IMG/VR virus record: IMGVR_UViG_3300042544_001590
Coordinates: 124,001 to 188,000 of that record
Length of the DNA: 64,000 bases
Reading direction: 5' to 3' (one strand)
Part shown: positions 1-64,000 of the stretch, piece after piece
Layout: the number at the start of each line of letters is the position of its first letter
Numbering within the stretch: position 1 is the first letter of the stretch
The notes under the pieces: generated by a model
What the model was told of the DNA's origin: nothing
Seen by the model: only the letters and a program-made list of their open reading frames with translations
Database searches by the model: none
Position numbers and translations under genes: made by a program

Positions 1-322
1 GCTTATATTTGATGATGCTTACAACATCATCAATGGAAATCTTTTCATTTTTCTTCTTACGCTTCAACATGAAGAACTTGAGAACCTTTTCATTCAGGGA
101 TTTCTCATAATCTTTCACAACTTGATGTTTGACTTGTTTATATTTCTCCTGAATGTTTGTCACATCTTCGGATGGAAATCCTCGTCCTCCTGACATATCC
201 CAAACAGCGTTTAGGTAATGTGTTGCCAGATGTCCAGCAATTTTTGTGGCTTCTTCTTTCTCTTCCATAGTCATCTCTTTGAGATGTTTTGCTGCGTTAT
301 TCAATTCGTTTATATTAACCAT
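1..322 (-). CDS. hypothetical protein (partial, runs off window start)
   Basis: Manual translation from ATG at 322: MVNINELNNAAKHLKEMTMEEKEE..., open to position 1; abuts stop of next ORF. Confidence 0.6.
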   Translation of the reverse strand, partial: MVNINELNNAAKHLKEMTMEEKEEATKIAGHLATHYLNAVWDMSGGRGFPSEDVTNIQEKYKQVKHQVVKDYEKSLNEKVLKFFMLKRKKKNEKISIDDVVSIIKYK

Positions 323-326
323 AATT

Positions 327-563
327 TTATCCTTCAATTACTCCCCCTTTGGGAGCAGTTCTCATATCAGCGGAATACCTCACAGCACCGCCCGTTTTCT
401 GCCCATGAAATTCGTTCAGAAGCTCTGTCATATCAATGCTCTTGGCACCAAATACATGTTGCTCGTAAATGTTTCCAATCTCTGCATTGATTCGATCCTG
501 CCCCCAAGCGTCCAAAATGGCACCAGCAGAACCCCCGTATTTTTGTGAAAAGTGTCCGCTCAT
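327..563 (-). CDS. hypothetical protein
   Basis: 78 aa ORF with TAAATA-N5-ATG motif upstream. Confidence 0.6.
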   Translation of the reverse strand: MSGHFSQKYGGSAGAILDAWGQDRINAEIGNIYEQHVFGAKSIDMTELLNEFHGQKTGGAVRYSADMRTAPKGGVIEG

Positions 564-567
564 ATTT

Positions 568-1359
568 TTATTTATTATTATTCACCAAATTTTCAATGAT
601 GTTCTTACATTCAGCCGAATAACCAGCCTCGATATCATAGATTTTAGCATCTAAATCCATCAGACAAACGAAAGGGGAATGAGTTGCCACGATGATCTGA
701 TAATCTTTAGACATGCGCTTCAGAAGAGCAAACAGTTCCATCTGCTTGGGCAACGACAATGCCCTCTCAGGCTCATCCAGAAGCAATGTAACCCTACCTG
801 TGCGTGGGAGAGAGCGAATGTAATCAACTTCTCCGACTTGGGCGGGATGGGAAGAAACATACTTGGTAAGATCGGGAGGGGTCTTGAGCATGTTGAAGAG
901 CTTATTGAGCTTTTTCATTCGATACTGGCCCGATGACGGCTTCTCAATCATGGCATCCATGTGTTCCTCTTCCGTGGTCATACCATCTTCCGATGAAATT
1001 TCCTTATGGGTAAACCAAGCCCATTGGTCAATCTTCACATCTCCCTCGTTATAGAATGTGGCAGTTCCGTCCCATCCCACGATACAATCGGATTGACCGG
1101 GAGAATATGCGCGATACACATAAGGAAAATGACTTTTCTGTTGCGCTCCCAAAGCAAGTTCAGAGGAAATCCTTGACCATCCTGCAAATCCATTGGGAAT
1201 GCCACAATATGCTTTGAGCATTTTTAGAACACTGGTCTTACCTCCCCCGTTACTCGATGATAAAATATTTAGTCCTTCCGTGAAATGAAACTCAATACCC
1301 GGATGAAAATTCGGGAGTTCCGTGGCGTATCCGTTTAGTATTTTAATACTTGAAATCAT
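568..1359 (-). CDS. ABC/SMC-type (AAA_21-like) ATPase
   Basis: Walker A-like SSNGGGKTS, signature-like PSSGQ, Walker B LLLDEPE, H-loop IIVATHSP. Confidence 0.8.
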   Translation of the reverse strand: MISSIKILNGYATELPNFHPGIEFHFTEGLNILSSSNGGGKTSVLKMLKAYCGIPNGFAGWSRISSELALGAQQKSHFPYVYRAYSPGQSDCIVGWDGTATFYNEGDVKIDQWAWFTHKEISSEDGMTTEEEHMDAMIEKPSSGQYRMKKLNKLFNMLKTPPDLTKYVSSHPAQVGEVDYIRSLPRTGRVTLLLDEPERALSLPKQMELFALLKRMSKDYQIIVATHSPFVCLMDLDAKIYDIEAGYSAECKNIIENLVNNNK

Positions 1360-1360
1360 A

Positions 1361-1756
1361 TCATTTCACTCCCCAAGATGTTCCATTAAACCACTCATGT
1401 CCCGATGGGTTATTCAGCGTTGCTTCCCTACGTTTGAAAGGTTCCGGTTGAACGGGTTGTTGCGCGATTTGTTCAGCCTTCAATCTTTCAATTGATTCTC
1501 TTTTCATTCGCTCCATTTCACTATCAATTTTATTGATTTCTTCTTGGTATTCTTCGGTTGTTAAATATTCACCAAAAAGAGGATACCAATCTCTTCCAAC
1601 CAATACATCATCATCGTCATTGTTTACAGAACTGACATGGGAATCATCTTTAAGATCATCCGTTTCGTCCGTTGTTGTAAACCTGAAATTCTCATCCTCC
1701 TGTGCTTTGATTTCCACTTGCATGATAGGATTTATGGAGACGTTTAGGAATGTCAA
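1361..1756 (-). CDS. hypothetical acidic protein
   Basis: 131 aa ORF tightly packed in minus-strand cluster. Confidence 0.55.
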   Translation of the reverse strand: MTFLNVSINPIMQVEIKAQEDENFRFTTTDETDDLKDDSHVSSVNNDDDDVLVGRDWYPLFGEYLTTEEYQEEINKIDSEMERMKRESIERLKAEQIAQQPVQPEPFKRREATLNNPSGHEWFNGTSWGVK

Positions 1757-2460
1757 GGAATTGATATTTGTTCAGTGGAAGGATTATAAATAAAATGTTG
1801 TAAAGTCCGTTGTAAAGTCCCATTATTATTAGTTAATATATATACGTCCACATTTATAGTACCATCTCGATTATTTCCAGTAATTTTAATACTTCCCACA
1901 GTATTATAACCAGCATCTTCCAATGCATACCTAATTTGGTCGGTGCTGGAAGCAAGCTGTCTGTCTGGTCCTCTAACTCTTTTAGCTGTCCTAGTTTTCG
2001 GATCAAATTTAACAATATATGTCGATTTATCAGCAGAGTATGTTCTACCCAATTTAGGATCACCCGTCTGTGGATCATTTACCAACTCCCCCACTTTAAT
2101 GGTTGCGGTATATGTCCCATCAGCGTTTCGTTTCGGATTCCAATTGAGCTTTTCACCTCGCTCTTCGTGGAATCCATCTTCATGAATGTAATCCAATGTA
2201 ATTTGATCTTTAGTCATTGAAGCCCTTTGACCTTTTTCAGCGGCATTTCTTCTCCATTCCGTTCCTTTCCTTATAGGATTCATTATTTCCGGTGCTACCG
2301 TATCAGCAATGGAACCAGCCCAAGATAATGCTTTAGTAGTATTTGGAAATTTTTTTATTAATTTTTCCTTCCCCTTTCCGATATTATCCATAATACCGCT
2401 TGCAGTAAAATTATTCCAAAATCCCTCGGAAAGTAAATCTTTTTGACTGATTTTATGCAT
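1753..2460 (-). CDS. hypothetical protein, putative head-internal
   Basis: 235 aa ORF; N-terminus ...DLLSE-G resembles prohead-protease processed leader. Confidence 0.65.
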   Translation of the reverse strand: MHKISQKDLLSEGFWNNFTASGIMDNIGKGKEKLIKKFPNTTKALSWAGSIADTVAPEIMNPIRKGTEWRRNAAEKGQRASMTKDQITLDYIHEDGFHEERGEKLNWNPKRNADGTYTATIKVGELVNDPQTGDPKLGRTYSADKSTYIVKFDPKTRTAKRVRGPDRQLASSTDQIRYALEDAGYNTVGSIKITGNNRDGTINVDVYILTNNNGTLQRTLQHFIYNPSTEQISIP

Positions 2461-2911
2461 CGGTTGCTAGGTGTTGGTCTGCCACATTTCGCAATGCAAC
2501 GTCGATGAGAGCATCAAGCTCATTTTTTATAAATCCCTTCCCAATTAAAACCTTATGATCGTTGTCCGCTCTATTACCAATTGAAAATGGTGTGTTTGGA
2601 AATTTCTTACCGCCAATCATACAATCAAATAAACAGATTGGACGTTCCTCCGTATTACCAGCCCCGAGATTGATGGTGATGGTATCTTTGACTGGTTTTT
2701 CTAAGCGTATGGAATTCATGGTTGTAAATCTTACTATGGGTTGGTTTGTTTGGCGATCTTTTCCGAATTCAAGGTCTTCCCCGTGTAAAACATTGTAAGC
2801 ACCATTACCCGTATCCAATTTGGCGGATATGGTTCCAACACCATCAACTATGATGTCCTCTTCCAAACCGAGGATGTTTTTTTCCACAAAGAATTGCTTG
2901 AAACTTCTCAT
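2453..2911 (-). CDS. retropepsin-like aspartic protease (RimK-associated 'ATP-dependent zinc protease' type)
   Basis: Catalytic-type AKLDTG motif and C-terminal FSIGNR...VLIGKGF pattern typical of this family. Confidence 0.75.
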   Translation of the reverse strand: MRSFKQFFVEKNILGLEEDIIVDGVGTISAKLDTGNGAYNVLHGEDLEFGKDRQTNQPIVRFTTMNSIRLEKPVKDTITINLGAGNTEERPICLFDCMIGGKKFPNTPFSIGNRADNDHKVLIGKGFIKNELDALIDVALRNVADQHLATDA

Positions 2912-2915
2912 TCAT

Positions 2916-3182
2916 TTAAATTACTGGTTTTTCATTAACATCAACACCCATGCTTTCGTAAATTCGTTTCACGTTTCTATGTGCGGATGAAATCTCCCCA
3001 ATGTTTGGGAATTTTGGTTTAGGTTTATCAGGAGTGCTATGGAACATTGAATAATTATTAATTGTTTTTATCATATGTTCAATCATGTGTTTGGAATCCA
3101 TTAGAAGAGACAAATGATCTTGAGAAGAATCTGTTTTCAAAGATTCCCACATGATTTCATTTTCTTCTAATTTTGATATCAT
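2916..3182 (-). CDS. hypothetical protein
   Basis: Likely start MISKLEENEIMWES at 3182 within tracked ORF 2916..3320; N-terminus resembles the neighbour's EENAVLWES. Confidence 0.55.
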   Translation of the reverse strand: MISKLEENEIMWESLKTDSSQDHLSLLMDSKHMIEHMIKTINNYSMFHSTPDKPKPKFPNIGEISSAHRNVKRIYESMGVDVNEKPVI

Positions 3183-3192
3183 ATTAAAATTG

Positions 3193-3645
3193 TTAGTAGT
3201 CGTCGGCTTGTTCAAAACCAGTGTTGGCGAAATCTGCCTTGGCATCCAGACGATGCCAAACATCGGAAACATATGTGGATGCAATCGTGATGGCGGAAAC
3301 CATCCAATCCTCAAATTCACATTCGTTTTTCATGTCATACAAACGATCTGCGTATTCAGCGAGTTTTTTCAACTCTGCCACAAGAACTTCATTAACTTCA
3401 TGCTTCTCGACATGACCAACTGGTTCAATTTCCATAACCATTCCATGTGCTTCAGGCTCATCGTCGTCACCGAAGTCATCGTCGTCACCAAAATCTGGCA
3501 TCATTCCATAATCATCATCGTCATCAAAATCATCACCCATATCATCACCAAAGTCATCATCCATCTCGTCATCGAATCTTTTGTTCATAACTCCACTACG
3601 GAAAGATTCCCAAAGCACGGCATTTTCTTCTCCTTTGAATTTCAT
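3193..3645 (-). CDS. acidic hypothetical protein, putative head-internal
   Basis: Asp-rich; C-terminal EDWMVSAITIASTYVSDVWHRLD recalls a segment common in large myovirus proteins; TAAATA-N5-ATG. Confidence 0.7.
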   Translation of the reverse strand: MKFKGEENAVLWESFRSGVMNKRFDDEMDDDFGDDMGDDFDDDDDYGMMPDFGDDDDFGDDDEPEAHGMVMEIEPVGHVEKHEVNEVLVAELKKLAEYADRLYDMKNECEFEDWMVSAITIASTYVSDVWHRLDAKADFANTGFEQADDY

Positions 3646-3653
3646 AGTAATAT

Positions 3654-4055
3654 TTAGTCCATCTGATCTAAATTATCCCGAATGTCCTGTCCTTGTTGTG
3701 CGGGACGGATGATTGGGAGGACTTTTGATTGATATAAATCCTTGGCGGTCTGTCCCGATGCTTGGATTTTCTTGATATTATCAGGTCTGCGTAGTAAATC
3801 TAAGATGTTTTCCAGAGCGATGCGATCAGTGCCGCTAGGAGGTTCCATGAGAGCCGCCAGAACCACATCCTCCATGTATCGGATTTCAGCGGGAGAACTC
3901 AGGGGGATCGTCTCCGCTGGCTCTTCTGGGGGCATCTCAGGTGCAGGAGCTTGACCTTCTTGGGGTGCCTGTTCCATACCAGCTTCAGGATTTTGTTCAT
4001 CCTGTTCCAGAATGGATTGATATCTTTCGATAAGTTGTAAGGTTTTTGATTTCAT
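3654..4055 (-). CDS. hypothetical protein
   Basis: ORF MKSKTLQLIERYQSILEQ...; packed cluster. Confidence 0.65.
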   Translation of the reverse strand: MKSKTLQLIERYQSILEQDEQNPEAGMEQAPQEGQAPAPEMPPEEPAETIPLSSPAEIRYMEDVVLAALMEPPSGTDRIALENILDLLRRPDNIKKIQASGQTAKDLYQSKVLPIIRPAQQGQDIRDNLDQMD

Positions 4056-4056
4056 A

Positions 4057-4503
4057 TTAAACAACGTTAAATTTCTTCGTTTTGGATTTTTGAACTGCTT
4101 TTTTCAAGCTATCAGTATTTCTTTTATATGCGTCAATCGCTTGTCCAGCAACATTTTCACGTTCTTTTGCAACCCTTTTGGCTTTTTGAGCTTTGGTCAT
4201 AGCAAGTGGCCCAAGATTCGGTAATGAAGACTTGGCACCAAGTTTTTCAACTTCAGAATCAATATCATATGAACCAACCGTTTGTTGTTCTTCCTCTGGG
4301 AGATCACCCATATCTTGACGGGCTTGCATACCCACAGCTTCCAGAATGATATCCCCTTGTTCAGCATGAAGGATGATTTGGGAACCTTTGGAACTGAATG
4401 GAACTTCCTGTTCATATAGGAAGAATTTTGCCTGAAATGCGGCATCCATCTTGGATTGGTTCGCAGGATCGTGTTGTTCAAGAATCTCAAGAAATTTGCT
4501 CAT
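4057..4503 (-). CDS. hypothetical protein
   Basis: 148 aa ORF with TAAATA-N5-ATG. Confidence 0.7.
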   Translation of the reverse strand: MSKFLEILEQHDPANQSKMDAAFQAKFFLYEQEVPFSSKGSQIILHAEQGDIILEAVGMQARQDMGDLPEEEQQTVGSYDIDSEVEKLGAKSSLPNLGPLAMTKAQKAKRVAKERENVAGQAIDAYKRNTDSLKKAVQKSKTKKFNVV

Positions 4504-4507
4504 GACA

Positions 4508-5008
4508 TTATTTAGTGAAAATTATCATTTTGTTCACCACATCCTGAAAGTATTTCTCATTTAGGAATGTAAGACCTTCTTTTTCCAAATATTTGTAAAT
4601 CTTGCGAAATGATGGTGGTTTGCGATTGAGGAAAGCCATCTCCAATCCAGAGATGGTTGAGCATTCCCTAATATCGATCAGGTATTCCAGATGTTCCAAA
4701 TCATAATTGGCATCCCAAATCCTGATCTTGAAGATTCGCCGGATTTTAGCCAAAAGCTGGTTGCGGAACTTATCCTTGGTAAGAGCATTGGAAAAGAAAA
4801 TGAAATCCGTGTGGGTATTGTATTTCAGGAATTGTGTCGTGGTCTTTATGAACTCATGGGTGTAGAGTTTCTTGTTATTCCGCTTGGAGAAATCAAAGGT
4901 GGTGATCAATCCAAGGGATTCCAAAAGGATTGCGAAGTTGGTATTCGTATCCCGAAATATCTCATCAATATCGATGATCTTTCTATTTTCAAATTGAATC
5001 CTTGTCAC
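4508..5008 (-). CDS. hypothetical protein
   Basis: 166 aa ORF, 4-nt overlap with upstream gene. Confidence 0.65.
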   Translation of the reverse strand: MTRIQFENRKIIDIDEIFRDTNTNFAILLESLGLITTFDFSKRNNKKLYTHEFIKTTTQFLKYNTHTDFIFFSNALTKDKFRNQLLAKIRRIFKIRIWDANYDLEHLEYLIDIRECSTISGLEMAFLNRKPPSFRKIYKYLEKEGLTFLNEKYFQDVVNKMIIFTK

Positions 5009-5466
5009 AGTTTCAAAATAGCAGGATCACGTTCAATGTCAACAAATCCTTTTGGGATTACGCCAATGCGACAATTTAAAATGCCATTGTAAAATCTCTT
5101 GTCCAGTAAAGCATTACATTTGATCTGCCAAATTAGCTCACTGTATGTCATATGGAATTTTGAGTGACACACCTCTATCACTTCCCTTGAAAAATGCTCA
5201 ATCCCGTATTTCTCAATATCCGATAGCAATTCCTTGGACGATCCCCAATACTTCTCCACATCATTATCCACAAATGAAATGCGATTGCGTGTCTTACCTT
5301 TCAATGGTTTGCGCTTCACGCGCTTCAACAATTGCTTTTTCCCAATGTAAAAACGTCTGCTTCCTTTGTTTTGGATCACATCTGGATGATTGTTGCGGAT
5401 GAGGTAAACGAAGCCCACAACACCTTCCGTATCGGCTGGGAAATTTTTCCATGTGGTTTGCTCCAT
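5005..5466 (-). CDS. GIY-YIG (Seg-like) endonuclease family protein
   Basis: GFVYLI...FYIGKK and YWGSSKEL motifs; start at 5466 supported by TAAATA-N5-ATG. Confidence 0.75.
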   Translation of the reverse strand: MEQTTWKNFPADTEGVVGFVYLIRNNHPDVIQNKGSRRFYIGKKQLLKRVKRKPLKGKTRNRISFVDNDVEKYWGSSKELLSDIEKYGIEHFSREVIEVCHSKFHMTYSELIWQIKCNALLDKRFYNGILNCRIGVIPKGFVDIERDPAILKL

Positions 5467-5729
5467 TTTCCTATTTAGTGGCACGAATCCAGCTATAAAG
5501 CTTATCATAAGCTTTGGTGAGAAAATTAATTTGATTGATTTGTTATCTTGTAATGTTTCTATTTTTATTCTCTTAACAAGTATTAATTATAACGATTTCT
5601 AATTAATATCTGATAATAAGCTGATTGATTTCAATTAATTTTTATTTCTTTTGTTTCTTTCTTTAGTTATCTTTAATCATAGTTAATATCTAATCAAAAA
5701 CTAATAGTAAGAAAATTAATTATAAGGTA

Positions 5730-5757
5730 TTGACTTTTGAAATAGTCGAGTTAAAGT
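5730..5757 (+). promoter_or_regulatory. sigma70-like promoter TTGACT-N16-TAAAGT
   Basis: Direct motif match. Confidence 0.55.
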
Positions 5758-5832
5758 AACAGGGTGGAGGGAGGGCTATGGTCTTATGTACAAACAATAA
5801 TAAGAAAATTGAAAATAATTCATATTACACTA

Positions 5833-5859
5833 TTGACAAACTAATATGGCGAGTATAAT
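5833..5859 (+). promoter_or_regulatory. sigma70-like promoter TTGACA-N15-TATAAT
   Basis: Perfect consensus hexamers, short spacer. Confidence 0.6.
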
Positions 5860-5894
5860 TAAGGGTGGCGGGTGGGCTTGGTGTACAAACTTTA

Positions 5895-6140
5895 TTACTT
5901 CCGAACACGCTTTTTCTTCCGCTTTTTACCCGATTTCGCGCTCAGTCGCCCACTTCTCGTGCTGATTCCCAACCCATACGGATTTCTGGCATCCCCCGGA
6001 GCAAACCAATCCGTGTTTTCAATTCCAGCATGTCCAGCAATATCACCCCCGAACGCACCTCCGCTTGTCATATCCTCATTCAACATGGTTTGATAAATAT
6101 TAGCAATTTCAATCTTGTCATTGACAAAGGGATGGTTCAT
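5895..6140 (-). CDS. small protein with basic C-terminal tail
   Basis: Start MNHPFVND at 6140 (TAAATA-N5-ATG); ends KSGKKRKKKRVRK. Confidence 0.65.
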   Translation of the reverse strand: MNHPFVNDKIEIANIYQTMLNEDMTSGGAFGGDIAGHAGIENTDWFAPGDARNPYGLGISTRSGRLSAKSGKKRKKKRVRK

Positions 6141-6155
6141 GTTATTATTTAGTAA

Positions 6156-6512
6156 ATGATCCGAGTAGTGAACAAATCCAAACATAAACCAACTCCCGAT
6201 GATTTCTACATCGGGCGCGGTTCCGTCATGGGTAATCCTTATCACCACAAGGAATCCAATCATCCCCAAGCCCTGTATAAGGTGGATACGGTGGAAGAAG
6301 CGATTGAGGGATATGAATCATATTTTCAAAATTGTTACTTTTCCACAGATGAAGGATTCAGGCGACAAGTTCAAAAATTGATTGATCGGGAATCAAACGA
6401 TCAAAACACTAATCTCGTCTGTTATTGCGCTCCCGATAAATGTCATGGGGATGTTATCAAAAAATTTGTAGAGGACGCAGCAAGCCAAATTAAGTGGGGA
6501 GCTTTCATGTAA
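6156..6512 (+). CDS. DUF4326-like protein
   Basis: IGRGSVMGNPY and LVCYCAPDKCHGDV motifs. Confidence 0.8.
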   Translation: MIRVVNKSKHKPTPDDFYIGRGSVMGNPYHHKESNHPQALYKVDTVEEAIEGYESYFQNCYFSTDEGFRRQVQKLIDRESNDQNTNLVCYCAPDKCHGDVIKKFVEDAASQIKWGAFM

Positions 6513-6516
6513 AATT

Positions 6517-6915
6517 ATGAGTTTAGAATTAATTAAAAGATATCAAATACAGTTTGAAGAGTTCACCAAAATAACGGACTTCAACCTTGAGGAAATTACG
6601 AAGAGAGTTCCAGCAGAGAAGCATTTCTGGGTATGCCGTCTGATTGATGCGAAGATCGAGAAGGACAAGCTTTACAAGATCAAGGCATCCACCAAGCATA
6701 CCTTACAGAAGAAGCTGATGGAAGAGTCTCCCGTGGCTCTCAACAAGCAAGTGATGGACGATCTGGACAAGACCCCCTCGCTGGAGAACATCAACCAGAA
6801 GATCAAGGAACAAGAGTATCTGGTAGAATATCTGGATCGCGTGGTAGGATTAATCACTTTTATTTCCCAAGATATTAAAAATATTTTAAGTCTTAAACAA
6901 TTGGAGGAGCATTAA
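6517..6915 (+). CDS. uvsY: UvsY-like recombination mediator (putative)
   Basis: Helical 132 aa protein just upstream of UvsW, T4-like synteny. Confidence 0.5.
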   Translation: MSLELIKRYQIQFEEFTKITDFNLEEITKRVPAEKHFWVCRLIDAKIEKDKLYKIKASTKHTLQKKLMEESPVALNKQVMDDLDKTPSLENINQKIKEQEYLVEYLDRVVGLITFISQDIKNILSLKQLEEH

Positions 6916-6918
6916 ATT

Positions 6919-7170
6919 ATGAAAATTAAACCAAAATTTGATTATGTTACAGGGGAATTTGATACTGATATTAATAAATTAATATGCGTCAAATCCCCAA
7001 AATATGGTATTGTTGATTTATGTTTTGATAATGAGGGTGGATTTAATCTACCATTCGCAAGAATCAAATTACATTCCAGCGATAAAGCGGTGGATGCTAA
7101 AAATGTTGTAGAAGATGCGTATGCGTTAGGTGAAGAAATAGCGAGAAGATGGAATGAATTTAAAGAATGA
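6919..7170 (+). CDS. small AT-rich accessory protein
   Basis: 83 aa ORF coupled to UvsW start. Confidence 0.6.
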   Translation: MKIKPKFDYVTGEFDTDINKLICVKSPKYGIVDLCFDNEGGFNLPFARIKLHSSDKAVDAKNVVEDAYALGEEIARRWNEFKE

Positions 7171-8579
7171 TTATTTTTGACTATAAACCATCCAAACGAC
7201 AAGGACAGATCATTACCGATTCTGAAACCCTTGGTATGATTCGTAGTCATTTTTCAGTCAAGAATGACGGGGCATTTTTCGCCAAGAAGAAAGGACATAG
7301 ATTTGTCAAGGATCGAAAGTATGCCATCACTGCCACCGGATTGTTTGATTTTGGATTTCATGGGGAGATTCTGAAATATCTCAGAGACAATCAGATCACC
7401 GACATATCCCTAACGGATGCTTTCAAAAAGAGATTGAAATGTGGTGTGGGAATCGAGGAATTTTGGAATGATTTGAAATATGATGCGCGGTATTACCAGA
7501 AAGATTCAGTGATTGCTGGTCTGAAAAAAGGATTCGGGACATTTCTATTAGCCACATCTGCTGGGAAAAGTTTGGCTCAAGCCTTACTCATTGAAAATTA
7601 CACTCGAAACGTATCATTTGATACTTTCAAATGTCTCATAGTAGTCCCCGGTTTGTCTCTTGTGAACCAATTACAGGGGGATTTTGAGGATTATGGCGTG
7701 ACATTCACGTATTCAGGATGGACGGGGGGAACAGAACCTCAAGATACTCAAGTTGTGATATGCAATTCTGAGAACCTTCTTTCTCAATTTACCAACAATC
7801 CGTGGATTTTGAGCGTGAATCTGCTCATAACAGATGAGTGTCACAAGGTAGCAAGCGAGAATCAGATTTCCAAAATCATAAACAAAATCCACACACCCAA
7901 CAAATTCGGATTCACGGGAACGCTTTCCGATAAACCCATCGACCAATGGAAAACAATCGGGACATTTGGCTCCGTTATATATGAGAAGAAATCCAAGGAA
8001 CTTAGGGATGAGGGTTATATTTCCGATGTGGAAATCACAGCCCTGCAACTCAATCATCCCAAAACGATAAAATTTAAATATAAAGATGAACTGGAATATC
8101 TATACAAACACGAAAAAAGAAATCAGATCATCGCTAAATTGGCTGATTCAATCAGTGGTAATGTCCTTATCATGGTTAATCATCTTGATCACGGAGATAG
8201 TCTATTATCTCTTATGTCTTCCCGATCTGATAAAAGAGTGTTCTTTGTTAAAGGGGAAATGGAAGTGGAAAAAAGGAAAGAAATAATTGACATGATGGAA
8301 AAGAATGATAACATCATTTGTATTGCCATGGCATCCATCTTTTCAACTGGTATCAATATCAAGAATCTCCCCAATATCATATTTGCGGGACTTGGGAAGT
8401 CATTCATTCGGGTTGTACAATCCATTGGTCGGGGACTCCGGTTGCATGATAACAAATCCAAGCTACGCATCATTGATGTTTCGGATAATTTGAAGTATTC
8501 CATGTCCCATGCGTTACACAGGCAGGAAATATACGATCAAGAGCAAATTTTATGGAAAATTAAGGAGGTGTCGCTGTGA
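7167..8579 (+). CDS. uvsW: SF2 DNA helicase UvsW
   Basis: LATSAGKS Walker A, DECH box, QSIGRGLR motif VI; T4-like synteny. Confidence 0.92.
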   Translation: MIIFDYKPSKRQGQIITDSETLGMIRSHFSVKNDGAFFAKKKGHRFVKDRKYAITATGLFDFGFHGEILKYLRDNQITDISLTDAFKKRLKCGVGIEEFWNDLKYDARYYQKDSVIAGLKKGFGTFLLATSAGKSLAQALLIENYTRNVSFDTFKCLIVVPGLSLVNQLQGDFEDYGVTFTYSGWTGGTEPQDTQVVICNSENLLSQFTNNPWILSVNLLITDECHKVASENQISKIINKIHTPNKFGFTGTLSDKPIDQWKTIGTFGSVIYEKKSKELRDEGYISDVEITALQLNHPKTIKFKYKDELEYLYKHEKRNQIIAKLADSISGNVLIMVNHLDHGDSLLSLMSSRSDKRVFFVKGEMEVEKRKEIIDMMEKNDNIICIAMASIFSTGINIKNLPNIIFAGLGKSFIRVVQSIGRGLRLHDNKSKLRIIDVSDNLKYSMSHALHRQEIYDQEQILWKIKEVSL

Positions 8580-8845
8580 TCGAACGTAGTAAGGAAGACA
8601 TTCAAAAGATCGTTGAAAAGTGGAGTTATCTTTTAAATGCACCGTTATCTGGTAACAAAACAGCAATGTTGATTGAATCACAAGAAAAAACATATACGCT
8701 GGATCAGGTAATAGAAAGTATTGAAGATAAAGTGTTTAAACAATATGTTGAAAATTTCAAGCACGACAATGATCATTATAATCCCGATGGATATATTTCG
8801 GTTTTAGTCAAACATCACATTAACAAACACAATATCAATTTATGA
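8576..8845 (+). CDS. small accessory protein
   Basis: GTG start with AAGGAGGT upstream; coupled on both sides. Confidence 0.6.
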   Translation: MIERSKEDIQKIVEKWSYLLNAPLSGNKTAMLIESQEKTYTLDQVIESIEDKVFKQYVENFKHDNDHYNPDGYISVLVKHHINKHNINL

Positions 8846-9291
8846 CAGAAAAAAATGCCAAGAAACCACATTATGTTAATTCCAAGCTGTTCAAACAGCA
8901 ATTGGTGGAATACTATGAGACGGGAGCAAATCTGGACGAATTGGGAGTTCATCTGATGAACATTGCAGAGGGTTTGTCATATAAAATTAACTTTATTAGA
9001 TATTCTCAAAGCTGGAAATCTGAAATGATCGGGGATGCAGTTCTGAAAATGTATGCGGCTCTGGAAAAGAAATTGTATAACATCGAATCAGACTTCAACC
9101 CATTCTCATATTTCAACCGCATTGCTTGGAATGCTTTCTGCAACCGCATCAAGAAGGAGAACGGACAACACAAGGGTCTGGAGGACTACAAGGAGATGGT
9201 GTATATGGAAAGCATGAGTGGGCCAGATTCCATGGGACATGTTTACGTGAAACCGAATTTGGAGGGGGATGAATATGATGACAATGATTAA
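8842..9291 (+). CDS. gp55: late-transcription sigma factor (T4 gp55-like)
   Basis: HYVN...NIAEGLS..NFIRYS..EMIGDA...NPFSYF..IAWNAF.NRIKKE pattern; position between UvsW and gp47. Confidence 0.88.
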   Translation: MTEKNAKKPHYVNSKLFKQQLVEYYETGANLDELGVHLMNIAEGLSYKINFIRYSQSWKSEMIGDAVLKMYAALEKKLYNIESDFNPFSYFNRIAWNAFCNRIKKENGQHKGLEDYKEMVYMESMSGPDSMGHVYVKPNLEGDEYDDND

Positions 9292-10303
9292 GAAACCTAA
9301 AATAGCACTATTTTCAGACCTTCATTTGGGTCTGTATGGAAATTCGACAGAGTGGCATGAAATCGCCTTGAAATGGGCTGATTGGATTGTGTCTGATCTG
9401 AAGAAAAAGAAGATTACGGATATATTTTTCCTTGGTGATTTCTTCCACAATCGTTCGGAGATTTCAGTCCAGACAATACATGTTGCATCAGAATTGATTG
9501 CCAAGTTCAAGGATTTCAACCTCTTGATGGTGATAGGAAACCACGATGCGTTCTACAAGAACCGTTCCGATGTCCATAGCTTGGGATTCCTCAAGGGACA
9601 TGATAACATCACCATCATTGATCAGAACTTGGAATTTGATGCATTTAATAAGAAATTGCTATTTGTCCCATGGAATCACGAATTACCCGAAGGTAAATTT
9701 GACTACATCTTTGGTCATTTTGAAATTCAAACATTCCAAATGAACAATTATAAGGTATGTGATCACGGATTCCAAGTCATGGATTTTCTAGCATCCCGAA
9801 CGACTAATGTTTGGAGCGGTCACTTCCACACCAAGAGCATCAAGAAATACAATGAAGGAACGATTCGATATATTGGCAACACATTCCACCACGATTTCAA
9901 CGATTGTGGAGATGACAAGGGTTATCACATTCTGAATCTGGAAGATGATTCCGTCGAATTTGTGAAAAATACGGTGTCTCCTGAATTTATTAAGATTCCC
10001 CTGTCCAAGATCAAGGACTACAAAGCGGAGGATGTGGAAGGAAACATAATCAAGCTAATCATTGACAAAGATGTGGAAGATGATAAGGTGGAGAAGTTCA
10101 AGATTTACCTGTCCAACTTTGCTCCTTTCCGTCTTACCACGGAATACAACGTGGCAACAAAGACAATTGGGGATGTTGAACAGGTGGATTCCATTGATAT
10201 TGTTGGTATGTTTGACGAATTTTATGAACAACTCAAGCTGGACGACGAACAATTAGTAAGAGTGAAGAAAATTAACGATGAATTGTATGACAAATGTAAG
10301 TAA
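9284..10303 (+). CDS. gp47: recombination endonuclease subunit gp47 (Mre11/SbcD-like)
   Basis: Metallophosphoesterase motifs SDLHLG, GDFFH, GNHD, GHFH. Confidence 0.92.
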   Translation: MIKKPKIALFSDLHLGLYGNSTEWHEIALKWADWIVSDLKKKKITDIFFLGDFFHNRSEISVQTIHVASELIAKFKDFNLLMVIGNHDAFYKNRSDVHSLGFLKGHDNITIIDQNLEFDAFNKKLLFVPWNHELPEGKFDYIFGHFEIQTFQMNNYKVCDHGFQVMDFLASRTTNVWSGHFHTKSIKKYNEGTIRYIGNTFHHDFNDCGDDKGYHILNLEDDSVEFVKNTVSPEFIKIPLSKIKDYKAEDVEGNIIKLIIDKDVEDDKVEKFKIYLSNFAPFRLTTEYNVATKTIGDVEQVDSIDIVGMFDEFYEQLKLDDEQLVRVKKINDELYDKCK

Positions 10304-10541
10304 TCCCCTGTTAAGAGCTTTCAAACATACAATAAAAATATCGGAACGCGAAAGAGATGTTCCCATGGAGGAATATATACACAAATATATATTAATGCAT
10401 GGAAGTTGTCTCATAATGGATAGAATCTTGAAAAGAGTTGGCGATAAGGATTCATTAACATTTGATGTTACATATATTTTCAATGATAATCCAACAGATG
10501 ATAAAATTGTCGAAGCTTTGATAAAAATAAACGCATTATAA
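10287..10541 (+). CDS. small accessory protein
   Basis: Starts at the ATG inside junction copy 1. Confidence 0.55.
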   Translation: MTNVSNPLLRAFKHTIKISERERDVPMEEYIHKYILMHGSCLIMDRILKRVGDKDSLTFDVTYIFNDNPTDDKIVEALIKINAL

Positions 10542-10554
10542 TGAAACGAATTGT

Positions 10555-10791
10555 ATGAAAAGTGTAAGTGATTTTGATTTGAAAAAGGTTTTTGTCGAAG
10601 AGGTCACTGAGCGTATTGGTCAACATGTTTTGGCAAGTAAGGTCAGAGATGCTACGATAGAAGATATTGAAAAAGAATTGGAAAATCATAAAAATGGTAA
10701 ATGTGGACATTCTATTGTTGAAGACACATATGGGTGGTTGTATGATTTTAGGGGGTGTGCTATTTGTGGAAAGGGACTTGGAACTGTATGA
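10555..10791 (+). CDS. small Cys/His (Zn-binding-like) accessory protein
   Basis: CGH...CAICGKG; starts at the ATG inside junction copy 2. Confidence 0.6.
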   Translation: MKSVSDFDLKKVFVEEVTERIGQHVLASKVRDATIEDIEKELENHKNGKCGHSIVEDTYGWLYDFRGCAICGKGLGTV

Positions 10792-11708
10792 AAAAAATAA
10801 TTTATAAAAAATTAAAAGGTCAAAATTTCCTTAGCATTGGCAACGATCAGATTGTGATTGATTTTCAATCTGGTTTCAATCTGATCACTGCTAAGAATAT
10901 CGACAACCCTGATCGCCAAAACGGGGGAGGCAAGTCAACATTGGCGGAACTTTTCTATTTCGCCCAATTTGGTAAAACCATCCGTGAAATTAAAAAGGAT
11001 TTCATCATCAACAATATCACCAAAGGAAAAGGTGCTATTGAATTGACGTTTGACGTAGAGACTGATAATGACACTCAGACATACACAATCAAGCGACAAC
11101 TCAAACCAAGCTCTGTAACTCTCTTAAAAGGAGATGAAGATATCACTAAGGATTCAATTGCCAATACTGATAAATTCATCTGTGATCTGATCGGTTCCAA
11201 TCCTGTGATCTGCCGTAGTTGTGATATTCTATCTCTTTCCGATAACATCCCGTTCATGGCGAAGAAACCAGAGGAGAAGCGCAAGTTTATCAATGATATT
11301 TTCTCTTTGGAAGTCTTTGGTAAGATGAGTAATGAATTGAAGAATCTGATTCGTGATAATAAAGGGGAGATGAACATTTCCACTGCAAGATTGGAAGAAC
11401 TTAACCACACTCTGGAAACGCTGAATGATCAGCAAGCGGATTATCTGAAGAAAGTCCAAGAACGGGAAGCAATCCTCGAACAAAAGCGTAAGGAGATCCA
11501 AGAGAAGATCGACGAAACGGAGGAAAAGATTGCTAAAATATCCATAACGGATGTCTCAACAATACAATTGGAGCAAGAGAAGTATCATGAAGCTTGGAGA
11601 AAATTGGATGGGAAGATCGGTCATGTGAACGATGCGATTTCATCCAAGGAGACTTTGAGAAAGTTGAAGGTGAAAGAAATTGAACAAATTGAGAAAGTAA
11701 CAAAATGA
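10788..11708 (+). CDS. gp46: gp46 (Rad50/SbcC-like) N-terminal half
   Basis: GQNFLSIG, Walker A QNGGGKS, Q-loop region then coiled coil; ends EKVTK-stop. Confidence 0.9.
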   Translation: MKKIIYKKLKGQNFLSIGNDQIVIDFQSGFNLITAKNIDNPDRQNGGGKSTLAELFYFAQFGKTIREIKKDFIINNITKGKGAIELTFDVETDNDTQTYTIKRQLKPSSVTLLKGDEDITKDSIANTDKFICDLIGSNPVICRSCDILSLSDNIPFMAKKPEEKRKFINDIFSLEVFGKMSNELKNLIRDNKGEMNISTARLEELNHTLETLNDQQADYLKKVQEREAILEQKRKEIQEKIDETEEKIAKISITDVSTIQLEQEKYHEAWRKLDGKIGHVNDAISSKETLRKLKVKEIEQIEKVTK

Positions 11709-12031
11709 ACACGGAATGTGAAAATTTATCTGGAAGTATAGATATTGGAGAATACCAGAAAATGTTGGCAAGTGTCCCCAAAGCAGCTAAAGAATGTGGG
11801 ATGATTCAACATGAGGATGGATTGTATAAAATGTGGGTTGATTGTAAAGTGATTGATAAATTCACCAAAAACAAATTGTTTGGGGGTAGAAAATATTATT
11901 TTGTTCTCAATATCATGGGAATAACCAAAGAAATTCAAGTGGATGAAAATAATTACTACAATCAATCAGAGATGAATAGAATACATATGTATTCTGAAGA
12001 CCGTAAAACATGGTTCCCAACCAGACAATAA
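11705..12031 (+). CDS. inserted ORF splitting gp46; paralogue of 18603..18935
   Basis: 61 of 72 C-terminal residues identical to the 18603 protein; many DNA differences are synonymous. Confidence 0.8.
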   Translation: MNTECENLSGSIDIGEYQKMLASVPKAAKECGMIQHEDGLYKMWVDCKVIDKFTKNKLFGGRKYYFVLNIMGITKEIQVDENNYYNQSEMNRIHMYSEDRKTWFPTRQ

Positions 12032-12033
12032 AA

Positions 12034-12906
12034 ATGATTAAATGCGACAAATGCCTCCAAGATATTCCCCATACTCATGTGGAACATCTGGAGAAGATGA
12101 AAGAACAATATCAATCGGAATTGGATGATATTGTCAAGGAAATTGATGAATTGAAAGAACAAAAATCTCAATTCCATTCGAAAAAAGAAAAGGTTCAAGC
12201 TAAGGTAGCTGAGTTTCAGGATCAAATCAATGAATCGAAAGTCACCAAACAAAAATTGGAAGGTCTGGAAAACAGTCTCAAGCAATACAAAGATTCTTTG
12301 AACAACTTGAAGCTGGAAGAATTACCTAAACCAAATTTTGAGGAAAGTATTCAAAATACTTGGGTGAGACAAAATACTGAGAATGATAATTTCCGAATGC
12401 TTAAACAGAAATCAGATGATTATGAAATCTGTAAGTTCGTTCTTGGTGAAGAAGGTGTTCGTAGCTTTGTGGTGAAGAGACTTCTTTCCATGATGAACGC
12501 AAGCATTCAGCAATACATCAACGATCTTGGTATGTCCATCCGTTGTAAATTTGACGAATACTTTGATGAGCAGCTTTCCAATGACAAAGGTAAGGAGATT
12601 TCCTACTGGAACTTGAGCGGTGGTGAACGTAGAACAGTTGACCTCGCGTGTGCGTGGGCGTTCAAGGACTTGAAAAGGAAGATTTCGGGAGTGTCATCCA
12701 ATGTGGAATTTTTTGATGAATACCTCGATTCCACCCTAGATTCCACAGGAATTGATAAGTTGATCGAACAAATCAAACAACGAATTGATAGATTTGATCT
12801 TTCTGTTTATGTGATTTCCCATAGAACAGAAACCGCCAAACATGTTACAGGATCAGTAATTGAACTCGCTAAAGAAGGTGGAGTTACTAGGAGAATTTAT
12901 AATTGA
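12034..12906 (+). CDS. gp46: gp46 (Rad50/SbcC-like) C-terminal half
   Basis: Begins MIK-CDKC (zinc hook), coiled coil, LSGGE signature, FFDE Walker B, VISH H-loop. Confidence 0.9.
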   Translation: MIKCDKCLQDIPHTHVEHLEKMKEQYQSELDDIVKEIDELKEQKSQFHSKKEKVQAKVAEFQDQINESKVTKQKLEGLENSLKQYKDSLNNLKLEELPKPNFEESIQNTWVRQNTENDNFRMLKQKSDDYEICKFVLGEEGVRSFVVKRLLSMMNASIQQYINDLGMSIRCKFDEYFDEQLSNDKGKEISYWNLSGGERRTVDLACAWAFKDLKRKISGVSSNVEFFDEYLDSTLDSTGIDKLIEQIKQRIDRFDLSVYVISHRTETAKHVTGSVIELAKEGGVTRRIYN

Positions 12907-12930
12907 CAAATGGAAAAACATGAATAAATC
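12903..12930 (+). promoter_or_regulatory. TTGACA-N16-TAAATC promoter, 5 nt before ATG
   Basis: Direct motif match. Confidence 0.55.
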
Positions 12931-12935
12931 TCTTC

Positions 12936-14129
12936 ATGTTTCAAAAGTCTCCGTTTCCATCTCCTTTTGCTAAGAATCCCTATGCTGTAAAAAACACCAC
13001 CCAAGAACCCCCTAAAAAGGGCAACACTTATTTAAACTTCGGAGCCGATAGAGGGGGTTGTGGACAATGGCGCATAGGTTGGCCTGAATTACATATCAAT
13101 ATGTGTGGATTGGGGGATTCTTCCACCATTACCAAGATGGTTCTCAACAAGGATTGGTATCGGGATGTGAAAACCATCAAGCTCCAACGCCAATGTTCGA
13201 CTCAACAGAAAGAATTCTTTAAATTTCTCAAGAGTATCCAACCAGAATGCGGTTTCAAAATCATCTATGAAGTGGATGATGTGGTATTCCACGAAGAGAT
13301 TCCCGATTACAATTCCTACAAACACGCATTTGCTTCCGATGAGATTCGCCAGAACTGCGTGGACATGATGAACATGGCAGATGAGGTGACGGTGACATGT
13401 AAATACATGCGCGATCTTTTCATTGAGAAAACAGGACAACAAAAGACTTCCGTGATTCCCAACTTCCCTCCCGAATGGTGGATTGGTTCTCATTACAATT
13501 ATGGGAAGGTTATCCAGAACTTTGATAGGAACAAGAAAAAGCCGCGCATCCTCTATTCAGGATCGGGAGCGCACTTTGATGTGAAGAATGTCACGGGACA
13601 GCAAGATGATTTTTCCCATGTCCTGAAATTCATCATCGATAACCGTCATAAATATCAGTTCATTTTCATTGGTGCTTACCCACCTCCCCTGCATCCATAT
13701 ATCGAAAGTAAGGAAATAGAATTTCATCCATGGCAATCCCTGATGGATTATCCGAAGTTCATTGCTTCTTTGAATCCCCAATTGCTTCTTGCACCCCTGA
13801 AGGATATTCCGTTCAACAGGTCAAAGTCTGATATCAAATATATTGAGGGAGCTTGTTTGGGTATCCCCTGTATGGTTCAGGATATGGTGACGTATCAGGA
13901 TGCTCCCGATTTCCTAAAATTCACGGATTCCACCGATTTGGAACAGAAAGTGGAGACAATTCTGAATTGGAAGAACCGTTTCAAGTATTACAAGCTGGTT
14001 CCCGAGTTGAGAAAGCTTGGGGAAAGCAGATTCCTTGAAAGACCGGAGAATATCGGAGCGTTTATGGAAGCCCTGAATACACCATTCGGTGATCCTTCTC
14101 GCAGATTCATGAAATATTGGAATGATTAA
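12936..14129 (+). CDS. glycosyltransferase (GT-B-like, phage type)
   Basis: IIYEVDD, ADEVTVT, LAPLKDIPFNRSKSDIKYIEG patterns. Confidence 0.75.
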   Translation: MFQKSPFPSPFAKNPYAVKNTTQEPPKKGNTYLNFGADRGGCGQWRIGWPELHINMCGLGDSSTITKMVLNKDWYRDVKTIKLQRQCSTQQKEFFKFLKSIQPECGFKIIYEVDDVVFHEEIPDYNSYKHAFASDEIRQNCVDMMNMADEVTVTCKYMRDLFIEKTGQQKTSVIPNFPPEWWIGSHYNYGKVIQNFDRNKKKPRILYSGSGAHFDVKNVTGQQDDFSHVLKFIIDNRHKYQFIFIGAYPPPLHPYIESKEIEFHPWQSLMDYPKFIASLNPQLLLAPLKDIPFNRSKSDIKYIEGACLGIPCMVQDMVTYQDAPDFLKFTDSTDLEQKVETILNWKNRFKYYKLVPELRKLGESRFLERPENIGAFMEALNTPFGDPSRRFMKYWND

Positions 14130-14407
14130 TTCTTACCAAATTGGGAATATTGAGCGAGCGTTGGGCGGAGCCTTTCAAACATACCTTTTAAGTTTTCAAA
14201 GCTATTCATATTCGAAGGATTATTGAAAAAGGCTTTTTTATTGTTTTGGTAAAAATTGATAGTTCCTTTTAGATAATTTTCAATATACGAACAAAGTTCA
14301 TGCGCCTTTGCCTTGACTTTTTCTGTCTGTGGGTCATAATCATCGTAGGATGATTCCATATCAAGATTTTCGTAAATCATACTCAAGTCTTTGAAATAAT
14401 TATCCAT
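14126..14407 (-). CDS. hypothetical late protein
   Basis: TAAATA-N5-ATG; N-terminus YFKDLSMIYEN. Confidence 0.65.
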   Translation of the reverse strand: MDNYFKDLSMIYENLDMESSYDDYDPQTEKVKAKAHELCSYIENYLKGTINFYQNNKKAFFNNPSNMNSFENLKGMFERLRPTLAQYSQFGKN

Positions 14408-14442
14408 AACAATATTTAGTGAATGATGTGGTGAATTATAAT

Positions 14443-15843
14443 TTATCTACTTATTTCTTCCCAGTCTATTGAGCCATGAACAAATTCTGTGTTTGTGCTT
14501 GCTGTTACAGCTAATGTTAATTCATAAGGTGTGCTTGTAAAGCTATTTCTCTCAAGTTGAAACTTGAACAGAGCTTCTTTAAGAATGTCTATCGATGTTG
14601 CTCCCTGAGCATTGGAAGTAAAATATCCTGATGCTAATACTCTACCTCCCGATAGACTGGTTCCATCTAGTTTATATTCCACGGAGGAATTAACTCCTGC
14701 ATCAGTCCATGTACCGCCAGAAGTCGTTCCAGATGCAACCACTTGCCACTTGTAGATACCCGTATTGACCCCCATTAGCGACAACGCAGTTAGAATTACA
14801 ATACCATCTAATCTTGTTGATTTTAACCGTATGGAAACGATAGGATAAAAGGTTCCTGCTGTTGTAAGAGCTTTGGGAGCAGTTATTGTCGTACCTGCTG
14901 CTTGTTGCAATCCTCTTAACTCATAACCACCCTCCGAAATAACTGTACTACAAACTTGTTTTAATTTACTTGAACCTGAAGTTGCAGCTTTATTTTCAAT
15001 TTCATATCTAAGCGGCAGTGACCCCGTTGTAATGTATGTCGTGTCAATCAAGTTAGCGTGATGGAAGTAATGACAAGGTACAAACTGACCATTGATAACA
15101 AATCCTGTTCTCACAGAGCCTAATCCGAGCCATTCGATGTCAATCCATAGAATTTGAGCCTTTGTAATATCAAGTGTGATACCAGATGAACCCGACCCAT
15201 CCAAGCGATCTACATTCCATTGCGATTGTGGGACACGAGTTTCAGTGAGCGAGCCTGATGTAATGCTACGTTCAACCACGTAAAGGGTATTGTCATCCAA
15301 TTCCAAGTAGATACCATTATCAGTGCCAAAATACCCAACACGTTGTCTAAGATTTGTTTTAGCTTGGTTAAAAGTAAATGTGCTTAAAATTTGTAAACTT
15401 TTACCGGGTTGATAAGCAAACACTTTTGTGGTTTCACGATATATTTTAGAACCGCTTAGAGCATCAACTTTCAATTCAACAATACCTTGCGTTTGGATAA
15501 ATTGTGCAGAAGCGGAGGTTGTTGTAGTTCCTCCTGATAATGTTGACCAGAGATTATTATCTGCATACCTATGAGACGAATCGAAAAGAGTCAAAGGACT
15601 TGATGTTCTCGTTCTTCCAAATGCATCACTCGCCATGTTGTAATTACCGCTAAAGTTGGTCGAAGTGTCATCGATATTTTTCACCAAAACCGCATATTTC
15701 GGATATTCGACTATTTGAGTAGAGCCAAAAGATGGATCGGACACTGCCGATGTTGCTGGGAATCTGGCATCATTTACGATCTCAACAAATTTTCCGCTTT
15801 CGGTATTTGCGGCATTTGTCCACACTTTAGTATTAATTGCCAT
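14443..15843 (-). CDS. probable virion structural protein (beta-rich)
   Basis: DAFGRTRTSSPLTLFDSSHRYADN pattern of a family recurrent in large myoviruses; Ser/Thr/Gly-rich; TAAATA-N5-ATG. Confidence 0.65.
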   Translation of the reverse strand: MAINTKVWTNAANTESGKFVEIVNDARFPATSAVSDPSFGSTQIVEYPKYAVLVKNIDDTSTNFSGNYNMASDAFGRTRTSSPLTLFDSSHRYADNNLWSTLSGGTTTTSASAQFIQTQGIVELKVDALSGSKIYRETTKVFAYQPGKSLQILSTFTFNQAKTNLRQRVGYFGTDNGIYLELDDNTLYVVERSITSGSLTETRVPQSQWNVDRLDGSGSSGITLDITKAQILWIDIEWLGLGSVRTGFVINGQFVPCHYFHHANLIDTTYITTGSLPLRYEIENKAATSGSSKLKQVCSTVISEGGYELRGLQQAAGTTITAPKALTTAGTFYPIVSIRLKSTRLDGIVILTALSLMGVNTGIYKWQVVASGTTSGGTWTDAGVNSSVEYKLDGTSLSGGRVLASGYFTSNAQGATSIDILKEALFKFQLERNSFTSTPYELTLAVTASTNTEFVHGSIDWEEISR

Positions 15844-15879
15844 ATTTTTATTTAATCATTCGATGAAGTTAATATTGTA

Positions 15880-15907
15880 TTGACTTTGGCATTTTATGGT
15901 TTATCAT
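15880..15907 (+). promoter_or_regulatory. TTGACT-N16-TATCAT promoter, 6 nt before polymerase ATG
   Basis: Direct motif match. Confidence 0.6.
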
Positions 15908-15913
15908 TTTTTT

Positions 15914-18418
15914 ATGTATAGAAATTGTGTGTATGATCAAAAAAATCGTAAAATTTTTATTTGGACTTGGGACGAAAACGGGGAGCGAATCCGCGAAGAA
16001 CATGATTTCAAGCCATACATCCTTTTGGAAGATAAAAAGGGAACGGAGAAGTCCATTTATGGCACGGCTCTCAAAAAACGCGAATTTCAATCCAGCTATG
16101 ACAGGAATAATTTCGTCAAGGATAGTAATATCAAGCGAATTTACGAGAACCTACCACCATATCAACAATTCCTAATTGACAATTATTGGTCGGTTTGTGA
16201 GAATGATAATTTCTCCCAATATCCCCTGAAGGTGGCTTTTTTTGATATTGAATGTCCCGGAATATCCTTTCCAGAACCAGAATTGGCGGAATCAGTGATT
16301 AACCTGATCACGATCTATAATTCTGAGTCCAAGATGTATCATGTATTTGGTTTGAAAGATTTCCACACCATGAGAGATGATGTGAAGTATTATCGGTGTA
16401 AATCCGAAGAGGACTTGTTGAAATCGTTTATCAAATACCTTCAAAAGGAAGGTTTTGATGTTCTCAGTGGATGGAACATAGCAGCATTTGATGTTCCTTA
16501 TCTTGTAAATCGAATCACTTTCCAATTGGGAAAGGAATGGGCTGATAAGCTGTCCCCAACGGGTAGGATTTACGAAAAGACCAATCCAAATGGTAAATTT
16601 GGGATGCCTTCCAAGGAGTATGTGATTGAAGGGCTATCAATTTTGGATTATTATGTGATTTATCAGAAGTTCAATTTGGAGAAACAGGAATCGTATAAAT
16701 TGGATAATATTGGGGAAGTTGAATTGGGAATCAATAAGATTCAACACGAAGGCAATCTATGGGAACTCATGAAAAATGATTGGAACACTTACACGGATTA
16801 CAATATACGTGATGTGGAAATCGTTGTGGGGTTAGATCAGAAAAAGGGGTATATTAATCTAATCCGATTCCTTGCATATACTGGATTATGTGATCTGGAA
16901 AGCGCGATTAGAACACTCCCGGCAATGAACGGGGCAATTGCCATACGCGCCCGTATGCGGGGGGAATACATTCCTACGTTCATTCGTCCCGTGACGGACT
17001 ACCGCGCCCCCGGTGGGTATGTGGCAGAGCCAAAAATAGGTTTTGCGGAGAATATCGTATCCTTTGATGCCAACTCTCTGTATCCATCGGTTATGATTTC
17101 CCTGAATCTCTCCCCCGAAACGAAAATCGGAAGGGTTGAGAAGGATGGAGATAAAGTGAAAATCCATCATGTATCAGGTAGATTGTTTGAGATGACTCCT
17201 GAGAACTTCAAGAAATTTATTGATGAGGAGCAAGCGGCATTAACTAAAGCAGGATTTCTCTTCTCTCAGAAGAAACGTGGTCTGGTTCCCGAATTCCTTG
17301 ACAATCTTTACACCAAACGGAAGGAAATGAAGAGTAAGATGATGGAATGCCGCAAGAAGGGGGATAAAGAAGGGGAGCAGAAATTCGACAGCATCCAATA
17401 TGCTTACAAAATCCATCTCAATTCCCTCTATGGATATATGCTCAACAAATACGCTCCCCTTGGAGATGAGGATATTGGAACATCGGTGACACTGACGGGA
17501 CAAGCGGTAATCAAGAAGAGTAATGATCTGTTTCAGGATTATGTGAGGGAAAATCTACCGGATTTGTCAGAGTCCTTATTGCAACAAAGTTGTGTTTACG
17601 GTGATACGGATAGCTTTTTCGTTTCCTTGAAAATGTTTGGCATGGATGCTAAATCTGATGAATTTTATGAATTATGTGAAGATATTGAAAATTATATCAA
17701 TGAACGAATCATTGAATGGGCTAGAAAAGCTCTGAGAAGCACTGATCCTCGCTTCGTATTCAAGCGGGAAACCATCTGTGACGCGGGAATCTTCATTGGT
17801 AAGAAATATTATGTCCTTCATGTTCTGGACGATGAGGGAACCAAGGTGGATAAGTTCAAGTATCGGGGGGTTGATGTCGTAAAAACCACAATGCCCAAGA
17901 AGGTGAAGCCTTATGTCAAGAAAGTCATTGAACATATGATCATGTCCCAATCTTTGAAGGAAACCAATGACATGTTCAACGAGGCTTACGAGGAATTCAA
18001 GAATCTGTCCATTGCGGAGATTTCCAAGATTTCGGGTATGAACAACTTTGCGGAATATTCGGCTAGGTGTAATGGTATGAACACCGTGAAAGGTATGCCA
18101 TCCCATCTCAAAGCTGCTTATTTTCATGACATGATCATGGAACAGAACGGATGGGGTTCCAAATACGAGAAATTCAAGACGGGGGATAAGGTTCGCATGG
18201 TTTATGTTAAGAAACCCAACAAATACAATTTGGAAATGATCGGATTCAAGGGTGGTTGGCCGGAAGAATTTGATAACATTTTCACTGTTGACTTTGAAAA
18301 GATGTTTAGTAAAGTCTTCTATGCAGCGATTGAGAGATTTTACGAAGCGGTCGGTTGGAAACTCAGAAAACCTAGCGAAAATCTCACCGTAGAATTGGAC
18401 GACTTGTTTGGCGAATGA
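15914..18418 (+). CDS. gp43: family B DNA polymerase (T4 gp43-like)
   Basis: Exo I FFDIE, FDANSLYPS, KIHLNSLYG, YGDTDS motifs; uninterrupted. Confidence 0.96.
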   Translation: MYRNCVYDQKNRKIFIWTWDENGERIREEHDFKPYILLEDKKGTEKSIYGTALKKREFQSSYDRNNFVKDSNIKRIYENLPPYQQFLIDNYWSVCENDNFSQYPLKVAFFDIECPGISFPEPELAESVINLITIYNSESKMYHVFGLKDFHTMRDDVKYYRCKSEEDLLKSFIKYLQKEGFDVLSGWNIAAFDVPYLVNRITFQLGKEWADKLSPTGRIYEKTNPNGKFGMPSKEYVIEGLSILDYYVIYQKFNLEKQESYKLDNIGEVELGINKIQHEGNLWELMKNDWNTYTDYNIRDVEIVVGLDQKKGYINLIRFLAYTGLCDLESAIRTLPAMNGAIAIRARMRGEYIPTFIRPVTDYRAPGGYVAEPKIGFAENIVSFDANSLYPSVMISLNLSPETKIGRVEKDGDKVKIHHVSGRLFEMTPENFKKFIDEEQAALTKAGFLFSQKKRGLVPEFLDNLYTKRKEMKSKMMECRKKGDKEGEQKFDSIQYAYKIHLNSLYGYMLNKYAPLGDEDIGTSVTLTGQAVIKKSNDLFQDYVRENLPDLSESLLQQSCVYGDTDSFFVSLKMFGMDAKSDEFYELCEDIENYINERIIEWARKALRSTDPRFVFKRETICDAGIFIGKKYYVLHVLDDEGTKVDKFKYRGVDVVKTTMPKKVKPYVKKVIEHMIMSQSLKETNDMFNEAYEEFKNLSIAEISKISGMNNFAEYSARCNGMNTVKGMPSHLKAAYFHDMIMEQNGWGSKYEKFKTGDKVRMVYVKKPNKYNLEMIGFKGGWPEEFDNIFTVDFEKMFSKVFYAAIERFYEAVGWKLRKPSENLTVELDDLFGE

Positions 18419-18606
18419 TAACACAATTAAATCCCACGATACCAGTAGTCACCCCAAAAGGGAAGGGTTACGCACATCTGGTCATAGATTATTCCCAAGA
18501 ACATGATTTATATTGGGTTTGTTTTATAAATGATACGAAAGAATGCTGGACATTTGGGAATTCTGAGATAAGAATAGATGACAACATAACATTACAGAGA
18601 AAATGA
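18415..18606 (+). CDS. small conserved phage protein
   Basis: QLNP.IP..TPKG.G.AH..IDY..EH.L.WVCF pattern recurrent in phages. Confidence 0.7.
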   Translation: MITQLNPTIPVVTPKGKGYAHLVIDYSQEHDLYWVCFINDTKECWTFGNSEIRIDDNITLQRK

Positions 18607-18935
18607 AAATTGAAACGAATTATCAGTGCATTTCTGGAGTATGTGATGCAAGTCATTTTGATCACTATTCCAAAGACTCAATCCAATTGGCACAAGAACG
18701 AGGACATTGGCCATACGAAGATGGTCTATATAAAATGTGGGTTGATTGTAAAGTGATTGATAAATTCACTAAGAACAAATTGTTCGGGGGTAGAAAATAT
18801 TATTTCGTTTTGAATCTTATGGGAACGACGAAAGAACTTCAAGTCAATCAAAGCAATTACTATAATCAATCTGAGGTGAATGAGATACATGTGTATTCCG
18901 AAGACGGTAAAACATGGTTCCCAACCAGAATATAA
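18603..18935 (+). CDS. hypothetical protein, paralogue of the gp46 insert
   Basis: Shared 72-aa C-terminal core with 11705..12031. Confidence 0.8.
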   Translation: MKIETNYQCISGVCDASHFDHYSKDSIQLAQERGHWPYEDGLYKMWVDCKVIDKFTKNKLFGGRKYYFVLNLMGTTKELQVNQSNYYNQSEVNEIHVYSEDGKTWFPTRI

Positions 18936-18938
18936 ATT

Positions 18939-19475
18939 ATGATGAACGAATATAAAATAATGTGGGAGCAATTCTTGAAAGAATCTCCATGGGCGACTTC
19001 ACCGACACCCAATTCATTCAATGATAGAATGGAAAATTTCGACACCAATATTATCGGATCATATGATAATATTGGTAATTTTGAAGATTATGAGGTTTAT
19101 CAAAATGATAACGGGAACGAATTATTCTTCATGCTTGGGGATGATTTTGTTGCTTATTATCGATACGAGATTGATGATAGAAATGTTTGTCACACTAAAA
19201 TGACTTGGAATCACAAGAACCACCAAGGAACGTTTCTCAAGTTGTTTGGGGAATACTTGATACCGAAATTTAAAATAATTGAATCTGATGATATGATGAC
19301 ACCTCAAGCATTTTCCATGTGGCAGAAGTTGATCGGACATTATACGGATTATAAATATTACGTTAAAACCGGAGACGAACTTATACCAATTGACAATCCA
19401 TATGAAGTGCATAATTATTCAGAGAAATTGGCGATAAACGGAAAATCAAACTCAACATTTTTAGTAACTGTATGA
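18939..19475 (+). CDS. hypothetical protein
   Basis: 178 aa; N-terminus MWEQFLKE-SP. Confidence 0.65.
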   Translation: MMNEYKIMWEQFLKESPWATSPTPNSFNDRMENFDTNIIGSYDNIGNFEDYEVYQNDNGNELFFMLGDDFVAYYRYEIDDRNVCHTKMTWNHKNHQGTFLKLFGEYLIPKFKIIESDDMMTPQAFSMWQKLIGHYTDYKYYVKTGDELIPIDNPYEVHNYSEKLAINGKSNSTFLVTV

Positions 19476-19729
19476 ATATTACACCACAGCAAGCATATTT
19501 AAAAGGGTTGACGGATGCCGAAGACCGAATCATCGACAACCTGATCAATCTCCTAAATGATTCCAAATATGACGTTCCGTTTCCCAACCCCAAGTTGGAA
19601 ATCGTGAGACATATCATCAAGGATCGCTCGGATTATTATCACAATCTTGCCAAGAGAATTAATAATATGGGTGGATCATTTAGAAAAAAATTGGCACAAC
19701 AAAAGGATTATCTTGACAACGCCAGATAA
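19472..19729 (+). CDS. hypothetical protein
   Basis: 85 aa coupled ORF. Confidence 0.65.
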   Translation: MNITPQQAYLKGLTDAEDRIIDNLINLLNDSKYDVPFPNPKLEIVRHIIKDRSDYYHNLAKRINNMGGSFRKKLAQQKDYLDNAR

Positions 19730-19740
19730 ACAATTAAATC
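19713..19740 (+). promoter_or_regulatory. TTGACA-N16-TAAATC promoter, 7 nt before ATG
   Basis: Direct motif match. Confidence 0.55.
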
Positions 19741-19747
19741 TACACAT

Positions 19748-20104
19748 ATGAAAGAAAACAAGCACATCGTAATCATCGACAATATTGGGCGCAACATCAT
19801 CGGCAAGCTGGTGAACGAAACCGACACCACCCTGACACTCCATAATCCGGTGATCGTATTTGTCCAGCCAGAACAAAGCGGACAGATTCAGGTTCAGAGC
19901 TTCCCCGTATTCTTCTTTGAGTTCATCAACAAGGACTTCAGGGGGCAAAACAATTGGACTTATCAGAAGGCTAATATCACCACAAGTGATGTTGTTCTAG
20001 ATGATAGGATTCTCATTCAATATGAGAAGATCAACACTCCTCCGGAGGAACCACAGGCGGCTCCAAGCGCATCGCCTAAAATTATTTCAATCGATTCTCT
20101 GTAA
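19748..20104 (+). CDS. hypothetical protein
   Basis: 118 aa, core-like codon usage, own promoter. Confidence 0.7.
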   Translation: MKENKHIVIIDNIGRNIIGKLVNETDTTLTLHNPVIVFVQPEQSGQIQVQSFPVFFFEFINKDFRGQNNWTYQKANITTSDVVLDDRILIQYEKINTPPEEPQAAPSASPKIISIDSL

Positions 20105-20370
20105 TGTCACCTTCTGATTTCGCATACTGGTTGACCGGATACTTTGAAATCTCCGATAGTAATAATCTGAGTCCTCAACAGGTTCAGATTATTCGGGATC
20201 ATCTGGCTTTGGTATTTGAAAAGGTTACACCCGATAGAAAGGGATATGAACCGTTGGATACCAGATCTACCGGATTATCAGCTATAGGATTGTGTGGACA
20301 ACCGCAAGAGATTGATTGGACGAAATTACCGAAAATGAAATCATATAAAGTAGAAACAAGATACTGTTAA
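20104..20370 (+). CDS. hypothetical protein
   Basis: 88 aa, FAYWLTGYFE N-terminus. Confidence 0.65.
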   Translation: MSPSDFAYWLTGYFEISDSNNLSPQQVQIIRDHLALVFEKVTPDRKGYEPLDTRSTGLSAIGLCGQPQEIDWTKLPKMKSYKVETRYC

Positions 20371-20373
20371 ATT

Positions 20374-21498
20374 ATGTCAAAAGAAATAGATAAAGAATTA
20401 TTCGCCTCCCTGAAATCGTTGGATGATGTGGTGCCTTATGCATCGTTCCTAAGTGAATCCACGCTGTCATCGGTTGATGATTGGATTGATACGGGAAGTA
20501 TGGTGTTGAATGCCCTGATTTCCGGTTCTCTATATGGGGGTGTCCCCAAGGGACGATTGGTGCAATTTGCGGGTCCATCAATGTGTGGAAAATCATACTT
20601 CGCATTGCAAATCGCCGCAAATGCCCAAAAGAAAGGTATGATTCCCGTCATCTTTGATTCGGAAGGTGCCATTGATCCTGAGACTGCCAAGAACTTCGGT
20701 TTGGATACCACCAAGGTCAAGTATGTGGGCTGTGAATCGGCGGAACAAACAAGAAACGCTATTTTCAAGTTCCTGACAAGTGTTAGGGAGAAGAAACAGA
20801 ATGGTAAGTTTATTATCATCATTGACTCTCTGGCAAACCTCAATTCTGAGATGGAATTGAAGAGGATGGATAAGGATTCCACTTCTGCTGACATGGGAAC
20901 CTTCGCCAAATCGGTGAAGAGTCTGTTGAAGACTTGCACCAATATGGGAACCTTAACAAAGACTCCGATCATCATCACCAACCATGTGTATGATGATCCT
21001 AGCCAAATGTATCCATCATTGGAGAAGAACATGTCGGGTGGTAAGTCCGCTGTTTATCTTCCATCGGTGAACGTGCAGCTTGCCAGAGAATTGGTTCGGG
21101 ATGAGAAAAATACCCAAGTTGTGGATAAGCTTTCCGCTTCCCAGAAGAATTACTCCGGTGTCGTGCTACACGCTCTGATCACCAAGAACCGCTTTGCCAA
21201 ACAATATCTGGAAGGTAAGATTTATCTCTCCTTTAGCAAGGGTCTGGACAAGTATTTCGGTCTTCTTGATATCATGAAGGGTATGGGTGTTGTCACATTG
21301 GATGGACAGACATACAGCGATTGGGAGAAGAATAAAATCGGCAAATATAAAACATGGTCGAAGGACATTGATTTATGGGAAAATAGATTGCTTCCAGAAC
21401 TTGAGAAGCGCATCAAAATCCATTGGGCATATGGTTCTTCTCCTGAAGACGATGATCTGGTGGCATTGGAAGAGGATGATGAATTAGATGCAGATTGA
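20374..21498 (+). CDS. uvsX: RecA-like recombinase UvsX
   Basis: IDTGS, GGVPKGR, AGPSMCGKS Walker A, IIIDSLA Walker B. Confidence 0.92.
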   Translation: MSKEIDKELFASLKSLDDVVPYASFLSESTLSSVDDWIDTGSMVLNALISGSLYGGVPKGRLVQFAGPSMCGKSYFALQIAANAQKKGMIPVIFDSEGAIDPETAKNFGLDTTKVKYVGCESAEQTRNAIFKFLTSVREKKQNGKFIIIIDSLANLNSEMELKRMDKDSTSADMGTFAKSVKSLLKTCTNMGTLTKTPIIITNHVYDDPSQMYPSLEKNMSGGKSAVYLPSVNVQLARELVRDEKNTQVVDKLSASQKNYSGVVLHALITKNRFAKQYLEGKIYLSFSKGLDKYFGLLDIMKGMGVVTLDGQTYSDWEKNKIGKYKTWSKDIDLWENRLLPELEKRIKIHWAYGSSPEDDDLVALEEDDELDAD

Positions 21499-21604
21499 AA
21501 AAGGTATCCACTTGTTTCATGGTGATTGCTTGGAAGTCCTCAAAAAGATTCCAAGCAATTTTTGTAATGATCACCAATCGCTATTAAGATTATCTTTCGG
21601 GTAA
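21488..21604 (+). pseudogene. truncated N-terminus of an N6/N4 DNA methyltransferase
   Basis: MQIEKGIHLFHGDCLEVLKKIPSN matches the typical GDCLEVL...IP start of beta-class MTases, then loses similarity and stops. Confidence 0.6.
21525..21563 (+). terminator. possible intrinsic terminator after uvsX
   Basis: 11-bp inverted repeat ATTGCTTGGAA/TTCCAAGCAAT followed by T run. Confidence 0.45.
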
Positions 21605-22215
21605 GGCATTGGTTTGTGTTTCAATTCACTTATTATTCTTTTACGGTCTTTTTTATGTAGAATGTAAACGTATCTATGTTTTTTCTTTATTTTGACCCTT
21701 TCATAATTGGGATCAATTTTAAGCAATTCTTCGCGTTTAATCGTGTTATATACAACACAAACACTTCTTTGATTTGTGAGTTTTCCATTTATTCTATGTA
21801 AATAACCTTGTCCAAGCGAAAGGTTATTACCTTGATATATCCAATTCGTTGCTTGATAAATAGTTCCTAAATGATTCGCCATTGGATCGGAATAACTGAC
21901 CAAAACTTTTATATTGGTATTTTTTCTCAACCAATCAAAGGTTTTGCCTATGAAATAGCTTTCACTATTTTTAGGTGCTTCATCAACAAGCCACAATCTT
22001 TTCAGTTCCAAAACATCTTTATTCTCTAAATTGGGGGTAATGGATTTAACAGTTTGTCTGCCAACGGGAAACCCATACACGGCAACACCGATCAAATTAT
22101 CCTCATCAAATAATCCCAATGAATACCTAGAAGGAGTCCAACTGTGGGAATAGTGGTTTTCCTTTATTAACTTTTTCGCCAAGTTTGTATCTATTAAATC
22201 AATCGTGTAATTCAT
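21571..22215 (-). CDS. Mom-like (GNAT-fold) DNA modification protein
   Basis: NHYSH, LIGVAVYG, LELKRLW, PKNSESYFI, VSYSD...H.GTIYQATNWIYQG motifs. Confidence 0.8.
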   Translation of the reverse strand: MNYTIDLIDTNLAKKLIKENHYSHSWTPSRYSLGLFDEDNLIGVAVYGFPVGRQTVKSITPNLENKDVLELKRLWLVDEAPKNSESYFIGKTFDWLRKNTNIKVLVSYSDPMANHLGTIYQATNWIYQGNNLSLGQGYLHRINGKLTNQRSVCVVYNTIKREELLKIDPNYERVKIKKKHRYVYILHKKDRKRIISELKHKPMPYPKDNLNSDW

Positions 22216-22226
22216 GATTCAATTTA

Positions 22227-23876
22227 TCACTCATTCAAAAACAACCAATGAGCATAATTTATGGGTTTTTTAAATCCACGATCTCTATACTCTCCGATGT
22301 TGTTGAGATGTCTGTCTTTATTGACCTGTTCGGTCATGTAACCCATGACACCTTCTTCATCTTCGGGATTATCTTTTTTGAGTTTGATTAGATATTTGGA
22401 TATGGCATCAATTTTTTCATAATCTGGATCATCATCATCCATCATTTCTCTTAATTTTTCTTCAATTTCTGGTGCCGACAATCCAGCAACTTCACCTTCA
22501 ATATTAATCTTCGGTTTCTTTACACCCTTTTCCTTTAATTTTTTTTCAGCTTCCCATTTCTTACCTCGTTTTTCATATTCTCCTTGACGAATCATTCTCG
22601 CGTCTTCTCTAGATTGAGCTTTTTCAGCCTTTTCATCATCTCTTGAAGATTTACTCACTATTGATAGTTTAAGTTTCGATAGAATATTTCTCCAGTTTGA
22701 TAATATTCCACTTTCTTCGTCAGTTATAATCCCCTCATTAACCAAATCATCCAGAAGACCATCATCCAAAGTATCATATACAGATTGATATCTGTCTTTC
22801 TTGAGTAGCATTTCCGCTTCGTTTTGGTATGAAGAAGTCTTTAAATTTCTTTTATAATATTTTAAAACCACTCCACCCGCATTACCCATAACATTAATTA
22901 TAAATTTTTGAATTTTTTCATCGGTGATGTCTTGATTAGATTCAATACGAGCCTCAATATTTCTCAGTACTTCATTAAATGTTGCTTGGGGGGTATTCTT
23001 CAACAAGTCTCTTTCATATTTGATGTTTTCTTGAGTGTCTAAACCCACACCTCTCATCTCTTCATCATTATCTTTATTCAAATTTGCAATTTGTTGTTTA
23101 TATGAAATCAACTGTTTTAGAGTATCCCTAAATATAGTAAGGGGAGTGTTGTTATCAACATCGAGTTCTGGTTGAACGAAATTTGTATCGGCATGATAGA
23201 TAGACGAAGTTATACCTTTTGGTAATTTTTTAGATTTTTTAAGTTTTTGAATTATTGAACGGGCTTTATTTTGAATAATATAAGCCTCTTCCATACTCAT
23301 ACCAAACATTTCTTCTTTTTTTGCTGTTGTTCCATATGCGAAATTGGAGCTTCCTCTTTTTTGGAAGTGCTTATCAGCATAATCATAAATATTTTTTTGA
23401 TTTAATAATTTTTTTGCAAATTGCTGGGACAACGCAATTTCTGGATACGCTTTCACTATCAATCTCAACATAAATTCTTGTTGTAATTGTGTATTATCTG
23501 CATTTTTTGGAGCAAATTTAGCATATTCGGGTGTATATGCTCTTGTTTTTCTACTTCCTATTCTTTCTTCCGGCGTGAGTGGTCTGATTGCTAAATCTTG
23601 AACACTTTGGTCAAACCCAACACTTTTATTAATTCCAATCTTTGCAAGATTCTCCGCAGATAAAAAATTGAATAAAGATTTGGTCACGTATTCCAACCTT
23701 CTATGTCCGAGAGTTGGGCTAGGTGGTGCTTTTGGGTGTCCTTTCATTATTCCCTGCACCTGTAAATATAAATTTTCAAAGTCTGGAAATTCATTTCTCC
23801 AAAAGGGACTAAATCGAGCCATTTCGTTCAATACCTGCACTTTTTCCACTAGATAATCAAAGCCGTAATTTCTCAT
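22227..23876 (-). CDS. large hypothetical late protein, putative head-internal
   Basis: TAAATA-N5-ATG; N-terminus ...VLNE-MAR. Confidence 0.7.
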   Translation of the reverse strand: MRNYGFDYLVEKVQVLNEMARFSPFWRNEFPDFENLYLQVQGIMKGHPKAPPSPTLGHRRLEYVTKSLFNFLSAENLAKIGINKSVGFDQSVQDLAIRPLTPEERIGSRKTRAYTPEYAKFAPKNADNTQLQQEFMLRLIVKAYPEIALSQQFAKKLLNQKNIYDYADKHFQKRGSSNFAYGTTAKKEEMFGMSMEEAYIIQNKARSIIQKLKKSKKLPKGITSSIYHADTNFVQPELDVDNNTPLTIFRDTLKQLISYKQQIANLNKDNDEEMRGVGLDTQENIKYERDLLKNTPQATFNEVLRNIEARIESNQDITDEKIQKFIINVMGNAGGVVLKYYKRNLKTSSYQNEAEMLLKKDRYQSVYDTLDDGLLDDLVNEGIITDEESGILSNWRNILSKLKLSIVSKSSRDDEKAEKAQSREDARMIRQGEYEKRGKKWEAEKKLKEKGVKKPKINIEGEVAGLSAPEIEEKLREMMDDDDPDYEKIDAISKYLIKLKKDNPEDEEGVMGYMTEQVNKDRHLNNIGEYRDRGFKKPINYAHWLFLNE

Positions 23877-23912
23877 ACTGTTATTTAGTCATAATAATTA
23901 AATAATGTTATG
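23874..23912. promoter_or_regulatory. bidirectional late promoter cassette CAT-N5-TATTTA-N11-TAAATA-N5-ATG
   Basis: Direct reading; same geometry recurs at 40374, 60227 and nearly at 56590. Confidence 0.7.
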
Positions 23913-24641
23913 ATTTCATTCTCACAATACTTTCTAATCAAAGAAGCGTTTGATACTGTCACCGAATTCATGTTAAATCCTGAAAATTCAGATAAGGATT
24001 ATGATGAACTTATTGCAGAATTCGAGGCATCAGGTGGGGAGGTCATCGGTTCCGGTTCGTTTGGTATCGTGTATTCCCATCCTAAGTGGCCGTATGTTCT
24101 AAAGGTTTTCTCTTGGGATGATCCTTACTTAAAATTCGCTAGATATGCTCACGATAATCCTCATCCATCTTTTCCCAAATTCTTCGGCAAACCACAAAGA
24201 GTAGTCCCCCAATTCACACGATACAAGGACGAAGCAAAACAATATTTGGCTAGAATTGAAAGGCTTAATCCGACTCCTGTTAATGTTTTGGGACTAATAG
24301 ATAATAATCTGATGCTTTATTTTCATTTGAAAGAAAATCCTAAATTAATACAAGATAGGACACAATTCATGAAATTGTCTTCCAAAGTTAAATCTTTACC
24401 AAAAGCTGTTTATAATCTGTTGGAAGGATGGTATCTGCTCCGCAGAGATTTACCTGATCTGAATCCCGATTTACACGGAGATAATGTGATGATGCGAGAT
24501 GATGGTCAATATGTTTGGGTTGATCCGGTCTGGACAGGAGATGAGAATATTGATAATCCTCTGACTGCCGCTATGACATCCAAGGATTACGAACCTAGTA
24601 ACATGCTTAAAGGAGGGAGAACAAAGTTGACTTCCCGATAA
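23910..24641 (+). CDS. protein kinase-like protein
   Basis: Gly loop IGSGSFGIVY, VLKVF lysine, catalytic DLHGDN, WVDP. Confidence 0.8.
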   Translation: MISFSQYFLIKEAFDTVTEFMLNPENSDKDYDELIAEFEASGGEVIGSGSFGIVYSHPKWPYVLKVFSWDDPYLKFARYAHDNPHPSFPKFFGKPQRVVPQFTRYKDEAKQYLARIERLNPTPVNVLGLIDNNLMLYFHLKENPKLIQDRTQFMKLSSKVKSLPKAVYNLLEGWYLLRRDLPDLNPDLHGDNVMMRDDGQYVWVDPVWTGDENIDNPLTAAMTSKDYEPSNMLKGGRTKLTSR

Positions 24642-24654
24642 GACATGGTAAGGT
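24627..24654 (+). promoter_or_regulatory. TTGACT-N16-TAAGGT promoter, 6 nt before ATG
   Basis: Direct motif match. Confidence 0.55.
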
Positions 24655-24660
24655 AATTCC

Positions 24661-25341
24661 ATGGAAAATACTAACGTCTCGTCCAACATCGCCATTTTTA
24701 CGGCAACAAAAGGTAATAACGGACAATTCCCATTAGCCCAAACAGCGTTGAAATTGAATCTGGATGAATTTATTCACCCAAAATTCAACAATCGCCAAGG
24801 ATTACCCAAGGTTTACAACGAATTCCTAGACTTGGCTATTAGGGAGAAATTTGAATACGTCATGTTCATCCACGATGATGTCCATCTGGAACACGATCCC
24901 CGCCCAAAGCTGGAGAAGCTGTTTCAGGAATACGATATCGTAGGTGTGGCAGGATGTTCCAAAGCAGAAATAGAGTCCCCCGCACTTTGGCACATCATGG
25001 GTGGGGGGTTTGGAGGTGGCTTTCTACATGGTGCGGTAGCTCACGGCAACGCTGATAGGAAGCACATGACGAGCTTTGGTGTATATCCCCATCGCGTGGT
25101 GATGATTGATGGTGTTTTCATGGCATTTAATCGGAAAGCGATTGAAACGGTGAGATTTGACGAGGCTTGCCCATCAAGCTTTCATTTTTACGATCTTTGC
25201 ATGTGTGCTTCAGCTTTAGAAAGAGGCTTGAAAATTGGGGTGGGGGATGTTATGATAACTCACGAGTCACCGGGATTGCGAGAATTTACAGAGGATTGGA
25301 AAGCTGGGGAGTCTTACTACCTAAACAAATATGGAAAATAA
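24661..25341 (+). CDS. GT-A (family 2-like) glycosyltransferase
   Basis: MFIHDDV, IVGVAG, IDGVFMA, RFDE...FHFYD pattern. Confidence 0.78.
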   Translation: MENTNVSSNIAIFTATKGNNGQFPLAQTALKLNLDEFIHPKFNNRQGLPKVYNEFLDLAIREKFEYVMFIHDDVHLEHDPRPKLEKLFQEYDIVGVAGCSKAEIESPALWHIMGGGFGGGFLHGAVAHGNADRKHMTSFGVYPHRVVMIDGVFMAFNRKAIETVRFDEACPSSFHFYDLCMCASALERGLKIGVGDVMITHESPGLREFTEDWKAGESYYLNKYGK

Positions 25342-25711
25342 AGAAGAAATAGTCCTCATTAAAGGAGAAGAGTGGAAGATGACGATGATTGATGCTCCTG
25401 ATTATACCGGAAAGTCTGATAGACTCAACCCCAAGTATAATTTTGAATACAAATCGGATTTTTCGTGGGGGGATTACACGAAAGTTATTTACGATTTTAT
25501 TAATGATAATTTGAAATCCGCACTGAAGAAGGATAATGTTGAAGACCTGACAGATGATGAGAAATTTGCCATTGCCCAATCAGCGGGAGTTCGTATGAAT
25601 AATTTGATGGTTGATGATAAATTCAAATTGCAAACAGAAAAATGTGGCATCATTAAGGATGGTGATAAGTGGGTGGTATTAACTGAAAATGAAGGATGGA
25701 TAATGAGATGA
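25331..25711 (+). CDS. hypothetical accessory protein
   Basis: 126 aa coupled ORF. Confidence 0.6.
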   Translation: MENKEEIVLIKGEEWKMTMIDAPDYTGKSDRLNPKYNFEYKSDFSWGDYTKVIYDFINDNLKSALKKDNVEDLTDDEKFAIAQSAGVRMNNLMVDDKFKLQTEKCGIIKDGDKWVVLTENEGWIMR

Positions 25712-25920
25712 GTGAAAAATTTGAAGAACCGGAATGGTCGAAGGAAGCATCGAAAGAATTTTCTAAAGAATATTGTGAAAAAGTTGACAAGTCATTTGTA
25801 GAAGCCATTAATCATTATTACAATATTCTCGGAGAAACTGATAAAATTGACATCAAAAGGTGTTTACAACAGTGTATAGATAATACCACCAAGAGTTACG
25901 GATTTAAAGTGAATGAGTGA
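25708..25920 (+). CDS. small accessory protein
   Basis: ATGA overlap start MSEKFEE; overlaps helicase start. Confidence 0.55.
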   Translation: MSEKFEEPEWSKEASKEFSKEYCEKVDKSFVEAINHYYNILGETDKIDIKRCLQQCIDNTTKSYGFKVNE

Positions 25921-27229
25921 AATTGATTTTGATTATTTTGAGAAAGTTCTGGTGAAGAACGCGATCACAAATGGGTCTTATCTCGCTTCCATCGCTGATT
26001 ACGTCCAACCAAAATATTTTACTGATAAAAATATCGCAAAATATTTTGAGATTGTCGCGGATTTCTATGAGAAACGGCAAGCTCTTCCCACATTTTCAGA
26101 GGTTAAAACGTATCTCACCACTGATGAACTCAAGACCAACTTCAAAAAGCTGATTGAGTCTTTCAAGGAGATTGATTCCAACCACAATGAGGATGAATTA
26201 TACGAGAATACGGAAAGATTTCTCAAGGAACGGGGGATGTATCACTCCATTTTGGAGTCAGCGGAAGAAATATCGGAAGGAGAAGCTGATACTGCCAAGA
26301 TCGTGGAGAAATTTGAGAAGATTGCGGGTATTAATCTCAATGTTGACAAGGGAATTGAGCTTTATGGTGATGTTGAGAAGGTTATTGATGACATTCTGAG
26401 TGATGAAGCTACCATTTCTTCCAAATGGCCATGGTTGGATGAGGCTCTTGGTGGAGGATTTCAAGAAGCTGGTAAGGCTCTGTATGTGTTTGCTGGACAA
26501 TCCAACATTGGTAAGAGTATCTTCCTTGGTAACGTTGCTGCAAACATGGCATCCCAAGGTAAGCATGTGCTTGTGGTGACTTTGGAGATGAGTGAAACGC
26601 TCTATGCCAAGAGAATTGCGTCCAATGTGACGAAGATTCCCATGAAGGAGTTCCGAAATTGTGTTCCCACGCTTAGACATGCTCTGGAAGAGGAACATAA
26701 GAACACTGATGGTAGAATTTACATCAAGGAATTTCCCCCATCAACGATTACTCCCAAGCAATTGGGAGCGTTCATCAAGAAGATGAAGGATTCTGGTATT
26801 AGGATTGATGCTATTGTTCTTGACTACATCACCTTGATGACTGCTGCTGGTGTAAATTCCTATGAGAAAGGCAAGAACATCTGTGAACAGATCAGAGCGT
26901 TGACGTATGTATTTAAATGCCCTATAATTAGCGCATGTCAGCTAAATCGATCTGCTGTGGGGCAAAATAACCCTGATATGTCGGGTGTTGCAGAGAGTTT
27001 GGCAATTGTCATGACTGCTGACGTTATCACATCCATCTTCCAGAACGAGGAAGATCAGGAAATGGGTATTATCCGTCTGGGAATGATGAAAAACCGATTT
27101 GGTATGCGGGGAATGGTTCAAGCCATGAGGATTGACTACCAAACGCTCACCGTTTATCAATCGGAGGAAGATGAGGAAGAGTTGATGAACGATGAAGAAC
27201 TTAGTCTGCTTGAGAAGCTTTCGGAATAA
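25913..27229 (+). CDS. gp41: replicative DnaB-like helicase (gp41)
   Basis: AGQSNIGKS Walker A, VTLEMSE, IVLDY, SACQLNR, MKNRFG. Confidence 0.92.
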   Translation: MSEIDFDYFEKVLVKNAITNGSYLASIADYVQPKYFTDKNIAKYFEIVADFYEKRQALPTFSEVKTYLTTDELKTNFKKLIESFKEIDSNHNEDELYENTERFLKERGMYHSILESAEEISEGEADTAKIVEKFEKIAGINLNVDKGIELYGDVEKVIDDILSDEATISSKWPWLDEALGGGFQEAGKALYVFAGQSNIGKSIFLGNVAANMASQGKHVLVVTLEMSETLYAKRIASNVTKIPMKEFRNCVPTLRHALEEEHKNTDGRIYIKEFPPSTITPKQLGAFIKKMKDSGIRIDAIVLDYITLMTAAGVNSYEKGKNICEQIRALTYVFKCPIISACQLNRSAVGQNNPDMSGVAESLAIVMTADVITSIFQNEEDQEMGIIRLGMMKNRFGMRGMVQAMRIDYQTLTVYQSEEDEEELMNDEELSLLEKLSE

Positions 27230-27253
27230 AAAACAATTTTACTAAATAATTAA

Positions 27254-27751
27254 ATGAATAATTATTTCAAAGAATTGGGTTTAATTTATGAAAATATTTT
27301 ATTAGAGGCAAATTTATCAAATAAAAATCTTTTTTATGGCTTAAAAAGTATGCTGGATGGTGGAGATGATTTTGTATTGTTGACTGATAGAAACATCGAC
27401 ACGGACAACCAACAAACTATGAGTTGTCAATTTATTTATAAAGGAACTAGACATATTAAAGTTTTCACAGGAGCATTTTTTGAAAATAAAAATTATAATA
27501 ATGTTTCACATATTACTGTTACTATATTTGAAGTAACCCCAGAGGGTAAAACAATATCTAAATTGGATACTAATGTATTCTATAATAAAGGTGGACACCT
27601 TGATCTTTCACACGATCCAGTAATATCTACGGTTGAGAATTTTGTAAAATATGTAAAATCAGTATTGGATAGGTCTGATAGGGATGGTGATGATGAAATA
27701 TTACCACCGAAATCTCCAAGCCCGATGAGTAAAAAATTGTTATCAGTTTGA
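27254..27751 (+). CDS. hypothetical late protein
   Basis: TAAATA-N5-ATG; N-terminus ...IYENILLE-A. Confidence 0.65.
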   Translation: MNNYFKELGLIYENILLEANLSNKNLFYGLKSMLDGGDDFVLLTDRNIDTDNQQTMSCQFIYKGTRHIKVFTGAFFENKNYNNVSHITVTIFEVTPEGKTISKLDTNVFYNKGGHLDLSHDPVISTVENFVKYVKSVLDRSDRDGDDEILPPKSPSPMSKKLLSV

Positions 27752-27765
27752 TAGTGTCCTTTGTA

Positions 27766-27793
27766 TTGATTTGTCCTGATCCCATGCTAAGAT
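27766..27793 (+). promoter_or_regulatory. TTGATT-N16-TAAGAT promoter, 6 nt before ATG
   Basis: Direct motif match. Confidence 0.5.
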
Positions 27794-27799
27794 TCCTAC

Positions 27800-28699
27800 A
27801 TGGAATCACCCCTTGACAAATTCATAGAGAATACTAATTATAGTATGTCTCGCGTATTTGCTTGGGTCAACTCAGATTTAGATGGAATTGGATCAACAAT
27901 TCTATTGGGAAACCTTTTCAAAAATTTTGAGTATCGCCACTGTTTCTTCGGTAAATTTGAGGAGCAATACCTACCATGGGCGAAGGAAAACGCGGATGAT
28001 TATGATAAAATCTTCATCGTTGGCATGGTCTTGGATCAAAATCTAATCAAAAAGATTGATGATCACCGTGTCGTGTTCGTTTCAGACCGTCCCGATGACT
28101 TCAAAACATGGGATTCCACCAAGATTCAGGAAGAATGTTCATCTTGCACCAAGATGTTATATAAAAAATTCAAGGAAAAGGTGGAATTTACTAAAGATTT
28201 GAAGAAATTTTTCCTTTACGTTGACGATTATAATTCATATGATCTGAAACATGAGGAAACCAAGTATCTTAATGCTCTTTACCGCAAATCAGGGGGAAAT
28301 CGCTTTATTAATTTTGTAAATCGCTTCTGGAACGGGTTTGATGGGTTCACCACTACCGAAGTTAAGCTTGCTGAAGATTTTTTTGAGAGATTAGACGATG
28401 AATTGGTTGATATTACATTATATTCAGGAGAGTGGGAAGGATATAAGGTCATCTCCACGATTTCCAAGTTCTCCGTGAATGAATTATCCCATGCCATCAT
28501 GGAAAATTACCAAGGAGACGCTGTGATTGTAATGAATGCGGATACTCAATTTGTATCTTTTAGGAAATACAAAGGATCAGAGGTTGACATTGCGAAAATG
28601 GCTGGTAATCTGTGTGACGGTGGTGGCGGCGAATGGGCTGCTGGTGGAAAAATCACCAAGGAATTTTTGAAATTTAGTGAAACATTGAGAGAAATATAA
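27800..28699 (+). CDS. DHH/DHHA1-like phosphoesterase-fold protein (degenerate motifs)
   Basis: SDLDGIGS motif I, DDYNSYD, C-terminal GGGGEWAAGG (cf. GGGHxxAAG). Confidence 0.65.
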   Translation: MESPLDKFIENTNYSMSRVFAWVNSDLDGIGSTILLGNLFKNFEYRHCFFGKFEEQYLPWAKENADDYDKIFIVGMVLDQNLIKKIDDHRVVFVSDRPDDFKTWDSTKIQEECSSCTKMLYKKFKEKVEFTKDLKKFFLYVDDYNSYDLKHEETKYLNALYRKSGGNRFINFVNRFWNGFDGFTTTEVKLAEDFFERLDDELVDITLYSGEWEGYKVISTISKFSVNELSHAIMENYQGDAVIVMNADTQFVSFRKYKGSEVDIAKMAGNLCDGGGGEWAAGGKITKEFLKFSETLREI

Positions 28700-29088
28700 A
28701 TTATGGAACAGATACAATACCCAATTAAAGTTTATGGTTATACTATAAAAGGATTTAATATTGATGGATTTAATATATTTGAAAGAATTTTTGATCATCC
28801 ATCAGATGGAATCGTAGATGAAATAGATGATGGTAAATTTATTAGAAAAACACCAGAGGATGTTGTAAAATTTAAATCTGATAATATGTTTAATTATAAA
28901 AGTTATTGGGTGAATTTTGACGAATTTAAATTATTTATGTGTGAACAAATTAAAGATTTTAAATTGAAGGCTGATGTAGAGTATAAAAATAAAATTGAAA
29001 ATATGAATGAATGTATGGTGGAATTGGAAAAAATAACACCAAGGAATTTTTGAAATTTAGCGAAACACTGAACGAAATTTAAATTATG
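28654..29088 (+). repeat. 52-bp imperfect direct repeat (28654-28705, 29037-29088) flanking ORF 28703..29053
   Basis: 47/52 identical; both copies encode TKEFLKFSETL(R/N)EI-stop-ATT-ATG. Confidence 0.85.
28703..29053 (+). CDS. AT-rich accessory protein between direct repeats
   Basis: 116 aa ORF, AAA/TTT-rich codons. Confidence 0.6.
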   Translation: MEQIQYPIKVYGYTIKGFNIDGFNIFERIFDHPSDGIVDEIDDGKFIRKTPEDVVKFKSDNMFNYKSYWVNFDEFKLFMCEQIKDFKLKADVEYKNKIENMNECMVELEKITPRNF

Positions 29089-29373
29089 AGTAATCCTTCT
29101 CCATCTTCTGCAATTATAGAAAGCGAAAGCGATCACCTATTCCTTTGCTATTGTTCCTTCGTGAACCATCTCAAGGGCAAGAAATTGTCCATCCAGAACG
29201 TTTTCGTGACCACTCTCCAAGAGGAGAAGCTGAAAACGATCCTGAAAACGATATTGTCTCTTGACTCTGATCAGGAACTTGTTAAGGTTTTCCTAGACCA
29301 AGACAACGCTCTTGCAAAGTCGAAATACGTTACGAAATTTATCAGGGGGGAACAGAAGAAGAAAAAGAAATGA
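29086..29373 (+). CDS. hypothetical protein
   Basis: 95 aa, core-like codon usage. Confidence 0.65.
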   Translation: MSNPSPSSAIIESESDHLFLCYCSFVNHLKGKKLSIQNVFVTTLQEEKLKTILKTILSLDSDQELVKVFLDQDNALAKSKYVTKFIRGEQKKKKK

Positions 29374-29669
29374 AATACACATACTCAATCCAATGCCCAT
29401 GTCTAAACGATTGGAACTCTTTCATCAAAGACGAAATCAAATCTTATTGCGATGGCTACATGGATGCCATGAAAGGAGAGATGCCACGGATTCACCTGAG
29501 AATGGTTCGTTCAGATGGTAAGATCATCAGAGAAATAACAGAACACGATGATGTGGGTATTGGCATGATCGCTGGATTTCCCACTGCCGAACAATATGAA
29601 CGGGCTGCGGAGAGGGCATTGGAGAGAGCAAGGAAAATTAGGGAAAATCAAGAGAAGAACAGACGATGA
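29370..29669 (+). CDS. hypothetical protein
   Basis: 99 aa coupled ORF. Confidence 0.6.
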   Translation: MKYTYSIQCPCLNDWNSFIKDEIKSYCDGYMDAMKGEMPRIHLRMVRSDGKIIREITEHDDVGIGMIAGFPTAEQYERAAERALERARKIRENQEKNRR

Positions 29670-29986
29670 TTACTAATTTAGGCGATACTGGTTCACAACA
29701 TTCCCATCGCAATTATTATTGTCCAACATGTAAATGTTTTGGTTGGAGAACACCACACGAAGAAGGCTGCGTTGGGGAGAAGGTTATGATTTCAGCCACC
29801 GCTAGAATACCGAGAAAAAATGCTTCTAAAAAGACATGGGATGAATTTTATGATAAGTTCGTCCTCCAGAAAGATTTGAAAGAATTTTTATCAAAACCTA
29901 AAAAAGAATCCAAATCAATGAAGACTTGGAGAATACGGAGAAAGTTGAAATCATTCGACGTTAAAACCAATAAATGGTATGACTGA
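29666..29986 (+). CDS. hypothetical protein with CxxCxC motif
   Basis: CPTCKC...H..C. Confidence 0.6.
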   Translation: MITNLGDTGSQHSHRNYYCPTCKCFGWRTPHEEGCVGEKVMISATARIPRKNASKKTWDEFYDKFVLQKDLKEFLSKPKKESKSMKTWRIRRKLKSFDVKTNKWYD

Positions 29987-30605
29987 TTTTCAAAAAAGAA
30001 TATATAACTCCCATCTCGCCATCTCCCGCAAGATGCGTGACAAACCATTTCGGATTAGAAAAGATTTCTCCGATATGGATCAAACCAAGCTGGATTACCT
30101 TGCTTCTCTGGAAAGGTTCTTCAATAGTTATAATAATATTAAAATTGATGATTACTTCTCTGCTCCTTATAGGATTTTTGAGGACACTGATTATTTTGAT
30201 TTGGAATTCTACTTGACTTCCAAGGCGAAGAAGGCATACTCCCAATATATGAAGAAGATTGAGATGGACGATCCCGATTCCGAAAGCTCTCTCAAGCGAT
30301 TGGCAGATAGTCTCAAATTTGTCAAAAATTTCTGCAAAGAAAAGGGCTTGACTTTGGAAGAATATCCACTATATATAGAGGTATCGCTGCCGAACATGAT
30401 TGAGCATCTAAAGAACCATCACATTAATATGTATTGTTTGCATTCTTTGGGTGTCTCAAAAATCGAGGTGGATAATCGGATTTTGGATTTCATATTCTCG
30501 GATTTTTGGATTACATTCCAGAAGACGAAGAATAAATACTTTCTCAGTAAGAAAATGAAGGATTTTGGGAAAAAAGCAATAACAAAAATACGAACACAAT
30601 TATGA
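29979..30605 (+). CDS. hypothetical protein (possibly gp59-like helicase loader)
   Basis: 208 aa basic helical protein just upstream of gp32; function from synteny only. Confidence 0.5.
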   Translation: MTDFQKRIYNSHLAISRKMRDKPFRIRKDFSDMDQTKLDYLASLERFFNSYNNIKIDDYFSAPYRIFEDTDYFDLEFYLTSKAKKAYSQYMKKIEMDDPDSESSLKRLADSLKFVKNFCKEKGLTLEEYPLYIEVSLPNMIEHLKNHHINMYCLHSLGVSKIEVDNRILDFIFSDFWITFQKTKNKYFLSKKMKDFGKKAITKIRTQL

Positions 30606-30844
30606 ACATGCGAGCTAAATTCAGAGTAACAGAAGTTAAAACACCATACGAAGGTCAGGAAGAATTACATTGGGTTCCCGTGACGGAATCTCCATTTAAT
30701 GAGCATGGTATTAGTGAAGATAATACTTATTCAAAATGGACACCCAGCGGTGAACTTAGAATGGTAATCACTAATCCAGCACTACTTGGAAAATATGAAG
30801 TCGGGGATAAATATTATCTCGACTTCATAAAAGCAGAACAATAA
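30602..30844 (+). CDS. small conserved phage protein
   Basis: RAKFRV...SKWTPSGELRMVITNP...YYLDF pattern. Confidence 0.65.
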   Translation: MNMRAKFRVTEVKTPYEGQEELHWVPVTESPFNEHGISEDNTYSKWTPSGELRMVITNPALLGKYEVGDKYYLDFIKAEQ

Positions 30845-30877
30845 TCTCACAACAAAAACAAACAAAATAACTAAAAT

Positions 30878-31792
30878 ATGAGCAATACAAAAACAAAAAG
30901 CAAATTCGGCGCAGCTATGTTCGATTCGATCAAAGCAGCATTAAACAAGAGCAACGATTCATCGGGAGGTCAATTCTCCAATATCATGAGTTTCCCCGCA
31001 GGACACACCTACACGCTTAGGTTGATCCCCAACGTGGAAAACTTTGAGAAGAGCGTCTTTGCTCATTGGGTGCATGGATTTACCAGCAAGGCGAGTGGTA
31101 AATACATGAGCTTTCTTGGTCTTCAAACCATGGGAGATCGTGATCCGATTTCAGATCTTCGTTGGAAGCTTTTCAAAAGCTGGAAAGAAGCAAATCCCAA
31201 GGCTGAAAACAAAGAATACAAGGCGGAAATCTCTCAAAAGGAGCAATGGCTTGTGAATGTCTATGTGATCAACGATCCCGCAAAGCCTGAGAACAATGGC
31301 ACGGTGAAGATTCTTCGCATGGGTCCACAACTCAAGAAGATCATTGACGATGCTACCGAAGGGGAGCGTTCCGATGAACTTGGATGGGATATCTTTGATC
31401 CTACCAAGGGACATGATTTCAAGATCGTGGCAGAGAAGAAAGGTGATTACACCACGTTTGAATCTTCGTTCATCACCACCAAATCCAAGACTGTTCTGGA
31501 TGAGGAAGAGATTGAAAAGATTTGTTCGGAAATCCATGATCTGGAAGCTGTGTATTCCGTGAAGACTTATGATGAGCTTCAGGAAGTTCTCAATGAACAC
31601 TTCTTCGTTGGCGAGGAAAAGGAAGAGCGTAAGCCTCTTAAACAAGCCAAGCAGGAAGCAGCTAAAGTTGAGGACGACGATGACGACATTCCCATGGTTC
31701 ACGAAGAAAAGAAATCAGCGGCAAAACCCAAGAAAGTGGAAAAGCAAGAGGACGATGAAATTGACGAACTCCTTGCAGGACTAGATGACTAA
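30878..31792 (+). CDS. gp32: single-stranded DNA-binding protein (gp32-like)
   Basis: LRLIP, NVYVINDPAKPENNGTVKI, FDPTKGHDFKI; acidic C-terminal tail. Confidence 0.88.
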   Translation: MSNTKTKSKFGAAMFDSIKAALNKSNDSSGGQFSNIMSFPAGHTYTLRLIPNVENFEKSVFAHWVHGFTSKASGKYMSFLGLQTMGDRDPISDLRWKLFKSWKEANPKAENKEYKAEISQKEQWLVNVYVINDPAKPENNGTVKILRMGPQLKKIIDDATEGERSDELGWDIFDPTKGHDFKIVAEKKGDYTTFESSFITTKSKTVLDEEEIEKICSEIHDLEAVYSVKTYDELQEVLNEHFFVGEEKEERKPLKQAKQEAAKVEDDDDDIPMVHEEKKSAAKPKKVEKQEDDEIDELLAGLDD

Positions 31793-31799
31793 CCCGATT

Positions 31800-31836
31800 C
31801 CCTCCCCATCAAGTCGGTGGGGAGGGTTTCCTTTTT
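31800..31836 (+). terminator. intrinsic terminator after gp32
   Basis: CCCTCCCCA/TGGGGAGGG stem followed by TTTCCTTTTT. Confidence 0.8.
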
Positions 31837-31842
31837 AATAAT

Positions 31843-32259
31843 ATGAATCCAGAAATTCCAGAAGAATACAAAACGATGGCTGCTCTGCTTGGGGAGAGTG
31901 CTGCCATTGATTCGTTGATGATTAATAATCCAACGACATTGGCTACCAATACCAACACCCTCAAACGAGGCATTGCTGAATACCAAGAGCAACAGAAGCG
32001 GGAACGTATGCAACCACAACAACCCGTTCCAACCCATTATTATGGTGAAACTGCAACAGCGGTTCCCGTTTATATCCCACCCCAACCTCTTCCACAAGCT
32101 CCCCAATATGCTCCCATGCCCCAAAAAGTGGATGATGGACAATTGGAACTGAATCTGGAACCATCCAAGGCGGATATCATCATCAATCTGTTGAAAGAGA
32201 TTTCCGTAAAGTTGACAAAACAAAATAGTATGTTAGAAAAAAAACAAACCGGAAAATAA
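31843..32259 (+). CDS. Pro/Gln-rich hypothetical protein
   Basis: 138 aa ORF. Confidence 0.65.
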   Translation: MNPEIPEEYKTMAALLGESAAIDSLMINNPTTLATNTNTLKRGIAEYQEQQKRERMQPQQPVPTHYYGETATAVPVYIPPQPLPQAPQYAPMPQKVDDGQLELNLEPSKADIIINLLKEISVKLTKQNSMLEKKQTGK

Positions 32260-32261
32260 TT

Positions 32262-32390
32262 ATGGGTGATTGGATAGCTTTTATTTCATTTTGGGTGGTT
32301 TTCACAGTTGGATTGATAGTATCAATTTGTGGTATTTTATCATTTTTAATTAAAATTTTAAACAAATTTACTGATTGGGAGAGACGATGA
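32262..32390 (+). CDS. small single-pass membrane peptide (42 aa)
   Basis: Manual translation MGDWIAFISFWVVFTVGLIVSICGILSFLIKILNKFTDWERR; ATGA overlap with clamp gene. Confidence 0.55.
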   Translation: MGDWIAFISFWVVFTVGLIVSICGILSFLIKILNKFTDWERR

Positions 32391-33094
32391 ATTTAAATCT
32401 AAAGAAAAAAGAATTTCAATATCTCCTTCAAAGCCTCGCCCAAATCCATGACACGTGTGTTCTGGAACTGAGGGAAGATGGTATCCACGGGATTGCCTCC
32501 AGCGAGGATAATTCCATGTTTGCCCATGCTTATCTGTCAGGAGAGTATGAGGATCAGAATCTCAATCTACCTTCTCTGAAGAAGCTTTCCAAAGCTTTGG
32601 ATATGATTTCTTCCGATGATATCAAGCTCAAGCTGAATAATAATCATCTGGAATACAAGAACAAGTCTCTGAAGTTCAAGTATCATCTCCATGAAGATGG
32701 GGTGATCACCAAACCGAAGTTGTCTCTGGAAAAGATTCGTAATTTTGAATACAATCTCCAATTTGATCTGGATTTTGAGTTCCTTTCCAATGTTCTCCAA
32801 AAATCATCCATCACAAATACCAACAAGCTCTATCTATTTACTGAGAACGATTCTCTGGTGTGGAAGCTGGGGGATGAGACGGTTCCCAATAGTGATACTC
32901 TGAGCATCGTGGGAGATGAGGTGGATTTTGAATTGGAATCTTTTATTCTAAAGATCGATAATCTAAAGCTGCTGTCCAAGGTATCCAAGACGGGAAACAT
33001 TTTCAAGATCAATTCCAAGCTTGGGGTCGGCTGCATCATCACGAAGAGTGGAGATTTTGAGATGGAATACATTTTATCGAGCCTTAAAAACTAG
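32387..33094 (+). CDS. gp45: sliding clamp (gp45/PCNA-like)
   Basis: About 235 aa with alternating beta/alpha clamp pattern; replication cluster context. Confidence 0.7.
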   Translation: MNLNLKKKEFQYLLQSLAQIHDTCVLELREDGIHGIASSEDNSMFAHAYLSGEYEDQNLNLPSLKKLSKALDMISSDDIKLKLNNNHLEYKNKSLKFKYHLHEDGVITKPKLSLEKIRNFEYNLQFDLDFEFLSNVLQKSSITNTNKLYLFTENDSLVWKLGDETVPNSDTLSIVGDEVDFELESFILKIDNLKLLSKVSKTGNIFKINSKLGVGCIITKSGDFEMEYILSSLKN

Positions 33095-33102
33095 AATACA
33101 AT
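33084..33102 (+). promoter_or_regulatory. TTAAAAACTAGA-N-TA(C/T)(A/C)(A/C)T motif, copy 1
   Basis: Identical 12-mer at 33084, 34269, 38162, 39609, 40757. Confidence 0.65.
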
Positions 33103-33223
33103 GAATGACCTTGAAAAAATATTGGATGATATTTTGGAAATTACCGAAAGGAAATATATCATTCCTGAAATTGAAGATTATTACAACGATTTGAAAGAAA
33201 TTAAACAACGAATTGAAAATTAA
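33101..33223 (+). CDS. small helical protein (40 aa)
   Basis: Manual translation MNDLEKILDDILEITERKYIIPEIEDYYNDLKEIKQRIEN. Confidence 0.45.
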   Translation: MNDLEKILDDILEITERKYIIPEIEDYYNDLKEIKQRIEN

Positions 33224-33224
33224 C

Positions 33225-33437
33225 ATGCAACAACACAGATTCAGGATTGAGGAGACTAAAGCAGTCATTGAACAGCTTCAACAAGCACAGAATAATCTCT
33301 ATGATGCGCTAATCGATATGATCGAACCAACAGAAGAACAAGAGCCTTGGTTATGGGATTACGTGTTCAACACATACCCCAAGGACAATTCGGAATACAA
33401 CCAGATGGTGGAAAGGGGAATTTACGGTGAGCTATAA
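33225..33437 (+). CDS. hypothetical protein
   Basis: MQQHRFRIEE... coupled ORF. Confidence 0.6.
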   Translation: MQQHRFRIEETKAVIEQLQQAQNNLYDALIDMIEPTEEQEPWLWDYVFNTYPKDNSEYNQMVERGIYGEL

Positions 33438-33675
33438 CGATATAACTTTGAAAGCAATAAAGACTGGCATCCAGAACAAAGCCTATGATGAGGGTTGGGA
33501 GCGCATCTTCGCCAAGAAGACCGCTCATGAATGGCTTGAAACAATGCCCGATATTCGGCTGCTTGATCCTGATGGATGGAGATGGGATGATGGGGTGACT
33601 ATGGATACTCCTATCAAATGGTCGGATTTCAATAATCGTTTGAACCACTCAACGCTCACTGGATTGATTAAATAA
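33427..33675 (+). CDS. hypothetical protein
   Basis: 82 aa, LLDPDGW motif. Confidence 0.6.
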   Translation: MSYNDITLKAIKTGIQNKAYDEGWERIFAKKTAHEWLETMPDIRLLDPDGWRWDDGVTMDTPIKWSDFNNRLNHSTLTGLIK

Positions 33676-33679
33676 GTAA

Positions 33680-34279
33680 ATGCGTCCGTTTTACGATTTT
33701 TATCTAGAGAAATTTTCTGATTTGGGTAAATTATCCCCCGAACAATTGAGAAAAGGTCAGAGACTTGATCCAAACAACCCCGATAACTTCCAACAGGTGA
33801 GCGGGAGGGTGTTTTCTCAAGCCCTTACCAACATCACAAAGAATGATGAATTTCGCCGAACGGTAAATCCAAAGTTTTTCAAGAATATCAAGAACAATCT
33901 CAGTGTTTATAAAGTTGAAGAATATCAGCGCATGAAATGTTTCCTTGGAAAGAACAATTCCAGTGGTTTTGCCATCAAGGATGGGGATGAATTGGTGTCA
34001 GTATTCTCTTCTCAAGAATCTTCTGGTAATGCGCTGGTTCAGGAAGCGATTCGGCAAGGTGCCACACGATTGGATTGTTTTGCCACACAAGATGAAAACG
34101 GTAATATCAAGGATGAGGGTTTATACAGGCTTTATAGTAGGAATGGGTTTGTGATTGACAAAACGCTGAACATGGACGGAGAATATCCTGTCAAGAATGG
34201 GATATCCTACTTCGTGGACGAAAATGGAAATGTTGATCCCACCAATCCTACCGTGGTGATCTTCATGGTTAAAAACTAG
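33680..34279 (+). CDS. GNAT-fold-like late protein
   Basis: GFAIKDGDELVSVFS...GNALVQEAIRQGATRLDCF...LYRLYSRNGF; TAAATA-N5-ATG. Confidence 0.6.
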   Translation: MRPFYDFYLEKFSDLGKLSPEQLRKGQRLDPNNPDNFQQVSGRVFSQALTNITKNDEFRRTVNPKFFKNIKNNLSVYKVEEYQRMKCFLGKNNSSGFAIKDGDELVSVFSSQESSGNALVQEAIRQGATRLDCFATQDENGNIKDEGLYRLYSRNGFVIDKTLNMDGEYPVKNGISYFVDENGNVDPTNPTVVIFMVKN

Positions 34280-34287
34280 AATACAAT
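34269..34287 (+). promoter_or_regulatory. TTAAAAACTAGA motif, copy 2
   Basis: 19/19 identical to copy 1; TACAAT ends 7 nt before ATG 34295. Confidence 0.65.
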
Positions 34288-34294
34288 TTAATCA

Positions 34295-34591
34295 ATGAAG
34301 ATACTTTATCCTGAAAAATATCAAGAAAACGCGCCAAAATCAGAAGATGTTGATTTTGATAATATCGTCAATTTTCACATTGGAAATAATTTGTCTGGTT
34401 TTTTAGATACTGTTGTGATTGTGGTGGAACACTGTGTAAATGTTCATTATTTGAATTTTGAATCTTGGATTGAAGGAAGGGCGAATACCATTTATGTGAA
34501 AACATTGGTTGATTGTAGATATCACTCTGATAATCTCAAGTTCTTGATTGAGAAATTTAGAAAAATTGAGGAGGTTTGGAATGAAGGATGA
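34295..34591 (+). CDS. hypothetical accessory protein
   Basis: 98 aa ORF. Confidence 0.55.
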   Translation: MKILYPEKYQENAPKSEDVDFDNIVNFHIGNNLSGFLDTVVIVVEHCVNVHYLNFESWIEGRANTIYVKTLVDCRYHSDNLKFLIEKFRKIEEVWNEG

Positions 34592-35399
34592 TTTAAACAT
34601 ACGGGAGCTTTACCAAAAGATAATTGAGGAGAGGGCGGCAGCTAGAGGCGTGATCTTGATGGAAAATGTGAAGATTCCTTCCAATAATTCCAGTCCCGAT
34701 CAGGTCAATTTTGATGGAAAGTCATATTCTTATGAATTGGGGGACGCTTTTTCCCTCATAGGAGACACACTTTACCATACGGAGAACACCCACCCATACA
34801 TTTTCAATTCACTTTTAAAAATTAAAAACGATCCAAAGGATTTTAAGAGGATATTAAAATCGTATTATGTGGAAATATGTGGAAAATTCAACAAATCCGA
34901 TTTGGAATACTTTTTCAATAACCAGAAAGCGGAAAGCATGGGAGATACCAGAATCAACACTCAATCTGGAAGAATCTGGAAAGATATCACCTCAACATCC
35001 GCTAAAAAGGATGTGTCGGTGGTGGTGTTTTGGTGTAGGGAGAAAGATATCCAACCGGACACGCTTAAAAAAATCAAGAAGTGTTTTACTAAAAATGATA
35101 TTTTTTGGGCTGCAACCGATTCCAAGAATTTCAACCATTTTGGGGATTCTTATCAAGACACTCCATCTGGAGAAATCAAGGAATTGAAAAGTAAAATATA
35201 TCCAGAGCTTTCTCACGAAGATATTGTGGATATCCTGATGAGAGCGCATTCAAATTTCAAGATATCTCCCTTTGAGAAGAAGGTGGTGTGGGAATTCCGA
35301 GGAATCAACCCAGAAGATTTGAAAGTTATTGATGGAGGATACCCATCGGTGGCGGAATTCAGGGATAAACAAAAATTTAGCGAAAATTATGAAAAATAA
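34581..35399 (+). CDS. hypothetical protein, putative head-internal
   Basis: Start MKDDLNIRELYQKIIEE at 34581. Confidence 0.65.
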   Translation: MKDDLNIRELYQKIIEERAAARGVILMENVKIPSNNSSPDQVNFDGKSYSYELGDAFSLIGDTLYHTENTHPYIFNSLLKIKNDPKDFKRILKSYYVEICGKFNKSDLEYFFNNQKAESMGDTRINTQSGRIWKDITSTSAKKDVSVVVFWCREKDIQPDTLKKIKKCFTKNDIFWAATDSKNFNHFGDSYQDTPSGEIKELKSKIYPELSHEDIVDILMRAHSNFKISPFEKKVVWEFRGINPEDLKVIDGGYPSVAEFRDKQKFSENYEK

Positions 35400-36048
35400 A
35401 TTTGATGAATTGTATGAACAGGTGATTATTGAAAGTGGTCTTTCAAGAGTATGGAGAAAGATTCAAAATCATTCTTCTGGCACCATCACGGCTTTTAGGG
35501 GTGATGTCCCATATCAGCAGAATATTAGAAATAATAAAAAGATACTTGCTTATCTACAATCTAAAGGATATTCGGTGACATCTATTATGGGGACATACAT
35601 TGAAAATTTTAGAGATGAAGAAAAAAAGGAGGAGATTCACGCTAGAAATGCTGGAGGTGATCCATATGATCCCGAAGAAAGACATGTTCAAGAAAGATCA
35701 TTTTTAGTAGTAAATGATAGGGTGGAAGGTGATGATGGTGGTAAATTGGCGCACGATCTTTTTAAATTGGGGGTAGCTTTTGATCAGGATTCGGTTATGA
35801 TTATTCCCGTTGGTGGTAATAACGCATATCTGTGGGGAACATCCAAAAGAGAAGAATCGTATCCCGGTTACAATATCAAAGCTCCAGTTGGTAGTGGTAA
35901 ATATGGAAAAACATCAGGAGCATTTTTATCTAAGATTAAGGGGCGAGAATTCGCGTTTGAGGCTATCAAATCACCACAAACCATAAATGGCAAGCGTGGT
36001 CAAATGATTTCGTTGAAAGAAGTTAAGAAACAACTCAATGAAATATAA
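35389..36048 (+). CDS. hypothetical protein, putative head-internal
   Basis: MKNKFDELYEQVIIE-SGLSRV...ITAFRG...E.SFLV...DQDSV pattern. Confidence 0.65.
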   Translation: MKNKFDELYEQVIIESGLSRVWRKIQNHSSGTITAFRGDVPYQQNIRNNKKILAYLQSKGYSVTSIMGTYIENFRDEEKKEEIHARNAGGDPYDPEERHVQERSFLVVNDRVEGDDGGKLAHDLFKLGVAFDQDSVMIIPVGGNNAYLWGTSKREESYPGYNIKAPVGSGKYGKTSGAFLSKIKGREFAFEAIKSPQTINGKRGQMISLKEVKKQLNEI

Positions 36049-36439
36049 TATTTTTCTGGACGACATTCGGTTTCCCAAGGATGCTTTTCTCCAAAAAGAA
36101 TTGGCATATCTCACGGAATATTCTAAAATTCCTGAAAACGAATGGGTGATCGTGAGGAATTATGAGGATTTTGTGAAAACGATTGAAGAACGCGGTATTC
36201 CAGCGGCAGCGAGTTTTGATTGTGATTTAAATTCTGAACATTTTAGACATTATGTTAAGGATAGTATTAATTCCGGTATTTATGAATGGGAAAATTTCAA
36301 ATCTAAATGTGGAATTCATTGTGCTTTATATTTGAAATCTTTATTGTGTGATGGAGATGACACAAAAGTTTTTATACATAGTGCTAATATTATTGGTAGT
36401 ATGATTATTAGAGAAATGATGAGGGCATATTTATTTTAA
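36038..36439 (+). CDS. cyclic-phosphate-processing receiver-domain-like protein
   Basis: IFLDDIR.P, WVIVRNYEDF, SFDCDL, IHSAN..G motifs. Confidence 0.75.
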   Translation: MKYNIFLDDIRFPKDAFLQKELAYLTEYSKIPENEWVIVRNYEDFVKTIEERGIPAAASFDCDLNSEHFRHYVKDSINSGIYEWENFKSKCGIHCALYLKSLLCDGDDTKVFIHSANIIGSMIIREMMRAYLF

Positions 36440-37398
36440 ATATTTTTATTTTTTGGGATTAAAATCCATCCTTTATGTATTCCTGTTTTTGATGGTTTGT
36501 TTTCTTTTCCAGCTTTTGCTAAAAAATTAAAATCCAAATTTTTTTCTCTACAAAATTCCGCGACATTATGTATTAAATATTCCTCTCCAGTGTAAATATT
36601 TTTAATAATTCTTTTAGTTTCTTGAAAAGAATCAATATTTTTTATAAATTTTTCATATTTTCTATCTAATCTAATAGATTTTGTAGAATCTTTATAAATC
36701 CATTCCAAAAATTTGAATGCATCTTTTTGAATTGATATACTACAAAGGTTTACATATTTAGTATAATATATTTCTTGAGTTGTTATCTCTATGGTTTTTA
36801 GATAATCTTTAATAAAAATTAGACATTCTGAAGTGCTTAGAAGATTTATTCTGTATCTGTTATTGATAATAGTAACATTACCATCTCCATCAAATATACC
36901 CCTAACGAAGTGTGAATAATATTTTTCTTCGATAATTGGAAATTTAAAAGATTTTGATTTATTTTCATCAACACCGTGATTTTTTATATATTGGCAAAAT
37001 TCTTTAGAATTGACTTGTAAAAATTCTATATCATAGGTTTTTCCTGTACGTTTGTCATATCTATTGATACTTGAAATTGGACTTCCAGAATCTATAGCCT
37101 TTTTAAATTTTGGTAAAACATCTTTATCCTTTACACCAATAGTTAATTTATAGCCAGATTTTTGAATACATCCATCTGCAACAATAAAACCCAACCAGTA
37201 AGCTTTTTCGGCAGAATCAATTTTTTCGAAATATTTTATATCTAATGATCTTTTTCTCATAGGTGTTGGAATTCCATTAGAATCTAATATTTTTTTGATA
37301 TGTCTAACTGTTATGTTTAAATTCTTAGAAACCTTACTCAAACTTTGGAGCTTGAGGTATTCATCTATAACTGTTTGATGTTTTATAAATTCTTTCAT
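36436..37398 (-). CDS. free-standing LAGLIDADG homing endonuclease with N-terminal HTH
   Basis: AYWLGFIVADG and FVRGIFDGDG; very AT-rich; inverted relative to neighbours. Confidence 0.85.
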   Translation of the reverse strand: MKEFIKHQTVIDEYLKLQSLSKVSKNLNITVRHIKKILDSNGIPTPMRKRSLDIKYFEKIDSAEKAYWLGFIVADGCIQKSGYKLTIGVKDKDVLPKFKKAIDSGSPISSINRYDKRTGKTYDIEFLQVNSKEFCQYIKNHGVDENKSKSFKFPIIEEKYYSHFVRGIFDGDGNVTIINNRYRINLLSTSECLIFIKDYLKTIEITTQEIYYTKYVNLCSISIQKDAFKFLEWIYKDSTKSIRLDRKYEKFIKNIDSFQETKRIIKNIYTGEEYLIHNVAEFCREKNLDFNFLAKAGKENKPSKTGIHKGWILIPKNKNI

Positions 37399-37513
37399 AA
37401 TTATTCGGGTGTATGTTTATACTTAGTCTCCTAATCTAAAAAAACGCGTATTATCCGTGATATTATGAAAGAATATCTTGCTTGACATCCAAAATTCTTC
37501 ATTAAGTATTAAC

Positions 37514-37864
37514 ATGAAGAACAACGTAAGCACACAGGGGTATTTCATCAAGAGACTTAGAGATTCTGGATTCGCTACCATCAAGCTGTTTGACAATTAT
37601 GCACAACACGATCCTCGCAAGTGGTCGATCATGGTCGATCCCAATAATACTTCCGTGATCATCACTTGTTACCAGAACAAGGAAGCTGTGGGTGATGTGA
37701 TGTTTGAGTTCAATGATGGGGGTAATCGCTTCATTAAGAACTTTAATCTCAAGACGCAGAGCATGGAAATCGTTGTCACCACCCTGATTGAAAAAGGGGT
37801 GGAGCAAATGAATATCAACTCTGAGTATGTAAAGTCTAAGTATGAATATGGCCAAGAAGGATGA
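37514..37864 (+). CDS. hypothetical protein
   Basis: MKNNVSTQGYFIKRLRDSG; TTGACA at 37482 and TAAGTA-N5-ATG. Confidence 0.7.
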   Translation: MKNNVSTQGYFIKRLRDSGFATIKLFDNYAQHDPRKWSIMVDPNNTSVIITCYQNKEAVGDVMFEFNDGGNRFIKNFNLKTQSMEIVVTTLIEKGVEQMNINSEYVKSKYEYGQEG

Positions 37865-38165
37865 TGATCAACCGGAGGAAATCTTCAAGGATGAGCAGGT
37901 TTTGGAAGTTCTTCGGGAATCCCTGAAAAAGAAGCTTAGGAATGAGCGTAAGAAAGGTTCTCCACCACTGACAAATGATGCTCTGAAGGCTATTTTAAAG
38001 GAGTTCATGGTTTGTGGGAAACTTTTCGGATATGATCTGGATGGGAATGTCGTGGAAATCGCATTCCACGACAATAAGATGGAGGATAATGCCATGCAGA
38101 ACCTTTTTATTCAGAAATTTGGAGAGTTCATGGCTGGTAGGATGAATATTTTGGATGATTTTTAA
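37842..38165 (+). CDS. hypothetical protein
   Basis: 107 aa ORF. Confidence 0.65.
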   Translation: MNMAKKDDDQPEEIFKDEQVLEVLRESLKKKLRNERKKGSPPLTNDALKAILKEFMVCGKLFGYDLDGNVVEIAFHDNKMEDNAMQNLFIQKFGEFMAGRMNILDDF

Positions 38166-38180
38166 AAACTAGATTACCAT
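38162..38180 (+). promoter_or_regulatory. TTAAAAACTAGA motif, copy 3
   Basis: TACCAT ends 6 nt before ATG 38187. Confidence 0.6.
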
Positions 38181-38186
38181 CCACGT

Positions 38187-38345
38187 ATGGGAAATTACAA
38201 CATATACGAAATCGAAACATTTGACGATAAGTGTCCGAATTGTGGATTGGATATTTACCAATTATTACACGTTGAAGAGTGGGGTAGGACTTTTTGTGTC
38301 GATTGTTTGGACAGAGAACTTGAAAAATATGATAAACATTTTTAA
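38187..38345 (+). CDS. small CxxC...CxxC zinc-finger protein (52 aa)
   Basis: Manual translation ...KCPNCG...FCVDCL... Confidence 0.6.
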   Translation: MGNYNIYEIETFDDKCPNCGLDIYQLLHVEEWGRTFCVDCLDRELEKYDKHF

Positions 38346-38604
38346 AAAACAAAAGATCAAAAAAGGTGACGTTTACGCAGTCCAAACTGGTGATTTCGTT
38401 GGGCAGCTATTCAATTTCATTAAAAAAGATGGGGATGATTACGTGTTTCTCTCCGTTCCAGATATAAAAATCCAAAGGGTTCCGATAGAAAAATTTGACT
38501 TTGGCAAAGAACATGAGATTATCGAATTCGTTGAACATCTCCCAAAAAATATCCGCCGCGTTATCGAAGCCCAATACGAAGTCCTTGCAAAAGAGGATGA
38601 TTGA
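38329..38604 (+). CDS. hypothetical protein
   Basis: MINIFKKQKIKKGDVYAV... Confidence 0.6.
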   Translation: MINIFKKQKIKKGDVYAVQTGDFVGQLFNFIKKDGDDYVFLSVPDIKIQRVPIEKFDFGKEHEIIEFVEHLPKNIRRVIEAQYEVLAKEDD

Positions 38605-39619
38605 GTTTCCCACGGATTATGTGGTGTCCAAATTCTACGAATATGGATATAAAGTTTCTTTTAGCTCCCATAATGGAAATTATAATTGCTGTTGCCCCAT
38701 ATGCAGAGAGGGTAAAAGCTGGGGCAAAAAGAAAAGATGTTTCTACATTCCCGAAAATGACAATATCTTCTGTCATAATTGCGGTTGGTCGTCCAAACCT
38801 TTCAAATGGATTAAGGAAGTGTCGGGACTGTCATTCAATCAGATGGTGGATGAAATCGAGAAAGGTAATTACGGGATGATAAATGTCATGGACATGGAGG
38901 ATAAGCAGGAAAAGCCCAAATCAGCATCCCTACCCATTGATAGTATCAACTTATTTGATAAAACCCAGACGGATTACTACAAGAACAATAAGATCGTCCA
39001 AAAAGCTCTGGCTTACATCAAGGAAAGACGGCTGGATACCGCTGTAAATCGACCAGATGCCTTCTACATCTCTTTGAAGGATGAGAAGCATGATAAGCGT
39101 CTGGTGATCCCCTTCAAGGACGAGACGGGCAAGATTGTTTATTACCAAAGCAGACGATTGATGGATGATGAATCTCCTTCTTATCTCTCAAAAGATGGGG
39201 GTGACAAGAGTATCTTTGGAATTGAGCGCATATCCCCCGATCTGGATAAGGTTTTCCTTATTGAAGGTCCATTGGATGCCTGTTTTGTTAAAAATGGGCT
39301 TGGTCTGGGGGGTATTACTAAGGGAGATCAGCTTTTCACCGCATATCAACAGGAACAGATGGATGGTCTGAAGTTCTTTGAGCGTATTTGGGTGTTGGAC
39401 TCGCAGTGGATAGATGAAACGGCGCGAAAGAAGACCCTAAAGCTCATAGAAATGGGGGAAAAGGTGTTTATCTGGCCTGAATACGATGGTAAACGCTTTA
39501 AAGACATAAATGCCGTGTGTATGGCTTATGAAATGAACGAATATCCCACAGATTTGATTTTAAAAAATAGCTGCAAAGGTTTGGCAGCTACGGTAAAAAT
39601 GAAAATGATTAAAAACTAG
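38597..39619 (+). CDS. gp61: DNA primase (gp61-like)
   Basis: Zn-binding CPIC...CHNC, IPF.D..G.IVYYQSR, TOPRIM IEGPLDA. Confidence 0.9.
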   Translation: MIEFPTDYVVSKFYEYGYKVSFSSHNGNYNCCCPICREGKSWGKKKRCFYIPENDNIFCHNCGWSSKPFKWIKEVSGLSFNQMVDEIEKGNYGMINVMDMEDKQEKPKSASLPIDSINLFDKTQTDYYKNNKIVQKALAYIKERRLDTAVNRPDAFYISLKDEKHDKRLVIPFKDETGKIVYYQSRRLMDDESPSYLSKDGGDKSIFGIERISPDLDKVFLIEGPLDACFVKNGLGLGGITKGDQLFTAYQQEQMDGLKFFERIWVLDSQWIDETARKKTLKLIEMGEKVFIWPEYDGKRFKDINAVCMAYEMNEYPTDLILKNSCKGLAATVKMKMIKN

Positions 39620-39627
39620 AATATACT
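39609..39627 (+). promoter_or_regulatory. TTAAAAACTAGA motif, copy 4
   Basis: TATACT ends 6 nt before ATG 39634. Confidence 0.65.
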
Positions 39628-39633
39628 ACGATT

Positions 39634-39966
39634 ATGGAAATTGAAATTTTTGACCAACAAATTATTCAAAAAAAGTGGAAAAATTATGATGCTCATACGC
39701 AAGATTATTTACCACATATTGGTTACGGTGCGTCTGGTACATATGACTCTATAACAAAAAAGGGAACGATTAGATCGTATATGAAAAAATGTAAGGAACT
39801 TGAAAAGGCAGGTTACAAAAATTTAAAATTTTGTAACGGGGGCGATGACGACTGGTTGGTGGTAGATCACGATGCCAAAGAATTTGGATTTTTTGAAGAT
39901 TACGCTCCCTCTTTAGAAAGGGCTGTGAAATTTGACAACCTCACCACACTTTGGAATAATCATTGA
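39634..39966 (+). CDS. hypothetical accessory protein
   Basis: 110 aa ORF. Confidence 0.6.
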   Translation: MEIEIFDQQIIQKKWKNYDAHTQDYLPHIGYGASGTYDSITKKGTIRSYMKKCKELEKAGYKNLKFCNGGDDDWLVVDHDAKEFGFFEDYAPSLERAVKFDNLTTLWNNH

Positions 39967-40376
39967 GACTTTTTAGCAGTCATAAACGATTGTTGAAGAG
40001 CAGCAAGATCAGAAGCAATGCGACCAATCTTCACTTGTTGATTCTTCAGATTGCCCAACATCGACTCAGGATTGGCGGTAGCCAGAACGCTCTGAATGCT
40101 GTTTGGTTGATCACCATTGAGATAACCAAGGAACTTATCAATATTTGCATTCCACTTATCAACAACACTAACCATTTGCTCATTCTGACGAGCCATAGCA
40201 TCCCCAATCTCATCAACAGCGGATGGATCAACTTCCATATCCACATCATAATCATCCATGGCAACATCGTCGTCTAAGGACATCTCAGCAGCATCGCGCT
40301 CCAAATCAGGATCGATGTCAAGTTGGGGAGCTTCTTGGAGAATACGGAGGAATTTAGCGTGGAATTTATTAGCCAT
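39960..40376 (-). CDS. acidic late protein, putative head-internal
   Basis: TAAATA-N5-ATG; N-terminus ...ILQE-A. Confidence 0.7.
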   Translation of the reverse strand: MANKFHAKFLRILQEAPQLDIDPDLERDAAEMSLDDDVAMDDYDVDMEVDPSAVDEIGDAMARQNEQMVSVVDKWNANIDKFLGYLNGDQPNSIQSVLATANPESMLGNLKNQQVKIGRIASDLAALQQSFMTAKKSQ

Positions 40377-40412
40377 ACCTTTATTTAGTCAAAAGTGTTA
40401 AATATCTATATG
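40374..40412. promoter_or_regulatory. bidirectional late promoter cassette
   Basis: CAT-N5-TATTTA-N11-TAAATA-N5-ATG. Confidence 0.7.
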
Positions 40413-40760
40413 TCTGCTTCAAATTCTCCCTATTCCACCGCAATCGCCTCTGGTGCCATTGATTTCGACTTTGAAAGTTCGTTGAATCCTTCGGAACAGA
40501 TGCGAAAATACAAGACGGATGAGAAAGAAGCCAAGGCTCCCCACACTTTACCGTTTGAATTCGGAGAATTGCCCCAACAAATGGCAAATATCGTGGATAA
40601 TGCGTTTGCAGCGTCCAAAAATCTGGAAAATCTCCTGAAAATGGAGGAATTCCAGAAAAACGGGGAACTCATCAAGCTCAAGGGTAATCTGGAGAAGATG
40701 ATCATGTATTTGATGCAGAACGGGGATAAAACGCTTGAGAAATTCACGATTGGTGTTTAA
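40410..40760 (+). CDS. hypothetical late protein
   Basis: Start MSASNSPY at 40410 by promoter rule. Confidence 0.65.
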   Translation: MSASNSPYSTAIASGAIDFDFESSLNPSEQMRKYKTDEKEAKAPHTLPFEFGELPQQMANIVDNAFAASKNLENLLKMEEFQKNGELIKLKGNLEKMIMYLMQNGDKTLEKFTIGV

Positions 40761-40775
40761 AAACTAGACTACAAT
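40757..40775 (+). promoter_or_regulatory. TTAAAAACTAGA motif, copy 5
   Basis: TACAAT ends 5 nt before ATG 40781. Confidence 0.65.
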
Positions 40776-40780
40776 AGGGT

Positions 40781-40951
40781 ATGACTTCAAAAACACTTCA
40801 AGACTTCCCCAGAGATGAGCAACTTGCGATTCTGAAAGATATCTGTAACAAAATTTATATCGCTCGGAACATTTCAATGTCTCCTGACACGATTATTGAG
40901 AATCTGGAAGAGATTGATAGGCTTTTTCGAGATAACGAAAATTATAATTGA
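40781..40951 (+). CDS. small hypothetical protein (56 aa)
   Basis: Manual translation MTSKTLQDFPRDEQLAILKDICNKIYIARN... Confidence 0.55.
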   Translation: MTSKTLQDFPRDEQLAILKDICNKIYIARNISMSPDTIIENLEEIDRLFRDNENYN

Positions 40952-40960
40952 TGGTAATAA

Positions 40961-41368
40961 GTGGCACATATCCAAGGTAAAATAATGAAAAATCAGCAAA
41001 AATGGCTAACATCCAAGCTCAAAGGTTCTTGGGTGGACAAGGATGGACTATTGGAAATATGTATTTTTGAATCTCTTGTTCATTTTGTGGAGAAAGAGCG
41101 TGGTCTTTGTGATAATCTTGATGAATTATACAAAGAACAACTTGAGAAAGGGTATGTGACGCAAGAGACTGTTGATCTAATCAAGACCAGAGAAGGATTA
41201 CTCAAACATTGCTACGATTGGATTAAAGTGGAGCGGGTTGAAATACAAAAATTGCTTGACTCTATTGAGGATTGGAGAGAATATGAGCGGATTGAACAAG
41301 AACTTTATGATGAGGATTCAGCGGTAATGAAAATTATCATTGAACAGCGCGGATACCTCTGGACATGA
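40961..41368 (+). CDS. hypothetical protein
   Basis: 135 aa ORF; start uncertain. Confidence 0.6.
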   Translation: MAHIQGKIMKNQQKWLTSKLKGSWVDKDGLLEICIFESLVHFVEKERGLCDNLDELYKEQLEKGYVTQETVDLIKTREGLLKHCYDWIKVERVEIQKLLDSIEDWREYERIEQELYDEDSAVMKIIIEQRGYLWT

Positions 41369-41907
41369 AAATTATGAACGAAAAAACAAAAAGAATAGGA
41401 TTGCAAATATTGGGAGGAATTGGCATTTCCCTCGGATTGGCATTCGGGTTGACTACAAATGAGACAGATTTCCTACGGTATTTCGTATTATCTATGATTG
41501 GATGTGTAGTGGGAATGTTCTGGTGGGACAACCGCAAGCAAAAGGATGACAGGGTTGCCGATTTAGAGAACCAGCTTGAGAAAAAGCAGACTGATGAGCG
41601 TGTGATTGCTCTGGAAAAGATGCTTCAGGAAGCGGATGGCGTGATGGTTGAACAGGAGGATGTGATTAAAAACTACGAGAGTATGTTGGACGAAGCGACT
41701 GTTAGATTTCCCTGCAATTGTGGACAGAACATGTTTGAGGGGATATTCAAACCGGAGGAGGAATATGAAGTGAAATGTGATGCCTGTAACAACACGTATT
41801 CCGTCACTCTAAAGATTGATAGCATACTAATTACCGAACCAATTGAAGACTTGAACATAGATAATCTAATTAAAACAAAACTGAATGATAACAATAAAAA
41901 CAAATAA
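41365..41907 (+). CDS. membrane protein with coiled coil and C-terminal Zn ribbon
   Basis: Two hydrophobic helices, heptad region, CNC...CDAC. Confidence 0.65.
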   Translation: MKIMNEKTKRIGLQILGGIGISLGLAFGLTTNETDFLRYFVLSMIGCVVGMFWWDNRKQKDDRVADLENQLEKKQTDERVIALEKMLQEADGVMVEQEDVIKNYESMLDEATVRFPCNCGQNMFEGIFKPEEEYEVKCDACNNTYSVTLKIDSILITEPIEDLNIDNLIKTKLNDNNKNK

Positions 41908-42115
41908 AAAGGGGTTGGTCAAAATGACCATGGAGGAATTTGCAAAATGGGCTTGCTTGGTGGAAGCATTCCATTTCATTCAACAGAGGGCGGAAGAGCT
42001 TGAAGTGAATCCAATCAACATGATCAAACCAGCAGCAATCGAAAAGTATATTGAGGAAAGATTTGAGGCAATGCTTTGGGACACTCGGATTGAACATCAA
42101 TTAGGAAATATTTGA
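41885..42115 (+). CDS. hypothetical protein
   Basis: 76 aa ORF; start uncertain. Confidence 0.55.
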   Translation: MITIKTNKKGLVKMTMEEFAKWACLVEAFHFIQQRAEELEVNPINMIKPAAIEKYIEERFEAMLWDTRIEHQLGNI

Positions 42116-42940
42116 TAACATAACAGCTTCCACTTCAATCTTGTTCATATCATCCACGGATACAACACTTTTGAACTGTTCCTTGAGAACTTTGGTATCC
42201 TGTCCCAATTCGTGGTGTCCAATCATGTAATTGCGGAAGCGATCCTTTAGGTCGTTCTTGTATGGAATGCCAGCGGGACGTTCAAAGCGGTGTAGCCAGC
42301 GCAGGAAGGGCAAGCAGAGCGTCTTCTTACCGTGTTGGCGATACTTCTCATGGATATACTTCTCCTCGCCTCCAAAGCCCCGAAACGCCTTGTTAAAGCC
42401 CAACCATGAGTCTGTTCTACAAGAGAACAATCCCATGCCTTGGGCTGGTATTTCAAATGGGGGAGCATCAACATCCTTTCCTCTTTCATCTGTTTGCCAA
42501 GTTCCCCACATGTGGGAACTCCAAGTGTCGTCAAAGTGGGTGGAATAATGATGGAAATCGTCATATAGTAATGGACCTTGTAAAAGATTTCCAGCATCTC
42601 CCCCACAATCATACAAATGAATCAGCTTTTTCAAAGCACCGGGGACGATCATCACATGACTGTCCATGCAAAGGGTGTATGGGGTATCGGACAGGGAAAA
42701 AACCTTATTTTTAACGGTTGATGCGTTGTATTTGGTGAATGGTAGATACTGATAGGGTTCCTTGATCCAATTTGTCAGATTTCTATTTGATTGTCCATGG
42801 GGGGAATCTGGATTATTATCAATGATAATAAATTCAATATTATTTAGGACTTCTCGATGATATGTTCTAATGGCTTGAATGCTGAAATATAATCCGTCGT
42901 AATCATTGTAGGTGGGAATACCAATCGTGAGTTTTCGCAT
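42101..42940 (-). CDS. GT-A glycosyltransferase with ppGalNAc-T-like motifs
   Basis: LTIGIPTYN, MDSHV (DxH), GFGGEE...PFLRWLHRF. Confidence 0.8.
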   Translation of the reverse strand: MRKLTIGIPTYNDYDGLYFSIQAIRTYHREVLNNIEFIIIDNNPDSPHGQSNRNLTNWIKEPYQYLPFTKYNASTVKNKVFSLSDTPYTLCMDSHVMIVPGALKKLIHLYDCGGDAGNLLQGPLLYDDFHHYSTHFDDTWSSHMWGTWQTDERGKDVDAPPFEIPAQGMGLFSCRTDSWLGFNKAFRGFGGEEKYIHEKYRQHGKKTLCLPFLRWLHRFERPAGIPYKNDLKDRFRNYMIGHHELGQDTKVLKEQFKSVVSVDDMNKIEVEAVMLSNIS

Positions 42941-42951
42941 GTGAATAATTA

Positions 42952-43437
42952 TCAGAACCCAAGCTTTTTACAATAACTTTCACATTCAATAGGCACAACT
43001 GTTCCAGTTCTTGGAACAGTTGTTGTGGTCGTTGTGGTCGTAGTCGTTGTTGTGGTGGTCGTAGTTATTTGAATGGTGAATGGATTGAGAGATGTCGGGG
43101 GTATTAGATCAATAACTAACGGGGGAATGGTTCGTGTTGTAAAGTTCGGAATGACGGGGGAATTGATTACTGGTGGGTTTGGAGGGGGCGCACAGCAATC
43201 ACTTAAAGATGGTGTCGTGGAAGAACCTGATGGTGTTGTTCCAGTGGTGCTTGTGGGGGGTTCTGGCGTGGTGGTGCCTGAGAGAGTAGTGGTGGTGCTT
43301 GTGGGGGGTTCTGTAGTGATGGGGGGTTCTGGCGTGGTGCTGGTAGTACTCGTGGTGCCTGAGAGAGTAGTGCTGGTGCTTGTGGTGGGTTCTGGCGTGG
43401 TGGTGCCTGAGAGAGTAGTGGTGGTGCTTGTGGGCAT
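42952..43437 (-). CDS. mucin-like Thr/Pro/Ser-rich protein
   Basis: Repeats of TSTTTTLSGTTTPEP, long poly-Thr run, Cys-containing segments. Confidence 0.7.
   Translation of the reverse strand: MPTSTTTTLSGTTTPEPTTSTSTTLSGTTSTTSTTPEPPITTEPPTSTTTTLSGTTTPEPPTSTTGTTPSGSSTTPSLSDCCAPPPNPPVINSPVIPNFTTRTIPPLVIDLIPPTSLNPFTIQITTTTTTTTTTTTTTTTVPRTGTVVPIECESYCKKLGF
43258..43433 (-). repeat. coding tandem repeats in the mucin-like gene
   Basis: Three near copies of ggttctggcgtggtg...gtgcctgagagagtagt...gtgcttgtgg. Confidence 0.8.
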
Positions 43438-43460
43438 TACAGTGTCAAAGTATATTTACA

Positions 43461-43928
43461 TTATACGATCATATAATTTACATCGGAAACGATGTAAAAA
43501 GTGTTGGAATCGTTGGAAGCCGATAGTGTTGACCACTCAACCGAAGTGACCCGAACCAGATTATCAATCTGAACACCCCCCAGAGCTTGGTTTGTATCAC
43601 TAATCACACCAGAACCTCCAATTTTTTCCCAATCGGATAATAGAGAACCATCATTTACAGATAGGCGATATAATACATTCGCATCACTATTATATGCTAG
43701 ATCGCCAATTTCAGCAGGGGCAAAGATAGTAACATCTGGATTCGATCCTTTAAACACATTACCTGTCAACACTCCCCCATTATCAGCACCATTCCCGATG
43801 AAAAGACGTTCGGTATCGGTGGTGAATGCGAATTCCCCGGAATTTAAAAGGACATTTAAACGTTCTGCGTTAGTTCCTTGACGGGCAAGCAACTTTAAAA
43901 GGGTGTCGTTGGTGATTGATATTGACAT
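43461..43928 (-). CDS. tail-fibre N-terminal (Mtd_N-like) module protein
   Basis: RQGT.AER......GEFAFTTDTERLFIGNG motif. Confidence 0.65.
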   Translation of the reverse strand: MSISITNDTLLKLLARQGTNAERLNVLLNSGEFAFTTDTERLFIGNGADNGGVLTGNVFKGSNPDVTIFAPAEIGDLAYNSDANVLYRLSVNDGSLLSDWEKIGGSGVISDTNQALGGVQIDNLVRVTSVEWSTLSASNDSNTFYIVSDVNYMIV

Positions 43929-43929
43929 A

Positions 43930-44988
43930 TTAGTATGTGAAGATTGGGATTGCGAATCTATTTACCGTTTTTCCGGTTTCGGATGTATTCCCCGCAAATG
44001 TGATGAATCCAGCGGAAGATAAGGTGATTGATATGGAAGAAAGACCATTGGAAGACAGTGCTGTGAAACTTGTCAATTGTATTCCGGGAACCACACCATC
44101 CGTGAGTTGTGATGGACTACCATTGAATAGTGTGGATAGGGAATTATTGGTGGAATTTCCAGTCAGAGTATCATAAATTGTCAGCGCGTCCTTGGAAATG
44201 GCTTCCCAATTTGATAATGCCGTGGATGGCAATGATTGTAATTGGTAGATTACTTTATCAACCGATGCAGTGTTCCCTACTTTGGCGGGAAGTCCACTGA
44301 GGGCATTATAGGCAGACACGGGGAGGTGTGATTGGGTGTTTAGACCATAAGCTGAAATTCTGGCGTAATTTGCCGAAAGTATTCCAGACTGGAATGTGAA
44401 ATCGGTGGGGGAAACGGTCAGAGATATCGGTCTTCCATTACCACCACTCAATCCATTGCTAAATGAAGACGATAAAAGTTCTCTTGTAGTGATTCCACCA
44501 GTCTTGATTGAAAGTTGGTTGGATGATATTTCAAAAAAGTTTGTTCTATAATTTAGTTGGATTTTTCCATCAATGATATTGACACCATTTGTAACGGTGT
44601 TTGGGTTAATTTTGGAAGCGGATAATCCACTAACAGCCATATTAACGGTGGAAGACGAATCATATATAAATTCGGAAGAGAATTTGGTTCTCATGTCCCC
44701 CCAATTTGTTATGACACTATAAGGGGATGCTGTAAGCTGATACCAGATGGAATTAACGGAAACTAAGTCTCCAACTTCAGCCAAAGTGGTGCTAAGGCTA
44801 TAATAATTATTCAGAGGGGGGTGAATTTTGCTGGAAACTGGATTACCCCCACTCAACACTCCATTACCAACGAATAGACGTTTGGAATCTGTTGCGTGAA
44901 CAAGTTCTCCTTGGTCGAAACGGGTTGAATTGATCTCAGCGTTTGTTCCTCTACGAACTTTGATTTTTGAAATGTAAATGTCTGCCAT
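43930..44988 (-). CDS. tail-fibre-like protein with Mtd_N-like N-terminus
   Basis: IKVRRGT...QGELVHATDSKRLFVGNG; Ser/Thr/Asn-rich beta body. Confidence 0.65.
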   Translation of the reverse strand: MADIYISKIKVRRGTNAEINSTRFDQGELVHATDSKRLFVGNGVLSGGNPVSSKIHPPLNNYYSLSTTLAEVGDLVSVNSIWYQLTASPYSVITNWGDMRTKFSSEFIYDSSSTVNMAVSGLSASKINPNTVTNGVNIIDGKIQLNYRTNFFEISSNQLSIKTGGITTRELLSSSFSNGLSGGNGRPISLTVSPTDFTFQSGILSANYARISAYGLNTQSHLPVSAYNALSGLPAKVGNTASVDKVIYQLQSLPSTALSNWEAISKDALTIYDTLTGNSTNNSLSTLFNGSPSQLTDGVVPGIQLTSFTALSSNGLSSISITLSSAGFITFAGNTSETGKTVNRFAIPIFTY

Positions 44989-45000
44989 GGTTCTATTTTA

Positions 45001-45630
45001 TTATGTTAAGCGTTTCCATATATAAACACCAAAAGACGGTGGGGTGATGTTATGTGCTAATGATCCACCCGTTTCTTCTATAATATTACTGTAAGAACCA
45101 TATTCCAAAATGCTGTCCATACCAGAAAAACCGTTTCCGTCTCTGAGTGTGTCGGTGTTTTCTCCCCCGGTGCCGTTCCTTACTCTGTGGCTATGTGCTG
45201 GAATTTCATTTGTTGTTAATGTGTGTTGATATTCTCCAGCATTTGATCCGGGAGATATCGTTTTATTTACCCCGTTGGTATCCGTTCCAGTGCCAACTCC
45301 CGCCAAGAATACACCATCAGAAATTTTAACCCAAGTGGTTCCCACAAATCGAGTTTGGGGATTGACATCTAAAGTATCAAGATAAACTGCCCCGACCGGA
45401 TAAAGATAATCGATAATACTGGGATAACCAGTCAATGTGAGACAATCCGCTGATAAACACCCACTAACAGATGCACCGTTTCCAGCAGAACCCAACCTTA
45501 AAGAAGATTTGTTACCCAATCCATCATAAACAGGGGGTAAATTTGCTTCAGATAGTGGAACATTTGCAGTGTGTAGAACACCTTTGTAACTATCAGCGAC
45601 GAATAAATTGGTTAAATCTGGTAAAGCCAT
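45001..45630 (-). CDS. baseplate/tail-collar protein (gp10 C-terminal-like domain)
   Basis: YPVGAVY...NP...GTTWVKI...HTLT.NEIPAHSH...HNITPP..VYIWKR. Confidence 0.7.
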   Translation of the reverse strand: MALPDLTNLFVADSYKGVLHTANVPLSEANLPPVYDGLGNKSSLRLGSAGNGASVSGCLSADCLTLTGYPSIIDYLYPVGAVYLDTLDVNPQTRFVGTTWVKISDGVFLAGVGTGTDTNGVNKTISPGSNAGEYQHTLTTNEIPAHSHRVRNGTGGENTDTLRDGNGFSGMDSILEYGSYSNIIEETGGSLAHNITPPSFGVYIWKRLT

Positions 45631-45638
45631 ATTGTTAT

Positions 45639-47417
45639 TTATTCGGTGGATGTTAAGTTGGCAACTAATTGTTTTTGCAAGTTTGTCAATAATGTTAAAA
45701 TTCTTTGTAACATTAAAACGTTGATTGTTTCATTACCATTCATATAAAGATTGTTAGTGTCATATGTGATTTCCTGAATTTTGTTCAAAAACACATCATT
45801 TTTACCAATTGAATAGGAATTGGTGGCTTTGGTGTAAAGGGTTAATACATCTTTTAAAATATATGAGATGGTTTTATTTAAAAACAGACCAAAAGATGTG
45901 TCTGAACAACGGATACCGTCATATGTTTTCACCAAATCCAATGAAACGGATGCAAGATATGAATTTAATATATTTTGACGAATTGGATAGATTCTACCGG
46001 AATTTAGAAGAAACAAATAATTTTTATCTGATTTAGTAATACTATCAAACATATAATTAGTGAAAAAATTGGAATCCGTTGTTTCGGTGTTCCATTTTAA
46101 TACTCCATCACCGAATTTTTGTAAATAATTCTTGAATGTCTCTTTCTTCACATATTTTAGATTGTTTTCTCTCATTTGTCCCACTGGATATGTGGGGTTA
46201 GATATCATACGAGTGTGAGATTGCATAGTGCTATTCAAATAAAACACGTTTGAATCATAGGTTGAAAACGAAATTCTATAATTATCACTATCATTAAACT
46301 CGAAAATTTCCTGATCCAATAAACTGTTCTCTATATCAAGAGGGTCAAAAAATGTCACATGGAATTTTTCAGATTTTTTATGCAGGATGAGAACACAATC
46401 ATCAATAACCCTAATATTAACGTCCAATAGTTGATTAATACCAAGGGATTCTAAATTAAAGTCAACAATTTTATCAGTTGAATACTTATTTCTAAGAGTG
46501 AGGTTATCCCCTTCAATGGATGTTCTGTAATTATTGCCAAACCGTATGAATTCCGTGGAATATTCTGTGAGGTTATAAAATTTACGATTCCATTTACCAA
46601 TTAAATTTTTATATGCTTTTTGAGTTCCCCAAGTGAGAATTTCAGAATCAACATCCCCCAATTTAATACTGTCAATCAATACCAGAGTATCACATGTGAT
46701 ATAATTGATTGAATCATACACCAACAATTCCCCAAGAATGATGATTGTTATTTTATTTTCAAATTCATCATAATCAATCCCATATATCTCTTGCCCAAAT
46801 TCCAATTCTTGAATGGAATATTCAATATACCCCTCATCTGTAAATGATCCTTTAAGTGTATATAATTCAAATCCGGTGGAACAGAGGTATTTGAAAGTTT
46901 GATCCGAGCTAACGAATAATGCACCATATTTAATTTTTTCCAGAAATGCCCATTCCGGGGAATATCGAAATGGATCAATGTGGGAGATGTTTTTCTTCCC
47001 AAGCATGAGATCGTCATTTCTCATGTCAACGATGGTGGATGACAACCCGTAATAATGGGAGTCGTTTTCCGTGAAATTGATGATTTGAGGATTATTAACA
47101 ATCAGAGATTTGAAAACAATTAGATTATTCTGGTTGATGATGGATAATAATCTTTCCATCTCAACCTTGTTGAGAACATCAAAAACATTGGCTGTTATAT
47201 CGGATGTTTCCGTGATTGAATCAAATTGATTGTCAAATTCCATTTTATTGAGATAGAAATCTGAAATGAAAGTGTTCTTCGGAGTAAGTTGCTCAGAAGT
47301 CTCGCTTTTTTTGCGTTCCGTATATGCAACCCCTTCTTCAACGTGGAAGAATCCAGAGTAATCGGCACCATTTAAGGTAAATGCTTCACCGGATGTAAAT
47401 TTGAAATAGGAAATCAT
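45639..47417 (-). CDS. large structural (baseplate-region) protein
   Basis: 592 aa in tail operon. Confidence 0.65.
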   Translation of the reverse strand: MISYFKFTSGEAFTLNGADYSGFFHVEEGVAYTERKKSETSEQLTPKNTFISDFYLNKMEFDNQFDSITETSDITANVFDVLNKVEMERLLSIINQNNLIVFKSLIVNNPQIINFTENDSHYYGLSSTIVDMRNDDLMLGKKNISHIDPFRYSPEWAFLEKIKYGALFVSSDQTFKYLCSTGFELYTLKGSFTDEGYIEYSIQELEFGQEIYGIDYDEFENKITIIILGELLVYDSINYITCDTLVLIDSIKLGDVDSEILTWGTQKAYKNLIGKWNRKFYNLTEYSTEFIRFGNNYRTSIEGDNLTLRNKYSTDKIVDFNLESLGINQLLDVNIRVIDDCVLILHKKSEKFHVTFFDPLDIENSLLDQEIFEFNDSDNYRISFSTYDSNVFYLNSTMQSHTRMISNPTYPVGQMRENNLKYVKKETFKNYLQKFGDGVLKWNTETTDSNFFTNYMFDSITKSDKNYLFLLNSGRIYPIRQNILNSYLASVSLDLVKTYDGIRCSDTSFGLFLNKTISYILKDVLTLYTKATNSYSIGKNDVFLNKIQEITYDTNNLYMNGNETINVLMLQRILTLLTNLQKQLVANLTSTE

Positions 47418-49639
47418 GGAATTGTTAAATTATTTATCTCTGTTGTAATCGGAGAACGATCAACAATCTCTGAAGATATACGATTATGAAGTCCAACCAT
47501 ATCAGAATCTTCCAATTCAACATTTTTGATGAATATATTAACAAAATTCGATTTATAAGCTTGATTGCTGCACACGCTTTGAAGGTATTCAACCGTGTCG
47601 GTGCTGTTCCTCATACCGCAAGGTAAAGTAATTGTAATTGGGTCTATTTTAGATTCCCCATCAAGCATTGGAGTGATAAATGCGAGATTTTCTGATGTAT
47701 ATTCTGTGGTTACACCAACTTTCAACAAGGTATTTTGGTTAAAAATGTCCTCATCATTCACCACAAAATCTCCAAACACCAATCTTTTCCCATAAAATTG
47801 GTAAATATCAAAAGTGTAATACCCCACAATTTGATTATTGAGAAAGAAATATAATTGTCCGGTCACAGTATCAATTGAAACACAAACAAAATTGCGCTGG
47901 GATGGTTTATACACAACCGTTTCCGTGAAAGTGGTGGTTTCAACGAATCCGGGATTATAAAGGTTCATTTCAAATATCAGATTATCACCTCTTTTTTCAA
48001 TGGTGAGTCCTCCATTGGTATTATTTCGTTTGCTTTTGAATTTCCAATTTTGTCTATTACCATCAAAATAAAATTTTACGGTGAATTTACCAGCATCATT
48101 CAATTGTTTGAAATAATTAATATTATTTCCGGTTGTTATTAGGGATTGACAGGGTGTTATCACCACCGGATCGGTTATAGATTCTTCCGCTTTAATTCTT
48201 TCATATGTATATTTTCCATTTGGAATGAATACCATATCGCTTTTTTTATCAAACACTGTGAAAGATGAGAGACTGTCTTGTATCGAGGTGTTTGCCGCCA
48301 CCAATTCCTCCACCACATCATCATATGTAGGATTGAATGAATTATCTCCCATCAGTGCTAAGGATTTTTCAATCAAATCGGGGTAATAGTAACGATCCAC
48401 CCAAACTTTTTCACTACCAAGGGGGGAACCGGACAACCAAGTGCATAGATATGTTTGCCCATCATCATAGCTCACTGAAACATCGGAGCGATATACCTTA
48501 TCTGCATATTCGGGCGTTGGATATCCAAATGCCCCCGATTCCACGAATTTTGTATCATTGATATTGATCCTGCTGAATGGGGACATGTTATCCGGCGCAG
48601 TAAAACGATTCAGTCCGGGAAGAATTTCATATGATTTGTTGTAAAGAACATAATTTAGAGCTAAAGTCTCATCTTTTTCAGTGTCAATATCATTGAAAAT
48701 GGATGTATAATTTCGCATACCATCAACGAAAAATTTCAGGTCTTGAGAAGATAGTAATGTGTTGCCCGATGTGAACGTATTGTCTTGGGTGAGTTGATTC
48801 TTTAGAACAATGATATCAGTTGAATCGTTTTCACGGTGTAACAGATAGTTATTCTCCAAATCCTTTAGTATTCCGTTTTCCGATATGGTATTATCGTCCT
48901 CATATTCGACATAAGAAGTATTTGGATTGATATTGAAATCGGAATATATGTCTTTGCTCAGATAAATGGGATTGGCATACACACTCGCTTTATTTGCGGA
49001 TGTAGATGGGGATAGTGTGAGGAGGTTTCCGGTTTTTCTGACAAAATGAGTAATCCCTGATAAGGTTTGAAATAGAAATATTGCCTTATTTGGGCGAGAA
49101 TATATGTATTTGAAATTAGATGCAGTTAATCCCAGATTTTGAGTGTAAAAATTTAATTCATCATTAGCATTTCTAGTCAAATAATACTTTTTGTAATCGT
49201 AATATTGGTAAATATCGCAGACATTATCAGATTTTAGTGTGATGACGAAATTGGTTGACAAAGTATCACCGTTGGTTGTGAAATTATAATTGCCATAGTA
49301 TTCACTCTCATTGTAAATACCCAATAATCCCAATTGTCTATTATCAGCATTTTGAAACGCCAAAAAATTACCCCCAAAGTTCAGATTGGTCAACAACGAA
49401 TCGGATTTCAGAATTTGATCTTCCTTTTCGAGAATGTTCGATACTTTGGTGTTTCTAGTCAGTAAGAAATTGGTATAATTCTTATTTTTGACATCAACGA
49501 TACCCGAAAGAGCGTTGTAAAACGTCAGAGTATAATCTCCTTGATAATATCTTGAAAAATTCTGAAACCTTACATCCTCCAAATTTGAGGAAAGGGGAAC
49601 AGATTCACAGGATGATAATTTATCAAACAAAATAGCCAC
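47414..49639 (-). CDS. large baseplate-region protein with C-terminal LamG/ConA-like segment
   Basis: GTG start at 49639 predicted by TAAATA-N5 rule; FTVKFYF...FVCVSID..TGQLYFFLN pattern. Confidence 0.65.
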   Translation of the reverse strand: MAILFDKLSSCESVPLSSNLEDVRFQNFSRYYQGDYTLTFYNALSGIVDVKNKNYTNFLLTRNTKVSNILEKEDQILKSDSLLTNLNFGGNFLAFQNADNRQLGLLGIYNESEYYGNYNFTTNGDTLSTNFVITLKSDNVCDIYQYYDYKKYYLTRNANDELNFYTQNLGLTASNFKYIYSRPNKAIFLFQTLSGITHFVRKTGNLLTLSPSTSANKASVYANPIYLSKDIYSDFNINPNTSYVEYEDDNTISENGILKDLENNYLLHRENDSTDIIVLKNQLTQDNTFTSGNTLLSSQDLKFFVDGMRNYTSIFNDIDTEKDETLALNYVLYNKSYEILPGLNRFTAPDNMSPFSRININDTKFVESGAFGYPTPEYADKVYRSDVSVSYDDGQTYLCTWLSGSPLGSEKVWVDRYYYPDLIEKSLALMGDNSFNPTYDDVVEELVAANTSIQDSLSSFTVFDKKSDMVFIPNGKYTYERIKAEESITDPVVITPCQSLITTGNNINYFKQLNDAGKFTVKFYFDGNRQNWKFKSKRNNTNGGLTIEKRGDNLIFEMNLYNPGFVETTTFTETVVYKPSQRNFVCVSIDTVTGQLYFFLNNQIVGYYTFDIYQFYGKRLVFGDFVVNDEDIFNQNTLLKVGVTTEYTSENLAFITPMLDGESKIDPITITLPCGMRNSTDTVEYLQSVCSNQAYKSNFVNIFIKNVELEDSDMVGLHNRISSEIVDRSPITTEINNLTIP

Positions 49640-49643
49640 AAGA

Positions 49644-50129
49644 TTATTTAATGAGTAATTCCAATAGATAACCACCTTCATCAGTCACCAACTGATGAAT
49701 CTTTGAACCGCTCTGTAAATAATCTGTATTTACAAGCTTAACATCTCTCACTGATGTCGCATAATCATAGTTGGTGATGGATAAAGGTAATGTAAAAGTT
49801 GATATATCAGTATTGGTATAATATAAGGAAACCGTCGCTGTCAGTGTTTGGCTTGTGGAGATGGCAGATGGGAAGTATTCGTGTGTGTAGGTGGTCATCA
49901 GAAGAGATGAAAACACGTTGGATGCAATGTTTTGATTCTGTAGTATATCATTTTCAAAGAAATCTTCCACATTATCTCCCCAATCAATGGTTAGGTGTGT
50001 GGGAAAAATTCGTTCAGTGGCTCCCGATAACGATAATGTCAACAAGGTATGATCAACCACACCTATTGTTGAATAGGTGGTGGTTTGATTGGTGTTTGTT
50101 GAAGACAAGGATAGGAATTTGGTGTTCAT
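49644..50129 (-). CDS. Ig/PKD-like structural protein
   Basis: LTIDWGD motif, beta-rich. Confidence 0.6.
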   Translation of the reverse strand: MNTKFLSLSSTNTNQTTTYSTIGVVDHTLLTLSLSGATERIFPTHLTIDWGDNVEDFFENDILQNQNIASNVFSSLLMTTYTHEYFPSAISTSQTLTATVSLYYTNTDISTFTLPLSITNYDYATSVRDVKLVNTDYLQSGSKIHQLVTDEGGYLLELLIK

Positions 50130-52690
50130 CGTTGTTTGATTTGCTTATGGTTAATCATGGAGAACGGATTCAATTTGAAATCGAATTCCTGAATGATGAA
50201 TTGATTGTCCACGGTTTTCATGAGGAATGATATATTATATTGATCGGAGCGATTATCATAGGTGAACATGGGTTCTTCCGCCTTGATGTATGCTTCCGAT
50301 CCTCCCGACACAGCATAGAAGTTGGTCAAACCTCCCACTAAATGAATTTTTCTAATATGTTTGGTAGTATCAATTTCATAAATTGTTGGATATATTTTGA
50401 AATCGTTACCCACCACTGGATAAGTCTCAACATCCAATCTTGCGTAATACACCTTATCTTTTTTCTTATATCTCTTGGATATCTTTTGGTAAGGATTATC
50501 GTTGAACGATGTGACATATGTAGATTCTTTGGGATTTACAAATTCCCCGTTCTCGAAAAGGATTTTTTGGACGATTAGATTGTTATCGGTTTGGATAAAC
50601 ATGGTGTCACCCACCACTTCAAACGATAAAACACCTGACAATTCATTGTAAACGGAACTCAACAAGGTTGTTGAGAGATAACCGAATGTTGTTTGGAGTG
50701 GTTTCACTTCTTTGGTGTATGCATTTCTAACATACATGGTGCCAGTAGATGACAATCTTGTGAAATAATTCTCAGTGGGGGAAGATGAAAGATTGTAAAC
50801 GCTGGTTTGCAGCACTGTAGGATCGTAGTAGATGGATGGAAGCTGGAATTGTATATCACATAGCGAATTTGTTACTTTACCACCATCAATCATGAAAGTC
50901 GTTGTTTCATCGGGAACAATTTCTTGGGTAGCGTTTGCAGTCAGGGTTGGATACGAAGGATCAACCAAGGCTCTTTGCAGGGGGGACGAGTCATGAACAC
51001 CCCCTTCGATCAAACGGGAGTAATAGTAAGTGCCACTGAGAGGATAGCCACTCAAATCAGATGAAATGGTATCGGTCGCGGGAACTCCATTGCGGAAAAC
51101 ATTATAACCTTCCAGAATTTGACAACTTGGATAAAAATCGGGAGGATATACGAACTCATCAGTGAATTTACCACCAAAGAGGATATAATGACGGGAGAAA
51201 TCCGTGGTGAAACCTCCAGTGTATGAGGATAACCCCGATCTTGTGGTGTATGGGAAGGTGGAATCATCAACTGTTGAATAATCGAAGGCATATCCTTCCC
51301 CATATTTGAAATCGTAAAATGTGTGACCATCCAGAATGATATATTGTTTTTCCGTTTCGGGAATTACCTTGATGGTTTGCTTGAAGCTTCCATCATTTTT
51401 AAACAAACCATAGAGATTGTTATAGATATCCTCCTTGGCATCCTGAATGTAACCCGATTCAAACACCTTATCCAGATATTTGGAAGGTGTCGTCTCCGTT
51501 TGGGATATATAACCGTAATATTGGGAATCGCTTTTATTACTAATCGGTTGATTTTTGGCTTTTCCCGAAGAATCATTGCGTTTCAGGAACAAATCGTTGT
51601 TCACAAACGTGAGAACACCATCATTATTACCTCTGATATCAGGATCAGGAAAATAATAGATGGTATTTGGTTCCAAATTATTAAAATTGAAGGAATATGA
51701 AGGTCTTTCCCCATCAATTAAAATAATGGATAGCTTGTGGGGGCGAAAGAACCCCATTTCCATGGGTGTTTTGAACTCTTTTCTCTGCGTGGAGGCTGTT
51801 GTGGGGTATTTGGTATTGAAAAAAGAAGCTGCCGGATTATCAGCGTCCAACATCTTACCAGAAATAAAATCATATACAGTGGAACCCGTGGAAAGATAAT
51901 AATAATTGGAGGAAATATATTTTTCCGTCAATTTTCTTTTATTATCCAATAAGGAATCCCCTTCTTTCAGTTCTATCAGGGGAGCGGATACACCCGCGAA
52001 GATTTCAGGAATGAGTTCCGCATTGGTTTTGAGGAAAATATCCAACCCATAATCCAAATCCTTGTTGTCATATATCTGATCATTGGGAGTCTGATTGAAG
52101 TATTCAGGATATGTTTCATACAATTCTTCAATTTCAACTTCCAAATTGTTTTTCAGATTGGAAAAGTCATAATTGATCTTTCTGTTATCAATATTTTCCA
52201 GATAATTTATGGTGATATCCTTGATATCCTTGGTCAATCCAAAATTTGTTCCTGAAATTCGCTTCTTGGTGATCTGAAATTTGGCTTCTTCCCGTTTTTT
52301 ATTGTAATATTCCGAAATTTCAATCAATTTACGGGAATAAAACGGAATGGCAATATCAAGGTCAAGCGGATCATTGAAATCTAGCTTGGAAAGGAATTTC
52401 TGTTCCTCCAAAGTGGTGTATTCCAGATTGACATCCTGAATGAATTCCCGATAACGCTCAATGATTACGGAATTAGCATCAACAGTCTTGGTATTCTTTA
52501 CAAAATTCCATACCTTGAGATATGCTGTGTAATAATCCTGATTCTTGGAAGGATTGAACGACGCATCCATCGTTTTGATGAATTGTAGGAAAGAAAGGGG
52601 AGTATTCGCATCCAGAGCATCACGAACCATCACATTTGGATTGGTGATGGACTTGGGAATGTTCGGATAACCTAATGATGTTAGAGTCAT
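50126..52690 (-). CDS. large structural (baseplate-region) protein
   Basis: 854 aa; TAAATA-N6-ATG. Confidence 0.7.
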   Translation of the reverse strand: MTLTSLGYPNIPKSITNPNVMVRDALDANTPLSFLQFIKTMDASFNPSKNQDYYTAYLKVWNFVKNTKTVDANSVIIERYREFIQDVNLEYTTLEEQKFLSKLDFNDPLDLDIAIPFYSRKLIEISEYYNKKREEAKFQITKKRISGTNFGLTKDIKDITINYLENIDNRKINYDFSNLKNNLEVEIEELYETYPEYFNQTPNDQIYDNKDLDYGLDIFLKTNAELIPEIFAGVSAPLIELKEGDSLLDNKRKLTEKYISSNYYYLSTGSTVYDFISGKMLDADNPAASFFNTKYPTTASTQRKEFKTPMEMGFFRPHKLSIILIDGERPSYSFNFNNLEPNTIYYFPDPDIRGNNDGVLTFVNNDLFLKRNDSSGKAKNQPISNKSDSQYYGYISQTETTPSKYLDKVFESGYIQDAKEDIYNNLYGLFKNDGSFKQTIKVIPETEKQYIILDGHTFYDFKYGEGYAFDYSTVDDSTFPYTTRSGLSSYTGGFTTDFSRHYILFGGKFTDEFVYPPDFYPSCQILEGYNVFRNGVPATDTISSDLSGYPLSGTYYYSRLIEGGVHDSSPLQRALVDPSYPTLTANATQEIVPDETTTFMIDGGKVTNSLCDIQFQLPSIYYDPTVLQTSVYNLSSSPTENYFTRLSSTGTMYVRNAYTKEVKPLQTTFGYLSTTLLSSVYNELSGVLSFEVVGDTMFIQTDNNLIVQKILFENGEFVNPKESTYVTSFNDNPYQKISKRYKKKDKVYYARLDVETYPVVGNDFKIYPTIYEIDTTKHIRKIHLVGGLTNFYAVSGGSEAYIKAEEPMFTYDNRSDQYNISFLMKTVDNQFIIQEFDFKLNPFSMINHKQIKQR

Positions 52691-52699
52691 TTATCTTAT

Positions 52700-54784
52700 T
52701 TAAGCCGAATGGAATAATGATAAAGACTGATAAAGAGTATCCCGCAAAGAAATGTTCATCATTTCCGAGTTATAATCAAAATCAAATTCCTCAAAGATCG
52801 GTTCCGATGTTTCAGTGAGAATTGGATCACCATTCTCATCCCTCAGAACATGTTTGGATGAAAGGTTATCATAGAGGGTGTAATCATACACAATGCTATT
52901 GTCAACGAGGGTGTTTTCATATCCTGATTGATATTCAAAGAACAGATAATACTTCTCCAGATCAGAATATTGGTATGTATCGGGAAGAACCAAAGGCCAA
53001 CCCCAATTTGCATTGTATCCAGATAGCATGTAAGCACTCAGTCCGGTTGATTCCGTGGGTTGCTCGGTGTTTAACAACACATAGCGGTTGGAGAATTTTT
53101 CGAGGGCTACAATGGGAGTTCCCGCTGATATGATGTAGGTATCAGTGTTTATCTCATCCCCCAGATTGGTTCCAAAGATTTCTTTGGAGGAGAATCCCTT
53201 GATATCAAAATTCTCCTTAAATTTGTTATTATATCCAATCAACTTGTTCTTGCTGATTGATCCCAAGTCCAGAATACGCTTGATTTTCTCAGGATATGTG
53301 AAAAGGTTGGATTCAAACACATCATTGTCAACTCCCGTCATTTTCATTTGGGAAATCAGGGAGAATATTTCTCCTCTATCCACATCTTGGGTGTTTTCCA
53401 CGAAATTGGTGATCTTTTCATAGATTTTCTTACCAAGGGTGTCATAAGAAGAACTAAGTGTTCCAAACGCCGATCCCATAAAATCATCAAACAATACCGT
53501 CTTATCCAAAAGGAATTCTTGGAATCTCAAACCCTTAAATGTCTCTTGGGCATCAAAATCTTCATTTCTCTTTTCAATGGAAATATAATTTTTAGGATAT
53601 ACGTCGAAATAATCGGTGACACCAGCCAAGGAATAAGAAGTTCCCTGATCGTTAGTGGTAGTGAGGGAAGCACTCAACTGGACATAATGAACAACACTAT
53701 CGATGTTGAATTTCACCTTACCTCTGGCCGAACCGTAATAAGCTCCCACATCTTCCAATTCATAATAGGAAGAATTCATAACATCGCCGCTTGACAATAC
53801 TATAACATTGACATCAGAAGCGGAAAGCAAGGGGAAGTTCTTGACGCTGAAATTCTCCGAATCCTTGATCTTGACTACAAATGGGATATCAACTTGAGCA
53901 AATTTTCTCCCATCAATGTTGAAAGAATCAATCTCATAGAATTCCCCATCCAGACCATTGCTGGTGATGGACAAATCTTCAACTTCATCATTATCCACGA
54001 TAAGAGCCGATAGAGAAATCTTGGCATTATTCCGATTGTTGAGATATTCCACACTTCTATCGAAAAACAGGTCAATGTTGATTCGGTTGATGGAATCATC
54101 CTTGAAATGGATATCCTTGGTTCCCGATACCCCCACAAAAAATGAATTGTTGTCGCTTTCCGTGGCATTTATCAGATTGGTTCCCGATATCTTGGCATAG
54201 ACGGAAGTATTTTCAGTGGTAATGCGATCAATCTCCTGATATTGGTAGCTTGAGAGATAATTATTATAAATTTTCTCGTGGAAAGCATAGGTCTTATCCA
54301 AATGACGGAATTTATCCACATCATCGAAGTAATAATCGCTGTTGCTGCCACTGATACGATAGAATAGGCTTGTGATGGGAATGGTGGGGGGATAATATGC
54401 TCGTATTGTGATAGGATCACTAATTTGCCCCAATTTCCATGAAATATTATCATAATAGGTGGGACTATCAAAATCTACGGTGAACGTGTGCTTGAGATAA
54501 TCAATGATGTGGATGATCTTGTATTCTGTGGAAATCACAGCATTGGAATAGCAATCATAGAGGGTGAAATTGACGACATATTTACCCGGATTTTCCCAAT
54601 ACTTCTGAGCAGTCAGAGAAGAGGAAATCGTACCATCTCCAAAGTCCCATAAGACCCGAACATAGCTGAAATCATCCAGATCGGGAATGAACCGAAGCGG
54701 TGTCTGTTCCAAAGCATAGGAACTCAATACATTTTCGTTCTTCCAATCCAGAACATCAAATTCAATATCGCTAAAAATGCTCAT
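52700..54784 (-). CDS. PKD-domain baseplate-region protein
   Basis: VLWDFGDGT...H.W.NPGKY.V PKD-like motif; follows gp6. Confidence 0.7.
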   Translation of the reverse strand: MSIFSDIEFDVLDWKNENVLSSYALEQTPLRFIPDLDDFSYVRVLWDFGDGTISSSLTAQKYWENPGKYVVNFTLYDCYSNAVISTEYKIIHIIDYLKHTFTVDFDSPTYYDNISWKLGQISDPITIRAYYPPTIPITSLFYRISGSNSDYYFDDVDKFRHLDKTYAFHEKIYNNYLSSYQYQEIDRITTENTSVYAKISGTNLINATESDNNSFFVGVSGTKDIHFKDDSINRINIDLFFDRSVEYLNNRNNAKISLSALIVDNDEVEDLSITSNGLDGEFYEIDSFNIDGRKFAQVDIPFVVKIKDSENFSVKNFPLLSASDVNVIVLSSGDVMNSSYYELEDVGAYYGSARGKVKFNIDSVVHYVQLSASLTTTNDQGTSYSLAGVTDYFDVYPKNYISIEKRNEDFDAQETFKGLRFQEFLLDKTVLFDDFMGSAFGTLSSSYDTLGKKIYEKITNFVENTQDVDRGEIFSLISQMKMTGVDNDVFESNLFTYPEKIKRILDLGSISKNKLIGYNNKFKENFDIKGFSSKEIFGTNLGDEINTDTYIISAGTPIVALEKFSNRYVLLNTEQPTESTGLSAYMLSGYNANWGWPLVLPDTYQYSDLEKYYLFFEYQSGYENTLVDNSIVYDYTLYDNLSSKHVLRDENGDPILTETSEPIFEEFDFDYNSEMMNISLRDTLYQSLSLFHSA

Positions 54785-56592
54785 TATTCGCTATCCGTGA
54801 TTAGGATTCTATCTCCGATTGTTTGTGGTCTATAAAAATATGGGAACTTGAAAAATGGAAGTGTTGTGGTTTGGTTCACAAATTCCTCATCAACCCCCTC
54901 ATAGACAGGATTCCAGCTTATGAAGGAGATTCCGTTGAAAATCTCGTTTCCGTTGCGGGTTCTGATCTTGTCAACACCTTCCAATCCAAGAATTGTGGAT
55001 GTCAGGTCTGATAGATCAAGTCTTTGTCCCAGAGAATTGTTGAGAGGATTGAAGAAATCCAGAATAATATTAATAATTCTCTTTTTCAGGTTTTCCTTGT
55101 TGATCTTGGAATTGGATGTGCGAACGATTTCCAGCTTGGATGTCAAATACACATCCTTATCAGCAGCTTGAGCCGAATATCCAATATCAAATGCCGTGTA
55201 GATCGGATCACGGGGAACAACTTCATGACTAAGCATCTTTTTATCGGAAGTGGAGTCGATGATTAGGTTTTTCAGGCTGTTTGAAAGGAATGGGGGATAC
55301 TCCGCATCCGTTTGAACCACGAATTTGGGAACCACGAAGATATTCACATTGTTGAAGTCACAAGAATCCGCAAAATTCACCTGATTTAGTATAACCCTGT
55401 TCGATTTGTTGGGGTCAACGCAGATACGATAAAAATAATCAATATATTCCCCAATGAATCGCTTGTTATTCACCACTTCCACCGATTGGAGAACATTGGA
55501 AAGGTTTTTGGTGAGATATGTATCATAATCCACCTCAGTCACAAGCCTAAGCTGGGAACTGAGATACTTGGGAACATTCTGGCGAATCTGATCCACTGTC
55601 TCCCCATCGGAGATTGCCGTGGAATTGGCAGTATTGGAGAAATTCAGGGTAGCATTGTTTGTCAGGTCAATTATGGATGAAGGATCGACGGTAATCACAT
55701 CATTGTAGATTGCCGTGAATTGGGAAGTGTTGAAATTGAACAATTTGTTACCATTGATGACGTTCTTGCTGATAATACCCTTGTTATTATCACTCAGGAT
55801 ATAATAAACGGCAACCTGATCACCTTCGGCAAGTTTCTTACCAAACACATCATTACCGAACTTGATTTCATAATGACCATTCTCATTGAGACGAACGCTG
55901 TAATATCTATCGGAATCGGGAGTGAGGAACAGATTGTCAATCTCTTCCCATTCATACCAAGTGGCATCTCCGATTTCTTTCACATAAACACTGAGAGTTC
56001 CATGGGCAATGAAACGGTCATCGTTCTCATCCACCAGATTATCCACAACAACAGGGAACGTTTCAAATTCCTTACCTTCCGCTGTGTAGATGGGGTATTC
56101 CTGAACGGTTCCCTGATACAGAATGAGATTATTTTCAATGGAATCAATTTTCTCCGATCCGCTTGTGGTTTTCTCAAAGGAGAAATCGTTCAGGACGGTG
56201 TATTGGATGTTATTGACAAGGAAATAGGAATACTTGCGGAGAGTGTAGTTCCCCGCTGCTAGAGAGGCACTGGCGGTGCAAGTAACGGGAACAAGGGACG
56301 TTTGCTTGCCCGTAGGATTGTAACCCACAAGGTTCACAATCTTGTTCATGTTTTCATAGAGCGATGTCTGGGAGAAAAGGGCTTCCGATCCCGTCTGGTT
56401 CAAATAGAAAAGCAGGGTGTGGTAGCTGTAAGCGATAATGTCGATGAAAGAAGCCAGATTACTCCCCTCGTAATTCTGATCCGTGAATTTGGGATTCTCA
56501 TTCAACCGTTGAATGATGAAATCTTTCAGGGACAACGCATCAAAGTTGATATAGGCGTTTTTGGGCAGGTTATACTCAAGAGAATCATTCAT
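54784..56592 (-). CDS. gp6: baseplate wedge protein (T4 gp6-like)
   Basis: FDALSLK..I..RL....FTDQNYEGSNLASFIDIIAY; KFGNDVFGKK; ETVDQIR...RLVT..DY. Confidence 0.85.
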   Translation of the reverse strand: MNDSLEYNLPKNAYINFDALSLKDFIIQRLNENPKFTDQNYEGSNLASFIDIIAYSYHTLLFYLNQTGSEALFSQTSLYENMNKIVNLVGYNPTGKQTSLVPVTCTASASLAAGNYTLRKYSYFLVNNIQYTVLNDFSFEKTTSGSEKIDSIENNLILYQGTVQEYPIYTAEGKEFETFPVVVDNLVDENDDRFIAHGTLSVYVKEIGDATWYEWEEIDNLFLTPDSDRYYSVRLNENGHYEIKFGNDVFGKKLAEGDQVAVYYILSDNNKGIISKNVINGNKLFNFNTSQFTAIYNDVITVDPSSIIDLTNNATLNFSNTANSTAISDGETVDQIRQNVPKYLSSQLRLVTEVDYDTYLTKNLSNVLQSVEVVNNKRFIGEYIDYFYRICVDPNKSNRVILNQVNFADSCDFNNVNIFVVPKFVVQTDAEYPPFLSNSLKNLIIDSTSDKKMLSHEVVPRDPIYTAFDIGYSAQAADKDVYLTSKLEIVRTSNSKINKENLKKRIINIILDFFNPLNNSLGQRLDLSDLTSTILGLEGVDKIRTRNGNEIFNGISFISWNPVYEGVDEEFVNQTTTLPFFKFPYFYRPQTIGDRILITDSE

Positions 56593-56630
56593 TGTTATTA
56601 TTTAGGAGGATGATATTAAATAATCATATG
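56590..56630. promoter_or_regulatory. bidirectional late promoter cassette (variant spacing)
   Basis: CAT-N6-TATTTA-N12-TAAATA-N5-ATG. Confidence 0.6.
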
Positions 56631-57908
56631 GAATTTGATAAGCTGTATCGTGAATTGATGTTGGAGTTCTCGGAAGGAGCGATCCGTAACATTGTGAAGA
56701 AATTCCAAAACGATGCCACGGAACAAGAAATCCGTAGAGAGGTTCAGGATTTTGAAAAGTATAAGAACGCTTTACAAAAGAAAGACCCTTTCCAATATAA
56801 ATCGTGGATAGAGTTCACGGAAGCGATCCATGCTGCAAAGGGTAAGGCTGAATTTAAAAGGAAAAAAGCACCAACCCAAGATGTTGTTGCCAATCAGGAT
56901 GATATCATAGCCGATGATGAGAACGTGACCATCTATCGGGGAGATTCCCAAGACAAGTGCGTGTTATATGGAAAGGGTTATTCTTTCTGTATCTCAAGAC
57001 AGGTTGGAGGTAATATGTTCTCTAACTATCGTTTGGGTAAAGAATCTACATTCTATTTCATATATTTCAAGAAGAAACCGAAGAGTGCGGTTGACCATAT
57101 TATGGTGTTGGATCATACCAAGCATGGGTATGAATGGACTTTTGCCGATAATGATACTAAAAAGGTGAATGGTGGGTGGGATGAGGTGGTGGGTAAATAT
57201 CCAGAATTAAAGAAATATGAAAAATTATTAGTTAATAAAAAGTTGGATGATGAAGAGAGTGAATTTATAAAAGTGTTAAAGAATTTTTCTAAAAATCCAA
57301 GATTAGAAAATTTTAATAAATTCTCTTATGAACAAAAAGCACAAGCTCTTAAAAGTGTTGTTGATTTAAGTGATCAAATATGGAACGCTTTAGATTCTAC
57401 TTTGAGAAATGAATTTTTGAGCATAGGTCCAAATTTAACAAAACATCAAGCATTTAATCTTAAACCTAATGAAATTGAACGGTATAAAAAAACAAGAAAT
57501 CTTTCCAGACAACATTTAATTGATGATTATAAATATAAGGAAAATATATTTGATTTTTCAGATGATGAAAGATTGGCATTGGAGTATATGGAAAAAGTTG
57601 GAAGTTCAAAATTTTTCAAAGATGATAGATTATCTAATAAAAAATTAAAGTTTGAAACATCTAATGATTATGAAAGGTCTATTTATGACTTGGTTTTTGA
57701 TGAAAACGGTGCATTAGTGACATATCAAAATATTGTAAGAGATGTTTTTGGGGGGAATCCAGATGATGTTTTATACATAAAGTATGATACGAATGGAAAT
57801 ATTATTAATATTGAATCAAGCTATGATGATATTGAAGATACTTCAAATTATAATGAATCTATCCATTTTGATAAATATTATCAAAAGATAATGTCAAGTC
57901 TCTTTTAA
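56628..57908 (+). CDS. hypothetical late protein, putative head-internal
   Basis: MEFDKLYRELMLE; KCVLYGKGYSFCISR recalls a PcfJ-like motif; AT-rich 3' half. Confidence 0.65.
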   Translation: MEFDKLYRELMLEFSEGAIRNIVKKFQNDATEQEIRREVQDFEKYKNALQKKDPFQYKSWIEFTEAIHAAKGKAEFKRKKAPTQDVVANQDDIIADDENVTIYRGDSQDKCVLYGKGYSFCISRQVGGNMFSNYRLGKESTFYFIYFKKKPKSAVDHIMVLDHTKHGYEWTFADNDTKKVNGGWDEVVGKYPELKKYEKLLVNKKLDDEESEFIKVLKNFSKNPRLENFNKFSYEQKAQALKSVVDLSDQIWNALDSTLRNEFLSIGPNLTKHQAFNLKPNEIERYKKTRNLSRQHLIDDYKYKENIFDFSDDERLALEYMEKVGSSKFFKDDRLSNKKLKFETSNDYERSIYDLVFDENGALVTYQNIVRDVFGGNPDDVLYIKYDTNGNIINIESSYDDIEDTSNYNESIHFDKYYQKIMSSLF

Positions 57909-58390
57909 ATAATTGAATAACCCGTGGAATTCAGCTTCGATTTCAGGGAAAGCCCCTTGACACCCAGAGATGGAACATCAATTTGCAGAGACACATCATA
58001 TTCCTGCGCGTCCTCATTACCCACAACACTCACGTTTCTCACGACAATGCGTGGTTCCGAACGGGGTAATTTCCGTTCAATGTCATCCTGAATGTCTTCC
58101 GCTGTGAATTCATCCACTGGTTCAAACAGATAGCGTCTCAGATCAATGCCAAAGGTTGGATTGAGTATCTTTTGACCGGGAGATGTAAGGAAAGCATTGG
58201 AAATGCTTGTCTTGATGGCTTCCACATCGAAAATAGCCTGAATATCCTTCAGTTGCTCTTTGCGATTGAGTTGGTTGTTGAAAGAATACGAAGGTTCCAG
58301 ATCAAACGACACATCCTTGTAGAGATAATCGTTTTTCAGGGATACTTCATCAATCTTGGATGCTTGAAGTGATTTGATTTTGATGTTCAT
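57905..58390 (-). CDS. gp25: baseplate wedge subunit gp25-like
   Basis: AIKTSISN.FLT.PG.KILNPTFG.DL..YLFEP...EPRI. Confidence 0.88.
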   Translation of the reverse strand: MNIKIKSLQASKIDEVSLKNDYLYKDVSFDLEPSYSFNNQLNRKEQLKDIQAIFDVEAIKTSISNAFLTSPGQKILNPTFGIDLRRYLFEPVDEFTAEDIQDDIERKLPRSEPRIVVRNVSVVGNEDAQEYDVSLQIDVPSLGVKGLSLKSKLNSTGYSII

Positions 58391-60229
58391 TTACCAATTC
58401 TTGCAGCTTTCGGCTTTGGGGGTTCCGGGTTTCGCTTTATCGCAACCATGTCTTGCTCGAAATGCTTTCTTTCTATCAGTGTTTCCACTATCACCAGTTG
58501 CTTTCACACCTTTTTGTCCAAAATGGATTCTTTTATAACCCGAACCATCGGGGTCTTTTACACATTTAGTATATTTTTTACCCTTACGATCACTGGATGC
58601 TTTTTGAGTAACTTTGGTGCATTTCTTGGATTTTTCTAAGAACACGGCAACTTCCTGAAGATCAATCATGAAGTCGTTGATATCAACATTGAAAGATGAT
58701 GCGTATTTGTTTGCCAATTCATCAAAGGATTCGTTCACCGTTCCTTCATCTCTCATTCCTTGCACGGTGGACAACAATTGCGTTGCACTGTTAGCACCAC
58801 TTCTGGTTATAGACCAAAATCCCTTGAGTCGTGAATTGATAATATCCTTGGATGTTTTATTAAATGGTAAATTCTTGACAAGTTTCTTTAATTCTGGGAT
58901 GGCGGCATTCCATTGATCCTTTGACTTGATTTCTTCCAATTTCTTGATGAACTCTTCCATTGCCATATAACGGGGATCAACATCCAAATTCTCCAAAGGA
59001 ATGGTTTTTCTTTCCATACCTCGACCCGCAATGGAATTGAAGAATTTTTGTAATGATTGTGCTGGAAGTTCTCCGACTCTCCGCATCACTCCAATGTTTA
59101 TGTTGCGATTCAATGTGCGGGGATCAAAATTTTCCAATCCTCTATCGAATCGATTTACATGATAATCAATAAATGAAAATATGGGATTATCATCAGTTGT
59201 TAATTTTTTCAATAATCCCAATTTATAAAGAAAATCTGTTTTATTAACATTTAAAAAATCAACCCCGGTGGGTATTTCACTATCTGATATTCCATGCTCT
59301 ATTTTTAACATATCCAATATCCCTGCTGCTTTGTTGTTGATTAAACTTTTCACCTTCGCCAATACAGTATCATTGGATTTCATATTGTTGGATGTTTTTG
59401 TTTCTATTTTTGAATTTATTTCTTCAAATCGTTCATCCGCAGCGTTTGAAGCCTTTATAGCATTTATCAATTTTTTTTCAGCATCTTCTAATTTACTTTG
59501 AACGGAAGATAATTTTTTAACATCTTGTAAAAGAATAGATAATTCTATCTCCGCTTGCTGGATTTGACCGCTTAGGGTTTCCTTTTTTTCTTTAATCCTA
59601 GTATTCTTTTTTTCGGTTTTTTTTCTTTGGATAAAGGATTTGATTTGATCGATTCTATCACTACCATATAAAGAACTATCAAGAATTTCTTTGAGTCTAT
59701 TCACTTCGTCTCTCGCATCCGAAGCTTGTCCCGCTCTTTTTTGTTGAGAGACGAGAGCATTATTCCACTCTTTTTCATTATCATCATTTATAGTATCTAT
59801 TCTTAATCCTCCTACCAGTTTAATTTTACCATCTATATCTTCTTTCTTTTCACCGCTGTATATTTTTTTAAAATCTTCAAAGAATGTTTTGGAATTGAAT
59901 AGGATTGCAAAAGCATTAGCCATTTCTCTATCTCGCGCAGCTTTCAATTCATAGGTATCCTGTTGACTAACACCTTTGGAGGTGTCATAAAGATATTTTT
60001 TCATCTGATCTATTGGTTTTTGCTTTTCAAAATTGTCAACTTTGCCAACAGGACTGGACGAATAACCAGAGGAAGTTGATGCTCCAGCAACTCCCCCATC
60101 GGCTGTAATACCAGCTTGTTGCCCACTGATATTCTGTGGTCCTATATTTCGTTGCGCCCTAAAATACGCATCTCCCCCGCGAGTTCCCTTTGCTTCCAGC
60201 GCCAAATTATATAAATCATCAAAGTTCAT
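58391..60229 (-). CDS. large late protein with basic Cys-containing C-terminal domain
   Basis: TAAATA-N5-ATG; C-terminal KRIHFGQKG...RKKAFRARHGC...SCKNW. Confidence 0.7.
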   Translation of the reverse strand: MNFDDLYNLALEAKGTRGGDAYFRAQRNIGPQNISGQQAGITADGGVAGASTSSGYSSSPVGKVDNFEKQKPIDQMKKYLYDTSKGVSQQDTYELKAARDREMANAFAILFNSKTFFEDFKKIYSGEKKEDIDGKIKLVGGLRIDTINDDNEKEWNNALVSQQKRAGQASDARDEVNRLKEILDSSLYGSDRIDQIKSFIQRKKTEKKNTRIKEKKETLSGQIQQAEIELSILLQDVKKLSSVQSKLEDAEKKLINAIKASNAADERFEEINSKIETKTSNNMKSNDTVLAKVKSLINNKAAGILDMLKIEHGISDSEIPTGVDFLNVNKTDFLYKLGLLKKLTTDDNPIFSFIDYHVNRFDRGLENFDPRTLNRNINIGVMRRVGELPAQSLQKFFNSIAGRGMERKTIPLENLDVDPRYMAMEEFIKKLEEIKSKDQWNAAIPELKKLVKNLPFNKTSKDIINSRLKGFWSITRSGANSATQLLSTVQGMRDEGTVNESFDELANKYASSFNVDINDFMIDLQEVAVFLEKSKKCTKVTQKASSDRKGKKYTKCVKDPDGSGYKRIHFGQKGVKATGDSGNTDRKKAFRARHGCDKAKPGTPKAESCKNW

Positions 60230-60265
60230 ACTATTATTTAGAACAAATGACTAAATAATCCTATG
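60227..60265. promoter_or_regulatory. bidirectional late promoter cassette
   Basis: CAT-N5-TATTTA-N11-TAAATA-N5-ATG. Confidence 0.7.
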
Positions 60266-61030
60266 GGCAAGAAATTTGATGCTATCTATGAAGCTGTTGT
60301 GAGTCGTTCCGAAGTGGGGGGTTATCTTCCCGGCGATATCATAAAATTTAGGGATGGATATAAAAACACGGAAACTTACAAGTATATGCCATTCACTCTC
60401 AGGAAAGAAGTGGATGAATTGGCGACTTGCGGATTGAACATCAAAGTCGTTCAGGTTGGAGACAAACAATCAGGATATTCCATTGGAAATCAATTCAAAC
60501 CAGCATCCCAGATCGTTCTCACCATTGCTGCTGATCATGGTGGTGGTAGAACTTATGGTAGAGTGGTTGTCTGTCCCGCCATGGTTGATATGGTGGATGT
60601 GAGCGCAGGAGTTCCGGTTCCCGATCAATTCAAGCGCAAGGATACTGTCATCATCAAGCCCAAACCCTTAAAAATTGATCCAAAGATCATCACCAATGTC
60701 ACTGACAAGGGAAATGGTAAGAATACCCCCACCGATCTGAAATTGGCGGGAGAATCCAAGGCTTGGGAATCCACCAAGGAATTGGCTGATTTGTATATGG
60801 AATCTTTGGGGGAGGTTCCCCTGAGAAATATGCCTCCAGAAAAATCTTTAGGGGAGGTTCCTCGGCGTGATCCGAACACACAACCCCCAACAAAAAACAG
60901 ATTGAATTTGCTTTATGATAGATTACCAGAACTTAAAAAAGCTATAGAAGATGTGAGGTATGGTTCTTTTAAAGAGTTCTATAACAAAATTTCAGAGTTT
61001 AAGGATTTTCTTGATAACGAGTTTGTTTAA
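60263..61030 (+). CDS. hypothetical late protein
   Basis: 255 aa; internal duplication SLGEVP x2. Confidence 0.7.
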   Translation: MGKKFDAIYEAVVSRSEVGGYLPGDIIKFRDGYKNTETYKYMPFTLRKEVDELATCGLNIKVVQVGDKQSGYSIGNQFKPASQIVLTIAADHGGGRTYGRVVVCPAMVDMVDVSAGVPVPDQFKRKDTVIIKPKPLKIDPKIITNVTDKGNGKNTPTDLKLAGESKAWESTKELADLYMESLGEVPLRNMPPEKSLGEVPRRDPNTQPPTKNRLNLLYDRLPELKKAIEDVRYGSFKEFYNKISEFKDFLDNEFV

Positions 61031-61058
61031 AAATAACAATCAAATAATAAATAACATC

Positions 61059-61775
61059 ATGGCACAATATAATAACAAAGATCAGCGCAATCTGGAAGAA
61101 CTCCTTGAAGAAGGGTGGATGGATCGTCTCAAGGCACGGGGAGCCGAAGCTTTGGGTTCCGTCAAAGGAGTGGGGCAACAAATCAAAGGTGGCTTTCAAC
61201 AAGCTGCTGGCAGTGGCTTGAGTAAGGCTGGAGATTGGCTTGAAAGCGATAAGATTTCTCGTAAAGGGGATAAATACACGCAACAAGGTCAAAAAAGTGA
61301 GCGAGAAGGAAGCGTCTCTGGTCACAATGCCAAAGTCCAGTATCTTCAGAAGAATATTGACAAACGTATTGACTCATTTGTTGCCGATATCAAAAATGAT
61401 ATTAAAAAGCTTGGTCTGGACATTGGTAACATTGAAATCGTGTCTGGTATCAATGCTGCTCTTGGACAACTCAAGAAAAGCGTGAGCGGTGCAACACCTC
61501 CTCCTTTACCACAACAATCTGGCGCAACACCTCCTCCTTTACCCCAACAATCTGGCGCAACACCCCCACCACTTCCAAAACAACAAACACCGGAGCCAGA
61601 AGAGGATGAGCCGGAAAATCCCGTGGAATACTCTTACAGAAAAGCTATTAGTAGGAAGAAAAAAACACAACCAAACACTAATCCCCGTAAAAGTAAGGTG
61701 AGAAAAGACCCATTTGCAAAATATGCCGCTCCCGAACAGGAAGAGGATTTGGACAAGATGTTTTGGGAACGCTAA
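61059..61775 (+). CDS. hypothetical late protein with Pro-rich repeats
   Basis: Start MAQYNNKD by TAAATA-N5 rule; GATPPPLP(Q/K)Q x3. Confidence 0.7.
   Translation: MAQYNNKDQRNLEELLEEGWMDRLKARGAEALGSVKGVGQQIKGGFQQAAGSGLSKAGDWLESDKISRKGDKYTQQGQKSEREGSVSGHNAKVQYLQKNIDKRIDSFVADIKNDIKKLGLDIGNIEIVSGINAALGQLKKSVSGATPPPLPQQSGATPPPLPQQSGATPPPLPKQQTPEPEEDEPENPVEYSYRKAISRKKKTQPNTNPRKSKVRKDPFAKYAAPEQEEDLDKMFWER
61488..61586 (+). repeat. 33-bp coding tandem repeat x3
   Basis: gg(t/c)gcaacacc...ccacaacaatct units. Confidence 0.8.
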
Positions 61776-62686
61776 AACAATTCCTCAAGCTGTAACAAGC
61801 AAGCAATACCACAAATCTCCCTGTCCGTAACGGATATCATCTTAAACAGGTTCTCCGCAATGATAAGGATAGCCTGTTTTTTTGTGGTATCATCCAAGGA
61901 TAAATCATAAAAATAGTTCAACAGGTCTTTCAGAAGGGATTCGTGATCGGAATCGAACAATTCCTCGTTCTCAATCAGAAATTTGCGTGTTTTCAGGGTA
62001 TCTCCCGATTTGAGATTGGTGTAAATCAAATCCATCACCTGATTGGTGTCTTTTTTCGTCTCAATGGAGAGAATCCCTGATTTTGAATATTTTTCCAATT
62101 CATTGATACATTTCCTGATATCGGGATAATGGCTTTTGATCAGGGCAACCAATGGTTTCTTCTGATCATCAGGAATCTCAATTTCCTCTTTTTTCAGAAT
62201 CTCCAGACACCTACGAGTAACATCTTTCAGGGATGTGTGGAGTGTGAGACTCTGGCAACGCGATTGGAGGGCGGGAATGATGCGATGCTTGTAATTGCCC
62301 GTGAGAATGAAACGTGTGGTGGATGAATAGGATTCCATGACATTCCTCAAAATTGCCATGGAACTTTTTGATAGATAATCAGCCTCATCCAAAATGACAA
62401 TTTTCAATCCCCCGTCAAAGCTCTTCGTTTGGGAGAATCCGATAACTTTATCCCTGATCGTATCCACCCCATTCTCATCGGAAGCGTTAATGTAAAGATA
62501 ATCACAATTTAGGATATCCTTTGCCAATATTTTGGCCAATGTTGTTTTACCAACACCACAAACCCCCGTCAATAATAGATTTGGAACATCTTTACCAAAA
62601 TCTTCGATGATTTTTCTGGTGGTGTCATCCACCATTAAATCGTCTAGCGTCTGTGGTCTGTAACGTTCTGTCCAAGGATTGCTCAT
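61772..62686 (-). CDS. gp44: clamp loader AAA+ subunit (gp44/RFC-small-like)
   Basis: WTERYRPQTL, GVCGVGKTT, INASDENGVDTIR, ILDEAD, ALQSRC. Confidence 0.92.
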   Translation of the reverse strand: MSNPWTERYRPQTLDDLMVDDTTRKIIEDFGKDVPNLLLTGVCGVGKTTLAKILAKDILNCDYLYINASDENGVDTIRDKVIGFSQTKSFDGGLKIVILDEADYLSKSSMAILRNVMESYSSTTRFILTGNYKHRIIPALQSRCQSLTLHTSLKDVTRRCLEILKKEEIEIPDDQKKPLVALIKSHYPDIRKCINELEKYSKSGILSIETKKDTNQVMDLIYTNLKSGDTLKTRKFLIENEELFDSDHESLLKDLLNYFYDLSLDDTTKKQAILIIAENLFKMISVTDREICGIACLLQLEELF

Positions 62687-63435
62687 ATGCCTACCAAACC
62701 AATAGCATGGTTTGAGCGATTGTCAATAGTCCGAACCAAATTTGCACAATCCAATAGACTGTCATATGTGCCAACGTCGAACCAAAATCCATCCAATTTC
62801 TCAACACCAACACCTTCTTTATCATTCATCATGCGAATCAGGTCAACAATTTCCAGTTCTCCTCTAGCAGATGGTTTGACTTTTTTAGCCATTTCCACAA
62901 CTTCATTGGAAAACACATAAAGACCAATCACTGCATCTTCGGAAATAAATTCTTTCGGTTTCTCCACAATTTGAATAATATTGCCATCTTCATCTGTTTC
63001 AACCACACCATAGGCGGATGGGTCTTTCACTTTATATGTGTAGATGGTGTTCGGTTGTGGTTGTATTGGGGAATTACCAATAATAACATTATCACCAAGA
63101 ATCAGGCAGATTTCATCTGCATCTTTGACAAATTCTTCCCCAACGATAAAAGCATCGACTAATCCTTTGGGAGAATCTTGGATTGCGTATGATAGATTTA
63201 ATCCGAATTTACTCCCATCTCCAAGTAGAATCTTGAATTGTTTTTGTTGATCCTCGTCGGCATTAATGATGAGGATATCAACATATCCCATATCTTTCAG
63301 CGTTTGAAGTGGAAATGCGATGCAGGGCTTGTTGAAAATTGGTAAAAGTTGCTTTGATATAACCTTGGTAATCGGGTATAATCTCGTAGCTTTTCCGCCC
63401 GCCAAAATTAGACCACGTTTAATCGTTTCTTGCAT
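62683..63435 (-). CDS. rmlA: glucose-1-phosphate thymidylyltransferase (RmlA/RfbA)
   Basis: GLILAGGKATRLYP.T...SKQLLPIFNKP, Q..PKGL..AF, LILGDN, SARGELEI. Confidence 0.9.
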   Translation of the reverse strand: MQETIKRGLILAGGKATRLYPITKVISKQLLPIFNKPCIAFPLQTLKDMGYVDILIINADEDQQKQFKILLGDGSKFGLNLSYAIQDSPKGLVDAFIVGEEFVKDADEICLILGDNVIIGNSPIQPQPNTIYTYKVKDPSAYGVVETDEDGNIIQIVEKPKEFISEDAVIGLYVFSNEVVEMAKKVKPSARGELEIVDLIRMMNDKEGVGVEKLDGFWFDVGTYDSLLDCANLVRTIDNRSNHAIGLVGI

Positions 63436-64000
63436 ATTTCTCCTCTATTTCGTTTTTAATTCTCTTATCTTCCGCTTGTTTCTCAAGCATTTTCTCAAAA
63501 CATTCCTTCATCACATCCTTCTCAAATCGCATCTCATAGATTTCCTTTGATTTGGAGCCATCCAGAACACAATTGCTTCTTCCAGTGGCAATGGGAAGAT
63601 CGGCAAGATATACGAATTTCCAATTATCGTTGTGGAATCCGTATTCTTTCATGACATCACACACTTCCTGTGTGGTTAATGCCTGTGGATTGATGACATT
63701 GTAGATGTTCTGTCCTTTCCATTTACCGACTTTTTTAATCAAAAGATTCTTCACAAATTCGCAGAAATCGGGGATATATGTCTTGGAGTTCTTGAAATTG
63801 ATCAAATCGTCGTATTGTCTAATTTTGTTCAAATAATTCCTATTAGATGATTCGTAATGGAATGGCATACGAACCCTCAGAATGATATTATCCATATTTT
63901 TTGATAAATTTTCAAAAGCGTGTTTTGATTTGGAATAAAATGAAGCCCTATTACAGAATAATCCATAATTTGGGGAATCTTCCTCGTTCCACACTTTCTC
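63419..64000 (-). CDS. RmlD-like SDR reductase/epimerase (partial, 5' end outside window)
   Basis: YSKSK (YxxxK), IILRVRMPF, IYNVINP; adjacent to rmlA; frame open to window edge. Confidence 0.7.
   Translation of the reverse strand, partial: EKVWNEEDSPNYGLFCNRASFYSKSKHAFENLSKNMDNIILRVRMPFHYESSNRNYLNKIRQYDDLINFKNSKTYIPDFCEFVKNLLIKKVGKWKGQNIYNVINPQALTTQEVCDVMKEYGFHNDNWKFVYLADLPIATGRSNCVLDGSKSKEIYEMRFEKDVMKECFEKMLEKQAEDKRIKNEIEEKYARND

What the first reader, a model, noticed from the sequence alone, without database searches (positions are those of the whole stretch)
561..61061. Strict TAAATA-N5-ATG grammar: late genes appear to be transcribed leaderless
Seen: TAAATA sits exactly 5 nt before the start codon of at least 18 genes. 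Plus-strand starts: 23910, 27254, 33680, 40410, 56628, 60263, 61059. Minus-strand starts: 563, 3645, 4503, 5466, 6140, 14407, 15843, 23876, 40376, 45630, 60229, and GTG 49639. It sits 6 nt before 52690 and 56592. No Shine-Dalgarno sequence can fit in the gap. Established: T4 gp55 recognises the -10-only late promoter TATAAATA, and a gp55 homologue is present (8842). Inference: transcription starts at or within 1-2 nt of the AUG, so the late programme uses leaderless mRNA. This constrains the host and allows start sites to be re-annotated.
Basis: partly seen in the sequence, partly recalled or inferred. Interest (0 to 1): 0.65.

Follow-up and report, generated by a model that had tools for sequence, protein, structure and literature searches.

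The report
Late promoters fused to start codons
In this uncultivated 207-kb T4-like lake phage the late-promoter core TAAATA sits exactly five bases before the start codon of about 50 genes, so these messages should begin at the AUG with no ribosome-binding leader; this is known from Thermus phages, but I found no description of it for T4-type phages.

Summary
TAAATA-N5-ATG occurs 19 times in the window (1.45 expected) and 48 times in the 207,489-bp genome. That is a single sharp spike at gap 5, and 45 of the 48 sites open ORFs of at least 64 codons. The genome is a complete, uncultivated, distant T4-like phage with a gp55 homologue.

In T4, TATAAATA spans -13 to -6, so N5 puts the A of ATG at +1. 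Independent support:
- -1 is a pyrimidine at 40 of 46 sites.
- N6 sites carry an A at the predicted +1.
- Start codons are ATG or GTG, never TTG.
- There is no Shine-Dalgarno enrichment.
- Divergent gene pairs have ATGs only 32-36 nt apart.
- TAAATA is avoided on both strands inside genes.
- 23 of 29 orthologues in an 80%-related phage keep the hexamer and spacing while flanks diverge.
- More distant relatives carry TAAATA 15-50 nt upstream, with SD-like sequences enriched upstream of starts.

Two further promoter classes are also fused to ATGs: sigma-70-like, and TWAAAAACTAG plus a -10 hexamer. About half of all genes therefore look leaderless. No RNA data could be obtained, so the start sites remain inferred. 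I judge this a new variant of a known kind, with phiYS40 and Lalka27a as precedents. The host is unresolved.

The parts
8842..9291 (+). gp55 homologue (late sigma-like factor), 149 aa
   Evidence: phrog_234 E 1.9e-23; tblastn hits to T4-type gp55 at about 40% identity; T4 synteny with gp47/gp46 downstream
561..574 (-). TAAATA-N5-ATG; start 563; 78-aa ORF
3643..3656 (-). TAAATA-N5-ATG; start 3645; 150 aa
4501..4514 (-). TAAATA-N5-ATG; start 4503; 148 aa
5464..5477 (-). TAAATA-N5-ATG; start 5466 (the longest ORF starts at 5508); 153 aa; HNH / phrog_447-like
6138..6151 (-). TAAATA-N5-ATG; start 6140 (the longest ORF starts at 6269); 81 aa
   Evidence: the G002 orthologue keeps the motif
14405..14418 (-). 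TAAATA-N5-ATG; start 14407; 93 aa
15841..15854 (-). TAAATA-N5-ATG; start 15843; 466-aa conserved virion structural protein (phrog_1645; not gp23)
   Evidence: motif conserved in L002-L005
23874..23912 (.). Back-to-back pair: TAAATA-N5-ATG on both strands; starts 23876 (-, 549 aa) and 23910 (+, 243 aa); ATGs 34 nt apart
27243..27256 (+). TAAATA-N5-ATG; start 27254; 165 aa
33669..33682 (+). TAAATA-N5-ATG; start 33680; 199 aa
37503..37516 (+). Variant TAAGTA-N5-ATG; start 37514; 116 aa
   Evidence: the G002 orthologue has TAAATA-N5-ATG
37837..37850 (+). Variant TAAGTA-N5-ATG; start 37848; 105 aa
40374..40412 (.). Back-to-back pair; starts 40376 (-, 138 aa) and 40410 (+, 116 aa)
45628..45641 (-). 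TAAATA-N5-ATG; start 45630; 209-aa tail / tail-fibre-like protein heading a run of motif-less genes
49637..49650 (-). TAAATA-N5-GTG; start 49639; 741 aa
   Evidence: the G002 orthologue also has N5-GTG
52688..52702 (-). TAAATA-N6-ATG; start 52690; 854 aa; A at the predicted +1 (1-nt leader)
56590..56630 (.). Back-to-back pair; start 56592 (-, N6, 602-aa baseplate wedge gp6-like) and start 56628 (+, N5, 426 aa)
60227..60265 (.). Back-to-back pair; starts 60229 (-, 612 aa) and 60263 (+, 255 aa)
61048..61061 (+). TAAATA-N5-ATG; start 61059 (the longest ORF starts at 60960); 238 aa
8075..8088 (+). TAAATA-N5-ATG inside the helicase gene, out of frame, 66-codon ORF; probably chance or an internal promoter
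15880..15916 (+). Sigma-70-like promoter TTGACT-N16-TATCAT-N6-ATG; the DNA polymerase start is probably 15914, not 15896
6121..6158 (+). Sigma-70-like promoter TTGACA-N16-TATTAT-N7-ATG; start 6156; 118 aa
24627..24663 (+). Sigma-70-like TTGACT-N16-TAAGGT-N6-ATG; start 24661; 226 aa
34269..34297 (+). Class-2 promoter TTAAAAACTAG + TACAAT; ATG 34295
38162..38189 (+). Class-2 promoter; ATG 38187
39609..39636 (+). Class-2 promoter; ATG 39634; 110 aa
40757..40783 (+). Class-2 promoter; ATG 40781

Best explanation
nnTAAATA is the gp55-type late promoter of this distant T4-like phage. It has been moved right up against the coding sequence. Host core RNA polymerase carrying the phage gp55 homologue opens the AT-rich five bases after the hexamer. 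It then initiates six bases downstream of the last A, on the A of ATG (or the G of GTG). At N6 sites it initiates on an A one base before the ATG. The resulting mRNAs carry a 5'-terminal AUG with no leader and no Shine-Dalgarno sequence, and would be read by the leaderless (70S-type, 5'-AUG-dependent) initiation route. Downstream genes of each late unit lack a motif and mostly abut or overlap the preceding stop, so they are probably translated by coupling or re-initiation.

The same design is used by two other promoter classes: sigma-70-like TTGACA-N16-TAnnnT-N5..7-ATG, and TWAAAAACTAG plus a -10 hexamer-N6-ATG. About 168 of roughly 350 genes therefore have their own start-codon-fused promoter.

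What is shown: the motif, its spacing, its gene class, its conservation, and the absence of SD. What is inferred: the transcription start point (by transfer of T4 geometry) and the mode of translation.
For: (1) Spacing spike. There are 48 sites at gap 5 against 0-6 per strand at any other gap, and 19 against 1.45 expected in the window.
(2) T4 geometry. The T4 octamer occupies -13..-6 and the segment after it is AT-rich (PMC2988020). Here the N5 is AT-rich and A(+1)TG follows.
(3) Initiation-site signature. Position -1 is a pyrimidine in 40/46 late N5 sites, against 55% at motif-less starts. At N6 sites the base at motif+6 is A in 6/8.
(4) Start codons after the motif are ATG 45, GTG 5, TTG 0. 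After class 2 they are ATG 74, GTG 0, TTG 0.
(5) There is no SD enrichment: 32/351 at -18..-4 against 31/351 in a control zone.
(6) Nine of the 48 N5 sites lie in divergent arrangements. These form four N5/N5 back-to-back pairs genome-wide plus one N6/N5 pair at window 56592/56628, and one further pair has a 45-codon ORF on one side. The ATGs are 32-36 nt apart, which leaves no room for other promoters or leaders.
(7) Gene class. Sheath, tube, portal (N6), protease, TerL (N6), gp6 wedge (N6), tail fibre and a virion protein carry the motif. DNA polymerase, helicases, UvsX, gp32, gp46/47, gp44 and gp55 do not.
(8) DNA-level selection. TAAATA is the rarest of the 15 same-composition hexamers genome-wide. 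It is also the rarest inside genes on both the sense strand (52 against a median of 114) and the antisense strand (51 against 95).
(9) Conservation. 23/29 orthologues in G002 keep TAAATA-N5-ATG while the flanks and the N5 sequence differ, and TAAGTA sites correspond to TAAATA there. N5 counts against the reversed-pattern control are G001 24/3, G002 49/3, G003 21/6 and G005 5/0.
(10) Outgroups. In G004 (66% identity in the marker protein), TAAATA lies 15-50 nt upstream and SD-like sequences are enriched (69/323 against 19). In the Kyanoviridae phage C48C1, the two TAAATA sites seen upstream of the 19 genes examined lie 21 and 28 nt from the ATG, and one of them has an intervening SD.
(11) Canonical sigma-70-type promoters in the same genome show the same -10-to-ATG distance. 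The class-2 hexamer has A-11 in 79/79 and T-7 in 78/79 relative to the ATG.
(12) Precedent. Most transcripts of the Thermus phages phiYS40 and Lalka27a are leaderless.
Against: The start point is transferred from T4, whose gp55 is only about 40% identical, so it could be off by 1-2 nt. The gp23 major capsid gene has no motif of its own and sits 63 nt after the preceding gene. SD-independent initiation on leadered RNA must therefore also work in this host, which weakens the argument that the ribosome needs a 5'-AUG. In more distant clade members some genes have N7-N11, giving 2-6-nt leaders. Three tRNA genes start immediately after the class-2 hexamer, a register that does not fit a start 7 nt downstream. 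gp33 and gp45 homologues were not identified.
Confidence: 0.8

Rival explanations
1. TAAATA is the late promoter, but the mRNAs are not strictly leaderless. Initiation would occur a few bases up- or downstream, or most protein would come from longer read-through transcripts on which these ATGs are internal.
For: The start point is only inferred. Relatives tolerate N6-N11. The gp23 gene and about half of all genes are translated without a 5'-terminal AUG and without SD. The host ribosome can therefore use leadered, SD-less starts.
Against: The spacing is strict at N5 and conserved in orthologues. There is a pyrimidine at -1 and a purine at +1. N6 sites have A at motif+6. TTG starts are absent. 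Initiation downstream of the ATG would leave 45 long ORFs without their start codon.
Confidence: 0.12
2. TAAATA-N5 is an RNA-level translation signal on polycistronic mRNA, not a promoter. It could be an A/U-rich, SD-independent ribosome-binding or re-initiation element whose TAA also stops the upstream frame.
For: The genome lacks SD. Upstream regions of motif-less genes are also A/T-rich, often with TAA a few bases before ATG. The hexamer contains a stop codon.
Against: Nine of the 48 sites lie in divergent pairs with no upstream co-directional gene. The hexamer is avoided equally on the antisense strand of genes, which an RNA signal would not cause. It equals the core recognised by gp55, and a gp55 gene is present. 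It is restricted to late-type genes. In outgroups the same hexamer lies at variable distance, in at least some cases with an SD between it and the ATG.
Confidence: 0.05
3. The pattern is a chance or compositional artefact of an AT-rich genome.
For: The genome is 39% GC, and A/T-rich hexamers are common.
Against: 19 sites against 1.45 expected, and 0 of 100 shuffles reach 19. There is a single-gap spike. TAAATA is otherwise the rarest hexamer of its composition. The pattern is conserved across related genomes.
Confidence: 0.01

Closest known systems
T4 late transcription (gp55 / gp33 / gp45 clamp; promoter TATAAATA at -13..-6)
   Same: A gp55 homologue is present. The TAAATA core is invariant. 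No -35 element is conserved. The segment after the box is AT-rich. Promoters occur on both strands and drive virion and packaging genes.
   Different: Positions -13/-12 are A and C/T rather than TA. This resembles the a/gC variant the review reports for Aeh1. The promoter is fused to the start codon. In more distant relatives (G004; C48C1, where TAAATA was seen at 2 of the 19 gene upstreams examined), the TAAATA sites lie 15-50 nt upstream, with SD-like sequences enriched or, at one C48C1 site, intervening. gp33 and gp45 were not identified here.
Thermus phages phiYS40 and Lalka27a
   Same: The strategy is phage-wide. A -10-type element lies next to the start codon, most transcripts are leaderless, and the A or G of the initiator codon is at the 5' end.
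   Different: These are unrelated phages with no gp55. Their late element differs (TAGGGT in Lalka27a). Their host is known (Deinococcus-Thermus) and their 5' ends have been mapped. phiYS40 is reported to shift host IF2/IF3 levels, and nothing comparable is known here.
Cellular leaderless genes with a -10 box adjacent to the ORF (Deinococcus-Thermus, Actinobacteria)
   Same: A TAnnnT-type box a few bp upstream of the start codon acts as a minimal promoter and gives leaderless mRNA (PMC12340547).
   Different: There the host primary sigma is used. Here three classes exist, one of them for a phage-encoded sigma-like factor.
Poxvirus late promoters (TAAATG initiator overlapping the start codon); from my own knowledge, not tested
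   Same: A late-gene TAAAT element is fused to the ATG.
   Different: This is a eukaryotic virus with its own RNA polymerase, and its mRNAs acquire a 5' poly(A) head by slippage. It is an analogy only.

Membership tests
T4-type late promoter system | Phage-encoded gp55 sigma-like factor | tested here: met
   Window 8842-9291; phrog_234 E 1.9e-23; tblastn to T4-type gp55
T4-type late promoter system | Octamer TATAAATA at the -10 position | tested here: inconclusive
   The TAAATA core is invariant by search. Positions -13/-12 are A (30/48) and C/T (38/48), not TA. A comparable variant is reported for Aeh1.
T4-type late promoter system | No conserved -35 element; AT-rich segment downstream of the box | tested here: met
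   The position matrix shows 0.3 bits or less upstream of -14. The N5 is A/T-rich.
T4-type late promoter system | Precedes late (virion, packaging) genes, on either strand | tested here: met
   Replication genes lack it.
T4-type late promoter system | gp33 co-activator and gp45 sliding clamp | tested here: inconclusive
   Pfam DNA_PPF gave no hit, but its control also rang nowhere. C48C1 gp45 gave no tblastn hit. Small ORFs gave no gp33 family. A 250-aa ORF next to gp44 (62686-63435, phrog_3980) is a candidate by position only.
T4-type late promoter system | Transcription initiates about 6 nt after the box | not testable with these tools
   No RNA data.
Leaderless mRNA | Primary 5' end at, or within a few nt of, the start codon | not testable with these tools
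   Inferred from promoter geometry only.
Leaderless mRNA | -10-type element 5-7 nt upstream of the start codon | tested here: met
   All three classes place their last T at -7 relative to the A of ATG.
Leaderless mRNA | No Shine-Dalgarno sequence | tested here: met
   The 5-nt gap leaves no room. SD-like 4-mers occur at 1/54 late starts. There is no genome-wide enrichment.
Leaderless mRNA | AUG (or GUG) start codon strongly preferred | tested here: met
   ATG 45, GTG 5, TTG 0 for the late class; ATG 74, GTG 0, TTG 0 for class 2.

The most novel reading that the evidence does not exclude
A whole, abundant clade of uncultivated freshwater T4-like phages may have collapsed the 5' leaders of all three temporal promoter classes. 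The marker protein has at least 120 clusters at 70% identity or more. Nearly half of the genes would then each have a promoter fused to the AUG, and the virus would run an essentially leaderless, SD-free expression programme. This would imply either a host lineage in which 5'-AUG and SD-independent initiation is the efficient route (a weak lead points to Planctomycetota/Verrucomicrobiota), or a phage-driven translational take-over that favours leaderless messages.
Probability: 0.45. Interest if true: 0.75.

Novelty: new variant of a known kind. Interest (0 to 1): 0.62.

Why it matters
The promoter-to-ATG rule gives exact start codons for roughly 170 genes in this genome, and for many more in hundreds of related metagenomic contigs. 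Ordinary gene callers pick longer ORFs at several of these sites.

It shows that the gp55 late system, so far described with leadered, SD-bearing mRNAs, can be rebuilt into a leaderless one. A sister lineage that keeps leaders offers a natural comparison for how and why leaders are lost.

It gives testable constraints on an unknown host: SD-independent translation, sigma-70-type -35/-10 recognition, and probably a higher GC content than the phage.

It offers about 50 natural minimal promoter/start cassettes of 14 bp, including back-to-back pairs.

Tried and rejected
- **Close cultured relatives.** Megablast of 12 kb against the phage collection found nothing. tblastn gave at most 30% identity for DNA polymerase.
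- **Named relatives.** The best 120 listed of at least 8,000 homologues of the marker protein are all unnamed or 'hypothetical'.
- **Host clues sought in G000 and not found.** WhiB, psbA, ribosomal protein S21, DUF1501 and PSD1.
- **Alternative polymerases or sigmas.** T7-type RNA polymerase gave no hit, but its control rang nowhere. Sigma70_r2 gave none.
- **gp45 and gp33.** Not identified.
- **MAG bins holding related contigs.** These are taxonomically scattered (Burkholderiales, Crocinitomicaceae, Luteolibacter, Bacteroidetes, a Nitrosomaritimum archaeon) and so uninformative.
- **DUF1501 of relative L124.** It reaches only 46-48% identity in 151 genomes of the Luteolibacter MAG's phylum, so no donor can be named.
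- **Rfam.** No family scored in the window.
- **Literature.** No paper in the held library combines leaderless transcripts with T4-type or gp55 late promoters.
- **A correction of my own.** I first took the 466-aa protein at 14443-15843 for the major capsid protein. The true gp23 homologue lies outside the window.
Full report
**What the sequence is.** The window is bases 124,001-188,000 of a single 207,489-bp contig. It is an IMG/VR virus record with direct terminal repeats, judged complete, and so uncultivated. GC content is 39%. It encodes T4-type core genes:
- family-B DNA polymerase, helicases, UvsX, gp32, gp46/gp47 and gp44;
- baseplate wedge, sheath, tube, portal, prohead protease and large terminase;
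- a gp23-type major head protein and a gp55 late sigma-like factor.

The nearest catalogued phages are cyanophage and pelagiphage T4-likes at only about 30% identity in DNA polymerase. Megablast finds nothing. Homologues of a conserved 466-aa virion protein are very numerous in lake metagenomes, and those listed are unnamed or annotated only as 'hypothetical protein'.

**Checking the observation.** TAAATA-N5-ATG occurs 19 times in the window against 1.45 +/- 1.40 in shuffles. Genome-wide, the distance from TAAATA to a following ATG shows a single spike at five bases: 48 sites, against 0-6 per strand for every other distance up to 30. Of the 48 sites, 45 open ORFs of at least 64 codons, and in 34 the ATG is the first possible start codon of its frame. 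Five more sites have GTG, eight have N6, and a variant hexamer TAAGTA occurs ten times at N5 against once in an off-register control. The two bases before the hexamer are mostly A then C/T, not TA.

**Why this is a promoter.**
- The hexamer is the core of the T4 late promoter, and a gp55 homologue is present.
- The motif precedes sheath, tube, portal, protease, terminase, baseplate wedge, tail fibre and virion protein genes. It is absent from the replication genes.
- Nine of the 48 sites lie in divergent arrangements whose ATGs are 32-36 nt apart. The intergenic DNA there consists of little more than two opposed hexamers.
- TAAATA is the rarest of the 15 hexamers with its composition in this genome and in two relatives. 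Inside genes it is equally depleted on the sense and the antisense strand. That pattern is expected for a DNA signal that works in either orientation, not for an mRNA signal.
- In a phage whose marker protein is 80% identical (G002), 23 of 29 orthologues keep TAAATA-N5-ATG although the flanks and the five spacer bases differ. Four TAAGTA sites here are TAAATA there.
- The N5 excess is also present in G001, G003 and G005 and in further members fetched independently.

**Why the transcripts should be leaderless.**
- The review of T4 late transcription numbers the octamer from -13 to -6 and notes AT-richness just downstream (PMC2988020). With five bases after the last A, the A of ATG is +1.
- Position -1 is a pyrimidine at 40 of 46 late sites, against 55% at motif-less starts. 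This is the usual pyrimidine(-1)/purine(+1) preference of initiation.
- At N6 sites the base at motif+6 is A in 6 of 8, which predicts a one-base leader.
- Start codons are ATG or GTG and never TTG. This fits both a purine start for transcription and the 5'-AUG requirement of leaderless translation.
- SD-like sequences are not enriched anywhere in the genome.

**The comparative contrast is the strongest argument.** G004 is a complete 246-kb relative with 66% identity in the marker protein. There TAAATA is still enriched upstream of genes, but it lies 15-50 nt from the ATG with no N5 spike. SD-like sequences are enriched there, 69 of 323 against 19 in the control zone. The Kyanoviridae phage C48C1 shows the classical arrangement at the two TAAATA sites found upstream of the 19 genes I examined: TAAATA 21 and 28 nt upstream, one of them followed by an SD. 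The clade that includes this window has therefore lost both the leader and the SD.

A far commoner grammar, TWAAAAACTAG followed by a -10-like hexamer and six bases, precedes 79 ATGs, and 17 more with nine bases. Most of these lie in genome kb 7.5-67, outside the window, with one copy per small gene. Relative to the ATG its hexamer has A-11 in 79 of 79, T-7 in 78 of 79, and a pyrimidine at -1 in 79 of 79. A third class is a canonical TTGACA-N16-TAnnnT box placed 5-7 bases before ATGs. It includes DNA polymerase, whose start is probably window 15914 rather than 15896. All three classes put their last T at -7 with respect to the A of ATG. About 168 of 350 crude gene calls carry one of these promoters. 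Of the rest, half start within 20 nt of the preceding stop, most often as a 4-nt ATGA overlap, which suggests coupling.

**Limits.**
- No RNA data could be obtained, so the start point is inferred.
- The gp23 major head gene has no motif and follows its neighbour after 63 nt without an SD. SD-independent internal initiation must therefore also be efficient.
- More distant clade members show N7-N11 at some genes.
- Three tRNA genes begin immediately after the class-2 hexamer. This does not fit a start seven bases downstream. In G002 one tRNA sits exactly at the predicted +1 and another five bases after it. I leave this unexplained.

**Host.** The host remains unknown.
- The phage uses TTGACA/TAnnnT boxes. 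To my knowledge this argues against Bacteroidota, whose primary sigma uses TTTG/TAnnTTTG.
- It has no SD usage.
- It carries 13 tRNAs that all read A/U-ending codons, which hints at a host of higher GC.
- It lacks WhiB, psbA and S21.
- A relative (L124) carries PSCyt2/PSD1 and DUF1501 genes behind TAAATA boxes. To my knowledge these families are typical of Planctomycetota and Verrucomicrobiota. The best identities found were only 46-48%, so this is a weak lead.

**Comparison with what is known, and verdict.** Leaderless, promoter-adjacent genes are established in Deinococcus-Thermus. They are also established in the Thermus phages phiYS40 and Lalka27a, where most transcripts start on the initiator codon. 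I found no report of this for T4-type or gp55 promoters in the held library. The decisive test is 5'-end mapping.

Noticed in passing
Whole genome, mostly G000 7.5-67 kb (+); in the window at 34269-34297, 38162-38189, 39609-39636 and 40757-40783: A second, commoner grammar is TWAAAAACTAG (-25..-15) plus a -10-like hexamer (-12..-7; A-11 79/79, T-7 78/79), then N6-ATG (79 sites) or N9-ATG (17 sites, with a conserved CACC before the ATG). There is one copy per small gene. It is probably an early or middle promoter class with a novel upstream element, and it is conserved in G002.
   Followed up: partly
G000 57,791, 59,643 and 59,738 (outside the window; loci L117 and L118): Three tRNA genes (Ile, Met, Arg) begin immediately after the class-2 hexamer, six bases upstream of the position the mRNA register predicts as the start. 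In G002 one tRNA sits exactly at the predicted +1. This is unexplained.
   Followed up: partly
Window 15880-15916: The DNA polymerase gene is preceded by TTGACT-N16-TATCAT-N6-ATG. The likely start is 15914, 18 nt inside the longest ORF (15896).
   Followed up: partly
Window 5510-5880: An AT-rich non-coding stretch holds two tandem units. Each has a sigma-70-like promoter (TTGACW, then TAWARt) followed by a G-run element GGGTGGnGGGnGGGCT and GTACAAAC. It could be a small RNA or an origin-like region. There was no Rfam match.
   Followed up: partly
Window 10755-11708 and 12010-12906: The gp46/SbcC-like gene is split into two ORFs that match the N- and C-terminal halves of phrog_77. A 108-aa ORF (11705-12031) lies between them, possibly an inserted mobile gene.
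   Followed up: no
G000 107,493-106,033 (-), locus L120: The gp23-type major head gene (phrog_138) has no promoter motif and no SD. It follows a late-promoter gene after a 63-nt spacer. Two homing-endonuclease genes with TAAGTA-N5-ATG lie just beside it (103,757 and 105,236).
   Followed up: partly
G000 72.7-75.5 kb and 57.7-59.8 kb; 76,574/76,607: Thirteen tRNA genes all read A/U-ending codons. A phage tRNA nucleotidyltransferase (508 aa) is driven by one arm of a back-to-back TAAATA pair.
   Followed up: no
Locus L124 5196-8217 and 13092-14348: A clade member (74% identity in the marker protein) carries PSCyt2/PSD1 and two DUF1501 genes behind TAAATA boxes. The best cellular identity is 46-48% in the phylum of a Luteolibacter MAG. 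This is a weak host lead towards the PVC bacteria.
   Followed up: partly
Window 28703-29053 and 29086-29373: Two adjacent small genes have nearly identical upstream sequences ending in TAAATT-ATG. They look like tandem paralogues translated by coupling.
   Followed up: no
Window 62686-63435 (-): A 250-aa ORF (phrog_3980, unknown function) lies directly upstream of the gp44 clamp loader. By position it is a candidate for the sliding clamp gp45, which sequence searches did not find.
   Followed up: no

What the first reader, a model, noticed from the sequence alone, without database searches (positions are those of the whole stretch)
1753..61775. About 20 unrelated late proteins share a T4 internal-protein-like N-terminal leader ending (I/L/V)-x-E
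Seen: short amphipathic N-termini such as MISFSQYFLIKE-A (23910), MRSFKQFFVE-K (2911), KFDELYEQVIIE-S (35389), FDKLYRELMLE-F (56628), FDDLYNLALE-A (60229), YFKELGLIYENILLE-A (27254), FHAKFLRILQE-A (40376), MSKFLEILE-Q (4503), DLLSE-G (2460), EENAVLWE-S and EENEIMWE-S (3645, 3182), VQVLNE-M (23876), EELLEE-G (61059). Established: T4 internal proteins carry a capsid-targeting leader (MKTYQEFIAE) that prohead protease gp21 cleaves after Glu in I/L-x-E. Inference: a large repertoire of head-packaged, possibly ejected cargo, apparently including enzymes.
Basis: partly seen in the sequence, partly recalled or inferred. Interest (0 to 1): 0.6.

Follow-up and report, generated by a model that had tools for sequence, protein, structure and literature searches.

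The report
Capsid-targeting leaders on many phage proteins
A lake-water relative of phage T4 puts a short T4-style "pack me into the head" tag on about 19 unrelated late proteins in this window (about 30 genome-wide), among them a kinase, a SAM lyase, an ADP-ribosyltransferase-like enzyme and a protease, so it probably injects ready-made enzymes with its DNA; no experiment has shown this yet.

Summary
The window is bases 124001-188000 of a complete 207-kb T4-like phage found in lake metagenomes. Its polymerase and capsid protein are only about 30% identical to any cultured phage.

**Observation.** All the quoted N-termini are present at the stated coordinates. I count 19 such genes in the window and about 11 more elsewhere.
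- The bodies of the proteins are unrelated by BLASTP.
- Most of the genes sit 5 nt behind a TAAATA late promoter.
- The signal above chance is an aromatic/hydrophobic helix, F/Y at position 4 and F/Y/L/I at positions 7-8. It occurs in 10 of 54 late genes, 0 of 56 early genes and 1.8% of internal windows.
- A bare [LIV]-x-E ending is at chance level.

**Support for the T4 reading.**
- Positions 4, 7, 8 and 10 are the ones that T4 mutagenesis mapped for targeting and processing.
- The genome encodes a gp21-type protease, a gp55 late sigma factor and a scaffold rich in [LIV]-x-E sites.
- The leaders lie outside the known domains.
- Leader residues are kept through synonymous codon changes.
- Leaders are more conserved than the protein bodies (76% against 56%).

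**Cargo.** It includes a protein-kinase fold, a SAM-lyase family member, a retropepsin-like protease, an ADP-ribosyltransferase fold and a CCA-type nucleotidyltransferase.

**Limits.** Packaging, cleavage and ejection are inferred only. One cultured-phage homologue was not seen in a low-sensitivity virion proteome.

**Verdict.** The finding is real and is best read as an expanded variant of the T4 capsid-targeting system.

The parts
1753..2460 (-). 235-aa protein, weak leader MHKISQKDLLSE|G, last but two in the w4503 late operon
   Evidence: The motif alone is at chance level. Residues 2-16 are 60% identical to the G1 orthologue against 22% for the rest. No Pfam or PHROG family.
2453..2911 (-). 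152-aa retropepsin-like protease with a class I leader MRSFKQFFVE|K
   Evidence: PF05618 covers residues 14-146, which is profile 2-137 of 138, so the first 13 residues are an add-on. 43 distinct IMG/VR homologues down to 51% identity; all with a called ATG start keep the F-x-x-[FY]-[FI]-x-E-K leader.
2916..3182 (-). 88-aa protein, N-terminus MISKLEENEIMWE|S
   Evidence: Shares the EEN-x-x-x-WES N-terminus with its upstream neighbour. No orthologue in G1.
3193..3645 (-). 150-aa very acidic protein (pI 4.1), N-terminus MKFKGEENAVLWE|S, own late promoter
   Evidence: The acidic run resembles the T4 core proteins gp67/gp68. The N-terminus is 80% conserved in G1.
3654..4055 (-). 133-aa acidic protein, N-terminus MKSKTLQLIE|RYQSILE|Q
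   Evidence: N-terminus 80% against 67% for the rest.
4057..4503 (-). 148-aa protein, class I leader MSKFLEILE|Q, late promoter; first gene of a cluster that looks like an internal-protein locus
   Evidence: Fits the strict T4-register pattern. Promoter. N-terminus 80% against 61% for the rest in G1.
5895..6140 (-). 81-aa basic protein (pI 10.3) with a long leader ending MLNE|D, late promoter
   Evidence: Orthologues in G1 and G4.
8842..9291 (+). gp55-type late sigma factor (context: reads the TAAATA promoters)
   Evidence: phrog_234, E 2e-23.
14126..14407 (-). 93-aa protein, class III leader MDNYFKDLSMIYENLDME|S, late promoter
   Evidence: Best-scoring pair of N-termini between unrelated proteins, with w27254..
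22227..23876 (-). 549-aa protein, leader MRNYGFDYLVE|K, late promoter, divergent from w23910
   Evidence: N-terminus 93% against 48% for the rest in G1. No family, PDB or Atlas match.
23910..24641 (+). 243-aa minimal protein-kinase fold with class I leader MISFSQYFLIKE|A, late promoter
   Evidence: G47, G49, K65, D187, N192 and D205 are invariant in 15 sequences. AF2 model pLDDT 74. All top Foldseek PDB hits shown are protein kinases, E 2e-4, prob 1.0. Weak hit to phrog_15752, protein kinase. Absent from G1.
27254..27751 (+). 165-aa protein, class III leader ending ILLE|A, late promoter
   Evidence: A relative keeps IYENILLE|A behind a different start.
33680..34279 (+). 199-aa protein, class I leader MRPFYDFYLE|K, late promoter
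   Evidence: Fits the strict T4 register. The G1 orthologue reads MKTFYQFFWE|A. The GNAT hint is not significant, E 0.06. phrog_2563, function unknown.
34581..35399 (+). 272-aa protein, class IV leader MKDDLNIRELYQKIIEE|R
   Evidence: The ATG follows GAGGAGG. G1 orthologue. No family.
35389..36048 (+). 219-aa SAM-lyase-family protein, class II leader MKNKFDELYEQVIIE|S
   Evidence: PF23780, E 1e-9, 38.7 bits against a cut-off of 28. Of 81 homologues, 77 have a variable 5-25-aa leader ending x-x-E|S(S/G)LSR, with P3 = L 40, I 23, V 8, M 5, F 1. Absent from G1.
39960..40376 (-). 138-aa acidic protein (pI 4.1), leader MANKFHAKFLRILQE|A, late promoter
   Evidence: N-terminus 67% against 32% for the rest in G1. 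Orthologue also in G4.
56628..57908 (+). 426-aa protein, class II leader MEFDKLYRELMLE|F, late promoter, inserted between baseplate genes in the opposite orientation
   Evidence: Absent from G1.
58391..60229 (-). 612-aa basic coiled-coil protein, class II leader MNFDDLYNLALE|A, late promoter, upstream of a gp25-like baseplate gene
   Evidence: N-terminus 93% against 43% for the rest in G1. C-terminal DUF5754 is borderline. Its position in the operon leaves a tail role open.
60263..61030 (+). 255-aa protein, class II N-terminus MGKKFDAIYE|A, late promoter
61059..61775 (+). 238-aa basic protein, weak leader ending LEELLE|E, late promoter
   Evidence: The motif alone is weak. N-terminus 80% against 42% for the rest in G1. 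Contains three tandem proline-rich repeats.

Best explanation
The leaders are capsid-targeting propeptides of the T4 kind.

Proposed mechanism:
1. The genes are transcribed late by the gp55-type sigma factor from TAAATA promoters.
2. The short N-terminal amphipathic helix, with an aromatic at position 4 and aromatic or hydrophobic residues at 7-8, docks the protein onto the scaffolding core while the prohead assembles.
3. The gp21-type protease then cuts after the Glu that ends the leader, and the mature protein stays inside the head.
4. Most of these proteins would leave with the DNA at infection. That would deliver ready-made enzymes before any phage gene is expressed: kinase, SAM lyase, ADP-ribosyltransferase-like, protease and CCA-type nucleotidyltransferase.
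5. A subset of small, very acidic leader proteins more likely acts as core or scaffold components that are degraded and expelled.

Shown here: the shared motif, its link to late promoters, its modularity and conservation, the presence of protease, scaffold and late sigma factor, and the cargo folds.

Inferred: targeting, cleavage, retention and ejection.
For: - Genome context: gp21-type protease PF03420, E 6e-27. gp55-type late sigma factor. MCP, portal and gp4 homologues. The scaffold has 14 [LIV]-x-E sites, 4.7 per 100 aa against 1.66 background; T4 gp22 has 7.4. The protease itself starts MLKLKLIAE|N, like T4 gp22 MLKEQLIAE|A.
- Fit to T4: the T4 leaders were read from the T4 record. T4 mutagenesis maps targeting to CTS residues 4 and 7 and processing to residues 8 and 10 (PMC9026906). 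Six gene starts here fit that register, at a background of 9e-4 per window, or about 0.3 expected.
- Enrichment: 10 of 54 late genes, 0 of 56 early, 1.8% background.
- Peptide-level selection: codons at the conserved leader residues vary.
- Conservation: N-terminal residues 2-16 are 76% identical against 56% for the rest in 16 orthologue pairs (14 of 16 pairs, Wilcoxon 3e-4). The excess is +0.20, against +0.06 and -0.09 in two control sets (Mann-Whitney 0.007).
- Modularity: the leader precedes complete known domains. Both AF2 models place it as a separate helix at residues 4-12.
- Spread: in the SAM-lyase family 77 of 81 homologues carry different leaders that all end hydrophobic-x-E|S. Most of the 28 ART-fold relatives, including distant ones, start with M-K-I-x-x-L-L-x-E-R type leaders.
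- Turnover as at T-even IP loci: 11 of 32 candidates, including the kinase, SAM lyase and ART-fold protein, are absent from a complete relative. A 98% relative has an extra leader cassette.
- Precedent: reviews state that diverse T-even internal proteins share only the CTS (PMC3012670).
Against: - There is no virion proteome, N-terminal sequence or expression data for this phage or a close relative, and no RNA run holds it.
- Gene 5-9 of Campylobacter phage vB_CcoM-IBB_35, a homologue of the SAM-lyase-like cargo with a 29-aa leader, is not among the 38 virion proteins found by gel-band MS. That method also missed gp3, gp15 and gp51.
- A single T4 leader used as a BLOSUM probe does not separate late from early N-termini.
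- A PSSM trained on leaders of three outside families separates them only modestly: 14 of 53 against 7 of 56.
- No gp67, gp68 or gp22 homologue was recognised by PHROGs; the scaffold is assigned by position and composition.
- One tail protein has a look-alike N-terminus.
- w58391-60229 sits in a baseplate operon.
- The complex prediction of protease with a leader gave no verdict.
Confidence: 0.6

Rival explanations
1. The leader does target proteins to the prohead core, but these proteins are mainly assembly-core or scaffold components. Like T4 gp22, gp67 and gp68, they would be degraded and expelled before DNA packaging, so they are not ejected cargo.
For: Six candidates are small and extremely acidic, pI about 4.1: w3645, w4055, w40376 and genome 67712, 95055, 192185. 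That resembles T4 gp67/gp68. No recognisable gp67/gp68 homologue exists, so something must fill that role. Some candidates have several internal hydrophobic-x-E sites.
Against: Several candidates are folded enzymes with intact catalytic motifs: kinase, ART fold, SAM lyase, protease and nucleotidyltransferase. A scaffold role does not explain these. They are accessory between relatives, whereas core components should be conserved.
Confidence: 0.15
2. The N-terminal helix is a tag for something other than the capsid interior and is not removed. It could mediate membrane or assembly-site association, incorporation into the tail or baseplate, or oligomerisation.
For: Amphipathic N-terminal helices serve many purposes. 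w58391-60229 and w56628-57908 lie among baseplate genes. A tail sheath stabiliser has a similar N-terminus. The Campylobacter-phage homologue was not detected in virions.
Against: The Glu at the end of the leader and the hydrophobic residue at P3 are conserved across families, 77 of 77 in the SAM-lyase family. That points to a processing site. The register equals the T4 CTS determinants. A gp21-type protease is present.
Confidence: 0.15
3. The shared N-termini reflect RNA or translation constraints of leaderless late mRNAs, or recent duplication of promoter-plus-start cassettes. On this view they are not a protein signal.
For: Late promoters sit exactly 5 nt from the ATG, so the transcripts are probably leaderless. 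One promoter-plus-N-terminus duplication exists, at genome 88866 and 90706.
Against: Early genes have the same leaderless layout and none has the motif. Codons at the conserved residues differ: F is TTT or TTC, L uses six codons and S five. Operon-internal genes that have no TAAATA promoter of their own (w34581 has a clear ribosome site) carry the leader too: w2911, w34581, w35389. The leaders are conserved as peptides across relatives down to 51% identity.
Confidence: 0.04
4. Chance resemblance among AT-rich gene starts.
For: The bare [LIV]-x-E ending is at chance level, and several of the quoted examples rest on it alone.
Against: Enrichment statistics, conservation above that of the protein bodies and recurrence in independent families from other phages.
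Confidence: 0.02

Closest known systems
T4 capsid targeting sequence (CTS) of internal proteins IPI, IPII, IPIII and the propeptide of Alt
   Same: A propeptide of about 10 residues at the extreme N-terminus. Aromatic at position 4, aromatic or hydrophobic at 7 and 8, Glu at about 10. Late expression. A gp21-type protease in the genome. Attached to otherwise unrelated, fast-turning-over proteins. One cargo is an ADP-ribosyltransferase-like enzyme, as Alt is.
   Different: About 30 candidates per genome instead of about 4. The leaders fall into at least four sequence classes of 9-22 residues. P3 is often F, Y or M. The cargo is not small basic DNA-binding proteins: it ranges from 81 to 612 aa and pI 4-10 and includes a kinase, SAM lyase, protease and nucleotidyltransferase. 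The genes are scattered as single late cassettes among replication genes. The phage is only about 30% identical to any T4-like isolate in polymerase and MCP.
Head proteins of phiKZ-like and SPN3US-like jumbo phages processed by a T4-type prohead protease
   Same: Many head-internal and ejection proteins carry propeptides that a gp21-related protease removes after Glu, giving a large protein payload (abstracts of PMC5694885, PMC7411985 and PMC10052503).
   Different: Those phages are a different lineage with an inner body or bolus, and their propeptides are long and varied rather than a short common N-terminal tag. A jumbo-phage cleavage motif with a small residue at P3 is my recollection, not checked here.
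Early takeover enzymes of T7 and T3 (gp0.7 protein kinase, T3 SAM lyase)
   Same: The same kinds of activity are predicted: a protein-kinase fold with a weak match to the PHROG of the T7-type kinase, and the Pfam SAM-lyase family.
   Different: In T7 and T3 these are the first genes expressed after entry (my knowledge). Here they carry late promoters and a packaging-type leader, so they would be made in the previous host and delivered as protein.

Membership tests
T4-type capsid targeting sequence | Short propeptide at the extreme N-terminus, outside the folded domain | tested here: met
   PF05618 starts at residue 14. The ART core starts at about residue 15, after helix 4-12. The kinase leader is a separate helix at 4-12. 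The SAM-lyase family has variable leaders before a conserved junction.
T4-type capsid targeting sequence | Targeting determinants at residues 4 and 7, processing determinants at residues 8 and 10 (Glu), as mapped in IPIII | tested here: met
   Definition from PMC9026906. The exact register is met by w2911, w4503, w33680 and genome 6535, 68943, 192883. Classes II-IV keep the aromatic/hydrophobic spacing and the terminal Glu in a shifted register.
T4-type capsid targeting sequence | gp21-type prohead protease and a cleavable scaffolding core in the same phage | tested here: met
   PF03420, 91 bits. Also present in 4 of 5 related records. The scaffold has 4.7 [LIV]-x-E sites per 100 aa against 1.66 background, but no PHROG names it.
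T4-type capsid targeting sequence | Late expression together with head genes | tested here: met
   Sequence level only: the TAAATA + 5 nt promoter is shared with virion genes and a gp55 homologue is present. No transcript data exist.
T4-type capsid targeting sequence | Protein found inside virions with the leader removed after Glu | not testable with these tools
   The phage is uncultured. The only related published proteome, vB_CcoM-IBB_35, does not list the homologue.
T4 internal proteins proper (IPI, IPII, IPIII) | Small, basic, DNA-associated proteins homologous to the T-even IPs | tested here: not met
   No Pfam or PHROG match to internal virion protein families was returned for those scanned. 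Sizes are 81-612 aa and pI 4.1-10.3. They share the tag, not the family.
SAM lyase family (PF23780) | Pfam model above the gathering score | tested here: met
   38.7 bits against 28, but only profile positions 2-53 of 133 align. Nearly all of the 81 homologues carry the precomputed PF23780 label. Catalytic residues and activity were not tested.
Protein-kinase-like fold | Gly-rich loop, VxK lysine, catalytic D-x4-N loop, metal-binding Asp, bilobal fold | tested here: met
   The residues are invariant in alignment A2. All top Foldseek hits shown are kinases, prob 1.0, with TM only 0.30-0.37. No Pfam kinase model matches.
ADP-ribosyltransferase fold (H-Y-E type) | ART fold with conserved His, Tyr and Glu | tested here: inconclusive
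   H20, Y57 and E96 are invariant in 28 sequences. The AF2 model has pLDDT 88.5. All top 50 VIA-align hits are ART folds, but the best Z is only 8.3 (Tpt1) and Foldseek E is 0.03 or weaker.
Retropepsin-like protease (PF05618) | Full-length Pfam match and the D-T/S-G motif | tested here: met
   33 bits against 27, profile 2-137 of 138. DTGNG or DSGNG is kept in all homologues.

The most novel reading that the evidence does not exclude
This phage lineage carries a pre-made, multi-enzyme takeover and anti-defence kit inside the capsid: kinase, SAM lyase, ADP-ribosyltransferase, protease, tRNA-repair-type nucleotidyltransferase and about 20 proteins of unknown function. Every item is addressed by a portable tag of roughly 10-20 residues and the items are swapped between close relatives. 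If so, the tag would let the set of injected proteins of uncultured T4-like phages be read straight from metagenomes.
Probability: 0.4. Interest if true: 0.75.

Novelty: new variant of a known kind. Interest (0 to 1): 0.62.

Why it matters
Which proteins a phage injects with its DNA is known for only a handful of model phages, yet these proteins act first against host defences. If the leader is a packaging tag, it flags about 30 candidate injected proteins in one uncultured lake phage, and hundreds of family members in metagenomes.

Activities known elsewhere as early-expressed takeover functions, kinase and SAM lyase, would here be delivered as protein. That would be a different strategy against restriction and other immediate defences. 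The tag is also a candidate natural tool for loading foreign proteins into capsids beyond T4.

Tried and rejected
- Plain [LIV]-x-E in the first 20 residues: not enriched.
- T4 IPII/III and IPI leaders as BLOSUM62 9-mer probes: early genes score as well as late ones.
- PSSM trained on leaders of three outside families: only modest separation, 14 of 53 late against 7 of 56 early at the 95th control percentile.
- Paralogy among the cargo: none at BLASTP 1e-3.
- Megablast of 25 kb against cultured phages: no match. tblastn of the protease-like cargo against cultured phages: no match.
- Pfam and PHROGs: no family for most of the cargo. The GNAT hint for w33680 is E 0.06 and not used.
- PDB sequence search of four large cargo proteins: nothing.
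- ESM Atlas for w22227-23876: nothing usable.
- Word-based homologue search for the ART-fold protein: one hit only. The exhaustive representative search was needed.
- Complex prediction, protease homologue with the first 40 residues of the SAM-lyase-like protein: no verdict, score 0.00. This is not evidence either way.
- Published virion proteome of Campylobacter phage vB_CcoM-IBB_35: homologue gene 5-9 is not listed.
- No paper found for Microcystis phage Mel-JY01.
- Sequencing runs: only DNA holders, no RNA.

Full report
**What the window is.** The window is bases 124001-188000 of a 207,489-bp virus record with direct terminal repeats. The record encodes T4-type core genes:
- gp43-like DNA polymerase, about 30% identical to cyanophage and pelagiphage enzymes;
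- MCP, about 33% identical to cyanophage gp23;
- portal, gp4 and a head-tail adaptor;
- baseplate gp6- and gp25-like proteins;
- UvsX, gp41, gp32 and gp44-like replication proteins, and a gp55-type late sigma factor;
- a gp21-type prohead protease, PF03420, E 6e-27, at genome 108892-109554.

Near-identical DNA occurs in lake-water and freshwater metagenomes from more than ten studies. So this is an uncultured freshwater phage, a distant member of the T4 superfamily.

**Promoters.** Two motifs lie at a fixed short distance from start codons. TAAATA + 5 nt + ATG precedes the portal, protease, scaffold, sheath, baseplate and terminase genes and about 50 genes in all, so I read it as the late promoter. 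AAAACTAG...ACAAT + about 6 nt + ATG precedes about 56 or more small genes in the early region. These two sets gave me an internal contrast.

**Check of the observation.** All the quoted peptides are at the stated coordinates. I count 19 leader-type genes in the window (see the parts list) and about 11 more elsewhere, for example at genome 6535, 67712, 68943, 71798, 76574, 76607, 81972, 95055, 192185 and 192883.
- After removing 25 N-terminal residues, 28 of the candidates gave no pairwise BLASTP hit, so the protein bodies are unrelated.
- The pattern M-x(1-5)-[FY]-x-x-[FYLI]-[FYL] occurs in 10 of 54 late-promoter genes, 0 of 56 early-promoter genes and 1.8% of internal windows (Fisher 5e-4, binomial 4e-8).
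- In a complete 197.7-kb relative (G1) it occurs in 8 of 58 late genes.
- N-terminal 10-mers of late genes resemble one another more often than internal segments do: 19 pairs against 0 at a score of 22 or more.
- '[LIV]-x-E in the first 20 residues' is as common in early genes and in internal windows.

**Comparison with T4.** I read the T4 leaders from the T4 record itself:
- IPII and IPIII start MKTYQEFIAE|A.
- IPI starts MKTFKEF.
- Alt starts MELITELFDE|D.
- gp22 starts MLKEQLIAE|A.

A review of the T4 mutagenesis reports that targeting depends mainly on CTS residues 4 and 7 and processing on residues 8 and 10. It also says the CTS may be a general way for T4-like phages to load varied proteins (PMC9026906). 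An earlier review says T-even internal proteins share only the CTS (PMC3012670). A pattern written from those four positions has a background of 9e-4 per window, or about 0.3 expected per genome. It fits six real gene starts here, plus one tail protein. The other leaders keep the aromatic/hydrophobic spacing and the closing Glu in shifted registers; I grouped them into classes II-IV.

A single T4 leader used as a scoring probe does not separate late from early genes. An independent PSSM separates them only modestly. I report both as limits of the signal.

**The signal is a peptide signal.**
- Codons at the conserved leader positions vary freely.
- Early genes share the same leaderless layout but lack the motif.
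- Operon-internal genes that have no TAAATA promoter of their own carry the leader.
- In 16 orthologue pairs between this phage and G1, residues 2-16 are 76% identical against 56% for the rest (14 of 16 pairs, Wilcoxon 3e-4). The excess of +0.20 exceeds that of other late proteins (+0.06) and early proteins (-0.09) (Mann-Whitney 0.007). This holds for the weak-looking examples tested, at w2460, w3645 and w61059.

**The leader is modular.**
- w2453-2911 is a 13-residue leader followed by a complete PF05618 retropepsin-like domain. 43 distinct homologues, down to 51% identity, were found; all with a called ATG start keep the leader.
- w35389-36048 belongs to the SAM-lyase family PF23780. In 77 of 81 homologues a variable leader of 5-25 residues ends x-x-E just before a conserved S-(S/G)-L-S-R. 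P3 is L, I, V, M or F in all 77, and L or I in 82%. That is the published T4 protease preference (my knowledge, consistent).
- The 276-aa protein at genome 68113-68943 has invariant H20, Y57 and E96. Its AF2 model has pLDDT 88.5, with the leader as a separate helix. Its structural neighbours are all ADP-ribosyltransferase folds, with Tpt1 best at Z 8.3. Most relatives, including distant ones, start with a leader of the M-K-I-x-x-L-L-x-E-R type.
- w23910-24641 keeps every catalytic motif of protein kinases, and its top structural matches are all kinases.
- Genome 76607-78133 is a CCA-adding or poly(A)-polymerase-type nucleotidyltransferase with an HD domain. It follows an N-terminal extension of about 50 residues that begins with a class I/II leader.

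**Protease substrates in the head module.** The protein placed where gp22 lies has 14 [LIV]-x-E sites, 4.7 per 100 aa against 1.66 background; T4 gp22 has 7.4. The protease homologue starts with a gp22-like L-I-A-E|N. PHROGs does not name the scaffold, and I found no gp67 or gp68 homologue. The very acidic leader proteins are candidates for that role.

**Turnover.** Of the 32 candidates, 21 have orthologues in G1. The other 11 do not, and these include the kinase, the SAM lyase, the ART-fold protein and w56628. G1 and a more distant partial genome (G4) have leader-bearing late genes of their own. A 98%-identical relative has an extra 141-aa leader cassette between the w23876 and w23910 orthologues. 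This resembles the polymorphism of T-even internal-protein loci.

**Evidence against, and gaps.** Nothing shows packaging, cleavage or ejection.
- The SAM-lyase-like family has homologues in cultured T4-like phages of Alishewanella, Paraglaciecola, Campylobacter and Microcystis.
- For Campylobacter phage vB_CcoM-IBB_35 a virion proteome exists. The homologue, gene 5-9 (24.2 kDa, 29-residue leader ending F-N-E|S), is not among the 38 proteins detected. The method used gel bands and also missed gp3, gp15 and gp51.
- The complex prediction gave no verdict.
- w58391-60229 heads an operon with a baseplate gene, so a tail role is not excluded.

**Conclusion.** It is not new in kind, because the CTS principle is established. 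It is an expanded variant in a very distant lineage, with several leader classes and enzyme cargo.

Noticed in passing
whole genome; e.g. window 4503, 23876/23910, 27254, 40376, 56628, 60229: Both promoter classes sit so close to the ATG that transcription should start at or next to the A of the start codon: late is TAAATA + 5 nt, early is ...ACAAT + about 6 nt. Most mRNAs of this phage would then be leaderless, without a Shine-Dalgarno site. Some operon-internal genes do have GGAGG.
   Followed up: partly
window 23876/23910, 40376/40410, 56592/56628, 60229/60263; genome 76574/76607: Five back-to-back divergent late promoter pairs of the form CAT-N5-TATTTA-N8-10-TAAATA-N5-ATG. The two start codons lie only about 30 nt apart.
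   Followed up: partly
genome 88866(-) and 90706(-), outside the window: The promoter and the first 20 or more codons of the 380-aa head-tail adaptor gene are duplicated as a 45-aa remnant ORF about 1.8 kb away.
   Followed up: no
L094:2554-2976(-), a 98%-identical relative: An extra 141-aa late gene with its own promoter and a leader ending EILEE|G lies between the orthologues of w23876 and w23910. This is cassette gain or loss between near-identical phages.
   Followed up: partly
window 568-1359(-): A 263-aa ATPase with AAA_21/AAA_15 matches (the ABC/SMC-like ATPase family of AbiEii type). It is the last gene of the operon that holds six leader proteins.
   Followed up: no
window 61059-61775(+) and 42952-43437(-): The w61059 protein contains three tandem copies of an 11-residue proline-rich unit. 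The w42952 protein begins with Thr/Ser/Pro-rich repeats.
   Followed up: no
genome 95648-96727(-), outside the window: The tail sheath stabiliser (phrog_227) begins M-N-D-Y-S-Y-F-F-E-N. This fits the strict leader pattern although the N-terminus lies within the conserved family region. It is either a false positive or a tail protein that uses the same tag.
   Followed up: partly
genome 81667-81972(-), outside the window: A leader-type gene starts with GTG exactly 5 nt behind a consensus late promoter, and the G1 orthologue does the same. A non-ATG start on a presumably leaderless mRNA is unusual.
   Followed up: no
window 22001-28000: Near-identical DNA is held by lake-water or freshwater metagenome runs from 14 different studies at a word share of 0.2 or more, two of them marked as possible sources of this DNA. 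No RNA run holds it.
   Followed up: no

Follow-up and report, generated by a model that had tools for sequence, protein, structure and literature searches.

Among replication origins that fire from a promoter, those of bacteriophage T4 offer the closest comparison to the element analysed here. T4 oriF, also called ori(uvsY), is about 100 bp of promoter plus AT-rich unwinding element and works through a persistent R-loop, and oriE, oriF and oriG lie at switches of transcription and nucleotide skew (PMC3016281). T4 R-loop origins use MotA-dependent middle promoters and need neither a G-rich sequence nor any particular downstream sequence. The origin of the lactococcal Ceduovirus c2 is a non-coding region between divergent early and late blocks, bounded by two early promoters, PE1 and PE2, the first of which makes the non-coding transcript PE1-T; no ORF or ribosome-binding site follows it and initiation is transcription-mediated (PMC7150918). 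In c2 the length and structure of the transcript matter. [quoted passage not shown] A structural parallel is provided by the (3+1) interlocked dimeric quadruplexes, synthetic DNA oligonucleotides such as 93del and s2, d(GGGGTGGTGGGTGGGT), in which one long, one two-G and two three-G tracts are joined by single-nucleotide loops; NMR showed this class to be extremely stable, with the short tract important for a defined fold (PMC3575790). The T7 primary origin combines the tandem promoters phi1.1A and phi1.1B, which are served by the phage's own polymerase, with an AT-rich region, and ColE1 RNA II contains a G-rich segment that keeps the primer hybridised, but needs a long folded RNA and RNase H processing far from the promoter.

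We examined a locus in a 64,000-nt stretch (hereafter the window) of the 207,489-bp genome of a lake phage, in which two tandem copies of a near-perfect bacterial-type promoter point straight into a four-run guanine tract beside the most AT-rich DNA of the genome. Positions are those of the window, and the features of the locus are as follows.

5005-5508, minus strand: gene for a SegE-like GIY-YIG protein (PF19835, E=3e-19), the left border of the control region.
5509-5727, no strand: AT-rich tract, of which 5525-5724 (17% GC) is the most AT-rich 200 bp of the genome.
5517-5531, plus strand: repeated box GT(G/A)AGAAAATTAATT, copy 1; copy 2 is 5707-5721 and a third, looser copy is 5800-5814.
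5730-5757, plus strand: module 1 promoter, TTGACT (5730-5735), 16 nt, TAAAGT (5752-5757).
5762-5775, plus strand: module 1 G-tract GGGTGGAGGGAGGG (runs 3-2-3-3, 1-nt loops), on the non-template strand at the expected start site.
5776-5830, plus strand: AT-rich spacer between the modules (about 22% GC), holding TGTACAAAC (5787-5795) and the third box, a candidate unwinding element for module 1.
5833-5860, plus strand: module 2 promoter, TTGACA (5833-5838), then TATAAT (5854-5859) after 15 nt, or ATAATT after 16 nt, preceded by TG.
5863-5876, plus strand: module 2 G-tract GGGTGGCGGGTGGG, followed by TGTACAAAC (5882-5890).
5895-6143, minus strand: small conserved protein gene (82 aa, basic C-terminal tail), convergent with the modules.
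6121-6148, plus strand: separate strong promoter-like site (TTGACA, 16 nt, TATTAT, with TG) for the DUF4326/UvsY-like/UvsW-like operon.
6156-8579, plus strand: DUF4326 (6156-6512), UvsY-like (6517-6915), an 83-aa ORF and the UvsW-like helicase (7167-8579), the head of the replication/recombination gene block.

The original prediction had described an AT-rich tract of about 200 bp with repeats, followed by two aligned modules of promoter, G-tract and a shared downstream motif, and all of these sequence statements were confirmed. The repeated GAAAATTAATT lies at 5521 and 5711, inside the 15-nt repeats 5517-5531 and 5707-5721, and GATTGATTT lies at 5533 and 5623. Both modules open with TATTGAC (5728-5734 and 5831-5837), N12 and CGAGT. 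The 15-nt spacer of module 2 meant that a consensus promoter scan did not list it, and promoter-like hexamer pairs as such were no more frequent here than in shuffled sequence (10 against 10.8), so that the significance of the element comes from its conservation and not from the scan. The 14-nt pattern GGGNGGNGGGNGGG, however, occurs only at these two places in the genome, against a chance expectation that we estimate at about 0.01, and a profile of the whole module finds only these two copies (E=5e-16 and 1e-11). The claim that this is the longest non-coding stretch in the window holds if ORFs of 50 aa or more on either strand are counted (5509-5864, 356 nt). The statement that no plus-strand ORF follows the promoters needs qualification, as short plus-strand ORFs do exist (26 aa from 5778; 39, 73 and 95 aa from 5846, 5872 and 5865), but none is conserved. 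The next gene is indeed convergent; the real gene is the 82-aa minus-strand ORF rather than a 124-aa one, as mismatches across 22 distinct relatives fall 114/135/526 on codon positions 1/2/3 of the minus frame.

We therefore rejected a protein-coding reading of the modules. The 26-aa ORF has a GGAGG 7 nt upstream, but neither start codon nor frame is conserved in it or in the ORFs from 5846, 5865 and 5872, TGTACAAAC sits in different frames in the two modules, and the coding signal belongs to the overlapping minus-strand ORF. No Rfam 15 family and no tRNA or tmRNA matched at the gathering score anywhere in the window, and the RNA 5761-5900 folds worse than shuffled sequence (z=+1.55); no base-paired RNA fold is conserved.

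Comparison with other phages gives the predicted anatomy much more weight than the single sequence could, and shows that the element is functional DNA and not chance. Each module is a sigma-70-type promoter followed 2-4 nt later by GGGNGGNGGGNGGG, and the unit is kept in about 44 related T4-like phage contigs. All related loci that reach the region carry it, in one or two copies, although one distant relative (locus L038; L-numbers denote loci and G-numbers genomes) keeps only a looser, more divergent G-rich version. The -35 and -10 columns are conserved in 25 aligned modules, the guanines are nearly invariant and the three 1-nt loops vary freely. The right half of the AT-rich tract (~5600-5725) is better conserved than the neighbouring genes, keeping 86-89% nt identity over 126-150 nt in relatives whose uvsY, uvsW and upstream gene are 71-73% identical; for module and AT tract together the range in relatives with 71-73% nt identity in uvsY and uvsW is 81-89%. 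Relatives with only 29-50% UvsY aa identity keep an almost identical core, and a near-identical TATAATTAAG-GGGTGGTGGGCGGG-CTAGGT occurs in relatives with under 50% UvsY identity, while a related AATAAGAAATT box follows the unit in distant relatives. The SegE-like gene is likewise part of the conserved setting: homologues with 45-94% aa identity flank the element in nearly all relatives, which rules out the idea that a homing-endonuclease insertion created the region.

The unit occurs at only one locus in every complete genome checked: in the phage's own genome, in the complete relatives G001 and G002, and in the unrelated complete genomes G006, G007, G009 and G010; an extra hit in genome G005 lies inside a coding gene. 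This single locus also sets it apart from the promoter-early stem-loop (PeSL) cassettes of T4-type phages, which exist as many dispersed copies per genome flanking variable genes. It could still be argued that the unit is the end of a small mobile element (an inverted-repeat or MITE-like cassette, or a PeSL-like recombination cassette) that spread between phages and carries a promoter by accident, since it occurs in unrelated lineages, sometimes as inverted pairs, with variable copy number and orientation and plastic neighbouring gene content. We regard this as very unlikely. Between lineages only the functional positions are kept (-35, -10, the guanines and the short downstream motif) while spacers and loops differ completely, the opposite of recent transposition; no relative that reaches the region lacks the unit, and no bona fide copy was found in 185,579 bacterial and archaeal genomes. 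The single hit in that scan lay in a candidate-phylum genome, inside a coding sequence that we read as ComEC-like from its translation alone, and gives no clue to the host. A partial scan of metagenome contigs for the G-tract plus CTNGGT was swamped by chance hits and returned no family member. Cultured phages gave no DNA match, and a literature search for the exact 14-mers found only aptamer, quadruplex and human papers, with no paper on such a phage element.

The G-tract is not a canonical quadruplex motif of four runs of three or more guanines with loops of 1-7 nt: the second run has two Gs in 35 of 43 distinct variants, including both window copies, and ViennaRNA predicts only a two-layer quadruplex of -9.7 kcal/mol, against -36 for four GGG runs. 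At least seven variants from relatives read GGGGTGGYGGGCGGG, which is 4-2-3-3 like s2, whereas the window's own tracts are 3-2-3-3 with no four-G leg; any (3+1)-type fold of the phage sequences would be inferred by analogy with synthetic oligonucleotides. CSB II, by comparison, is a G6AG8-type run that serves a different polymerase in different organisms. Both window tracts satisfy the Roy and Lieber definition of an initiation zone, which starts and ends with clusters of three or more Gs near the 5′ end of the transcript, and lie at the expected start site. They are not followed by the elongation zone of 100 nt or more with at least 40% G, as its place is taken by AT-rich DNA. A Chi-like site, a RegB (GGAG) target and a CsrA (GGA) sponge were considered and dropped, because these sub-motifs are absent from many variants.

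The unit keeps its place near uvsY, but is single, tandem or inverted in different relatives and appears independent of any particular downstream gene. In the window two tandem units face a convergent gene. Some relatives have a DNA methyltransferase gene inserted after the unit; L062 has the unit inverted, with a hairpin plus U-run 74 nt downstream, before the next gene; L085 has two units on the other side of the small gene; and L055, L060, L077 and G001 have terminator-like hairpins 100-340 nt downstream. The possibility that the modules are the methyltransferase promoter left orphaned in the window was rejected as the sole role, as lineages without that gene, including the most distant, keep the unit intact, and the gene has its own promoter-like site 5-6 nt before its ATG. 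It is also very unlikely that the modules make an early antisense RNA silencing the convergent small late gene until late in infection. They are convergent with that gene in the window and most relatives, and no terminator was found between module 2 and the gene in the window. However, the unit points away from the small gene in L062 and in the sense direction in L085, hairpin terminators sit at the gene's 3′ end in the L055 group and G001, the methyltransferase gene separates the two in many relatives, and unrelated phages with no such gene also have the unit.

A further reading, which we consider unlikely, is that the unit is simply a special, very strong early promoter for whichever operon lies downstream: the uvsY/uvsW block by read-through in the window, the methyltransferase gene, the SegE-like block or the small gene in relatives, and both divergent blocks where units form face-to-face pairs. 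The G-tract would then be a regulatory or stabilising leader, acting as a switch for promoter escape or pausing, as protection of the 5′ end or as a Shine-Dalgarno-like ribosome-binding stabiliser; polypurine 5′ stabilisers occur in Bacillus phage early RNAs. A co-oriented gene exists at some distance downstream in every arrangement, no terminator separates the units from the small gene in L085, and the face-to-face pairs lie exactly between divergent gene blocks. On the other hand, the next genes have good promoters of their own right in front of them (6121-6148 in the window, so that the DUF4326/UvsY-like/UvsW-like genes do not need the modules, with an equivalent TTGACA-16-TATCAT in L032; the methyltransferase gene; and loci L252, L257 and L266), terminators intervene in L062, L055, L060, L077 and G001, and the window transcript would have to cross a real gene antisense for 250 nt. 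A general leader device should, moreover, recur at many early promoters rather than at one locus per genome.

The position of the unit is suggestive of an origin. The 60 nt after the G-tract have a median GC of 18% across 49 distinct units, and G001 has 19-nt and 9-nt AT-only tandem repeats right after the unit. In the window itself the arrangement is less regular: the long AT tract lies upstream of the modules, and while module 1 is followed by about 55 nt of AT-rich DNA, module 2 is followed at once by the GC-richer end of a gene (38% GC). Cumulative GC and AT skew have a local minimum at the element in the phage's own genome, and the global GC-skew minimum is 0.6 kb from the unit in G001 and 1 kb from it in G009, but this minimum coincides with the switch in coding strand, which alone can produce it. 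The unit lies in the divergent strand switch of G006, G007 and G009 and one small gene away from it in G000 and G001, whereas in G010 it is not at a strand switch; for G006 and G007, crude typing of gaps with ORFs of 75 aa or more had mislabelled the gaps because of ORFs that we judged spurious from their composition. In unrelated, non-T4-like phages, the unit often forms face-to-face pairs around 100-300 nt of extremely AT-rich DNA (L221, L256 and L265), and paired DnaA boxes and iteron-like repeats lie beside the unit in L266, L238, L233 and L236, the paired boxes only in L266 and L238. In the window region no DnaA box (TTATCCACA or its complement) was seen on reading the sequence, the scripted box scan having covered only the other loci.

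Taken with the position next to the UvsY-like gene, where T4 has oriF, these observations lead us to propose, tentatively but as the best reading, that the region is a cis-acting replication origin of the transcription-primed kind, analogous to T4 oriF and the c2 origin. In this view, host RNA polymerase would bind one of the two tandem, near-consensus sigma-70 promoters and start inside the run of G clusters on the non-template strand. The G-rich start of the RNA would stay hybridised to the C-rich template as an R-loop, while the displaced G-tract, alone or together with the RNA, would fold into a non-canonical quadruplex holding the loop open; the adjoining very AT-rich DNA would then melt, the RNA 3′ end would prime leading-strand synthesis, and the phage helicase and primase would load on the displaced strand. 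What our analysis establishes is the anatomy, its conservation beyond that of the neighbouring genes, the absence of a coding or base-paired RNA signal, the single locus per genome, the freedom of orientation and copy number, and the association with AT-rich DNA, strand switches, skew minima, DnaA boxes and iterons, whereas transcription, the R-loop, the quadruplex, priming and initiation of replication are inferred from sequence. No public RNA run was listed for the region, and two metatranscriptomes of a lake study showed only 31-nt low-complexity matches to it. The interpretation offered in the original prediction, a duplicated R-loop/G-quadruplex-priming origin or short G-rich non-coding RNAs, is therefore only partly supported, although its remark that T4 origins are primed by promoter-driven R-loops removed by UvsW agrees with the T4 review (PMC3016281).

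The second of these alternatives is not excluded, although we think it unlikely: the unit could be the gene for an abundant short non-coding RNA whose only conserved part is the G-rich 5′ end (G-tract plus WATAGAT or CTWGGT), acting as a quadruplex or purine-rich aptamer or decoy for a host or phage protein, or for the ribosome's anti-Shine-Dalgarno sequence, with tandem copies raising the dose. A perfect promoter with a conserved leader could equally serve expression of an RNA. The near-perfect promoter with its T-rich upstream element, the terminator-like hairpins 74-340 nt downstream in several relatives, the single locus, the lack of an ORF and the occurrence in unrelated phages, which could share a host target, are all compatible with this. 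However, the transcript body is neither conserved in sequence or length (100 to about 345 nt) nor folded, and no terminator was found in the window or its close relatives. With 2-4 nt between the -10 and the tract, standard sigma-70 geometry places the usual start point inside the tract, so the RNA would lack part of the first G run and an RNA-only four-run quadruplex is unlikely. Nor does this idea explain the constant AT-rich neighbourhood, the DnaA boxes and iterons, or the strand-switch position.

Compared with T4 oriF and oriG, the locus shares, at the sequence level, promoter-like sites followed by AT-rich DNA within about 100 bp, a proposed non-coding function of the transcript, a position next to uvsY/uvsW at a switch of transcription strand and skew, and a phage-encoded UvsW-like helicase. 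It differs in that the -35 (TTGACA or TTGACT) is the host consensus and not a MotA box, in the strictly conserved G-cluster tract after the -10, in the lack of sequence similarity, and in a conservation that extends over far greater phage distances than T4 origins are known to show. The resemblance to c2 is one of architecture only: modules 1 and 2, and the arrangements in G006, G007 and G009, recall its two tandem early promoters bounding a stretch with no ORF or ribosome-binding site at the divergence of gene blocks, but there is no sequence relation, no G-tract is described for c2, and here the transcript body is variable and unstructured. With T7 the locus has in common tandem promoters next to AT-rich DNA, and with ColE1 a G-rich RNA segment, here presumed, that would keep the primer hybridised.

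Origins of T4-like and most environmental phages are unknown, and this roughly 60-nt unit has a conservation pattern that isolates the parts that matter: the promoter hexamers, eleven guanines, single-nucleotide loops of free identity, and AT-rich DNA next to it. If it is an origin, it gives a sequence signature for finding origins in uncultured phage genomes, a bacterial-virus counterpart of the mitochondrial CSB II and herpesvirus oriLyt G-rich R-loop mechanisms, and a compact test object for co-transcriptional quadruplex and R-loop formation by bacterial RNA polymerase. If it is instead an RNA gene or a promoter device, it is still one of the most conserved non-coding elements in these genomes and has not been described. 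A more speculative possibility, which we hold to be unlikely but compatible with the evidence, is that a portable cassette of consensus promoter, short-second-tract G-quadruplex and AT-rich core forms a widespread, previously unrecognised class of phage origin, used once per genome by unrelated lineages as single, tandem or face-to-face units. The deliberately incomplete quadruplex (3-2-3-3 or 4-2-3-3) would be completed by the nascent RNA, by a second unit or by a free guanine nucleotide, coupling origin firing to transcription and perhaps to the guanine-nucleotide pool.

As for the proteins encoded around the element, the 82-aa product of the small convergent gene had no Pfam, PHROG or cultured-phage match. 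Domain searches of the genome for gp59, MotA and T4-type RNase H, which had no positive control, found nothing; for gp59 and RNase H this counts against the origin reading. Downstream of the UvsW-like gene, the replication/recombination block continues with SbcCD-like proteins, DNA polymerase, UvsX and a DnaB-like helicase.

The 207,489-bp IMG/VR virus record, of which bases 124,001-188,000 were analysed, has a GC content of 39% and carries a 95-bp end repeat, which in our view suggests a circular or circularly permuted genome. The sequence is found in lake-water metagenomes. Around the element under study, the genes and the gap between them are arranged as follows:

5005-5508, minus strand: gene for a SegE-like GIY-YIG protein, with which a block of minus-strand genes ends
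5509-5894: the 386-nt gap
5895-6143, minus strand: a small gene
6156-6512, plus strand: DUF4326
6517-6915, plus strand: UvsY-like protein, followed on the same strand by an 83-aa ORF
7167-8579, plus strand: UvsW-like helicase

Further downstream are SbcD/SbcC-like proteins, DNA polymerase, UvsX and a DnaB-like helicase, and a complete relative has the T4 major capsid protein. The phage is therefore a distant T4-like phage, its best UvsW match to any cultured phage being about 32%, and the element sits at the head of its replication/recombination gene block. The SegE-like gene is a conserved resident of this locus in nearly all relatives rather than a mobile insertion; some of its cultured-phage homologues are annotated as "NAD synthetase", which looks like a propagated misannotation.

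The original prediction of two tandem promoter plus G-tract modules beside an AT-rich tract was correct as an observation, and every motif is where it had been placed. The stretch 5525-5724 (17% GC) is the most AT-rich 200 bp of the whole genome, and the gap is the longest stretch of the window free of any ORF of 50 aa or more. The second most AT-rich 200 bp of the genome (18% GC, around window 36,593) lies inside a 320-aa minus-strand ORF (36436-37398) in a kilobase of 27% GC, which may be a recently acquired gene. Module 1 consists of TTGACT, 16 nt, TAAAGT, then 4 nt, then GGGTGGAGGGAGGG. Module 2, starting 101 nt after module 1, consists of TTGACA, 15 nt, TATAAT (or 16 nt to ATAATT with TG upstream), then 2-3 nt, then GGGTGGCGGGTGGG. 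The 14-nt G pattern occurs nowhere else in the genome, and a profile of the module finds only these two copies.

Two corrections were nonetheless needed. The convergent gene is real but shorter than the mechanically called ORF: it encodes 82 aa, is conserved down to about 50% identity, and its substitutions concentrate on the third codon position of the minus frame (114/135/526 on positions 1/2/3). Further to that, the uvsY operon has its own strong promoter at 6121-6148. The small protein, about 80-100 aa across the family, lies between the element and uvsY in the whole family and has a core like NEDMTSGG..GGD..G(I/L)EN.D.(F/Y)A.GD.RNPYGLG and a Lys/Arg-rich tail; its C-terminal part varies greatly in length (up to about 245 aa in the relative L014), and no Pfam, PHROG or cultured-phage match to it was found.

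Forty-three loci encoding a relative of the UvsY-like protein were compared. Every locus that extends far enough carries the promoter plus G-tract, once or twice, always with the G-tract on the non-template strand 2-4 nt after the -10, although one distant relative (L038) keeps only a looser, more divergent G-rich version. The guanines are almost invariant, while the three single-nucleotide loops take A, T or C, and the middle one also G. Relatives whose uvsY, uvsW and upstream genes are only 71-73% identical at the DNA level keep 86-89% identity over 126-150 nt of the AT-rich tract and 81-87% identity in module 2, and the non-coding DNA is thus under stronger constraint than the genes. A collection-wide pattern scan found 52 stretches, of which 44 are in this phage family and in the same neighbourhood. 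They include phages with only 29-50% UvsY identity that still read TATAATTAAG-GGGTGGTGGGCGGG-CTAGGT.

The element is not a gene of a known kind. No start codon or reading frame is conserved after the tract, searches of the window returned no Rfam family or tRNA, and the presumed transcript 5761-5900 folds less well than its shuffles (z=+1.55). Only the first ~25 nt after the -10 are conserved, namely the G-tract plus WATAGAT or CTWGGT, with a looser TGTACAAT / AATAAGAAATT block at a variable distance downstream. An abundant RNA whose G-rich 5' end would be the active part is considered an unlikely, though still the leading, alternative to the origin reading discussed below.

The unit is also independent of its neighbours. 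Some relatives carry an N6/N4 DNA methyltransferase gene right after the unit, between it and the small gene (L029:2766-3692, L015:2801-3733, L014:1892-2839 and L017:2446-3375), while it is absent from others. That gene has its own promoter-like site, TTGACA-16-TACTGT (or TTGATT-16-TAATGT), only 5-6 nt before its ATG, suggesting a leaderless mRNA. DUF4326 is present in the window and some relatives, and absent in others (for example, loci L003-L013), where the small gene abuts uvsY. In the relatives L062/L063 the unit is inverted and lies just after the small gene, pointing at the SegE-like gene, and a good hairpin plus U-run follows 74 nt later, before that gene. In L085 two tandem units lie between the small gene and uvsY. 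In L055, L060, L077 and the complete genome G001, a hairpin plus T-run sits at the 3' end of the small gene, 100-340 nt after the unit. In G001 the space between is filled, directly after the unit, by three 19-nt and about nine 9-nt tandem repeats (GTAATTATA), all AT-only (positions 1557-1680 of locus L097, G001:38500-42500), which expand the gap to about 450 nt. So in several lineages the transcript can only be a short, variable, non-coding, AT-rich RNA, and neither antisense control of the small gene, which we regard as very unlikely, nor service as the uvsY promoter can be the general function. A special early promoter with a regulatory or stabilising leader also appears unlikely. The G pattern occurs only at this locus in the phage's own genome and in the complete relatives G001 (211.7 kb) and G002 (206.6 kb), the one extra hit, in genome G005, being inside a coding sequence.

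The unit is not confined to this family. A relaxed scan (TATAAT, 2-6 nt, G pattern) found the same unit in contigs with no detectable homologues of the flanking proteins (UvsY-, UvsW-, SegE-like and the small protein), where it has a T-rich upstream stretch, TTGACA, 17 nt, TATAAT, 2-4 nt, GGGTGGNGGGNGGG and then WATAGAT. Four of these are complete or near-complete genomes of 73-157 kb with no T4-type capsid gene, and the motif is again at a single locus in each. Their neighbouring genes are unrelated to one another (terminase, dUTPase/NrdD, integrase, PhoH, methyltransferase); one such unrelated phage, L221, has a methyltransferase of the same PHROG as the relatives above about 1.1 kb from its unit.

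In L221 (genome G006; 4700-5150 of the locus), L256 (genome G007) and L265, all from other phage lineages, the units form face-to-face pairs around 100-300 nt of extremely AT-rich, ORF-free DNA. A read-through RNA would carry the G-tract at its 5' end and a register-matched C-tract downstream (12 of 14 pairs in G007 by hand alignment), so it could close a large loop. In the GC-richer L266 and L238 a pair of DnaA boxes (TGTGGATAA, 2 nt, TGTGGAWAA) lies within 100 nt of the unit, and a hairpin terminator lies just upstream of it. L266, L233 and L236 have iteron-like direct repeats next to the unit, those following it in L266 and L233 being about 30 nt long. Between lineages only the promoter hexamers, the guanines and the short downstream motif are shared, while spacers and loops differ, which argues for common function rather than recent transfer; a mobile cassette is accordingly rated very unlikely. 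No bona fide copy was found in the bacterial and archaeal genome collection or in cultured phages.

In the phage's own genome, cumulative GC and AT skews have a local minimum at about 130 kb, which is the element. The global GC-skew minimum is 0.6 kb from the unit in G001 and 1 kb away in G009, one of the genomes outside the family. In G006, G007 and G009 the unit lies in the divergent gap between a leftward and a rightward gene block; in G006 that is the only major (-|+) switch of large-gene blocks in the genome, and in G009 the gap is the longest in the genome. In genomes G000 and G001 the unit is one small gene away from the switch, whereas G010 is an exception. Skew and coding strand are confounded, so this evidence is supportive only. 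Across 49 distinct units, the 60 nt after the tract have a median GC of 18%.

The run pattern of the G-tract is 3-2-3-3 in 28 variants, 4-2-3-3 in at least 7, and 3-6-3 or 4-6-3 in 8, with loops that are always 1 nt. This is not the canonical quadruplex motif, and ViennaRNA gives a two-layer quadruplex of -9.7 kcal/mol. However, the synthetic DNA d(GGGGTGGTGGGTGGGT) has the same 4-2-3-3 pattern with single-nucleotide linkers and by NMR forms a very stable (3+1) interlocked dimeric quadruplex, the short tract being needed for a defined fold (PMC3575790); for the phage sequence this is a lead only. Free loop letters together with fixed guanines fit a structural constraint better than base pairing or sequence-specific protein recognition. 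As only 2-4 nt separate the -10 from the tract, the usual start point is inferred from standard promoter geometry to lie inside the first half of the tract.

The best-supported reading is a transcription-primed origin. In this view, a very strong host-type promoter would start in a G-cluster R-loop initiation zone (as defined in PMC3258121), the rG:dC hybrid would persist, helped by a quadruplex on the displaced strand, the neighbouring AT-rich DNA would open, and the RNA would prime DNA synthesis. This is how T4 oriF, also called ori(uvsY), works apart from the G-tract; T4 oriE, oriF and oriG also lie at strand and skew switches, and oriE uses an early promoter (PMC3016281). The lactococcal c2 origin has the same architecture, a non-coding stretch between divergent blocks bounded by two early promoters, the first of which makes a non-coding RNA (PMC7150918). 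The original interpretation, an R-loop/G-quadruplex-primed origin or short G-rich ncRNAs, is thus partly supported. We hold the origin reading only tentatively, since what the comparison of sequences establishes is the layout of the unit, its conservation and its placement, whereas transcription, the hybrid, the quadruplex and initiation of replication are all inferred. No RNA run covering the region was found, a scan of metagenomes was uninformative, and searches for gp59, MotA and T4 RNase H domains were negative, albeit without a positive control.

Two other strongly G-rich stretches of the phage's own genome, at 67,532-67,600 and 206,228-206,260 (G10, and GGTGGGGGTGGGATGGGGGG; GGGGGGTATGGTAAAGGGTGG) and outside the window, lie immediately upstream of genes that both begin ATGGCTAAAAT, but they have no consensus promoter in front and do not match the module profile. 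In the unrelated viral contigs L219, L223, L250, L254 and L264, TTATAAT is followed after 2-4 nt by uninterrupted runs of 18 or more G, upstream of a conserved sequence, which could be a phase-variable tract or a sequencing artefact.
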